The notes under the pieces: generated by a model
What the model was told of the DNA's origin: nothing
Database searches by the model: none
What the model saw: the letters and a program-made list of their open reading frames with translations, nothing else
Part shown: positions 1-64,000 of the stretch, one piece after another
How positions within the stretch are numbered: position 1 is the first letter of the stretch
How the letters are laid out: every line of letters starts with the position of its first letter
DNA from: Haliotis cracherodii
Lineage: Eukaryota
Reading direction: 5' to 3'
Assembly: GCF_022045235.1 (NCBI RefSeq)
Contig: NW_027266286.1
Span: 46,500,001-46,564,000 of the forward strand
DNA length: 64,000 nt
Position numbers and translations under genes: made by a program

Positions 1-933
1 ATTTTGTAGAAACATTGATTTGTTTGTAAAGTTCTATTCTTTGTTTCCTCAAGTAGACTTGTTTCGATTTACTTTGGATAATGTTTTCATTCGTTAAGAC
101 GATACTGGATCGATACCTTTAGTTCTTTTCAATTTCCTATTTGTACTATTCAGTGCTTAAATGCGCTTAAGATTGGCACAACACATATTCAAGACAAAAC
201 ACAATATAGTATTTTATTATTTTAAACATACTTTCCCACAGTCAGCAATATTTAAGCTCTATCTCGGCGGCCTGTAAATAATATCTGTACCGAGCAAACC
301 AGTATGACATTATAAACGTCCCAAGCGATAAATAATCAACCTTTTCACACGGACATTCGATCCTCACTAGAATCGGCTCTCACGTCGAGCATGAGATCAG
401 GCAAGTCACTTATCATGTGAATTTGACAACGCAAAGAGAAACCCTGTCTGAAAAGTTTTATTCACCGAGAAATATGTTAATATATACATCCTTATGAAAT
501 ATAACATAATCCTATTCCACACACCACATTGGTTTCTTGTCGACAAACCATGGTAGTAAACGATTTGTGATGCACATGTACATTATTCTGGCCTAGTAGT
601 AAGATAATTACATAATGCTAAACATATTTCTCTTCCAATCTTCGCAATTCATGATATATAAAATTCAAGGTTTCGTTACAAATATGTAGGCTGTAGGAAC
701 ATATTACTGTAATTCGTATCTCTTTCTGAAGCATTAAGTATCAATATAATTTGCGTTATCTAGTTTTGTCATTGAGTTACTACTTATGACGATTTATTGT
801 CAATCATGTATATCTACGCTTGTTGACAGCATAACTTTGATCTTATACCACAAGTGTTCAAATATAAAGGATTTCACTTTGATGGATTTACCTATTGTAT
901 TGGTCTAGCAAAGGTATAGTCACAAGAACAATC

Positions 934-3900
934 TCACATATTCCCTGCAGTGTCGTAAGGTGAACCAAGCGTGTTCAACCCCGTGGTTCCCCTAGAGAAG
1001 TGATCATAGTTGTCTTCGTCAGGGTTTTGGACGATTCTACTCAGCTGTGTTACTGCTTTTGTAGCAGAAGCAGCAGTGTCGTAGTCATTCTGGAATGTTT
1101 CGGTTGTCGTCTTTTGAAAAAGATTGTAACCATACTCATCTTCTCCAATACGACCTTCTGTGTTTGTGGGTTGAGTAACTGAGGCTGTTGTATCATAGGT
1201 ACTGGTCAGTGGGGCTGGTTTGTCCCCAATTTGATCATAATCGCAATCAGTAACAAATGCTGCTGAGTCGCTAGCATTGTTTCTTCCAGCTGGTTCACTG
1301 GTGGAATAAGTGTCTGGTAGAGGTGCCATACCATCGACAGTAGCATAATCATAATCACTTGGAGTGTTTTGTGCCTTCAGATTTCCTCTGTCATTGTCAT
1401 TACTCTGTGGGATATTACTGGCCAAACAATATGTATTGTCAGTCTTTACAACACGGGGATTGTGTGTTTTCTTCTCAGTATCTTGCATACGTTGTCTCCT
1501 GAAAATACGATGGCATAATAAATGTTTAGGCGTATGGTTCTAAAATAAATTATATGTAATACACATGTACTTCGAAAAATATGCACATTCTAGGAATCAA
1601 CATATTTTTTATTATACACATAGCTTGTCTGAACACTTGTGTTCTTCAACATTTCAAGGCAACCAGCTTTAGAAAAATGATGTAAATGAGTTTGAAATAC
1701 ATACGTAATTATTAATACTAAAGCAGAATGTTGATTTCATTAGCATTAGCTCATTCAAATCAAATAAACATGTCAGCGTTTCACGAACTAATTCTCCGTA
1801 TCCTGTACACACCTGCATATTGTGCACTGGGTTTCTGTGTAATGTAAGTTTCTTTTTTGAGAACGCAGCTTTTACAGACCGTCTTCTCCCCAGTATCAAG
1901 TGCACTACATGTTTAGTGTCCCCGTGCGTATTCCCAGTTAGAATAGGTCCCCAGTATTCTATGCTGATTGTATGTGGCGACCACATGTATCGATGTAGTC
2001 AGGTTCGGAGATTCGGTTGATCGTACCGTAGGCGTGGAGCGTTTGCTCACAATATCAATCACTAGATTGCTTGGTCCAGCTTAGATTATTTAAATATACA
2101 TGTACCTGGAATACTGCTTTGTGTGGCGTTAAACAAACAAAAGAGTCAAGCGAATCATGTATGTCTCGATATAATTTGAGAGTTTCATTTTGAAGTGTGC
2201 TTTGCTTGACATTTCCTATATCATAATCAATTATTATTCTATACTTTTCGTTTAAGATGTTTCCTATTCTTAGGACTGAGTGTATGGATGAAGTGCCACA
2301 TCAGTATGTATATGTGTACTTGACCGAACCATATCACAAACATTACATGAACACATTTACTTTTATGTGCAATGCAGAAATGTGATAATTACCTTTTCCG
2401 AATAAGCCTCACCAACACAAACGTTGCCACTGATGCTGCGAGGACTGAGACCACAACTCCACCAATAATTGCACCAGTATTTGTTGTAGTTTCAATTTGT
2501 CCTGGGACAAGGTGAAGAATAAACTGAATATTAAAATCACTTGATTTAAGTATAAATAAAGTAGTTAATAGCTCATATTTGTAATGGAAGAATGTGTCAA
2601 GTCAAACATCAACTTTAATGTACACTGTACATGAAGATGCTTGCATAAAACCTGTCGAAACACGCAAAATGTTGAAGAAAAGCCCCCCCAAAAGCTTCCT
2701 GGATGTTTGGATGAGGCGACTGATTGTTCATTCAACTAAGTAGCTGTTGACTAGTCTAGTGATTAAAGACCCGGGTTTCATTCTAGAGTATTGTTTTACT
2801 CCGCTTTTAGCAATATTCCAGCAATATCACGACGGAAAACACCAGAAATGGGCTTTGTATCCATGTGGGGAATAGAACCCGGGGCTTCGACGTGACCAGA
2901 CAATCCAGGGATTGACATCATGAGCATCGCTCCACGCAATTGGGATACGATTTCATGCATCAACCAAGTCAGCGAGCCTGACCACCCGATCCCGTGAGTC
3001 GCCTCTTACGACAAGCTCAGTCCCAACCAGTTGGAGCCTATGCACAAAACCGAACGGGGACACAAAGAGCTCCCCATTTAGAACCAGTGAATAGTCCTAT
3101 TGTAAAATGTTATAACAATGGCAAGTCGAGGTAACACTGCCATTGTGTAGCAATGTCGCCGGACATGTTTGAGACCTGACATCGGGGTTTTGTTTTATAG
3201 CCCTGGGCCCACTTGCACAAAGCAATCTTAGCGCTAAGATGATCATAACTCCCATACTTTAGCATAGGCTTACAATAGTCTTAGCGCTAAGATCGTTTTG
3301 TGCAAGTGGGCCCTGGTATTTCTCTATAAAACCGAAACTACCGCATGTGTACCATTAGTAATGCAAACATGTATAGTCCACATTCCGATAACAGCAAGGC
3401 AGGTTCATTTTTAAATCGACACACACATTCCTCACTACGACCTACTCTGATTTCTCTTACGTAATACATATTTTCCGTCAAAGAGTGAAACTACTTATTC
3501 TATTTCATAGTTTTATTGCATGATGTTTCAAAACATTTTATTTAACTGACATACATAAATAAATATATACCGTCTATTTATTTCCAGTTATTTCGTTACA
3601 AATGTTTGTTCTGTGGAGTGCTAACAACACCTCATATACATGTACCTGCTGCTGTAGTTGTGCTTTCGTCTGTGATCCATGATGAACTGATATTGTTTCT
3701 TGTTATCGTTGTTAATCCACTCGTGTTTGCATTAAAAAAATATGTTTATCTTAGATTCGTTTATTAAGGAATTATGTTTCTGAAATATATATGTAAGACA
3801 ATTGTCCACACCAGCTTGTGGCCAGAAATTGTTCACGATGCATTAGGCTTAAGAAGAATTTCATATGCAAGTTGAAAATGAATCATACAGCAAAGAGAAC

Positions 3901-4215
3901 AACATATTCACTTCTTGGAATTACACCTTACCTTTAGTTTGCACTTGTTCACACGTGTTGTTGAACGGGGTGGATGCTGAAATTGGAGAGACTAACCTGT
4001 TTACACCACACATAAAACGCATGTTTACAAAAGCGACACAACATTTAGTGACCGTAAGAAATCTCTGCTAAAAGCAGCGTCCAGCTGACTTATTCCAGGA
4101 CCAAATCATAATTTTTATGCACATGTTTATGAATCACTATCATTTAGTGATGGTACCAGGTGAAGTCATGCGATTCAACTCCAAGGTCAGACTACATGCG
4201 CCAACGTTTAGCAGA

Positions 4216-4247
<32 letters not shown>

Positions 4248-7200
4248 TAATAATATCATCAACAATTACAGCGATGTCGCTATTTAGCTTGCTTTAATAC
4301 CGCTTCGTGTTCTAACTTTTATACTGGCAGATACAATACCTTGCAGTCATAATACGAAACAGTATCATAGTTGATGCCACTTGCATTGTTTGGCACAGGC
4401 AAACATGAATTGTATTAAGTCCTGATAAAAAATGAACATATACTACCTTTAAAAGATGACGTAACCAAAGTAGGGGAAATCACCCACCCACCCACCCACC
4501 CACTCACCCAAAATACAAAAAACAACAAAAAAAACAACAACAACACACACACACATTCTCGGTTTTGACACGTTCTGAACACGTTCGCATTTAATTAAAT
4601 CTTTTTGTTTCTAAAACAGAAATAACTAAACCCATTTCTGCAAACAATACTATCAAAATACACTTACTTTTAATACATTGATATTTCAAAACAGAGAACG
4701 TTCGATTTACGCCTCGCCAGGGAGCAGAATACACACACTCTGTCTGGGTAGAGCATCTGTCGAAGATGGGGGCCAGCTCTTCGTTGCTGAACCTGTGATA
4801 TCCATGTTCTGTCAAGCCTTCCGGATTCAGACTACAATTAGTGACACCTCCTCCACACTCTGTATTGTCAGTGTAGTAGGCGTCGCAGATGGAGATCGTT
4901 TTTTGGGTGTTGCTGCAGCTGAGGAAGTGCCGAGTACAGGAGAAGCCAGAAACACCATAGCAAGCCTTACTGGTCTGTACTGTAGACACTGCATTAATGA
5001 AGTAGTATGGTATATATAGTTACAGCAGTTATCAGTTTAGACCAGCATTCTCAACATGAATGAATCATATGTGTACGTCGAATTTCATAAACTAGCAGAC
5101 ATGCTATGAGGAATGATATTTATTTTAACCGCGTTGGCTAAGATTGTATTTACAAGTTTCATCTTAGAGGTCAAATGTATTAACTAAAATTGAAACGTTC
5201 TGATACACCGATGTATCCCAATATTAAACTCAATAGAAAGATTCTGTATCGATGCTATCGTTTCGCAAATATTGACAGAAGCGGATGACCTCGCCTAGGT
5301 GAACACTTCCAAGCTGACTGTTGTTCATTTCCCGATGAACGTCAGTATGTCACGTAATTAAGTTATCAATCGCGCGGAGACATACAGAACTACTCTAGGG
5401 GAATTCCTCAATGTCTAAAAATAACATTAAAATATATTAGGGAAAAAACTGAGAGCGACATCAATTTAGGCTATGAATGATGCAGGCTTTGAAGTCAGAC
5501 AGATAATGTATGTGTCGGGTAGCCGAAATGAAGCGTCCATTCGAAGCTATAACAGAGAATGCTCAACTTACCAAGAGAAATCCCCGAGCCTCAGTAAATC
5601 CAACCGCGATCCCCGTAATCAGCAGTCGTATTATGACTCAAACACACACCGAAAGTTCACAGAACGTTAGTATGTATCCATTTTCAGCATGAGTCGGGTA
5701 TAGATTTCTTTCAAATTCCAACGCTAACTTTACTGGGTGCAACTCGTGTTTCATTTTCTGCTGTTTGTAAAACCAAGGGATGTCACTCCAAATGCAATGT
5801 TTGGGACGGATGACGTCACGACGTCACGACTCTCCGCGGTGATATAGTTCAATTTCAATGATTAAAGTTTGATGTTTAATGGATTGTTTTGTTATGATTT
5901 ATGTATCTGTCAATATAAGGATTGAAGTTGTATTTGTTGACGTTCATCAGCTGATGAAGACAGTACCTCACGTGAGCAAATTTACCATGAAGCGTTCCCG
6001 CATCATGGAATTTGCTCACGTGAGACACTGTCTTCATCAGCCGATGAACGTCAACAAAAAGCTGGCACGCCGTGATTAACTGGAACACTGTTAAAAGCGG
6101 CGTTAAACCCAACTCACTCACTCACTCATAATAAATTTCTGATCAAAGCTGAGTCCATTGTATGACTAGATCATGTATTTATGAATCACTGTGGGCATCA
6201 AAAACAAGGCCACATCGGCCACATAACACTTTTCTTAACGGAGCTTTGTCACAGAAGCTAAGGAACAAATGTATTTAATATCCCGTTTGTCGCCTACTGT
6301 CACAGTGTTAACAGCGAAGCGGTACAACTAATTTTCCGATAAAAGCAGTTGTCCTGACCTGTATTAACCGAGTGAAGGGTGAAACATAAAACTGTGATAC
6401 ATTTCCAACATCTCAAACACGAAGACATTTGTTGGCATTCAACTTGCCATGGTGAGGTCGTCTACAAAGAAGTAAAATCATAGCACGAGACACGGGTGTC
6501 CTAATTCACATTCGCGTTCGAGACCGAGGTATATGTGAAAACAATCTTTTGTGCAAACACCCATATCTCCTTACTCTGCAGCTATATGCTATCTGTGGTT
6601 CAGCACTAAGTGTCATGTAAAGCGCATCAATGTAAAGTTTTACATGCCAGTTACGAATGCTCTGATCTGTTGTGCAGTTGAATAGGTCAAGGCTATATAA
6701 GATAAACATCATGGAGAGATGTAGAAAGGCTTTTAAATGACATTCACAAGAATAAGTGACGCATGAAATTGAAAGCAGGACGTTATTTCTGCTTTTACAA
6801 ATTCACCCCCTCAGACATAAATGAAGAATAAATGTGACTTTCGCATTCATATATTACACTACTCGTTCAAATGTTGTATCTTGTGACATTGACCTTCTTC
6901 TGACGCACCTATATCGTCACGTGGAACATTCCATAGTAGGGTATACTGAGTTATTATTTGCGTCTTCGTAAGTGTCTATGACAAAGATCTAAAAGCTTCA
7001 TCGTACACGTCAGCTGGATGCTGACATAATGCCCCTGTAGAGGACTTTAGCGTCACTCTTGTTTTTTCATATTCTGTGCTGATATTTGCAAAATACGCAT
7101 GTCACAACAAACAAATGGAATCTTGTAAAGGCAGTACGTCTTAGATGCGAAGTTGGGGGCCTCACTACAAAATTCTGTGCAGTCCTGGCCTTCGAGCTTT

Positions 7201-10200
7201 CGTGCGTAGTGTGTCAATGATATTAATATATATTTACTACTATTATTTACAGAATTGATCCTGCAGGTTATCACGGTTGTCACACAATATGTTGTGTGTG
7301 ACAAATGTAACGTACGTATTTGTTCAGTTTTATATTCCCTTTCGTTTCAAAGACACTTAATTCAATACCTTTTATGCACCGATATATATTCTGCAAAAAA
7401 CGAAATCCAAAAGTAGTAAAACCGTGAATATCTGAAACCGTGCTGCTGACATCAATACAAAATTAATGCGAAAATTGAATTGGTCATTTCTGCATGGACT
7501 GGGATTGACTTGCGCTGAAAGAATGAGGTACTGCACACGTGCAACATCACTTGTTGAGCAATAACAATTTTGGGTTTTCATTTGCATTCCATCACAATCA
7601 AACAGCAAGTGATAAGCGAAAACATGCCACGACTAACGGAAGCCAAACGCAACAACTCCACCGGCGACTGCAAACAGGAGAATCATCTTCAGCTGAACCG
7701 TTATCAGACACAGGGGACAAAACTTCCCCGATCCTGTCGAACACGTATCACTTCTAGAGTACAGGAAAGATTCATACGACTGCGGCAACACTAGGATTGC
7801 GTAGGAAATCAACCCAGACAGTGAGGAACCGTTTTCGCGCTGAAGGTATTTGCGCCAGACGAACAGTTCGAGGTGTCATATCGCCGGGCGCGACGTCAAT
7901 GGTGTCACGGCCACAGAGTAAATGTGATGGACACAAGTTTAGATTTATGCTTCTCCTTGCGAATAGTCGGCGTCGTGTTAACTGGCGTCGGGGGGAACGT
8001 TATGCACGTAACTGCATACAGGAAGTGGACGGATTTGGTGGTGTTATTGGGAAACCACACTTGTATAACAAACTCGGTGCAAGTTCTGGCGGTTTGACGG
8101 TTCTTCGGCCACACGTCCTTCCCATTATGCATTACCCATTAGAGATCTGATTCATACATGTATATACTGAACAGCATTGAAAACGCACAAGAAATAAATC
8201 TTGAAATATTAAAAAAACAGCTTGAGCAATGACCGATTTTGATTAGAAAAGACATAGACGGATTATTAGGAAAGACGATAAAGGAAACAGGAATACCACA
8301 CAGTAATTACAATTACGTCATCAGTGTAAGGAAGACACAACGCATTAAAATGAAGAGTCAATATCTGGTATGTCCGCCATTGACAGCAACACAGGCCATG
8401 CAATGTCTTCTCATAAGTCTGCGAATAGCGTTCTGGGACATTCCACTCTTGACGTAGTGTATCTTCAAGTTCTCTCAGGTTCTGTACTTGCGGACGACGT
8501 GAGAGGCGTTGACCCAGGTAATCCCACAGATGTTCAATTGGCGATAGATCGGGTGACAGGGCTAGCCATGGAAGCAGAGGCACATTATTGTTCGCTAGGT
8601 ACTGTGTTGAAACACGTGCTGTGTGCGCTCTTGCATTATCTTGCTGGAAGGTGTGCATATCCTGGTGCTGATGAAAGAATGGGATGACGTGATTTGTCAA
8701 TATGTTATTCCTGTAGTAAAGGGCATTACCTCTTCAACGACAAACATGGAGCTCTGTTCGATGGTTATGACTGATGCCGCCCCACACCATGACACTCCCT
8801 CCCCCAAATCGATCTGTCTGTACAACACAGTCATTGTGGTAACGTTCTCCACGTCGACGCCACACTCGCAGTCGACCGTCAGCATTCCGTAAATAAAAAC
8901 GGGACTCATCAGAGAACAGCACACCATGCCACTGCCGCAATCTCCAATGACGATGCCTTTTGGCCCAACGCAGACGTTCATTTCGATGTCGATCAGTGAG
9001 TATGGGTCCAACATATGGACGTCGAGCACGTAGCCCTGCTGAGCGGAGACGTCGACGTACGGTGTCAGCACTGATCAATTACGTCGGCATTGTACGGTTG
9101 CTGCAGTCCTGGTAGCCGGAAGTGTACGATCACGAAGATGCCGACGAACAATATGGCGATCCTGACGTGGTGTAGTTACACGACGTTGACCCGGACATGG
9201 TCGATCTCTGGTGGTTCTTGTCTGCTGGTATCAGCTCAGTAGCCTGAGGACTGTTGAATGATGGAATTGAAACCGTTGTGCAACGACTCTACTTGACGTA
9301 CCAACTTGAAGCATGCCCAAGGCACGTTCACGTTCCTCTACTGTTAATCTTGGCATTTTTTTGTGTCAGTACCCTTTACGTCTGCAGCAACCAGTGATGT
9401 GGCTTTTAAAAGTGTGTGTGGCTTTTTATAGCCCTATTATGCATGCTTCCCCATGTAACAAAAAACGTTTTCCATGATGTGCACGCAATTTGTTGCGTTT
9501 TGGCGATTTCGCTCACAAAACAAAATTAGGAATGTGTTTTGACGAGCTGTTCTTCTTCATGCTTCGTTCAGAACGTCGTATATTACTCATTCACTTATAT
9601 ATTTTCATATGATTTAAAACCGGATAAAAATACATCCATTTTCATGGTGGTGCGTTTTCAATGCTGTTCAGTAGGTGAATATGTTGAATGTTTCCAAAAT
9701 TGGTTAAGTCAGTGCTGGGTGTGATTGGAAGAAATCAGAAATTGAAAAAGAGGAAACATTTCGTTTGGGTGGGTTACCGGCTTGTGACAGACATTTTATG
9801 TTTTGTCACCATTTTTAGTAAATGCTACCAAATTAGGGATATGTCTCGAAGTCAAAAATTACCACCACCAGACTAATCGACCTGGGTCAAGTAAATAAAC
9901 GTCACAAACCTCATTTCCACAATGTTGCATCTCCCACTATAATCAGAGTCGATTGTACTTTTCCAGGTGTATCATAAGCATGTGTTCGTCATTGCTATAC
10001 TCCCATATTAAGCTGTCACGATATTTGCAATACCGCTAGTTCCCTTTCAGACGGAATAATTAATCTCAAAATATATTTTTTAACAGCCATTAGATTTCGA
10101 ATTCCATCAGTATCTGAAATGTCTCTTTTGTATATTCTTACACAGTGTACATACATAAATTACACATACTAACCAAGCACAATAAATACTGTTTATATAA

Positions 10201-11602
10201 TACAAGGAATATGTATATCAGCATCAGTCAGCCTTTATTAACCGGTTTGTATCGAACTTTAACAGTTTATTTGTCCTCTATGTCAGCAAGATTACTTCCA
10301 TTAATACTATTACTGCTAAATGTTATGCAGTCAGTATAACGAAATTCGGACAACTATTTCCAGATGACGTTTTGTTGATGTTGGATAATAAATACACCAT
10401 CTTATTTAATAGTCATAGTACAATTCAGTGTAACTACCGCACTATCACTGCTCCTGTTGAGATATCATACTTTGTTTAACACCATGAACATTATACAGCT
10501 ACAAACATAACCATTATAATTTGAAAAGCCAAAGTATTTAATTGTAGGGGCGGGGGTGTAACCTACTGGTTAAAAAGTTCGCTCGTGAAGGCCCAAGGTC
10601 GATTCCCCATATGGGTACAGTGTGGTGCGTCCCTCGCCATGATATTGCATGAATATAACAAAGAGTGGCGTACAGCCACACTCACTCATTTATATACTGT
10701 AACTACGATATGTCTGTTAGTGTTAGTGCAACATGTCTGGACCGGAAAGTTGCAGCATCACATGCGCCAATCCGCTTTTTGATAACTGATAAACGGGACG
10801 ACCGTGAGTGACAGACAAGCATTTGTATGACGTACCAGGATGTTATGAGATAATAGCTCAAAACCGATGTGGCTGCGTGCTCAGTTAACCAGGTCACTGA
10901 TACCAATGACTACTGATTTCTGCACAATCACAAGAGAAACGACATTTCGCTGGGGTTTTTTTTTGTATGTGGTAGTGTCAAGAGTTTTGCTCTAAACGCT
11001 TCTATCTCCTCTGACTGGAATTCCATAATGCCATATATCGTCATGAAAAGACGATTGACGTGTTTACATCCATACACAGTCAGGGAAGTAAGTACCAATG
11101 TCACAACCAGGAAAATGTATAATGAATAGGAGTATGTATAAAACAGATGAGTCTGGAAACCTTTACCAGTAATAGGTTTTAAATACCAAAATGTTTACAT
11201 TTCTCTCAAAGAAAGACATATAACGGATACTAAACGGTTGACGTCCAACATGTGATGAAAATCCTCATTGTGACGATATACCAGATATCCCGTAATAATA
11301 GCGCGCGACGACATGATATAAAATGAGATTTCATATGAGATCAACAATGTGACTCACCATTAAGACATCATGTACATAACTACATTTTCAAACACCCCCA
11401 AGTAAGAAATCAACACAATAGCCAGCTGGTCTCTTACCACCTCACTTATTATCGTATTGAAGCAACTCATTTCCACTAGCTTTCTGTAAGAGGTCACTGT
11501 AAAGATGTCCCAGTAATTAGAATCCATTAAAACCTCACCTGCATGAGTCGCTTGAAGCATGTAGAACACACAGGCGATCGCAATGTGACTCCAGTAGTTC
11601 AT
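934..11602 (-). CDS. Gene A: type-I membrane receptor with signal peptide, divergent SUEL/Gal_Lectin-like domain, S/T stalk, TM and Tyr-rich cytoplasmic tail (~367 aa, spliced)
   Basis: Phase-compatible GT-AG exons: 11602-11539 (MNYWSHIAIACVFYMLQATHA, phase 1); 4988(or 4979)-4668 (VQTSKAC...LSC..TISICDAYY..C..C..RCSTQTEC..SVLKYQCIK); 3976-3932; 2501-2393 (TM GAIIGGVVVSVLAASVATFVLV-RLIRK); 1498-934 (tail with 11 Tyr). The sum of 1104 nt is in frame. The domain name is inferred from Cys spacing and the terminal V.Y.C. Confidence 0.8.
2795..3015 (-). mobile_element. Adjacent fragments of two SINE-like families
   Basis: ttttagcaatattccagcaatatcac...gaaccc recurs at 17719-17819, 42188-42325, 44035-44110. 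caaccaagtcagcgagcctgaccaccc recurs at 41455-41662 and, inverted, at 56755-56900 and 61618-61765. Confidence 0.65.
3206..3312. mobile_element. ~107 bp MITE, PIF/Harbinger-type
   Basis: TIRs GGCCCACTTGCACAAA...TTTGTGCAAGTGGGCC extend into cttagcgctaag; flanked by the 3-bp direct repeat CTG (3203-3205, 3313-3315). Confidence 0.7.
5449..5670 (+). mobile_element. Crypton-like tyrosine recombinase (DUF3504-type) C-terminal remnant
   Basis: LRATSI*AMNDAGFEVRQIMYVSGSRNEASIRSYNR matches the H.LRAT...IM..SGH....S...Y motif. In-frame stop and the catalytic His is replaced. Confidence 0.65.
5933..6058. repeat. 126 bp near-perfect hairpin
   Basis: tttgttgacgttcatcagctgatgaagacagt...actgtcttcatcagccgatgaacgtcaacaaa; arms about 55 bp. 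Confidence 0.85.
7386..8140 (+). mobile_element. Degraded Tc1-like transposon (5' part)
   Basis: MPRLTEAKRNN at 7624; TQTVRNRFRAEGICARR; RRRVNWRRGERYARNCIQEVDGFGG; many frameshifts. Confidence 0.75.
8165..9673 (-). mobile_element. Tc1 (DD34E) transposon, full length but pseudogenised
   Basis: 24-bp TIRs tactgaacagcattgaaaacgcac (8165-8188, 9650-9673); ATG at 9356 (MPRLTVEERERALGML); FSDESRF and QQDNARAH-(34)-PIEHLW; in-frame stop and frameshifts. Confidence 0.92.
10550..10690 (+). mobile_element. Short tRNA-derived SINE with (ACTC)n tail
   Basis: ggggcggggg..tggttaaa..gttcgctcg..ggtcgattcccc head; same family as 17719-17819 and 42188-42325. Confidence 0.6.
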
Positions 11603-12489
11603 GGTCGCAGTGGGAGTATTTCACTCTCCCTCTTCTAAGGTAGGGAGTTGTAAAAGGCGAAGGAAAGTCACAGTACCGCGCGTTTGCTGTATATTTCTGC
11701 CCACTTCAAACTGGGTGTGCATAGCAATGACACTACGTAATTATATAATTCCACACAGGGAACGAGCGCGTCTTTTCAGTAAAGCTCTTTTAGAAAGTAG
11801 CCCAGAAGTCGGAAACAACGCACTTCGCTTTGCACAGTGCCGTCCTTTAGGACCTTGGGTTCGATATAAAAATACCCCATGACAATAACCCTTTGATTGT
11901 AAGCAGAATACATGTGTTCGTGAGTTTCCCCAAAGAAGTAAACATCTAAGGCTTACATCACTTTGGGCTTCGTTCCATGTTAAACTCGCAAGTCGACACA
12001 TAACCAAAATACTAATGTAATGTTCAAAGCCGCATGAAAAACCTCTCACCCTTTCAACTATCCATATACATATTCATATGATTGTTAGACACAGCATAGA
12101 CATGCCCCTGATCTCACGTTCTGTGGTTTTAATGTTAACTTGCACAAAACTTTAGATAGTAGTATTATCCTTTATCTGAACAGGGTCAAGACAAAACACC
12201 TGAACCTTAACATTCGGGGCGTTTAGCTCAATCGTTCCCACAGACCCAGACTATTAATGAATCATGAATATGAAGGGACATCTAATAATTCTCCGAGGGA
12301 ATATTTCAGTTTTAAATTGTCAGCTTTACAGAGAAATACAGCAAGTAAAAGACGTTTACGACCCCTGAGAAACCCACCAGCACGTACACATAATGCTGTG
12401 AGAACAGCTATTATAATAAGGGAGAATCGGGGATACCAAACCATGATGAGCGAAATCACGATCGAGTTGAGTAACTCATAACATACAAA

Positions 12490-13983
12490 TATACTCACAC
12501 GCAAAAGAAACGCAAGTGGTTTTAAGCAAATAGGTAACAAACACGGAACCATAAATTGATACGAGATTTAGCATGTAGTGACGCCTGATGGTGTTATCAA
12601 CATTCTTGGTTGCATTTTGGAATCCCCGAGTAAAAACGCAACATAAAAAACGAATCGCCAAAACGCACCATTTCAATGAATATGTGGGTATCATGCACCC
12701 ATTTCTCGCAAAATGTAGTGGGTATAAAACTGTTGCCGATTCTTGGACCTGCCTCTACTTTGTCAACAATGCCAACAAAACTCAAATTCAGAGAAACCAG
12801 GCTATCGGACGTTTGGAAGCTGGAGAGTCTGTTAACACAACCACAATTTACCGTCTCCTGCATCGATACAATGCCACACAGACCACAGATAACCTTCCTC
12901 GGGTCGGTCGTCCTAGGGTCACCACACCTCGACAAGATCGGCAGATTACCCGTCAACACCAGCGACATCCGTTCCTAACTGCAAGTGAAAGTGCCCGACA
13001 GAACATAGGAACACATAATCGACACATTAGCCGGGACACTGTGATCCGACGTCTCCGTTCCAACAACCTCAGATGTCGCCGACCAGCACGTCGTCCTGTT
13101 CTCCAACCACGGCATCGACATGCACGACTTCAGTGGGCACAGGGTCATCACAATTGGCGTCATGGTGAGTGGAAGCATGTCATCTGCACTGATGAAAGTA
13201 GCTTTTGTGACTCCCATGCAGACTGAAGAGTCAGAATTTAGCGGCGTCGAGGTGATCGTTTCGCTGACAGAAACGTTGTGGAAAGGGATCCATGGGGTGG
13301 ACCTAGCGTCATGATATGGGCAGGGATTGGACTTAATGCGAGACTTGGACCCATGTGCTTTCTGAATGTTGGTCAAGGTCGGGGACTCGGCGTCACTGCT
13401 CAGCGGTATATCGACCAAGTGATCAGACCCCACGTTGTTCAATTTTTTGCACATCAACAACACATTTTCCAGCAGGACAACGCTCGTCCCCATGTTGCCA
13501 GAGCTACCATGGCCTTTCTGCAACAACACAACATCCGTGTTCTACCGTGGCCATCCCTCAGCCCTGATCTGAACCCCATCGAACACTTGTGGGATGAGGT
13601 TCAAAGGCGTCTGCACCATGTGCACCCAGTCCCTACACCCGCATATGAACTACGCACAGCTGCTCTGGATGTGTGCAGGAGGATCCATAGGGCCTTCACA
13701 AATCGCATGATCCACTCAATGTACAGGAGATGTGTGGCAGTGATCAATGCTAACGGTGGTCACACCAGGTATTGTCTGACATTTTGGGTATTGACCCGAA
13801 ACTGAGTAAGCCCTTTTCATTTGAAAAAAAAAACAATTAGGTCATCTGCCTTTTAATCCATTAAACTGTCTTCAGTCATTTTTTTGTCAATCTTGCCAAT
13901 ATAGTATTTCTTGTCTTTACTGTTGAAAATAAATAACATGTATACTGCATACCCGACTTGCGTTTCTTTTGCGTGTGAGTATA
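12490..13983 (+). mobile_element. Tc1 (DD34E) transposon, pseudogenised, distinct subfamily
   Basis: TIRs tatactcacacgcaaaagaaacgcaagt at both ends including TA; ICTDESSF and QQDNARPH-(34)-PIEHLW; stop at 13224-13226. Confidence 0.92.
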
Positions 13984-14499
13984 GAATCGTGGCGCATTGG
14001 ACTACTGTGACCGTGCCCTATAATTCGGCTAAACATTGGCTTTATCACCTTTTTTGATAACGGAGCTTTGTCACAGGAGTGCAGGCACTATATATTCAAT
14101 ATCCCTTTGTCGTCTACTGACACATTTTGAGGGATTGGAGGGTGACGCATAATACTGTTTACTAATATATTTCCAACAGCTCATACACATAGTCATTGCG
14201 TTGACATTTGTTCCAACATGTTCAGGTCGCCTACATGCACATCCAACCGTAAAATGTTTTTCTCACTGGTACTTAAACACGGTTGTATTGTCCAATGTGC
14301 ATGCAAAATCGTACAGACACCGTTCTCTACCAGAAAATGACGATTTTAGTACTTTGAAAGAAGCCTTGCGAAGACTACAGACTGTCACGCAAAACATACG
14401 TTCGGACATCGATGTGTCTTCATTTAAATAAACTATGAATAGTGATCGAGAAATATAAAACGAGAAACCTCAGACAAACTACAAGGCGTCAGATGTTAT

Positions 14500-16075
14500 A
14501 AATTATTTCACGATATATCCTGAAATATGAGGCAATTATGTTCAAACTGGCCAAATATTGCGCACATGGAATTGCAGGACAATTAATCCCATAGCTAAAC
14601 CATGTGGAAACAGTAACAGCAAAGATCCTCTCAGTTATAGATGTTTGACAGTAGTATAAACACCATCGAAGATATGCTGAATTTATCAACCGTAGGTTGT
14701 TTAAATGCTTAGATATTGAAGATAGACTCGTAGATGAACAAAACTGATCTGATTCAGGAAAGGAAGATCATTCCTCGACCACATATGCAGCACCAAAACA
14801 GAAAGAATGCTTAGAAAACTTGCTAAGGTGGTTGATATCCGAAAGGCTTCTGACTTCGTGAATTCTATTGTTTAGGCTTATCGAGCATTGTATAAAAGGA
14901 AATACTAGACTAGTAGCTATAGATTGGAAACTATCAGATCCCATATGATAATGTGTCTTGTTCGCTGAAATGTAACCACATACAAGGGGGAATTTTACTC
15001 TTTTCACTATCCATTCTTCATAATGAGTTGGCTACGGAACTGAAGTAGACTACTTGTGGAAAACAAATTTGTAATGACAATGTGTCAGTCCTCTATTGTG
15101 CTGTTATCCACAGACACAGCAAGATTGCAATTGCAACGCGTACTGGATAGCTTCCGTACATTTACAAGACGACTAACGTTATTCATTTGAGACTGATGAA
15201 TACATCACAGTGTAAAGACTTTTAATGTCCCGTCATTGTTGATTTCAATGACAGTTAGGACGGTACCTTAGATTACGGATGAACCTGATCAAAACCGGTG
15301 GGTTTCCTGCTGCATAAGTATCATTTATGCAGAGATATGCACTGCAATGGTTTTACCAGTCTCTGTGACAGTCTTGCACAACGAGTTCTAAAGTTCTGTT
15401 CAGAAATATGGGGTGCCACCAGTTATCAGGAAATGTACACGTGCGCCATCCAACATCGTGCCTGTAGAGCTTTCAAGGACTTACATAGTGCTGTCGTTGG
15501 AGGATATATGGGTTAACTAGATCCCCGTTCTGAGGTTACATAGAGACAGTACGGCCTTGGTCAAACCGTTGCAGTAAATCATGTAGACTTATTGTTTAAG
15601 AAGTGTTTGCCGACTTTGGTATTACAGATATTTATATCATGGATCGAACCTAAGGATGGCGTTTAAATCAAATACCATGTGTCTCAGGGAAAAAGACCAG
15701 AAAGCTTAGTATAAAATAATCCAGCCAATGCCCAAAGTAAGAACATAGAAGCATTTTATGTTGTATTTCAAAACAGAACCATATTTATTGCGCTCCCATT
15801 ATATTTTAGGTACTTTAAGGTGTGGCTCTTTAAAACTAGAAATAGAAACAGGCACATATCGTATTCCACCAAATGAAAGATTTGAAAATTCTGTTTTATT
15901 AACTGTATTGAAAATAAAAAAAGTTTCTTCTAAAATGTCAACGAATTCAGCCTTTGTTCATGACAACCAAGATGTTAAAATGAAACTACAAAATAATGTT
16001 ATTTTAGAAAATTTTGGGGAATGTGGTAAAAAAAATATCTTGGAAGTGTACAAAACATGCATAATTTATCCGTAA
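14500..16075 (+). mobile_element. Degraded non-LTR retrotransposon (CR1/L2 group) ORF2
   Basis: LVDEQN..FRKGRS.LDHI (~14727-14785), VDIRKASDFVN (~14830), C-terminal LRCGSLKLEIETGTYRIPPNER (~15810-15880). Boundaries approximate. Confidence 0.7.
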
Positions 16076-16449
16076 ATTTACATGTGTAAGTGTCTCAGTG
16101 TCTCAATAAGACACTTCATAAGATGTACCTACTTGTTTTACTATGAATCTGTGACATGCTCATTCATTCATTCATTCATTCATTCGTTCAACTTTACGTA
16201 TTAACTTTAGGTACAGACCATTTGGAAAGTTGGAAAATATATGGGTTGACAGTAAAATCAATATGTTTCTCTCCTTCATTAAAAAAGCATTTATTGAAAA
16301 AGTGACAAGACAAAACTCGGTCATTCCAGTCCTTATTGAAAGTGTCAAGACAGGTCTATGCAGGTGTATATAACTGACAATGAGAGTCGAAAATGTTGGC
16401 AACACACCTACCCGAAATAATGATTGTATATATCATTCAAGTTAAAAGG

Positions 16450-16800
16450 TGAGGTGAAATGGGTTTTAACGTCGCGTCCAAGATTATTGCACTCATATAG
16501 CGACTTGCATGTACGTGTGTGTATTTGTTTGGCTGCTTGTACTAGTCCGGACTGATGCCGATTTAAAGTGCTAGCTCACGAGATACCATGCCGCAGTTTA
16601 ACATGAATACCCCACTCAGACACAGTATACTGACTCCAAGCCGACCAATCCTTGTTTTAGCCCATTAATGCCGAGCGCCCTACAGGGTAACAACAAGTAC
16701 CATCTTTTAACGTCTTTGGTATGACGCGGCCGGGAATCGTTCCCCGGACCTTCCGCTCTCCGGGCGGACGCTCTACCTCTAGACCACGGAGGCGGTCTCA
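16450..16800 (-). mobile_element. ~350 bp tRNA-derived SINE (most complete copy of a family)
   Basis: Pol III A/B-box-like head (ccgtggtctagaggtagagcg...gggaacgattccc) plus a shared core. Related copies at ~22051-22125(+), 27590-27780(-), 43150-43345(-), 45079-45250(+), 49560-49730(-), 50210-50630(-), 55760-56075(-), 60620-60937(-). Confidence 0.8.
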
Positions 16801-17659
16801 AGTTAATAGTCAGGACAACTTTTTGAGTCGCGGATAGCACATAGGTAAAATAGAATAAGTAGATGGTTGATATATGAACTAAGTTTTACGCCACAACCAG
16901 CAATATAAAATCCAGTAAACAGCGAAACTGAAAAAGACAAATCAGTTGTTTCCAGCAACGATCGACTCACCAAATACAAATCTGATTATCTGGTTATTTT
17001 CTCCCATATTAACACATACTTTTGATGAGTATTATTTGTCGTAAAGAGTCAATATAATGGGTGGTTTTGCTATATTCTAATGGCTGTGGGTATCTCTGTC
17101 ACAAAATATATCATATGCTCCATACAAATACAGTTTGAGATAACTGGATCAAGGGTTTATCTATGATGGTTATCACATTAACGTACACTTTGTTTTACCT
17201 CAAATCTGTATATCTTTCATTTGTACTTTTTGATAAGGCATATACAAACTATAATCAAAATAATAAAGTACATGAAAAGCTAAAACTCGTTATAACGTTT
17301 TAAATAAATGTCGACAATTCAAGTAAGATATTGTTTTATATGCTGTCCCTTCAACACACATACCGTAAAGAAAAGAGGGTTAAAGACATTGTTAAAAAGA
17401 CACAACCATCATAAATAGCTGAGCAATTTCAGAAAATCAGGGCCTTAGGGGGTCAAATTCGTATTTCCATCACAATACACTATTGGACAGAGTTAATTAT
17501 CAAATAGAAAAGACGCTACGGTGACAAATTGTGTTCTCAAAACGCATCAGCATGTCTCCTAAGGAAAGTTTTTATACAGTGTGATGTCCATAAGATTTCA
17601 AACTCATCACATACATTTAAAAACCTGGACCATACTGACTTAGTAAGATTAAGTCTTAC

Positions 17660-17717
17660 CTGCGTAAACCTCCCGAAGAATGCAATCCGAAATGACAATA
17701 AAACGCCAATAATTCAT
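17660..17717 (-). CDS. Leader exon L2 (signal-peptide-like, homologous to gene A exon 1)
   Basis: ATG AAT TAT TGG CGT...TAC GCA G|gtaag = MNYWRFIVISDCILREVYA; 58 nt, phase 1. Confidence 0.6.
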
Positions 17718-17718
17718 G

Positions 17719-17819
17719 AGTGAGTGAGTATGATATTACGTCGCTTTTAGCAATATTCCAGCAATATCACGGCGGGGACACCGGGCAATTGGCTTCACGC
17801 TAGGCTACCCCACCGCTCC
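17719..17819 (-). mobile_element. SINE inserted at the start of leader L2, with 13-bp TSD
   Basis: ccaataattcatg at 17706-17718 and at 17820-17832. Confidence 0.85.
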
Positions 17820-18056
17820 CCAATAATTCATGTTTGTAAGCAATCATTTTAGTCTTAGACGGTCTACAAGGAAGTAGCATATTTTGCCGTGGTATTTTAG
17901 CTGTAATATACATCCTTGGCAAACACTGTGGCCCCGTTGATTACACATGAGACGGGACGACCCACACTGAAGCGGATGGACAATACAGTGTAACTACAAA
18001 GCTCTGTTTACTTCATACGTTGCACACGTGGTATTATCATGCACAAAAATAGTTAT

Positions 18057-21016
18057 AACACGTCCCATTTTAATTCTGGAAACCCAAAAGTCAAGAAACT
18101 CTACGGTCTTTTCCCAGTCTCGGTCAAAGGTATTTACAAAAATAAGCATGCTGTTTTCACGGGAACATACTAAGGAAGAAAAAAAAAGTTTAAAAACTCA
18201 ATATTTACACCATATTTTCATTAACACAAAACTCATGTTTTTGTTTCGCAAATACTTAACTTGTATTCCTTCAAGTATCATGACACAAAATCTAACTCAT
18301 TTAAGTTAATTCAACGATTTTATAGCGATATTGAAATAGTTCGCCCATGGGCGAGAAAAAGGTTTGACCCATGGGCGAGAATATTTTCCATTACATAAAA
18401 CTTATGTGTTTGTTTCGCAAATATATTTTAATGCACTCTTTTACGTATCATGACACAAAATTTAACTCATTTTAACTTAATTTAACGATTTTAAAGCGAT
18501 ATTGAAATATTTCGCCCATGGGCGAGAAAAAGGCTTGGCCCATGGGCAGGCCCATTGGCGAGAATATGTTCCTTTACACAAAACTCATGTTTTTGTTTCG
18601 CAAATACATAGATGTATTCCTTCACGTATCATGACACAAAATTTAACTCATTTTAACTTAATTCAACGGTTTTAAAGCGATATTGAAATATTTCGCCCAT
18701 GGGCGAGAAAAAGGCTTGGCCAATGGGCGAGAATATGTTCCTTTACACAAAACTCATGTTTTTGTTTCGCAAATACATAGATGTATTCCATCAAGACATA
18801 TTTAATTCGGTTTTATGGTCCATGCGGTCTTACAATTGATTTTATTAGTCTATAAATCTTATGTCCAGTACATATTTTCACAAACAGGACTGTTACCTGA
18901 TATAAGGAAGGTAACATCCAGTTGAATTCCCAGTTGACGTATTTACTTTTTTTATCAAGGATTATCTCTGTGGCCAGTGGCGGACGTAATTCAAACTCCT
19001 TCCACACTGACACCGCATCAAATATATTTGTGTACCCATTACATAACTCTTACGGACAGGGTGTGGTGGTAGTTCACCGGACGACTCTGTGTATATTGGG
19101 CGGCTCCTTTGATATCTCCTCCAAACATACTTTTATTGAATGACCCATTAAACGATGATACACATCTCGTTGAATATATCAAGGCACTAATTCATTTTTC
19201 ATAAACTTTTTTTGTCTTTGTGCTTAATATATCCACATATCAACGAAAATATGTAATACATGTATCGACCAAAAAAAATATACATATACCTGCATAACTG
19301 TTTATTCGCGCGTGGTGTGGTGTGGTAGATCGTAATTGACTGAGAGCAGGTATTGTAGAATCACCTGTGAATAATGCCGACACTGTAATTAGATACAACG
19401 TACTAATGAGAATATGAGAATTATCATAAGAAGGCTGGTTTTTTTCTGAACTGTTACCATTTTCATACCAAAAGTGACAATGCATTTATAAGTTGTTTTA
19501 GTGTCACAATATTCACTCAATCGCCTGTAAACATCGCACCGCATATAATGAAATAATTATTTCGAGATTTAGTTAGAATGTGAGATATTCAGCTAGACGT
19601 TATGCAATGAAAGACGACTCGGGTTTCCCCCCATTAAAATACGCGCACGTGTACCTGTATATTGCATATCTATTGTCACTTAATTCCCCAATGTGATGTA
19701 CTAACGAGACATAAAATGGGAAGTGAAAAAGAAACAAACTAAACTTTAATTTGTTGAAAAATAATGCCAATAAATTGGTGTACACGCGCATGAATTTGTA
19801 TGATAAACTGTCAAAATGTTTTGAGAGATAAGGCCGGGTTCATTAAAGATCGTTGCAATATGTAAAAAAGGTGAAATTTGTAAAACTTCTGCAGGGGAAA
19901 CATCCAACCAAAGGCCTTTTTAAAATAGTAATGTAATGATACAAAGTGTGTTTCACATGATATAATATACTTTGTAAACAATTAGTTAATTCTTTAAAGG
20001 GACTGACGAAAACATGGTCCGAAATATTTTAATAACGCCAAAAATTAGTTGAATTAAGTTAAAATGAGTTGAATCATGTGTCATGCTTATAATCCCTTAA
20101 TGTACTTGCGAAACTAAAACTGTTGAGCAAAGGAAAATATGCTCGCCCATGGGCCAAACCATTTTCTCGCCCATGGGCGAAATATTTCAATATCACCATA
20201 AAATCGTTGAATTAAATCGTTGAAATGAGTTAAATTTTGTGTCATGATACTTGATGGAATACAATTTTAGTATTTGCGAAACAAAAACATGAGTTTTGTG
20301 TAAAGGAACATATTCTCGCCCATGGGCCAATCCTTTTTCTCGCCCATGGGCGAAATATTTCAATATCGCTTTAAAATCGTTGAATTAAGTTAAAATGAGT
20401 TAAATTTTGTGTCATGATACTTGATGGAATACAATTTTAGTATTTGCGAAACAAAAACATGAGTTTTGTGTAAAGGAACATATTCTCGCCCATGGGCCAA
20501 GCCTTCTTCTCGCCCATGGGCGAAATATTTCAATATCGCTTTAAAATCGTTGAATTAAGTTAAAATGAGTTAATTTTTTTGTCATGATACGTAAAGGAAT
20601 GCATTAAAATATATTTGCGAAACAAACACATAAGTTTTGTGTAAAGGAAAATATTCTCGCCCATTGGCCAAACCTTTTTTTCGCCCATGGGCGAACTATT
20701 TCAATATCGCTATAAAATCGTTGAATTAAGTTAAAATGAGTTAGATTTTGTGTCATGATACTTGAAGGAATACAAGTTAAGTATTTGCGAAAAAAAACAT
20801 GAGTTTTGTGTAAATGAAAATATTCTCGCCCATGGGCCTGCCCATGGGCGAGATGGTGTATATATATATTTATTTTTATTTTTTTTCCTTTTTTCTTCCT
20901 TAGTATGTTCCCATGAAAACAGCATGCTTATTTTTGTAAATACCTTTGACTGAGACTGGGAAAAGACCGTAGAGTTTCTTGACTTTTGGGTTTCCAGAAT
21001 TAAAATGGGACGTGTT
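18057..21016. mobile_element. Foldback-like non-autonomous DNA element with long modular TIRs
   Basis: Outer ~130 bp inverted termini (aacacgtcccattttaattctggaaacc... / ...gggacgtgtt), then ~170-bp tandem units (about 3 left, 4-5 right, inverted) carrying the palindrome TCGCCCATGGGCGA. TTAT direct repeat on both flanks (18053-18056, 21017-21020). Confidence 0.85.
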
Positions 21017-21504
21017 TTATCCTTTGAAAATGCAGTCGGATCACTTTAGCATACAACTGTTGGCGGGTAGGCACTGTTTGTCCTTGATGAGACACAAATA
21101 GCATTTATAACATTTACTGTTGAGTATCTTGCGACACTCTACCCGTGACTTTACTGGCTTGTGTACCGGGCCATAGAAAACGTGCTCAGGGTTTGGCGAG
21201 GTGTCCTCAGATAATGGCGAAGTTATTATATCACAGTAAAAGATTTGACTTTAAAGGGAGTCAAAACGCAGACCTACATACAAGAAGCTAAGTTATAAAA
21301 TAATTATCAACTTGAAAAGTGATGACACCATGTATCCATGGAACGTGTACATATGACATACCCTACTGTTAGCACAGTGTGCTAACTGAGGGGACGTGCC
21401 CTACACGTAATCATCAATAGCATAGATTTTCGATGTCCTTTCTGTTCATGATCACACTGAATCTCACTTGCTTATATCAAGTATCAGCGTGTAGTTATGC
21501 TTAC

Positions 21505-21562
21505 CTGTATGAACTGTATGCAGAATGTAGAACAAACTGGCTATTAAACTCCACAAGTCCAT
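21505..21562 (-). CDS. Leader exon L3 (signal peptide, homologous to gene A exon 1)
   Basis: ATG GAC TTG TGG AGT...CAT ACA G|gtaag = MDLWSLIASLFYILHTVHT; 58 nt, phase 1. Confidence 0.7.
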
Positions 21563-23199
21563 TTTGGTTTGTAGTGCGAGCATGTCAGTCTTCTACGTTC
21601 AGGTGATCAAACAGGAAGTAACTTCAGGACCCTGTGTGGTTGTACATCGTAAATATATACATCCGGGACCTGGCTAAAACATAATAGACTGGCGTAAACT
21701 GTACCAAATAGGTGAAAAGGGCACCCTATTATTGTCAAATACAAAAGGTATTATACTAAGTAAAACCAACATTAATATACCCATGTTAGCATGCAAGGCA
21801 CCATGATCTGCGCATAAGTTTTCTCAGTCAGCGTTCTCACGGCATTGATTGTATATGCAATTTTGTCTCGAAATACTCATTGTCACTTCTTCCCCAGTCC
21901 GTGATTTGTATGGTACTTTTATAATATGACAAGAACATCTCTCTCAATGTCGACGTTGAAGTAGAAGGTAGGTCTCATGTGCAATACAGGCCTGCAATTT
22001 CAAAGCTACTTAAAAATGTAACAACAACAGATGCATCTTCCTCGTCTATAGGCCGCCTCCGTGGTCTAGTCGTAGATCGTCCGCCCGGAGAGCGGAAGGT
22101 TCAACGTTCGCGTCATACCAAAAGACGTACCAACCGACAATGATCACTGAAAATCAGAGTAAATACACAAGCTGATTATATACTTAGCAACTGTATAACA
22201 GTGATAACGCGAGAGTAGCTAAATCAACACTTTGACAAGATAATGAAAGATGCGAAGACAGCCAATTAAGTCGCCTGCGACCAATTAACACCCGAGAGTT
22301 AGTTAACAATTGGTTAAATGGTGGGAAATAGAGGGCATATCCTTACAAAAAGTCTCTTGGACAATTAAATAGACAATAACCCCTGAATATCAAACTAGTC
22401 TTAAAGACCAAAGAATCATCCAATTTAAAGGGGAAAGAAAATTCTAAACTTCCCAAAAATATAAGGTACTTGACCTAAGCTAGAACAATCACGGGAAATT
22501 TGGTTATCAACGGATTACTAGAAAAACGGAGTATGAACAACCCTAGCTAATAAGTACCAGAGTATGTCAGTACTAGAAACAATCTGCCCCGTAATTACTT
22601 ACGAACGAAACCTAAGTTTCGAATGGCCACCCAGTGGCATAACGACCCGTACACGGTCAAGCGATCCCTGTTGCTGCTAAAGATGTTGGACATTTTTAAA
22701 GCGTTTCCGGACGTGCCGATTTCGCTGCTGATAAGGACACATGATTTCGGCAAGGGTTTCGTCAGCGATGGGAAAAGCGATAGCCTGGCGGGCCTAACAA
22801 AGGGTGTTTCTCAACGTAGCAAAAACCCGAATAGATAACTAACTACTAAACCAATACGGAAGATGTAAGTTCCAAAATAAAGCACTGAACATAAGCCATC
22901 CAACGGTACTATTAACGATCTATTACCAGATACGTACATTTATTGAGGTGGCACAAATGACCATAAATACATGACAGATATCTACAAGTACTAGATAATC
23001 GCGCTAATGCGTGAAAATCAAAGTTACTAAAACATTTTCAATACATGAATAAGGAAGTAAACATATATGAAATAACTTATATCAAATCAATGCATGATAA
23101 AAGTATGCGTTTCTACAGCCATAGAATAATATCTATGGACCACCGATTCTCAAACTCAAATTCATTTAGTATCAGAAAAACCACCCACGGTGGTACATG

Positions 23200-23990
23200 A
23201 GATACAATCATATACAATTTTTGTTATGTACACAATGACAAAAATGATAAAAATAGGATACGTAGATACTAATACAATTTACCAACTGTATTGTACACAT
23301 TGTTAAGGAATTTAGACAGGCCTTTTAGATCACTTACATTGTTAGTGATCATACGTTTCTAAAATTGGGACAGGTTTGGAAACTTAAGAGTTCATATCGC
23401 TGTTGGTGAAAAGTTTCACATCGGAATAAATAGTTAAATTCATCTCCCACAGCGATTGAATCACAGAGTAGACACTGGCGGTCTTCCCTGGGAATGTTCA
23501 GCCATCGACACGTTTCAACGGGTAATCTATGGTTAGAAGTTCTGAATTTTAATACAGGGAGAAATATTGATTTTGAGAGCAATAGAAATTTCACAAATAA
23601 AGGTTGATTCTTCAGGTACTTGTAATACGATCCTTTGGAGCTTGATTCGGCAGTGGATTTCCAGTTCTGACGGAATTGAGATTGAAATATATTTTCAACC
23701 ATTGAGGCCGGCCATGGCGTGGAACATACCGATGGGGTTTGAAATATATGATAGACCGCAACTGTCTTATACATTCTTAATAAATTCTAACCATGGGCCA
23801 TTTTCAACTTCTATATGGATAGTATACATGTGTTTGTAAAGTATTTAGGAGGCTTATGATACACATCTGTGTAAGCAAGCTTATGCCAAAAGGAGATAAC
23901 ACGTTTATAAACTTTAATACTAAATGGTTCCCCACACAATTCGCCATATAACATAAAGTTTGGAGTTGTGTTTTTCAGGCCAGTGGCTAA
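23200..23990 (-). mobile_element. 3' fragment of a non-LTR retrotransposon ORF2
   Basis: KFRTSNHRLPVETCRWLNIPREDRQCLLC...GDEFNYLFRC, a typical CR1/L2-group C-terminus. Confidence 0.8.
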
Positions 23991-24806
23991 GAAAGTTTAG
24001 ATGAACTCTATAATAACAATGTACGTAAAGGCACTGGAGTACGACGATCGCGGGTCACCGAATAGTGACGGAAGCCGGACGACTAAAAGCGAGGGGAATG
24101 GTGCGGTCTGCCCAGACTGGACATGTGAGATCTATTTACGCCATTTTGAATCGGGTTTCCTCCAACGTGCATATTTACGAACCTGATCAGTGATGTAAAC
24201 CTTATTTATAGAATAACTGCCGACAATCAGTAAAATACAAGTAAGCAAAAGTAGCGTAAGTTTTTGTCACTCATCGAAAGGCCAGCCACGCCCGATATGA
24301 ATCAGAAACACCAAATCACCACATATTATAACATCTTCTATCGATGGTTGGTGTCTGCGAAAATAACATCGAGTCTACTATACTATTCATCCTCAGACAT
24401 TTTTTTGTAGAACACACATTGCAAAGTGCGTAATGTGTTTCCTAAGTATTTCAATGATAATGCTCTAAATATTTTAGGGGAAAGGGTGTCTAGATACGCT
24501 ATTTGAGGGCGAAGTCTAGATACGCTATCGTTGGTGCAATGGGTAGAAGAGCCCATGTATTATCTTTGTCCGCGCTCTTGGGTATACGAGAGGGGTGACT
24601 CTGGACTGTCTTTCAACAGTCAGCTGGCACACCGCCCGGTAACTCCAATACCGTGCACACCGATGTGATGCCAGCTACATGTAACTGACTAGAACGTAGT
24701 TGATTAAACGTAAAAAAATACTCATCACATCTCTATTTCAAAGTTATATTAAAAATAAGTGCTTTAAGCCAAATGATTCAAAATGCCCTTCCATGAAATG
24801 TACTGC

Positions 24807-24977
24807 AGTAAACTACGTTTATAAGGGATACCCTTATAACGAACTGACGGTTATAACGAACATATGTTTTGGTCCCGACCATTTGCTGTTCATTCATGTA
24901 CATATGCTTAAAGCGAACTACGTTTATATCGAACTAAATTCTCTGGCCCTTTGAGTTCGTGAAAACCGTAGTTTACT
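24807..24977. mobile_element. Probable pogo/Tigger-like MITE
   Basis: TIR agtaaactacg / cgtagtttact; internal tataacgaac repeats. Confidence 0.5.
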
Positions 24978-27900
24978 ATACTTTGATCATTCACCTGATG
25001 ATAACCAGAAATGTCGAAAATATAAAGGTGATATAAAGGTAAAACAATCCAAGCCTGAATCTAAAACACTACATCTAAAACACTACAGATGGTGCCTATG
25101 TTAATGTCACAAATGTTTTATTTGGGATAACAGATTCCAGTACTTTTTTGGGTTGAGTCTCATCCGGGATTAGAACCCACACTGCGAGAGTGCGACACCT
25201 AATCGCCAGCACACAAAGTCAGCGATCTAACTCACTCAGCCACCGAGGCTACAACAAAATGAAAGTCCGACAACTGGTAGTCTAAATCACGTACTTTGTG
25301 TACCCCTCTGACAAGTGAAAATTGGCACGGCTCCCATGGCTGAAAGCAATGAATACAGGTAGAAATTCACCCGACCATGGTGATTGGTAATACTATATTG
25401 GATGAGGAGGGCATCTCACATATGACGCAAATAATTGGTGAATATCTCACAAACAACTAGTTGGGGAACTTAATTTACATACATTGTACTCAGTGAAACT
25501 TTTTAACACAAAAACATAGATATCAATGGGTGAGTGAACGTAATAATAATTTAGTAGTTATTTGGACTATAAAAGAAATTACAGACAAGTTACAGTTTAT
25601 TCCCAGTTGTAAAAGGAGTCGGCACTTGGTTTTGTCAAATGCAAGCTCATAATAACAATCGGACGTCAAACTTCCATTCATTGGATATGAGGATGATCGA
25701 CCACTTTTAACACCAAAGATGGCTTTGTCACGAAGCCCAATATTATGTCACTGAGCAGCGAGTCGACGCCAAAAATCATGTCGAGGGGTGGCAACTGAAT
25801 CCGTACAAATTCATTAAGATACTGCAGGTTGAGAAGGATAATACTGCGATCACAGCAGTTAGTTTGGTGCAACCCAAGGAGAAGTGTCGAAACCTAGATC
25901 ATTCCATTGAGAAGGAAAAGAGACAACTTCTTGCCACCCAGAAACCGGTTAATGATTGTCACAATTTTGAACAATGAATAATGTAAATTTGAGATGCGAC
26001 GAAAAAATGTATTTATTGTGTATTATATTATCCTATGTATTACAAGCATCCGCCGGTCCTGTGCAGTGTTTGGTATCACCCCCAGCTTAAATTAGCACGA
26101 TGGTCATTATCCCTCGACCAGCCGCTGGACAAGTGGGAAGTCACCGTTGATTGCACCCAACAGGATGTTAGTATTACCGATAATCAATCATTATATTACT
26201 TGTTCACAATATCGAGATTAGAGGTGACGTTTTGCAATGTCAACAATGTATAAAATGTTACTATATTTGTAGGATTAACAGACATACCGTCGCCTGAGAA
26301 CCAGGGTGTTCTAACTCCACAAAGCCTTGTTTTGAGAAACTGAGCTGTAAAAGTTTGGATGTTAACTGTTTTATTATCATGAAAGCTACCTTCATAAATG
26401 TTTACATGGATATGTATTTTGTATTGTTAGCGTACATAAACTACAAATTTTATCAAATGAATTGAAAATGTCAATTACAATAACAAAATTATGTTTGGAG
26501 ATAGAACATTTTTCTAAAATCTGAAGCCATTTCCATTACTTCCATATTGTTCTATGTGACTTATGCTGGATATTTAACGTCACTACTTGTAAATTTTCAA
26601 TGAAATTAGTATTGTAAAGTATTGTAAAACAGCATACAAACTATTTATAACATGTACATTCCTTTTCCAAAGTGAAAAAGAGAAGAAAGGCAAAACACGA
26701 TTCATGAATATAATGACAATATCACCAAAACATCGTAAATCAAAATCTGATTGGAAACCAGATACAAAATAAAATAAAGTATTCAATTTGAATACATGAC
26801 AAGAATGAATAACGAATGAAATCTATAACACTAAGTCTTCATAATTCACTGTAACTATCAAATAAAGTTTGCATAGAGTCGATATTCAAATTGAGTTAAA
26901 TATGCCACCTTTGAGTGCCCATCGATTCCATTCAGGGAAAGGCAATCAAATATCACAGGAGCATTGTCGAGCAACAAAATTTTACACGCCCCCTTGTTTA
27001 GGAGAAACCGGTAACTGCTTAAACACAACTCTTGAACTGTTAACATTTCAAAACATTAAAACAACCTGACAGACTGATACATTTATTCAGTAACAACCTA
27101 TGAAATAAGACCACTCATAAATCGTTTGTCCGTCGGGGTCATAAATTTTAACATGGTGTCTGCTGCATATTTGCATCATCATGAAATGTTCAGAAGCTCA
27201 TTAATATTATGAAACATGAAAAAAAGTCTCCTACCTTGTGCATGTGACTTCAATCCAACGTTGGAACCAGAGTGTCCTATCTCCATATCACGTGACAAAT
27301 ACGCATATAACCATTGGATGTAAACATAGAACACTCTAGAACTGAAAGGCTGCTGAATTTGTGGAGATAGAACTAAGCCCATCTGTAAAAAAACACATTT
27401 TCTGGCACTGTTTCGCTTTGAAACTTGATATGGAGATAGAATAAACACTGAAAATAGCTCGAACACCATTAACTCAATTTTCACCAAAAGCGGAGATAGA
27501 ACACATTTTTGTTCTCAGGCTGAAACTTTGTATATATTGCTGCTGAGGTGTGATTCTTAGAAGCTATACATAAACTGTTTCTGAATACCCAGCCCAGACA
27601 CATTATACCTCAATGCGAGGCGACCAGTCCTTGTTGCAGTCCCTTAATGCCGAGCGCCAGGCAGCGTAACAACACGCACCATATTTTCATTCCTTTTGGT
27701 AAGACGCGGCCGGGAGTCTAACCCCCGAACTTCCGCTTTCCCGGCAGACGCTCTTTCCACTCGACCACGGAGGCGATCCTGTCCCACGACGTAGACATCA
27801 AGTGCATAACTGTACATTTTCGGAGGGCTCCGAGTATAAAACACATTCGAATGCAATCCTTACCCGCTCAGAATCGAACCTGTTTAGGTGTTTTAAAAAA

Positions 27901-27991
27901 TATTCTGTTGAAGCGATACGTATCCACTAGCCTTCAGTAAAAGGTCACTGTGAAGGTGTCAAAGTATTTTCGAATTCATTATAAACCTCAC

Positions 27992-40328: not shown

Positions 40329-42548
40329 ATGTTAGCACATCGTGCAAGTGTGATCGCGGCATTGTTGGGAGCGTGGCTGTTACTCACCCCAGCAGTATCA
40401 GGTAACACAATAATTGTCCTGGTGCCGCAATCTAGTGTATGTGAATATCAACTCAAGTGTTTATCAAATATGATATCCGACAGTTATATTACTAATTACT
40501 GTAATACGATTGATATTATTAAAAGCATGCGTCGTGGGTCATGCGATTTGGGACATATCAAATGTTTTACAATGCGACAGTGGTATCAACTCGTTGCCAT
40601 TTGCATGGAATTTTATACTATTAATCATATAAATGAGATCTCACTCACTCACTCGTTATGTCTATTGTGCCTTGTTACAGGTGTGGGTTGTCCCAACGGC
40701 TATACCCAGTATGCGCAATCCTGCTACATGCACCACAATCAGAAGATGACCTTCATTAAAGCATCTGCAAGTTCACCATTGCTTCCCGTCAAGTTGATCA
40801 CGTTACCATTCCAGATGGGAATATGTCTTTGGTTTAACTGTGAAAGTCTGTGACAAACCATTCTATGACTGATCAGAGTCTAAATCTATGTGAAAGACGT
40901 TATCGCGAAATTCACGTACTGTTACTTTTTCATTTGGTGTTGCACTAAACCTTGACTGAAAATCGTATTAAATCAAAACAGTATGATTAAAGATGCTCAC
41001 AATATATACAACCGAATGAAGACTTATCCTACTTGCAGCCATGAGGCTTGCCATACCTCGTCTTTTGCCATGTGTCTTCATGATAGTTTATACTTCCAGG
41101 AATACTGCCGACAGCACCATGGGTACTTGACAGAGATTGAAACAGCAACGGAAAGTGCCTATGTGAAGGCATTCCTGAAGGGGAAGATTAGTAAGTGAAA
41201 CCAAAGCAGTAACTCCTTTGAATGCAGTTGTTGTAAGCGACCGCGTGAGCGTTCCGTGTTAGAACTCAGATTGCGTGTCGCTGTACGCCAACTGCAAGGG
41301 TCAGTGGTCACAGTATCAATCACTAGTTAGTCTACACGTATTATAATATTTTTTATATAATAATATTCGACATACTTTGCTTGGGAAGAATCTTCCCTTA
41401 ATCTTGATAACCGAACGGTTCACTTGTCATGGAATCATATGATGTCATCTTTTGTTTTGTTTGTTGTTTAACGCCGCAATATTCCAGCTATATGACGGCG
41501 GTCTGTAAATAATCCTGTTTGGACCAGACGATCCAGTCATTGACATCATGAGCATCGATGAACGCAATTGGGATCGATGACAGCATCAACCAAGTCAGCG
41601 AGGCTGACCACCCGGCAACATGGGTTGCTGAAGACCTATTCTACCCCGGATCTTCACGGGTCGATGTCATCTTTTAAATCCTTATGTTATGTAGAAAATG
41701 AAACTATCGAACGGCGTAAAACTACCCAATGCTAATTGAATTTACAATGTCGATAGTAATTTAATGATACGGTCATTACTGTCTATTTCCTAACTGTTAT
41801 ATCACTCACTGATGCATAATTTCTGCTTTAGTTGACGATGGTGTTTGGCTAGGCGCTAACGACATTCGGTTTGAAGGCTACTATGTATGGGACAAGTCGG
41901 AGAACCCACTGAACTACACAGATTGGTACCCTGGAGAACCCAACCAGAAGACTGTCGAGGAGGACTGCATGAGTAGCTGGAAGTTTGAAGGGTATCAGTG
42001 GGCAGATCACTACTGTGACCGCCCTGACCTCGAGCCATTTTGTGAGACAGAGTAAGTTGTTGGGAATTTAGGTAATACATACTGCGCGCAAAGAAGGGGA
42101 TGTGGGTTCAGATATGGTATAGTTCACATGGTATTACGTACATGTAGATGCAAATTACTAGTAAAGGAAGCTGGGTATGGGTTTACAGTGAGTGAGTGAG
42201 TGAGTATGGTTTATCACGGCGGGGGACACCAGCAATGGGGCTTCACACATTGTACCCATGTCGGGACTCAAACCCGGGTCTTCGGCGTGACGAGCGAACG
42301 CTTTAACCACTTGGCTACCCTACCCGGGTTATGGGCCACACAATGCTGGCTTGAATATGTGCTTGTATGGGATAAGACATACACAAATACTGCATACAAA
42401 TGAGTGTAATCATTATTCTTTATTGAACGCATAGGCAGCTTGAAACTGTTGTATGTAGAATGTAATGAACAATGATAAGTTAACATATCACAATTTTAAA
42501 TAAATGCTCTTTCCGCATCTCTGTTTCAGGGTAACGAAATGCAGCTAA
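40329..42548 (+). CDS. Gene E: secreted single-domain C-type lectin (perlucin-like), EPN/WAD motifs
   Basis: Exons 40329-40401, 40681-40766 (GC donor), 41100-41190, 41832-42051 (WLGAND..EGYYVW..WYPGEPN..EDC..WADHYC..FCE), 42530-42548, with AATAAA at the stop. Confidence 0.9.
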
Positions 42549-42948
42549 ATAAAACGCAAATAAATATCGCGATTTGACTAAAATGCTACGTTTTGTCATA
42601 TTTTGTTATGAATATTTATATACATGTACGTTGATAGATATATACCAGGAATTGACTATTTTATCTCTCACAATGCTCTGGCTGGAGTCGCAACACCGAT
42701 TGTGTTTTCAGGGTTTTTTGTGTAAACTATGCCGCAGATGCGAGACGGCGCTAATATGGTGTAAAATTGCTGTCATTTATATTTCGACAGGGTCCGTTGC
42801 ATTAATCAGTTGTGATGCACCGAAAGCTTGCGACGCGTTCACACCTGTTTAATTAGCTCTCAGACTCCGTTGTATAAACCACGTCTCAGTGGACGTTGCA
42901 AATGTGATGTTGTGTTCCAAATTTAGCGACGTTCATTTCTTCCGGTTC

Positions 42949-42960
42949 AGAGAGAGAGAG

Positions 42961-43013
<53 letters not shown>

Positions 43014-43020
43014 GAAAGAG
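42949..43020 (+). repeat. (GA)n microsatellite
   Basis: Direct inspection. Confidence 0.95.
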
Positions 43021-43541
43021 AGTGTGAGAGGGGGGGGGGAGAGCGTGTGTATGTGTTGCTGCTTGTACTAGTCTATAGTGTTCATTTGGACATAGATGGT
43101 TATGAATATACTCTTACCTTAATACACATATACCAGGCAGGCAGCTGAGCGACCATATGCCGCAGTGTAACATGACTCAGACACAGTATCCCGACTCCGA
43201 GAAGATCAGTTCTCGTTTTAGCTCCTTATTACCGAGCGCCAGGCAGGGTAACAATAAGTTACATTTTTAACGCACTTCTGGATGAAGCGTCTGGGGATCG
43301 AACCTACAACATTTCGCTCTCAGGGTAGGTGATCTATCCACAAAACCATGGATGCAGTATGATGTTTTTTTTACACTTTAGCAAAAGGAACAAAGCCAAA
43401 TTTGTGTGAGGTAGGAAAGTACATTTATACGAGGAACCGTACAAGGTATTCAGCCAAAATGTTTGGGAGAGAACTCTTGATGATGGTAGTCATTTCAGGT
43501 ATCGGTACATAGGAAAAGTCCAAGGTGAAGGTCAGCTACCA

Positions 43542-43755
43542 TCAATAATCCGTAGGCCCCCCGTTGGAATCGATAGCGGCCTGACATCTCCTTCCCATGG
43601 AAGAGACGAGTATGCGAAGCACATCCTGGGGAATGGTAGCCCACTCGGCCTGCAACACAAAAGCCAACTGTTGCAACGTCTGGGGTTGTGGTTGACGTCG
43701 TCGTAGCCGTCTATCCGATTCATCCCTCAGGTGCTCTATCGGGTTCAAATCAGAA
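43542..43755 (-). mobile_element. Tc1 transposase C-terminal fragment
   Basis: SDLNPIEHL..E..RRLRRRQPQPQTLQQL....EW..IPQ......SM.RRCQA.I...GG.T.Y. Confidence 0.85.
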
Positions 43756-44848
43756 CATAATAATGTTTTCAAGATCACATTAATGAGATTTGACATGCAC
43801 TTTACAGGGAATGGATATGAATGTAGGGCATTTGAGTAATGGCCTCTACGTGATGCTGGAAGAATACAATTCGTCCTCTATCAACAATCTAACTGTCACA
43901 ATTCATGGTCAATAATAGCAGAAGAATATATCTTCAGGGAAATTGACTAAAATAAGAAGATAAATTCCAATATAAATATTCCGATAAACTTAGCCTATTC
44001 AGATAAAATAAAATATATGCGAATGAATGAAGGAATATGGATTTACGCCGCTTTCAGCAACATGTCCGCAATATCAGGGCGGGGGACATCAGAAATGGGC
44101 TTCACACATTTTGTGGCAAACTAACAAACCATGCATGTATAAATGGTCGGCTCGGAGTCAATATACTGTGTCGACGTATGGTATCCATTTTTAACTGCGT
44201 CATGGCATATCATTCGGCTAGCACAATACGACTGACATGAGTCTGGACGATGGAAGCCGAACCCTCCAATAGATGTCTAGTGGATGATATACACCAGCTG
44301 ATACACTCTTGTTACTATACGATGGATTATATATATATATATATATATATACATGTTGACAGGCATGACACAAGACTAAACCTTGGTACGACAGACAAAT
44401 TGCATTAAAGAGAGTACTCAGAGGATCCATCTGCAGCGAATGGTTAGTGTTTAGTGCCAAACAAACCGCATATGAAGTAAATGCAATATCTAGTCGCCAT
44501 TCCAAACACCATTTTGTTTCTCATGTTGCGAAGCATTTTTTTATTTCTTTATGCAAGCGGAGGAGTAGAGGTTCAAGTTTCCAATCCAACATAACACCAT
44601 CTGTCATCTAGTATGATGTACATTCACTTTAACTACTTCAACTTACGATACTACTCACAGCTTACTCATACACGGATACTGTAACACTTAACCGTGATAC
44701 GTATGCTCGTATCATTAAATGAATCATGTGTGACAGTGTCTGATAATAGTCTAGGAAGGAAGACCCGTCTATTGTGTGTGCTGCTGTTATATAATGACGT
44801 TATGCGAAGCGATCCTGACTTATTGTCTTCACGAGCTACATGCATGTC

Positions 44849-47105
44849 ATGATGGACCGACAGGGACGTGTAGACTTCATCACATGCACCATGTTGATGG
44901 TCATGGCTTCCGTAAAAGGTACGTTGAATTCACACCATCATTGCCATATATGTGGAGATTAACAGACCTTTATCACAGCAACTGTTACGATACCTATGTT
45001 CCAATGGCAAGTTTTTCTCGATCGTGAAACTACCTGTAAATAACAATTACCAATGTGTTAGCATACGTATGTATTCAACCGCTTCAGCGGCCTAGTGGAT
45101 AGAGCATCTACCTGGAGAGTGGTAGGCCGGTTCGATCCCCTGGTCGCCTCATATCAGCATACGTAAAAAGACGGTACTTGTACTTGGAATTAAAGGGCTA
45201 AAATAAAGACTGGTTGGCTCTGAGTCAGTATACTGTATACTGTGTCTGAGCGGATATCCATTAAAAACAGTTTTTAGCAAAATTCCACCTTCATCATAGC
45301 GGGGGACACCAGGAATGCACTTCTTTCAGTTCACCCATGTGGAGAAAAGAAACCAAGACTCCTGAGCGTGGGGTAGGCCAGCGGTGTTTAAGGCAGGCAG
45401 GGTAGGCTATGGCGGCGTTTTGGGACAGGCGGGGAAATATATGGTGGTGTTTAGGACGGGCGGGGTATCAAATAGTGGTCTTCAGGGCAGGCAGATACAT
45501 CTTGCAGTTTTCGTCACACTGTTTGAAGCTTTCTGGCGCTCCCCGTGGTGTTGCTGACACATTGTTTAAAGCGGCATAAAAGCATACCCATTCACTATTG
45601 TAATTTTGATTTCAGCTACGAAGACTAGCCAGTCGTGCTTTACTCCAACGCCTACTCAAAATTGCTCCTATCATCATCATCTCACATGTGGAGACGGTGA
45701 AAAAGTTAGAATTGATTTTAACAGTACCTTTTTTGTTAAAAAGGCTGATGGATTAGAGTGTGCAACGATTACCTGTGGCTCCCCGTTCTACCCAAACTGT
45801 TGTGTATTTACAAAAGGAGATCACGACCTTCATGACTTCAACCCCACAGTTCGTGAGAACATCACAACTTATTGTTTGGATAAGACACAGTGCGTGTTTC
45901 TTGCTCCACACCAGCAAAACTTGTTTTTGTCTGTGGTTAGGTACGACTGTATTCGAGGTAAGTTGAATGAGTATATCTGAAGCCAAGATAAGGCTAGAGG
46001 TTTGGAGGTTAGCTGATCATGACATTCTCATACAAGGTAATGTGTAAGCGTATTTCTCAGTGAAACAATTCTGATTCTATCTGGAACGAAATACGGTAAC
46101 AATTGTATAACCGATATTGCATGTTCCATTGTTAATCAGATGTATTACGTCGACTGCCACTGTTTGCACTCAACTACTATCAACAGTTGGACAAACACAG
46201 GGATGTGAATATTAATTATTATTGTAATCCGTTAACATCGTGATACATAATAATGTTTTTTGTGTAGATGACCTTGCAACTACGGGACTTAAAGTTGGCG
46301 TTGGCCTCGCTGTCACAGTTGTCATCATCGCTGGAATTTTTGTTACCCTGTGCTATTTGAAAAGGTACTTTAAATTTTGTAATATCATCGTTCATTACGT
46401 GGTTTCAAACTTTAAGCCGCACTAATAGTATTCACTATCCATTGCCCATTACATACAACAGACCTTTTACCTTTGTCCAGAAACGTGATATTGCTAAAAG
46501 CGGCCCAAAACCATGCCATGCACTCTCTCATACACTACACACCACATTTGTAGTAGTCTGTAATTACGATAAAACATTGATCACTTAGATGAATTGAGAT
46601 ATCTATATTACAAAATGTCCATTTACATATCTTTGGGAGAATATTAAGCTACATGCAGCAAACACTGGCACAATCCTGAATGCGGCATAAAACAACACTC
46701 ACTAACTCATTAACTATGTTTTTCAGACAAAGAAAACAGTCACCACAGCAGAGTAGAAGAAGGTTGGACACTGGACTTGCACCACTCTACCATGAGGTGA
46801 TAGACGCTCGGTCATTCACGGAGCGGACAGGCAGTTATGAATATGCCACAGCGGAGGAGATACATGGAAGAGGACAGGATCCAAAACCAGTTATGGAAGG
46901 ATATGATCACTTAGGGGTCGTGGCCCGCGGTGTGTGGGAACATTATGACACTGCGACATCTGCTATGCAACAAGTTAGTCAGCTGTCGGAAGCCGATAGC
47001 CACAGGGGAGGAAGAATCATTTACAATCATCTGAGTCTCAAGCCTCAAAAGACAAAGGTCCACCACAACCATTATGATGTTGCTATGCAACAAACACACC
47101 AATGA
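44849..47105 (+). CDS. Gene B: paralog of gene A (SUEL-like ectodomain, TM, Tyr-motif tail; ~295 aa)
   Basis: Exons 44849-44918 (MMDRQGRVDFITCTMLMVMASVK, phase 1; start uncertain), 45616-45957, 46268-46364 (TM VGVGLAVTVVIIAGIFVTLCYL-KR), 46727-47105. Total 888 nt in frame; intron phases match gene A. Confidence 0.8.
45370..45495 (+). repeat. Degenerate G-rich ~31-bp minisatellite (about 4 units)
   Basis: Repeated gg..gttt..gg.caggc.ggg.a units. Confidence 0.55.
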
Positions 47106-49968
47106 CGAACCTCCGATACACAATGAATCCCGTTTATCCGGACACACGCACACACGCAATGTTCAGGACGCGTATGATATGTGTCTGAATGCATATATTA
47201 TATGTCATTACAACGTTTCGTGTTACCTCGTTTATATGAACGCTTTATTCGGAACCATACCGACTGACAGAGATCCGCTGACTAAGAAGCAAGCGGTGAC
47301 ATGGAAACCTTCAGAGTCCTTGTATGATCAAAGTGTACCTTGTTCTTTACTGTTTAAAACATTCAAACTCTAACCAAAAAAGAAATAACTATAGATTCCT
47401 CCGTATGCAATATGGCAATGTGTTTCCTGTTTGATTGAAAGAAGTGATACAGTGTCTCAAGTGGTGATGTGACAATTCGTCGTTGTCTTCTTCTGTCGTT
47501 TGTCATCAGTGTTGTCATCAGAGTGTGACAAAACAATTCCACTTCACAAAGTTGCTAAAATAATGTGCAATAAGTAACGTTTCCTCTGTTGGCGTACTAT
47601 TGCTGAAAGCGGCGTAAAACCATACTCGCTCACTCTCTTGGCGGACATATCGTGAATAGTGTTATCAGGCACATATCTATGGGTTTCGGACCCCTAACCT
47701 TGCAATTAACCGCCGATGCTTGCTGTCATTTGTATAACTACGGCACCGAAACATATCTATTACTTTATGAGCAAGCCTACATAATTGGTTCAACAATTCT
47801 TTAGGGAGGTCATCATCTCACAAGCATGGTGATTTTGGAATTGAATAGAAACAATAAACATCAAGTTTGCATATAAAATAGTCTTTATCAGTATCTTCGC
47901 GTAATGTACATACAAAACAGACGATAAGAAACCCACGACCGATTGAATACAGGTCACCTGATAGCAAACATCAGCCTACATTTTAACAACACCAGGCAGA
48001 ACATGCAGTATAAACTTGTAGTAATGTCATTAATTCCAGTCGCCACAATAGTTACAGGCAAGTGTTGAGGAAAATGTATCCTTGATGCATGAATATATCA
48101 CTACACTTATAGATGAATACATCGCTATATGTCTAGACATAACTACATGACCTTGTCAGTCATAGTTGTGTCACAAGGCGATTGTATTTAAATATATATG
48201 ATACCAACACTTACGTATTAATCATATTTTATCGACACATCATGATATTCTGTGTTGGAGATGTTGTGTGATGTCACTACATTCACTTTTTTTATCTTGG
48301 TGGTTTCAGTGCCGTGACGTCAAAATGTTACAATGTGGCGTCATAATCGACTATTACGTCATTACACATTACGCCTGTATTACGTTGACGAATTATTCTG
48401 GACAGCATCTTTTTCTGTAGGGCGCGTGCTCCTTGAATATTTATTTATCACCCCGCTTTTCTTCAGTTATTTGTTTAACGCACATGTAAATATAACCGTA
48501 AATGAAGGTCTTTAAACGGCGAAGGGTGACATCGTAGGACATGTGAGCCATTTTTCGACAGCACCTCCATGTTTTCTTCTCTGCTTGACTGGGATTTCTG
48601 GTTTGTCCGCTCTGTACCCGGTTACGCCACTGTATAACTAAACTTCAGAGCGGGTTCAAAGCCAATTCACTCACTCACCAATCAAGGATAGAATCCAATA
48701 GTTTAACAGTACGGAATTAGATAGCTAACAACAACACCTTCTTCTCTACATTCACGGCTATCAACATGTTGGTAGATATATAGCTATTTAACAGTTATTG
48801 ACCATTCCTGAGGGCAATGTTATGTTTTATGGACCCAAGTTACTGATATTCACTGAAGCCAGCGGCCGCGGTCAATATCCGTTATTTTGGTCCATAAACC
48901 ATAATATTGCAAGAATCTGGGTCAACAATTGTTTTGTAACATAATATAAAAAAAGAAGAATATTTTAAATTCATACAACTATTGAATCAGATGTCACGGA
49001 AAGTCAGATATGTTGCACAACAAGCATTGCTTTACGCTCTCTCTGATTGGCTGAAAACATTTCTTTCCTTTGAGTTTATTGGCTTAGTCACGCTGGGCAA
49101 TGCAGGGCAGGGTGGGTCTCAAGTCAATACTGTCCTTTAAGGAAGGTCATATGTCCCTTTCTCAGCCAGTGAAAATACAGATATAATTTGTAAATGTAAT
49201 AACACGGAATGAACAGGTCAGTTGTTTTTTTTATATCTAACATATATTACAGGCAAAATGAAAGCCAAAACATAGATGTAGAATTATTACAGGAATATCC
49301 TCCTCAAGTCGAAACTATTGCCGGCGCTATATGTTATATTGTCAAGAGGACTTACTTACTATACAAAAGGACAATTGTCAAGAGGACTTACATACAATAT
49401 AATATCACTGCGTTAGGATCAGTAACGCGGTACTATGAGATGATATTAAGGTGCAATAGGATTTTACTCCGCGTTTTTAAGATTATTTCACTTATACACC
49501 AACGTGCATAGGCCGGACTTATACCGCAGTTTAATTAAGATATGACTATCCCATTCAGACACATTGTATTGTCTCCGATCCGACATGTTCTTCTCTTATC
49601 TCCTTAGTGGCGACCACCAAGCACGCTAAAACGAAATATAAACTTTTAACGTCTTTTGGTGTGACACGGCCATCGAACCACCGACCATTTGCTTTCCGGA
49701 CATAAGCTCTATCCACTACACCGCCTCGGGGTCTGGTTTATGATCAGAAGCATTCTTGAATGCACCAGATTGTTCTAAAAACAAGTTAATCATGACTCCT
49801 GTGAGTATCCTGTATCTTGCATTATTAATACAAATTTTATGTAAAAAATAACAATAATCATTTTCACAATGTGCACGATAGATGAGCAACCATACCAGGC
49901 AACAGTCGCCGTACGGGATATGATTCACAGGCTACATGAGATCAGCGAATTATGTGTGACTGTTTCAG

Positions 49969-50054
49969 GAATAGGATGCCCTAATGGATGGATCCGGTTT
50001 AAAGGTTCATGTTACTTATACAACAGTAAAGTCCGTACATTTATTCATGCTTCG
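49969..50054 (+). pseudogene. Orphan C-type lectin exon (F), homolog of gene E exon 2
   Basis: cag|GIGCPNGWIRFKGSCYLYNSKVRTFIHAS|gtgagt; 86 nt like E exon 2. No exon 3 or 4 seen downstream (N gap 50251-50422 follows). Confidence 0.7.
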
Positions 50055-51377
50055 GTGAGTCATTCCTTAAAATAGTGCAACGTAAGACATTTAGGGCTGG
50101 TTACATACTTGTGTTTAATTTGTCGTACTTTGTTCAGGCAGAGTGAAAAAGCTAATACAATTAATGGTTCATAAACCAGAGATTTTCACATGATCATTTC
50201 GATGAAGTAAAGTGAAGTGAAATTAGGTTTAACGTCGCGTCCAGGATTCTNNNNNNNNNNNNNNNNNNNNNNNNNNNNNNNNNNNNNNNNNNNNNNNNNN
50301 NNNNNNNNNNNNNNNNNNNNNNNNNNNNNNNNNNNNNNNNNNNNNNNNNNNNNNNNNNNNNNNNNNNNNNNNNNNNNNNNNNNNNNNNNNNNNNNNNNNN
50401 NNNNNNNNNNNNNNNNNNNNNNACTAATGCCGATTACATAGTGCTAGGCCACTGAAGGTGCCAAACCGTAGATTAACACGAATGCCCCACTTAGACGTAG
50501 TCTACTCCAAGTCGACCAGTCCTTATAATAGCTCCTTAATGCCGAGCACCACGCAGGGTAATAAGTAGGTCCTTCTTTTAACGACTTTTGGTCGGACGCG
50601 GCCGGGATTCTTACCCCGGACTTTCCACTCATTACAATGAAAGGATCACTCAGCTAATCTACGAGTAGGTCGTCCAGGTAGAGTAATCGTGTAGGATCCG
50701 TGTAGTCACTGATAATTTATACGACCAAGGACAGTCCAGAGGTGCATGTAATTCTTCGTCCATCGTCAATACTTCAATGGTTTGTATATAGTATGTTCTC
50801 GCATCACTCGCGAATGCATTAGGTCGTTTTGTAGCGCTGTCGCTATTTGTAGCAAATCAGGTCACTGACTTATTCCCAACAACCCAATAACCCAGCCTTG
50901 CACGGTCATCGTCTCCAAACATTGATCTGAATATATCAGCGTTACACAAATGTGACATCATTGCGGCACCAATTGTGGGTTTACTCTGGCATTGAACATG
51001 CATATCACCAGGTTTGTGTAAATAAGTGACTTATGTTGGGAGGTGTTACCCCAAGTATGTAGATAGTGCGTGTTATCCAAACCTACGACACAGGGTTACA
51101 CATTAAAGAGTCAACGTCCAGGTATAGTACAATACGAAATTGAATATGATGGTCTGTAATAATGAGTAATAATAAGTTATATGTTTTCAACTAGTTCTTA
51201 ATGTGGTTTAATTTGCTCGCCCATTACGGGACCCATACCAAGAAGCGTAAGTTTAAATGTATATGAGATACATGTACTGTGTGTTAATGTTTTTTACACT
51301 TGCTCGTAAACTTTGAACAGAGACACTGAGTTGAGTAAGAAAGGTAATCTCAACAGCATTTGTGAAAAATAACACCA

Positions 51378-52345
51378 AGGGGACGTCTTTAAGGACACGA
51401 TAGTGGACGCCTTGTGGCTGAAGATGGCGGATGCCTATTTGGTGAAGCTAGGGGACGCCTTCTGGGTAACCATATGGGAAGACTTATGGATGATGTAATG
51501 GGACGCCTTGTGGATGTAATGGGACGCCTTGTGAGTGACGATAGCACATACCTTGTGGGTGAAGCTTGGGGACGCCTTTGGGTGAAGGTGGGGGACGCCT
51601 TTTAGGACACGATAGGGGACGCCTTGTGGCTGAATATAGTGGATGCCTACAGGGTGAAGCTAGGGGACGCCTTCTGGATAACCATGGGGGACGCCTTGTG
51701 GATGATGTAATGGGACGTCTTTTGGGTGAAGATAGGGGATCCTTTATGTGTGAATATAGCGAATGCCTCATGGGTGAGGATATGGACCACTTTGTGGGTG
51801 AAGATATGGACCACTTTGTGGGTGAAGATAGCGATTGCCTTGTGAACGAAGCTAGGGGACGCCTTCTGGATAACGATAGGGGATGCCTTGGGGGTGAAGA
51901 GAGGGGATGCCGGGTGGGGGGGAGGTAGGGGATGCCTTTTGGGAAACGATAAGGGACGCCTTGAAGAATGAAAATAGCGGGCGCCTTGTAGGTGAAGACA
52001 GAGGACGCCTTTAGGGTGAAGATACGGGACGCCTTTAAGAGTGAAGATATGGGGCGTCTTGTTGGTACAAATAGGAGAAGCTTTGTGGGTGAAGATGGGG
52101 ACGTCTTGTGGGCGAAGATAGGGGCGCGTTGTAGGTGGAAATAGGGGATGCCTTGAGGGTTAAGATAGGGACACCTTTATAGCGAAAACAGGCTAGGGAA
52201 CGCGTTGTGTGTAAAGATACGGGGAGCCTTCTTGGGGAGGATAGGAAACGTCTTGTGTGCAAAATTACGGGACGCCTTCTGAGTAAATATAGGAGACACG
52301 TTGTGGGTGAAGATAGAGGACGTCTTGAGTGTGAAGTGTATGGGA
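51378..52345 (+). repeat. ~24-bp G-rich minisatellite (GGGACGCCTTGTGGGTGAAGATAG-like), roughly 40 degenerate units
   Basis: Direct inspection; explains the spurious GEDRGRL ORFs. Confidence 0.9.
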
Positions 52346-53771
52346 CGACAGGTTGGTAACGATTAGCAAAGGAGCAGGCATATTCTAATTCCTAAGCGTG
52401 TAACAGCTGCATTCAACTCAACGCCTTCAACGAACATGTATTACAAGAAGTAAGGTATGGATGAGAGAATGATAAATTGATCGGGCGATTTTAAAAGGAG
52501 ACCCGGAAATGACATCTTGATCCAGTCTCAACACATTATCGACATATTTAGGTTTCATCAATAGTTAATATACCACGCATTCATGGTATCAAAAAGATCA
52601 TCATTCCTTGTTCAGTATTCCGTGAGATATTTGCGGTTAAACAAAAGTGAGTTTTCCGCCGCCTAATGCATACAATTGTTTGATCACAGCGTATAATTTT
52701 ATGGAGAAATAAATTCACCCAAAATGTAGGTCTTGGACGTTTTCAATTTTTTTTAAACTCACGAGCACGGGTGTAGTACCGAACAGAGCAACATAGTCAG
52801 GGTGAATCATTGGTGTATGATACTTGCTCACTTATGTGCCTATGGTCATATGCCCTTTGGTTTAAATAAGTCAACTTGCTCACATTTACCCCTATTGTTG
52901 GGAAAGCAATGCGACCCAAATACGAATATGTGTAAGGGTCTCCTTCATATTCATAGAACATTGCCTTCACGATGTGACAAGGTACAATTCGTCTTTGAAG
53001 ATTCAAAGTGTTGATCTCCCTAGTATCGTTACACCACACCTAGTATTGCCACCCACACACAAATCTGTATTCTAAATGTACATGTAATCGTAATGTGAAA
53101 TGACCGTTCTACAAGCGCATGGTCTATCAGGTAACAAATGAAGGGTTGACTATGGAGGGGCGTGTGCTGTTGGTCTAACCGCACCCCGATGCTCACATTA
53201 TTACAATAATTGATATCTGAATAGGTGATTGGCTGCTATGTGTTAAACATAATGCCATAACGCCTACCATATTGCGCATAAAACTAAACAATAGCTTCGA
53301 GAAGAAAAGTTTTCATTCAATCAAAAATAGCTTTGCTATTAGGAAGAACTTGCATAATGATGACATTGTGTGGCTTATTGTGATGAAAAGTCAATGACGT
53401 TTACAAGTGACGAGATGAAGTCAATATCAAGTAATTGTAAGTAATTTTTATGGCCAACGTAGAATTGACGGGTCCGCCCATTTCGACTGTCGGTCATTGA
53501 TCTAAGTGTGACAATAAAGAAAATTGACGTTGTGCCGTGTTGTGATGTCACGCGAATGACTCTTAAATGTACTAGGCCTATACTGTAACTGGTGGATAAT
53601 GGTCACTTAGGAGACATATCCAATGGACATTTAACTTACACTTACACTTAACGCACCAATGTTCGCTTTTATGTTGTACACTGTGATGGGATTTCACTAA
53701 CTACTAACTTTTTCTCTGAACACCAGAACATCACTTCCGGAAGGGAATATATTACGTTTTACTTCTCAAAG

Positions 53772-56700
53772 ATGGGGATGAGCATCGTCACCAGTTTCAG
53801 GATAATTATCGCGTTAATTTTGCCATGTTCATATTTCACACAAGGTAAGATATTGTTGATTGTGTTCACTCACGGTGTAATGTGGTTACTTATGGTGTTA
53901 TGTTCACAATATCAAGTAGAAATCTTGATCATAAAAATGTGAAATAGCAATCAGATCGCTCCTTTGTGTTTAGTCAAATGTGAACCGAATAGTGTTTCCT
54001 TGTAACAACACGATATCTTGAAGCAAAAAAATGTTCTATCATGACGTCATTTCTGGAGATTCGAACATGCGCTCGGAACTTGATGACGTCGTAAATTGGA
54101 CGACGTTAATTATTAGAGGTAAGTGCCTAGTGACAAAAAAGATATAGCTCGGCAACCCAGATGAAAGCAATGGCGGAACGATCGCACCTTAAGTGGGACG
54201 GTATGACAATTGGTATTGGGAGAAAAGCTGAAGATAATTGACGTAAAACATATGAGAATACACAATTTAGTCCCCACCCCTACATAAGATGGACTTGTCC
54301 GACATTGCCGAATCATCACCATTTAAAGTAAACACGGGTCAATGTAATGAAAGCTTGCACATTTTATTAACATCCTTAAAGAGTCTGTGCAAAATGTTGA
54401 AGAGGCTGGCAACATGTTGATATCTCATAAGAAATAGACGACTCCTGATCGTTATGTGTCGGACAATAAACACTGCAGGGAGAATAAACCTCTCGGGGTG
54501 CGCCCCTCATGGTTTATTTTCCCTGTTGTGTTTTATTGTACGATCATCAACTCCCACTCGTCGTTTATTTCTTAAATATGCCATGCTTAACATTCAGGAA
54601 AATAACACTAATGATCGCGAACCTTTACGAAAGCCAATGCCTGCACATGACAATGTCGAAACAGAAATTGTTTACATTGATTTTGAAATGAGATCATTTG
54701 AACCCTTCTATGCTGCGAATTTTGATGCCGGGTAATTTCGATATCTTAACGTCGATAATTCATTAATGCATCTTCGTAAAAAAACGAATTATTATCAGTG
54801 GAAGAATTAATCATCACAGATAGGATGTGACGTGTACATGTATTATCGTCACATGATGCGAAGGTATAGGTACAGCTTGCAGTGTTTACAAACAAACATG
54901 GCGTCACTCTTGTCAATCGGCGATCGAGACGGAAGGGGACGCTGAGAAACTATTGGGATAATCTTTATTAGTGTCAAAACAGTAGGCAAAGATACTGAAA
55001 ATCAGTGTCAGGTTTTGGAGATATATTTGCTAACAATTTAGCGAGGACATCAGGACTAGCCTTGCGGGGTGAGTTCAATTCCACATCGGATTGTGTTTGT
55101 AGAACCTCTGAGGCTTGAGGTATTTTCCCCAATTTCAAGAAGCTGGATTTGGCCGAAATATGTCAGAATTGTTACCTTGTTTCATTTTGTCGCTGTGTGA
55201 ATATCAGACTCTGCACAGGAATGTTAGAGTAGCTTCCCTTTGATGAAGGGTAGTTGCTCTTGAGGTAGGACGGAAGGACTGCCACGAAATGGAAGTAGAA
55301 ATAATATGTGTAGGAAACTGTTATTTTTCCTATATGTAGTTACGTCAGTGTCTGAGAAAAGGGTTTCGGTTGGAACTTATTTGACTGTTCTCACTGTCCG
55401 ACTGACAAATCACTGACCTTCTCACGTAATATATATTAATGTGCATAACCAAAGAAAACTTGCCATGCTTAGGTCATGTTTGTGAGAGAGGAGTTCAGGT
55501 TTTCGACGACAGAATTTAAGAATGACAATACATGAAAAAGAGGTTATCACGCTTGTGTAATTTGGGATGGTAAATGTCCTATATTAGGTATGGCTGTGTA
55601 TCATACCAGAAGACTATTATTTCCTATTTCTCAACATGACAACATTTTTATTATGACAAAGGCGAAAGAGATGTTTTCCAGATAAACTGTTTTCCATATG
55701 TGGTTTAGATAATTGTTGAAAAGGCTGAATATCATTATTCATACATTCAATAATAAACTCGGGTGAGATGAGGTGAAATGTGATTCCACTTATATAGATA
55801 CGTGCATACATGTGTGTTTGTGTGTTTGTGGACTGATGCCAAATTATAGTGCTAGCCCACTGATATGCCATGCCTTAGTTAACATGAACACCCCACTCAG
55901 ACACAGTATACTGACTCCGTGCCGACCATTCCTCGTTTTAGCCCCTTAATGCCTAGCGTCAGGCAGGGTAACAACAAGTACGAGGTTTTAACGTATTTCG
56001 GTATGACGCGACCGGGGATCGAACCTTCCGCTCTCCGGGGGGACGCTCTACCACTAAAAGATGGAGGCGGTCGGGAAACTCTGTGACTAAATGCCCGATA
56101 TATGGCTAGAGGTATAGGTTAAATGTTCACGCCAAGAACCCTGCCAACCCCTTCTGTTTCCCATTTGACCATTTACATGTAGTTATGTCTATACATCCAT
56201 TTCTAACACAATCGTTTTAATACATATAGGCGGGAATCCTTCTAGCGGATTCGGCTTTTATCCCTGATTAACACAACAAAACACTTACAGTTGTATATAC
56301 AATATCCCTCTTACCACATACAATGTTTAAACGTATTTATTCACGCATATAATCGTAGAGTAAAGGAGGTATGGATACGGAGTGATGAAAGTAGACATTG
56401 CATAATCTGGTATTTTGCGCTGATTGCAGAGAACATATGTCCAACGACATCTGGAGAAAAGGGTATGTATGCTTATCATTGACTTAAAGTCAGGTTAATT
56501 GTCATTTACGTAATCCATACAGTTGATAGCATCTCCTCTTACATATACGTTTCGAAAAATCAATGTGACGTCAAAACAATTTCACATTGTGCAATGTTAG
56601 AAAGGCTGTAGGGACGAAATAGAATCAATGATGTTGACTGAACCAAACATGACGTAAATGAGTATAGTTATTGATGACATCATATATTGTGGCGTCACTA

Positions 56701-57146
56701 TATGTAATACATAAACAATACATATATCAACACCAGTGCCAGTGGCACCCTACTTGTGAAGATCCGTGTTAGCATTGGTCTTCAGCAACCCATGCTTGTC
56801 TTACGAGGCGACTAGTGGGACCGGGTGGTCAGACTCGCTGACTGACAGCCGTCATATATATAGCTGGAATATTACTGAGTGTGGCACTAATTATAAACAA
56901 CAAATACACAAAACAAACGCTGGTTCTTCCTGTATATTTATGCTTACCTTGAATCATATAGATGAAAAATTAGATACATGTTCTCTGATATGAAATAGGT
57001 AGAATACTGAAATCAATATACAATAAAAAGTGTCGGTAAAGCCAGTAAAAAAGCTAATAATAATAATAATAATAATAATAGCAGCTTAATTTTTAGCTTT
57101 TTCACCGGAATTATTATTATTATTATTGTTGTTGTTATTATTATTA

Positions 57147-57189
<43 letters not shown>

Positions 57190-60100
57190 ACCAACAAGTG
57201 TATATTGTACTTCAGTTGTACACGTATGTGAGGGCAAATTTGCCACTGGAACATCCGTCTATCTGGACACCTTTAAGGCTGTCAACTATGAAGGCGGCTG
57301 TACATGTCAACTCAGAGCACAGGGAGGCGCTGTTGATCTCCAGGTATCAGTTCAGGGGGTTCATGCTGCCTGTGACGCTACCCTGTATTTCGCTCCGCCT
57401 ATTGATCACACCTATAACTGTGCAGACAAGACACCCGCAACTACTACAGGAAGGATTGAGTCAGGGCAGTCGGTCTTCCTTTCTCTCACCAAAAGCTCTG
57501 ACGTAGCCGATTTCTGCGTCCATTTAGTACAGACATCAACAGGTGAGTCTGCATAATGTAACTGAACCATGGATGCATTTGGATGCAGTTATAATGTATC
57601 GTAAGTTTACACCTAGCAGGTATCACGTCAACGTTCAAGATGAAAAAAGACTGATTGTGTCGGGCTAGGTTTTAATTATAAATGTAACCAGGTGTTGGCC
57701 ATGAACTAAAAAAAAACATAGTCTCATTATCAGTGATCCTTTCATGTAATTTTCACTGCTATCTTTGCCTCTTACGTCCTATGGAATCTGTTTTGGCAGT
57801 TAATCGAGACTGGTTATTCTGACGTTCACTTTGAATATGTTGTAATATTTAGAATAAAGCTAGAAAAACAAGGTTATTTGCAATGTACAATGTTTTAAAT
57901 AATAGGTTCCGCGACACATTGTATTCATGTCAATGGAATTCGAATTAAAACTTAATTTATTAATTTGATGTAAGGTATATATGCAATAACTGTGTTTTCA
58001 CAACCGCATGTTTAGTATTTTAGAATCAAATGCAGAATTGTTTTTTTAAAACTTAAGGGTCGTTTTCAGGTTGAAAGATACGTTGGAAGAGGGTCAAAGA
58101 AGCTACACCATTACAAATAGGCATCATGGTTAATAGCTCCATCTCTTAAATTCATTGATCTAATAAAACTGAAAGGAAATAATTTATCTCACGTTCCGCC
58201 ATACGTTCGCATGGTATCAACGGCAAGACGTTCCTAGCCATGTCGGTACCATCTGGTTCTCCGTCAGCTCATGAAATCACCAATCTCGATTCATCGCTGA
58301 ACCAAACCATTCTTCCTTGCTAGTTCGGCCACATTCTGCCTGCTTGGCACCACATGCGTCCACATGGGATGATGATACTTAAAACATATCCTCGGAAGGC
58401 TGTATTGTTCTTAGACCTGCCTCTCAAATGCGGTTCCGGATCCGTACTCTCTGGTCAGACACTCTGCGTAATCGTAGGTCTACAGCTGTTGTCAGTATGA
58501 AGCGTCATACAGTGATCCTGAGCAGCCCCTGTAACACCCTTATGATTGTAGACCTTGTCACGATTGCTGGTTCACATGCATACCTTTGAAACATTTCAAT
58601 CAATACTTTCTTTGGCTTCAGTTAATGTTTTGAAATCAGAAATGTATATGCCTACGATTTTCTTTCATTTACAGATGGTAATATCCCAGATGGAGTTATA
58701 AATTCACATACAGAACCGATTGTAAGCTTAAACGTGAGGTATTTAAGGTAAATCATTATAGTGTTCCTTTGCATGTCCAATGAATTTCTAACATGTATAT
58801 TTTCTCACGTTATTTAGCTGGGTCTTTGAACGTTGCTTGCACAAAGGGTACATTGAAACCTGCAAGCACCACGACAATAGCACCTGCACCTGCAGTGACG
58901 ACCTCTCCAACGACTATTATAGGTAATTACATTCCCGCTATTACATTTCCAACATGTTGAAGATATGCTACAAATATGAAAGGAAGCTCGGGTGGTCAAG
59001 TTGTTCTAAGGCGCCACAATTCGCTGGACATAGCACCGTTACAACACACTCAGTCATAACAAATGTGAAAAGTAGCATCTGTGGAATAAACATTATCTTA
59101 CAAGTGATAAGACTAGTGATAGGGTAGGACTAGGTCAACTATCCTTCACCCTGGCGTTTAGGTTTAACTTTGTCATCGGTGTTGGGAGAATCATCACCAT
59201 TAAATTAAACACGGGTCAATGTATTGAAAGCTAGCACATTTTATCAACATCCTTAAAGAGGCTGTGCGAAATGTTGGAGAGGCTGTGCAACATGTTGATA
59301 TCTCATAAGAAATAAACGACTCCTGATCGGCGCCCCCCTCATGGTTTGTTTTCGCTGTTGTGTTTTATTGTACGATCACCAACTCCCACTCGTTGTTTAT
59401 TTCTTAAATATGCCATGCTTAACATTCAGGAAAATAGCACTTATGATCGCGAGCCTTTACAAAATCCAATGCCTGCACCTTACTCTGTCGAAACAGAAAT
59501 TGTTTACATTGATTTTGAAATGAGATCGTTTGAACCCTTCTGTGCTGCGAATTTTGATGCCGGGTAATTTTGATATCTTAACGATAATTTATATTCACCT
59601 TAATGATACCCCTTGCATGATTTTTGTTTTTACTCCGCAACTTCGTAAAAACGAATTATTATCAGTGGAAGAATCAATCATCACAGATACGATGTGACGT
59701 GTACATGTATTATAATCACATGATGGGTACGTGTCTCGCCAGGATAAAAACGGTTTCCGTTATGGTCACATATGGAGGTCACGTAGGTACAACTTGCTGT
59801 GTTTACAAATAAACATGGCGTCGCTCTTGTCAATCGTCGATCGAGACGGAAGTTTTGGAGATATATTTGCTAACAATTTAGCGAGGACATCAGGCCTAGC
59901 CTTGCTGGTTCAGTTTAATTCCACATCAGATTGTGTTTGTAGAACCTCTGAGGTTTGAGGTATTTGCCTAATTTCAAGAAGCTGGATTTGGCCGGAATAT
60001 GTCAGAATTATTACCTTGTTTCATTTTGTCGCTGTGTGAATATCAGACTCTGCACTTCGTTACGTTAGGAAAGGACAAACAGACTATCATAGAAAGTGTT

Positions 60101-63100
60101 AGAGTAGCTTTCCTTTGATGAAGGGTAGTTGCTCTTGAGGTAGGACGGAAGGACTGCCGCGAAAGGGAAGTAGAGACATTATGTGTAGGCAACTGTTATT
60201 TTGCCTATATGTAGTTACGTCAGTGTCTATGAAACAGGTTTCAATGGGAACTAAATTGATCGTCCCTACTGTACGACTGACGAATTACTGACCTTCTCAC
60301 GTAATATTTGTTGATGCGCACTTGCAATGTTTAGGTAATGTTTGTGAGAGAGCAGTACAGGTTTTCGACGACAAAATTTAAAAATGACAATACATGAAAA
60401 AGAGGTTATCACGCTTGTGTAATTTGGGATGGTAAATGTCCTATATTAGGTATGGCTGTGCAACACACCAGAATGCAATTATTTCCTATTTCTCAACATG
60501 TCAACATTTTTCTTATGACAAAGGCGAAAGAGATGTTTTCCAGATAAACTGTTTTCCATATGTGGTTTAAATAATTATTTATGAAAGCTAAACATCATTA
60601 TTCATAACTTAATAATAAACTCGGGTGAGATGAGTGAGGTGATATGGGATTGCACATATATAGCGACGTGCATACACGTGTGTGTGTTTGTGGACTGATG
60701 CCAATTTATAGTGCTAGCCCACTGATATGCCATGCCTTAGTTTAACATGAAAATCCCACTCAGACACAGTATACTGACTCCGAGCCGACCAGTCCTCGTT
60801 TTAGCCCCTTAATGCCTAGCGTCAGGCAGGGTAACAACAAGTACGAGGTTTTAACGTATTTCGGCATGACGCGACCGGGGATCGAACCTTCCGCTCTCCG
60901 GGGGCACGCTCTACCACTAAAAAATGGAGGCGGTCGGGAAACTCTGTGACTAAATGCCCGATATATGGCTAAAGGTGTAGGTTTAATGTTCACGCCAAGA
61001 ACCCTGCCAACCCCTTCTGTTTCCCATTTGACCATTTACATGTAGTTATGTCTATACAATTATTTCCAACACAATCGTTTTAATACATATAGGCGGGAAT
61101 CCTTCTAGCGGATTCGGTTTTTATCCCTGATTAACACAACAAAACACTTTCAGTTGTAGATACAATACCCCTCTTACCACATACAATGTTTAAACGTATT
61201 TATTCACGCATATAATCGTAGAGTAAAGGAGGTATGGATACGGAGTGATGAAAGTAGACATTGCATAATCTGGTATTTTGCGCTGATTGCAGAGAACATA
61301 TGTCCAACGACATCTGGAGAAAAGGGTATGTATGCTTATCATTGACTTAAAGTCAGGTTAAATGTCATTTACGTAATCCATACAGTTGATAGCATCTCCT
61401 CTTACATATACGTTTCGAAAAATCAATGTGACGTCAAAACAATTTCACATTGTGCACTGTTAGAAAGGCTGTATTGACTAAATAGAATCAATGATGTTGA
61501 CTGAACCAAACATGACGTAAATGAGTATAGTTATTGATGACATCATATATTGTGGCGTCACTATATGTAATACATCAACAATACATATATCAACACCAGT
61601 GCCAGTGGCACCCTACTTGTGAAGATCAGTGTTAGCATTGGTCTTCAGCAACCCATGCTTGTCTTACGAAGCGAATAGTGGGACCGGGTGGTCAGACTCG
61701 CTGACTGACAGCCGTCATATATATAACTGGAATATTACTGAGTGTGGCACTAATTATAAACAACAAATACACAAAACAAACGCTGGTTCTTCCTGTATAT
61801 TTATGCTTACCTTGAATCATATAGATGAAAAATTAGATACATGTTCTCTGATATGAAATAGGTAGAATACTGAAATCAATATACAATAAAAAGTGTCGGT
61901 AAAGCCAGTAAAAAAGCTAATAATAATAATAATAATAATAATAATAGCAGCTTAATTTNNNNNNNNNNNNNNNNNNNNNNNNNNNNNNNNNNNNNNNNNN
62001 NNNNNNNNNNNNNNNNNNNNNNNNNNNNNNNNNNNNNNNNNNNNNNNNNNNNNNNNNNNNNNNNNNNNNNNNNNNNNNNNNNNNNNTGTACTTCAGTTGT
62101 ACACGTATGTGAGGGCAAATTTGCCACTGGAACATCCGTCTATCTGGACACCTTTAAGGCTGTCAACTATGAAGGCGGCTGTACATGTCAACTCAGAGCA
62201 CAGGGAGGCGCTGTTGATCTCCAGGTATCAGTTCAGGGGGTTCATGCTGCCTGTGACGCTACCCTGTATTTCGCTCCGCCTATTGATCACACCTATAACT
62301 GTGCAGACAAGACACCCGCAACTACTACAGGAAGGATTGAGTCAGGGCAGTCGGTCTTCCTTTCTCTCACCAAAAGCTCTGACGTAGCCGATTTCTGCGT
62401 CCATTTAGTACAGACATCAACAGGTGAGTCTGCATAATGTAACTGAACCATGGATGCATTTGGATGCAGTTATAATGTATCGTAAGTTTACACCTAGCAG
62501 GTATCACGTCAACGTTCAAGATGAAAAAAGACTGATTGTGTCGGGCTAGGTTTTAATTATAAATGTAACCAGGTGTTGGCCATGAACTAAAAAATAACAT
62601 AGTCTCATTATCAGTGATCCTTTCATGTAATTTTCACTGCTATCTTTGCCTCTTACGTCCTATGGAATCTGTTTTGGCAGTTAATCGAGACTGGTTATTC
62701 TGACGTTCACTTTGAATATGTTGTAATCTTTAGAATAAAGCTAGGAAAACAAGGTTATTTGCAATGTACAATGCTTTAATTATACGTCCCGCGACACATT
62801 GTATTCATGTAAAAGGGATTCGAATTAAAACTTGATTTATTAATTTGACGTAAGGTATATATGCAATAACTGTGTTTTCACAACCGCATGTTTAGTATTT
62901 TAGAATCAAATGCAGAATTGTTTTTTTAAAACTTAAGGGTCGTTTTCAGGTTGAAAGATACGTTGGAAGAGGGTCAAAGAAGCTACACCATTACAAATAG
63001 GCATCATGGTTAATAGCTCCATCTCTTAAATTCATTGATCTAATAAAACTGAAAGGAAATAATTTATCTCACGTTCCTCCATACGTTCGCATGGTATCAA

Positions 63101-63802
63101 CGGCAAGACGTTCCTAGCCATGTCGGTACCATCTGGTTCTCCGTCAGCTCATGAAATCACCAATCTCGATTCATCGCTGAACCAAACCATTCTTCCTTGC
63201 TAGTTCGGCCACATTCTGCCTGCTTGGCACCACATGCGTCCACATGGGATGATGATACTTAAAACATATCCTCGGAAGGCTGTATTGTTCTTAGACCTGC
63301 CTCTCAAATGCGGTTCCGGATCCGTACTCTCTGGTCAGACACTCTGCGTAATCGTAGGTCTACAGCTGTTGTCAGTATGAAGCGTCATACAGTGATCCTG
63401 AGCAGCCCCTGTAACACCCTTATGATTGTAGACCTTGTCACGATTGCTGGTTCACATGCATACCTTTGAAACATTTCAATCAATACTTTCTTTGGCTTCA
63501 GTTAATGTTTTGAAATCAGAAATGTATATGCCTACGATTTTCTTTCATTTACAGATGGTAATATCCCAGATGGAGTTATAAATTCACATACAGAATCGAT
63601 TGTAAGCTTAAACGTGAGGTATTTAAGGTAAATCATTATAGTGTTCCTTTGCATGTCCAATGAATTTCTAACATGTATATTTTCTCACGTTATTTAGCTG
63701 GGTCTTTGAACGTTGCTTGCACAAAGGGTACATTGAAACCTGCAAGCACCACGACAATAGCACCTGCACCTGCAGTGACGACCTCTCCAACGACTATTAT
63801 AG
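53772..63802 (+). CDS. Gene G (3'-incomplete): signal peptide, CUB-like Cys domain and T/P stalk; module present twice
   Basis: Exons 53772-53844 (MGMSIVTSFRIIIALILPCSYFTQ), 56430-56462 (ENICPTTSGEK), 57216-57542 (VVHVCEG..VYLD..GGCTCQL..AACDATL..YNC..VFLSL..ADFCVHL), 58818-58922 (GSLNVAC..ASTTTIAPAPAVTTSPTT). Repeated at 61293-61325, 62097-62423, 63698-63802. All phase 1. Confidence 0.7.
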
Positions 63803-64000
63803 GTAATTACATTCCCGCTATTACATTTCCAACATGTTGAAGATATGCTACAAATATGAAAGGAAGCTCGGGTGGTCAAGTTGTTCTAAGGCGCCACAAT
63901 TCGCTGGACATAGCACCGTTACAACACACTCAGTCATAACAAATGTGAAAAGTAGCATCTGTGGAATAAACATTATCTTACAAGTGATAAGACTAGTGAT
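54310..64000 (+). repeat. ~4.88 kb direct tandem duplication (54310-59187 vs 59188->64000)
   Basis: Homology starts at gaatcatcaccatt (54310 and 59188); offset 4880-4881 over the later exons; the window end matches 59106-59120. Confidence 0.95.

Follow-up and report, generated by a model that had tools for sequence, protein, structure and literature searches.

Two genes, here called A and B, lie in a window of 64,000 nucleotides from Haliotis cracherodii (NW_027266286.1, positions 46,500,001 to 46,564,000), and on balance they probably encode members of a family of paired activating and inhibitory non-self receptors that is predicted to have kept the SUEL/RBL fold, has lost the sugar-binding loop, changes fast and would recognize a fast-changing ligand, probably protein. 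The original prediction had described A and B as two diverged receptors with a SUEL-like ectodomain, and the single-pass architecture of both supports their description as receptors.

Gene A, on the minus strand, was modelled as five exons encoding a single-pass abalone (Haliotis) receptor of 369 amino acids. The putative signal peptide exon (6359..6428) has an intact phase-1 GT donor and matches the signal peptide of P0012, the H. asinina orthologue, at 61% identity (E = 1.4e-7). It is followed by the ectodomain exon with the predicted SUEL fold (4668..4988; 321 nt, flanked by AG and GTAAG, phase 1-1), a probable 15-residue linker mini-exon (3932..3976) resembling the SDPFNVKCE mini-exon of paralogs and of P0012, the transmembrane exon (2393..2501; 2319-2500 is covered by a contig from run X4) and the exon for a long "L" cytoplasmic tail (934..1498; contigs from runs X2-X4 cover parts of it and its 3' flank). 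The ectodomain contains eight core cysteines and one extra, and the tail comprises 187 residues with 11 tyrosines and repeated D-Y-D motifs. A Ser/Thr-rich stretch on the same strand (3647..3721) was omitted from the model, a donor being present and no usable AG acceptor being found; it is possibly a lost stalk exon. An alternative in which 11539-11602 served as the first exon, with other linker boundaries, ran into stops. Among the contigs listed, none joins gene A exons or covers 6359-6428 or 11539-11602, which is neutral as to the choice of first exon.

Gene B, on the plus strand and thus opposite to A, consists of four exons in spliced contigs and encodes a single-pass receptor of 298 amino acids that is identical to protein model P0006. 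The signal peptide exon (44840..44918) is present in spliced contigs from runs X1, X2 and X5, and is followed by the ectodomain exon (45616..45957; 342 nt, again flanked by AG and GTAAG, phase 1-1), the transmembrane exon (46268..46364), which is supported by spliced contigs and the protein model, and the tail exon (46727..47105), which encodes 125 residues with 7 tyrosines. A single site of ITIM consensus, I-x-Y-N-H-L, is found in the tail and is conserved in all three orthologues that have a tail. Splicing of gene B was seen in runs of three organisms; these runs are presumed to be RNA, for which the spliced contigs argue. The surroundings of A and B, including the interval that separates them, contain C-type lectin genes.

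Comparison of the two ectodomain exons bore out the original observation that each is a single phase 1-1 exon and that they align. BLASTP gave 33% identity over 57 residues (E = 4e-7), and the local alignment score of 89 was reached by none of 2000 shuffles (30.6 ± 5.6). Each of the eight core cysteines in A has an aligned counterpart in B, whose ectodomain has ten cysteines including the adjacent CC pair that A was correctly said to lack. The tails are homologous too, and the order of their motifs is common to both genes: the A-B tail score was matched by 1 of 2000 shuffles and that of B against the P0004 tail by none of 2000.

The ectodomains of A and B are predicted to keep the SUEL/RBL α/β fold, with weaker support for B. 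For the model of A (pLDDT 77.6), Foldseek ranks 1-10 were all RBL or latrophilin Lec domains (best E = 2.7e-4), and the same domains headed the VIA-align matches (Z 8.1, rmsd 3.0, 85 residues aligned), with unrelated folds at Z ≤4.7. In Atlas, the top matches of A were PF02140 clusters at 0.93 (202/256 features), with a recognition value of 1676, below the reliable bar of 2300. For the model of B (pLDDT 82.2), whose input alignment included three PF02140-like paralogs, Foldseek ranks 1-10 were also all RBL or latrophilin Lec, but weak (E = 0.014-0.08). The lectin-type fold originally proposed thus agrees with the top structural matches. The C2-C8 and C5-C6 cysteine spacing, the I-x-I-x-x-A-x-Y strand and the V-x-Y-x-C end are shared with SUEL domains such as those of CSL3 and SUL-I. 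Direct searches of Pfam at the curated cut-off gave no match to Gal_Lectin (PF02140) or another relevant family in A, B or 14 full-length relatives, and the 21 PF02140 matches in G000 include neither A nor B.

In CSL3, sugar is contacted by Glu7, Tyr27, Asn74, Asp79, Gly83 and Lys86, and a C4-C7 disulfide is formed (PMC3269628). In the alignment of A and B with CSL3, the loop that carries Asn74, Asp79 and Gly83 (the DPC loop) has been deleted, other residues stand in place of Lys86 and Glu7, and the tyrosine alone remains in A and no contact in B. Both domains lack C4 and C7 and hence the full set of four SUEL disulfides (C1-C3, C2-C8, C4-C7 and C5-C6). A and B have an extra cysteine pair (Cb/Cx), plus CC in B, and the disulfides predicted for these domains are Cb-Cx, C2-C8 and C5-C6, with Ca-Cc in A. 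C4 and C7 were both present in 30 of 61 domains, both absent in 30 and discordant in one. The YGR and DPC..KYL motifs of rhamnose-binding lectins are found in neither protein; as originally reported, YGR, DPC and KYL are missing as strings, and the tyrosine of YGR is kept in A-type domains within D-A-Y-Y-T. As judged from the alignment, the rhamnose site is lost in A and B, not retuned. "Altered ligand specificity", the phrase first applied to these domains, is therefore too mild, because deletion has removed the binding loop together with its disulfide, and no more than one of six CSL3 contacts is kept. Stages of this loss are preserved in one genome, from canonical domains through forms with the CC insert and forms lacking C4/C7 to forms from which CC has also gone.

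That the proteins are still lectins, which bind a different glycan of bacterial, algal or host origin through a rebuilt site and signal as pattern-recognition receptors, seems unlikely. The fold, the A-type tyrosine equivalent to Tyr27 of CSL3, the conserved aromatic and histidine residues (YYT, H-x-F) and the nearby C-type lectin genes would fit such a role, against which stand the deleted loop, the replaced Lys86 and Glu7 and the missing C4/C7 pair. The strong amino acid diversification described below would also be more in keeping with a ligand that is a protein than with a conserved glycan. There is precedent for SUEL-fold domains that bind protein in the structures of latrophilin-teneurin and LAT-1-TOL-1.

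Gene A is the end member of an array that spans 200 kb and comprises 13 paralogous lectin exons, and at least 12 paralogs much closer to A than B is lie just outside the window. The array, its two interleaved tail types and the signs of positive selection were missed originally, so that the earlier interpretation was incomplete. Eight array tails are of the long multi-tyrosine (L) type and five are short (S) with ITAM-like spacing. When tails were scored with the ITAM and ITIM consensus patterns, the ITAM-like spacing (YxxL/M-x8-YxxI) was present in 5/5 S tails (three in the strict YxxL form, two YxxM) and 0/7 L tails; among 12 named S-type proteins, three lacked it, and in one more the second tyrosine is a cysteine. 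The ITIM consensus was matched in 4/7 L tails and in B, in tails so rich in serine, aspartate and tyrosine that chance matches come easily, and the tail of A contained neither consensus. A single clade of S-tailed ectodomains was rejected (p-AU = 5.7e-5), at least four changes of tail type being required on the ectodomain tree, in which P0088 (L-tailed) and P0015 (S-tailed) form a sister pair with support of 100/93. Clustering of the tail labels on this tree was still evident (4 changes versus 9.2 when shuffled). Clustered genes with related ectodomains and two tail classes, one of the hallmarks of paired immune receptors, are found here.

Diversification was assessed between species and between paralogs. 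Compared with H. rufescens P0007, B differs at 20/113 ectodomain residues versus 14/184 elsewhere (p = 0.014), and identity to P0022 is 44% in the ectodomain and 64% in the tail. Compared with run X5, all 19 of the ectodomain differences listed (of 27) are non-synonymous, 21% of sites being synonymous and 3 of the 19 adjoining an insertion. On these sequence comparisons, the ectodomain of B is diverging faster than the rest of the protein. No ectodomain excess was found for A against its orthologue P0012 (56% versus 55%). Among the 13 paralogs, M2a was preferred to M1a (LR 21.2, p = 2.5e-5) with 8.7% of sites at ω 3.5 and 41% at ω 0.1, values obtained with custom code and possibly inflated by gene conversion. 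The second domain (D2), which is weakly CUB-like (Atlas 0.87), also passed the site-model test (p = 0.012). Mean paralog dN/dS was 0.62 (0.45-0.81) for the lectin exon, which is not above the 0.68 of the second domain and overlaps the 0.45-0.46 of the tails.

Broken tail copies, partial exon duplicates, orphan first exons and a mean dN/dS of 0.6-0.7 might be taken to mean drift of the array under relaxed constraint, with its tyrosine motifs and mixed tails as by-products of unequal crossing-over. This is highly improbable given that 13/13 lectin exons are open with eight invariant cysteines, that strongly constrained sites coexist with the 9% at ω 3.5, that splicing of B is seen in runs from three organisms and that the order of tail motifs is kept between A and B.

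Several of the orphan first exons lie upstream of A, all on the minus strand. Signal-peptide-like exons with intact donors are found at 11539..11602 and at 17660..17717, the start of the latter being duplicated at 17831 by a short repeat insertion, and a broken copy at 14126..14196 has a frameshift and has lost its donor. There are two others: the one at 21505..21583 shares 93% identity with the H. rufescens isoform P0061 in its first exon, and the one at 27992..28055 shares 73-77% identity with the corresponding exons of H. rufescens P0015, P0016 and P0088. No lectin exon was found between them with the family HMM over C23:46.20-46.61 Mb, and no gene remnants by blastn. RefSeq models place one ectodomain on L or S tails in an H. 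rubra gene, different signal-plus-lectin cassettes on one tail in an H. asinina gene, and two first exons, with orthologues upstream of A, in an H. rufescens gene. These models hint at a combinatorial paired-receptor locus of molluscs, in which alternative first exons and lectin-fold cassettes would be joined by recombination and alternative splicing to an ITAM- or ITIM-type tail, a KIR/LILR-like system on a lectin fold that has turned from sugar to protein ligands, a reading that we offer tentatively and consider rather doubtful.

The homologues found are molluscan wherever named. Orthologues of A and of B are each present in several Haliotis species, and members of the wider family, some of them without C4/C7, occur also in Gigantopelta, Lottia, Mya and Potamilus, limpets and bivalves being represented. 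The term "lineage-specific" therefore holds for the CC-less A subtype, named from Haliotis only, and fails for the wider family. For a subfamily of three H. rufescens genes, the best match in G000 is a distant one (59%), which speaks for gene turnover. Database relatives support the expectation of a gene family annotated as "uncharacterized", three distant members already carrying the UniRef label "SUEL-type lectin domain". Outside subscription journals, no paper was found that describes this family in its title or the opening of its abstract. The portions available of a study of withering-syndrome selection, including Dataset S1, name no lectin and list several uncharacterized LOC identifiers, which could not be linked to A or B (PMC13229213).

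The closest structural relatives, latrophilin/ADGRL Lec and EVA-1/EVA1C, likewise carry a SUEL-fold domain on a receptor, and protein ligands have been shown for latrophilin Lec. Latrophilins have additional OLF, GAIN and 7TM domains and EVA-1 has two lectin domains; both are conserved genes present in few copies, with canonical motifs, whereas A and B are one-domain, tandem and fast-changing. Each has one lectin-fold exon, one transmembrane helix and a tail, which is not the composition of a latrophilin or EVA-1 orthologue, and neither was found to be the 1:1 orthologue of any known conserved receptor. A role in cell-cell recognition outside pathogen defence, be it between gametes, in self/non-self recognition between cells, or in neural or larval guidance as for EVA-1 and latrophilin, is of low probability. 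It would draw on the binding of teneurin or TOL-1 by latrophilin Lec in development, on the orthologues in several Haliotis species and on the positive selection for which abalone gamete-recognition proteins are known, but turnover by gene birth and death, broken copies of tails and the shuffling of S and L tails are traits of immune clusters rather than of conserved guidance receptors.

Under the favoured interpretation as paired non-self receptors, variable N-terminal loops would form a new binding face, and clustering by ligand would lead to tyrosine phosphorylation. The short S tails (YxxL/M-x8-YxxI) may then recruit a Syk-type kinase, and the long L and B tails, with repeated D-Y-D-x and ITIM-like sites, may recruit phosphatases or SH2 adaptors that dampen or tune the signal. 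Turnover would be driven by an arms race with a parasite or pathogen. Vertebrate KIR, LILR and Siglec proteins are paired receptors with ITIM/ITAM tails and Ig-type ectodomains. As described in the accessible parts of the source, Botryllus FcoR and Hydractinia Alr similarly place related ectodomains on alternative tyrosine-motif tails, in clusters with motif swapping, and differ in being of Ig type, A and B having a degenerate SUEL domain (PMC12065747). Biomphalaria GRC and PTC2 are likewise clusters of gastropod genes in tandem, diverged and single-pass, that vary in presence/absence; in the portions consulted, no known domain is reported for the PTC2 genes and a resistance link is shown, the likeness to A and B being one of description (PMC7494358).

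A and B differ from typical SUEL/RBL proteins in being membrane-bound with tyrosine tails and in falling below Pfam detection, and scans for abalone immune genes skip the family because it is invisible to Pfam. To our knowledge, there are few receptor families in molluscs for which the ectodomain fold is known and the signalling tail can also be read; the A/B family offers a predicted fold and such a tail, together with a stepwise record of the loss of a sugar site. If the paired-receptor interpretation is true, ITAM/ITIM logic would extend in Lophotrochozoa to a scaffold that is not of Ig type, and the array would be a candidate disease-resistance locus in abalone, including the endangered black abalone.

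The lectin exons of receptor genes A (4668-4988, minus strand) and B (45616-45957, plus strand) are bounded by AG and GT and are single phase 1-1 exons, as originally noted, and the proposed alignment of the two ectodomains lies above chance (E = 4e-7; 0 of 2000 shuffles reached the score). The extra CC pair of B, missing from A, and the absence of YGR, DPC and KYL motifs from both were also borne out. Both genes have a receptor architecture. Spliced contigs define B as four plus-strand exons (44840-44918, 45616-45957, 46268-46364, and 46727-47105), all of which lie, without introns, within one contig of X1, one of the sequence runs presumed to be RNA (X1-X5); B is likewise spliced in runs of two other organisms. 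The translation is identical to P0006, a Haliotis cracherodii "uncharacterized protein," and a neighboring array unit in the source genome equals P0005 of the same species, which marks the sequence as abalone. In an X2 contig of B, 94 rather than 97 letters, unaligned, separate the lectin and tail exons (window 46268-46364), which may reflect an allelic difference or alternative splicing of the TM exon. Gene A is a predicted model, because no contig among those listed joins its five minus-strand exons (6359-6428, 4668-4988, 3932-3976, 2393-2501, and 934-1498); contigs partly cover its tail and TM exon. The model is open over 369 amino acids and has the layout of H. asinina P0012, the sister of A in the tree (98/78).

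A Pfam search of the A and B ectodomains detected neither domain. The SUEL-like fold claimed for them was examined with AlphaFold2 and Foldseek. For A, modeled from an alignment without canonical SUELs (pLDDT 77.6), Foldseek ranks 1-10 were all rhamnose-binding lectin (RBL) and latrophilin Lec chains (best E = 2.7e-4), to which VIA-align gave Z = 8.1 (rmsd 3.0, 85 aligned; unrelated folds, <=4.7). The B model, whose alignment included three PF02140-like paralogs, returned the same groups at ranks 1-10 with weaker E values of 0.014-0.08. Atlas, a model-feature resource, pointed to PF02140 clusters at 0.93, with recognition under its bar. A and B are predicted from these models to share the SUEL fold.

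Canonical SUEL/RBL domains are described as having disulfides C1-C3, C2-C8, C4-C7, and C5-C6, with sugar contacts Glu7, Tyr27, Asn74, Asp79, Gly83, and Lys86 in the reference lectin CSL3 (PMC3269628). As read off alignments, the Tyr27 equivalent alone is left in A and no contact in B. The source contig itself holds a graded series, from PF02140-positive domains through CC-insert forms to the B type, which lacks C4, C7, and the sugar-binding DPC loop, and the A type, which also lacks CC. Across 61 distinct domains (65 before duplicate removal), whose rows are related and whose p values therefore lack independence, C4 and C7 occurred together in 30, were missing together in 30, and disagreed in 1; the further cysteines Cb and Cx occurred together in 56 and were missing together in 4. 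Judged by sequence, the rhamnose site of A and B is deleted; they share the predicted SUEL fold yet do not qualify as RBLs. The altered ligand specificity originally proposed falls short of this loss; a new glycan specificity, against which the deleted loop counts, is unlikely. The fold has protein-binding precedents: latrophilin-teneurin entries are among the Foldseek matches of A, and LAT-1 with TOL-1 is described as a SUEL-fold domain binding protein (10.1101/2023.05.04.539414).

With A as query, the source genome yielded 14 matches (E <1e-30) among 20 candidates, substantiating the claimed family: 13 form an array at 46.30-46.505 Mb of the source contig (C23), all on the minus strand, and the 14th lies at 21.39 Mb. 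Each unit has its own tyrosine-bearing tail: 8 are long (L; about 190 residues, one of them diverged), and interleaved with these are 5 short ones (S; about 60 residues). A second, weakly CUB-like exon is intact in 9 units and missing from A and B. Two L-tail remnants are frameshifted, a late stop falls in one S tail, and some exons are present as partial duplicates. In the B tail, the first six tyrosine motifs follow the same order as in L tails. The patterns applied to the tails are the ITAM-like and ITIM consensus: YxxL/M-x8-YxxI occurs in 5 of 5 array S tails (3 with L) and 0 of 7 L tails and, with both tyrosines, in 8 of the 12 S-type proteins that have names; the ITIM consensus occurs in 4 of 7 L tails, B, and two B orthologs, not in A. 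Tails have been mixed among ectodomains. The tree covered 33 ectodomains of four species, and 16 of its 30 inner branches were open; on it, a single clade of the 11 S-tailed rows was rejected (p-AU = 5.7e-5), although tail types, with at least 4 changes versus 9.2 in shuffles, remain clustered.

Beyond the last array unit lies an extra tyrosine-motif tail resembling B and L tails (C23:46289718-46290011, minus strand), for which no lectin exon was detected. Likewise, none was detected in a segment of about 4.9 kb that is duplicated in tandem (plus strand, at about 54400-58800 and 59300-63700 of the window); each copy holds one exon (57190-57553 and 62087-62434) with weak similarity to the CUB-like domain (E = 0.001 to P0017).

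Upstream of A, five signal-peptide-like first exons besides its own (11539-28055, minus strand; four with intact phase-1 donors) have no lectin exon between them. Some resemble the first exons of three H. rufescens genes forming one subfamily (P0015, S; P0016 and P0088, L), which has no close match in the source genome; the H. rufescens counterparts head lectin genes missing from it. The four intact-donor exons could splice to A. RefSeq isoforms of single genes (P0001-P0003 and P0087, H. rubra; P0009, P0057, and P0069, H. asinina; P0016 and P0061, H. rufescens) place one ectodomain on either an L or an S tail, alternative signal-plus-lectin cassettes on one tail, or two first exons on one lectin exon; genuine splicing or models joined in error could account for these.

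B shows an excess of amino acid change. Against H. rufescens P0007, residue differences number 20/113 in the ectodomain and 14/184 elsewhere (p = 0.014); against X5, the lectin exon differs at 27/344 bases, compared with 39/1188 over the TM exon, tail, and 3' flank (p = 7e-4). Of those 27, the 19 that are listed are all non-synonymous, with 21% of sites synonymous (0.79^19 = about 0.01; 0.02 minus three beside an insertion). B and H. asinina P0022 share 44% of ectodomain residues and 64% of tail residues. For A and its ortholog P0012, the corresponding 56 and 55% count against an ectodomain excess. Across 13 paralogs, the lectin exon had a mean dN/dS of 0.62 (0.45-0.81), the second domain 0.68, and the tails 0.46 and 0.45. 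A site model (own code, run without a recombination screen) preferred 8.7% of lectin-exon sites at omega 3.5 (LR 21.2, p = 2.5e-5), three of them in loops beside cysteines Cb and Cc; the second domain likewise passed (p = 0.012). Drift of the array is very unlikely.

Of 1.84 billion representatives searched with a profile, 51 matched; of the 30 looked up, 9 lacked names and 21 came from four Haliotis species, Gigantopelta, Lottia, Patella, Mya, and Potamilus. A further search gave 33 of 33 Haliotis matches. Lineage specificity holds for named CC-less domains, all from Haliotis, but not for C4/C7 loss or relatives, which extend beyond it. Names are mostly "uncharacterized" or "hypothetical," as anticipated, except for three distant members with a UniRef SUEL label; judged by titles and abstract openings, no description of the family was found. 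Single-exon SUEL-like domains concentrate on C23 (18/21 PF02140 and 20/20 L015-domain matches in the source genome), at 0.19, 0.32, 1.08, 18.8-19.0, 19.98, 22.8, 32.4, 43.1, 46.9, 49.0, and 57.2 Mb. The window also holds C-type lectin genes or exons (40329-42548, plus; 37778-38032, minus; 49969-50034, plus), comprising a perlucin-like gene (small, secreted), one Lectin_C exon with E = 1.3e-10, and the beginning of a third; Cys-rich exons with a weak ShK-domain-like match and a Thr/His-rich mucin-like exon (31795-34378, plus); Tc1/mariner-like transposase remnants (8269-9400, minus; 12582-13802, plus; 43410-43877), one of which separates exon 1 of A from the nearest orphan exon; and degenerate tandem repeats (51393-52391, 18212-18795, and 20020-20838).

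The analysis shows the architecture, the missing sugar site, the mixing of tails, and the excess of amino acid change in B; ligand, tissue, and signaling of A and B are inferred. Variable loops on a lectin scaffold would engage a ligand that changes and is probably a protein. The S tails would signal activation via a Syk-type kinase, and phosphatases or adaptors would dock on the L and B tails. Non-immune cell recognition could draw on the same protein-binding precedents and is unlikely. Snail PTC2 and GRC clusters are described in terms that parallel the array (PMC7494358), and Botryllus FcoRs, in which ITIM and hemITAM are reported to be swapped by splicing, parallel the two tail types (PMC12065747). 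We lean, by somewhat better than an even chance, toward A and B being paired non-self receptors. Like known paired receptors, they would most likely work as non-self receptors with two tail types.
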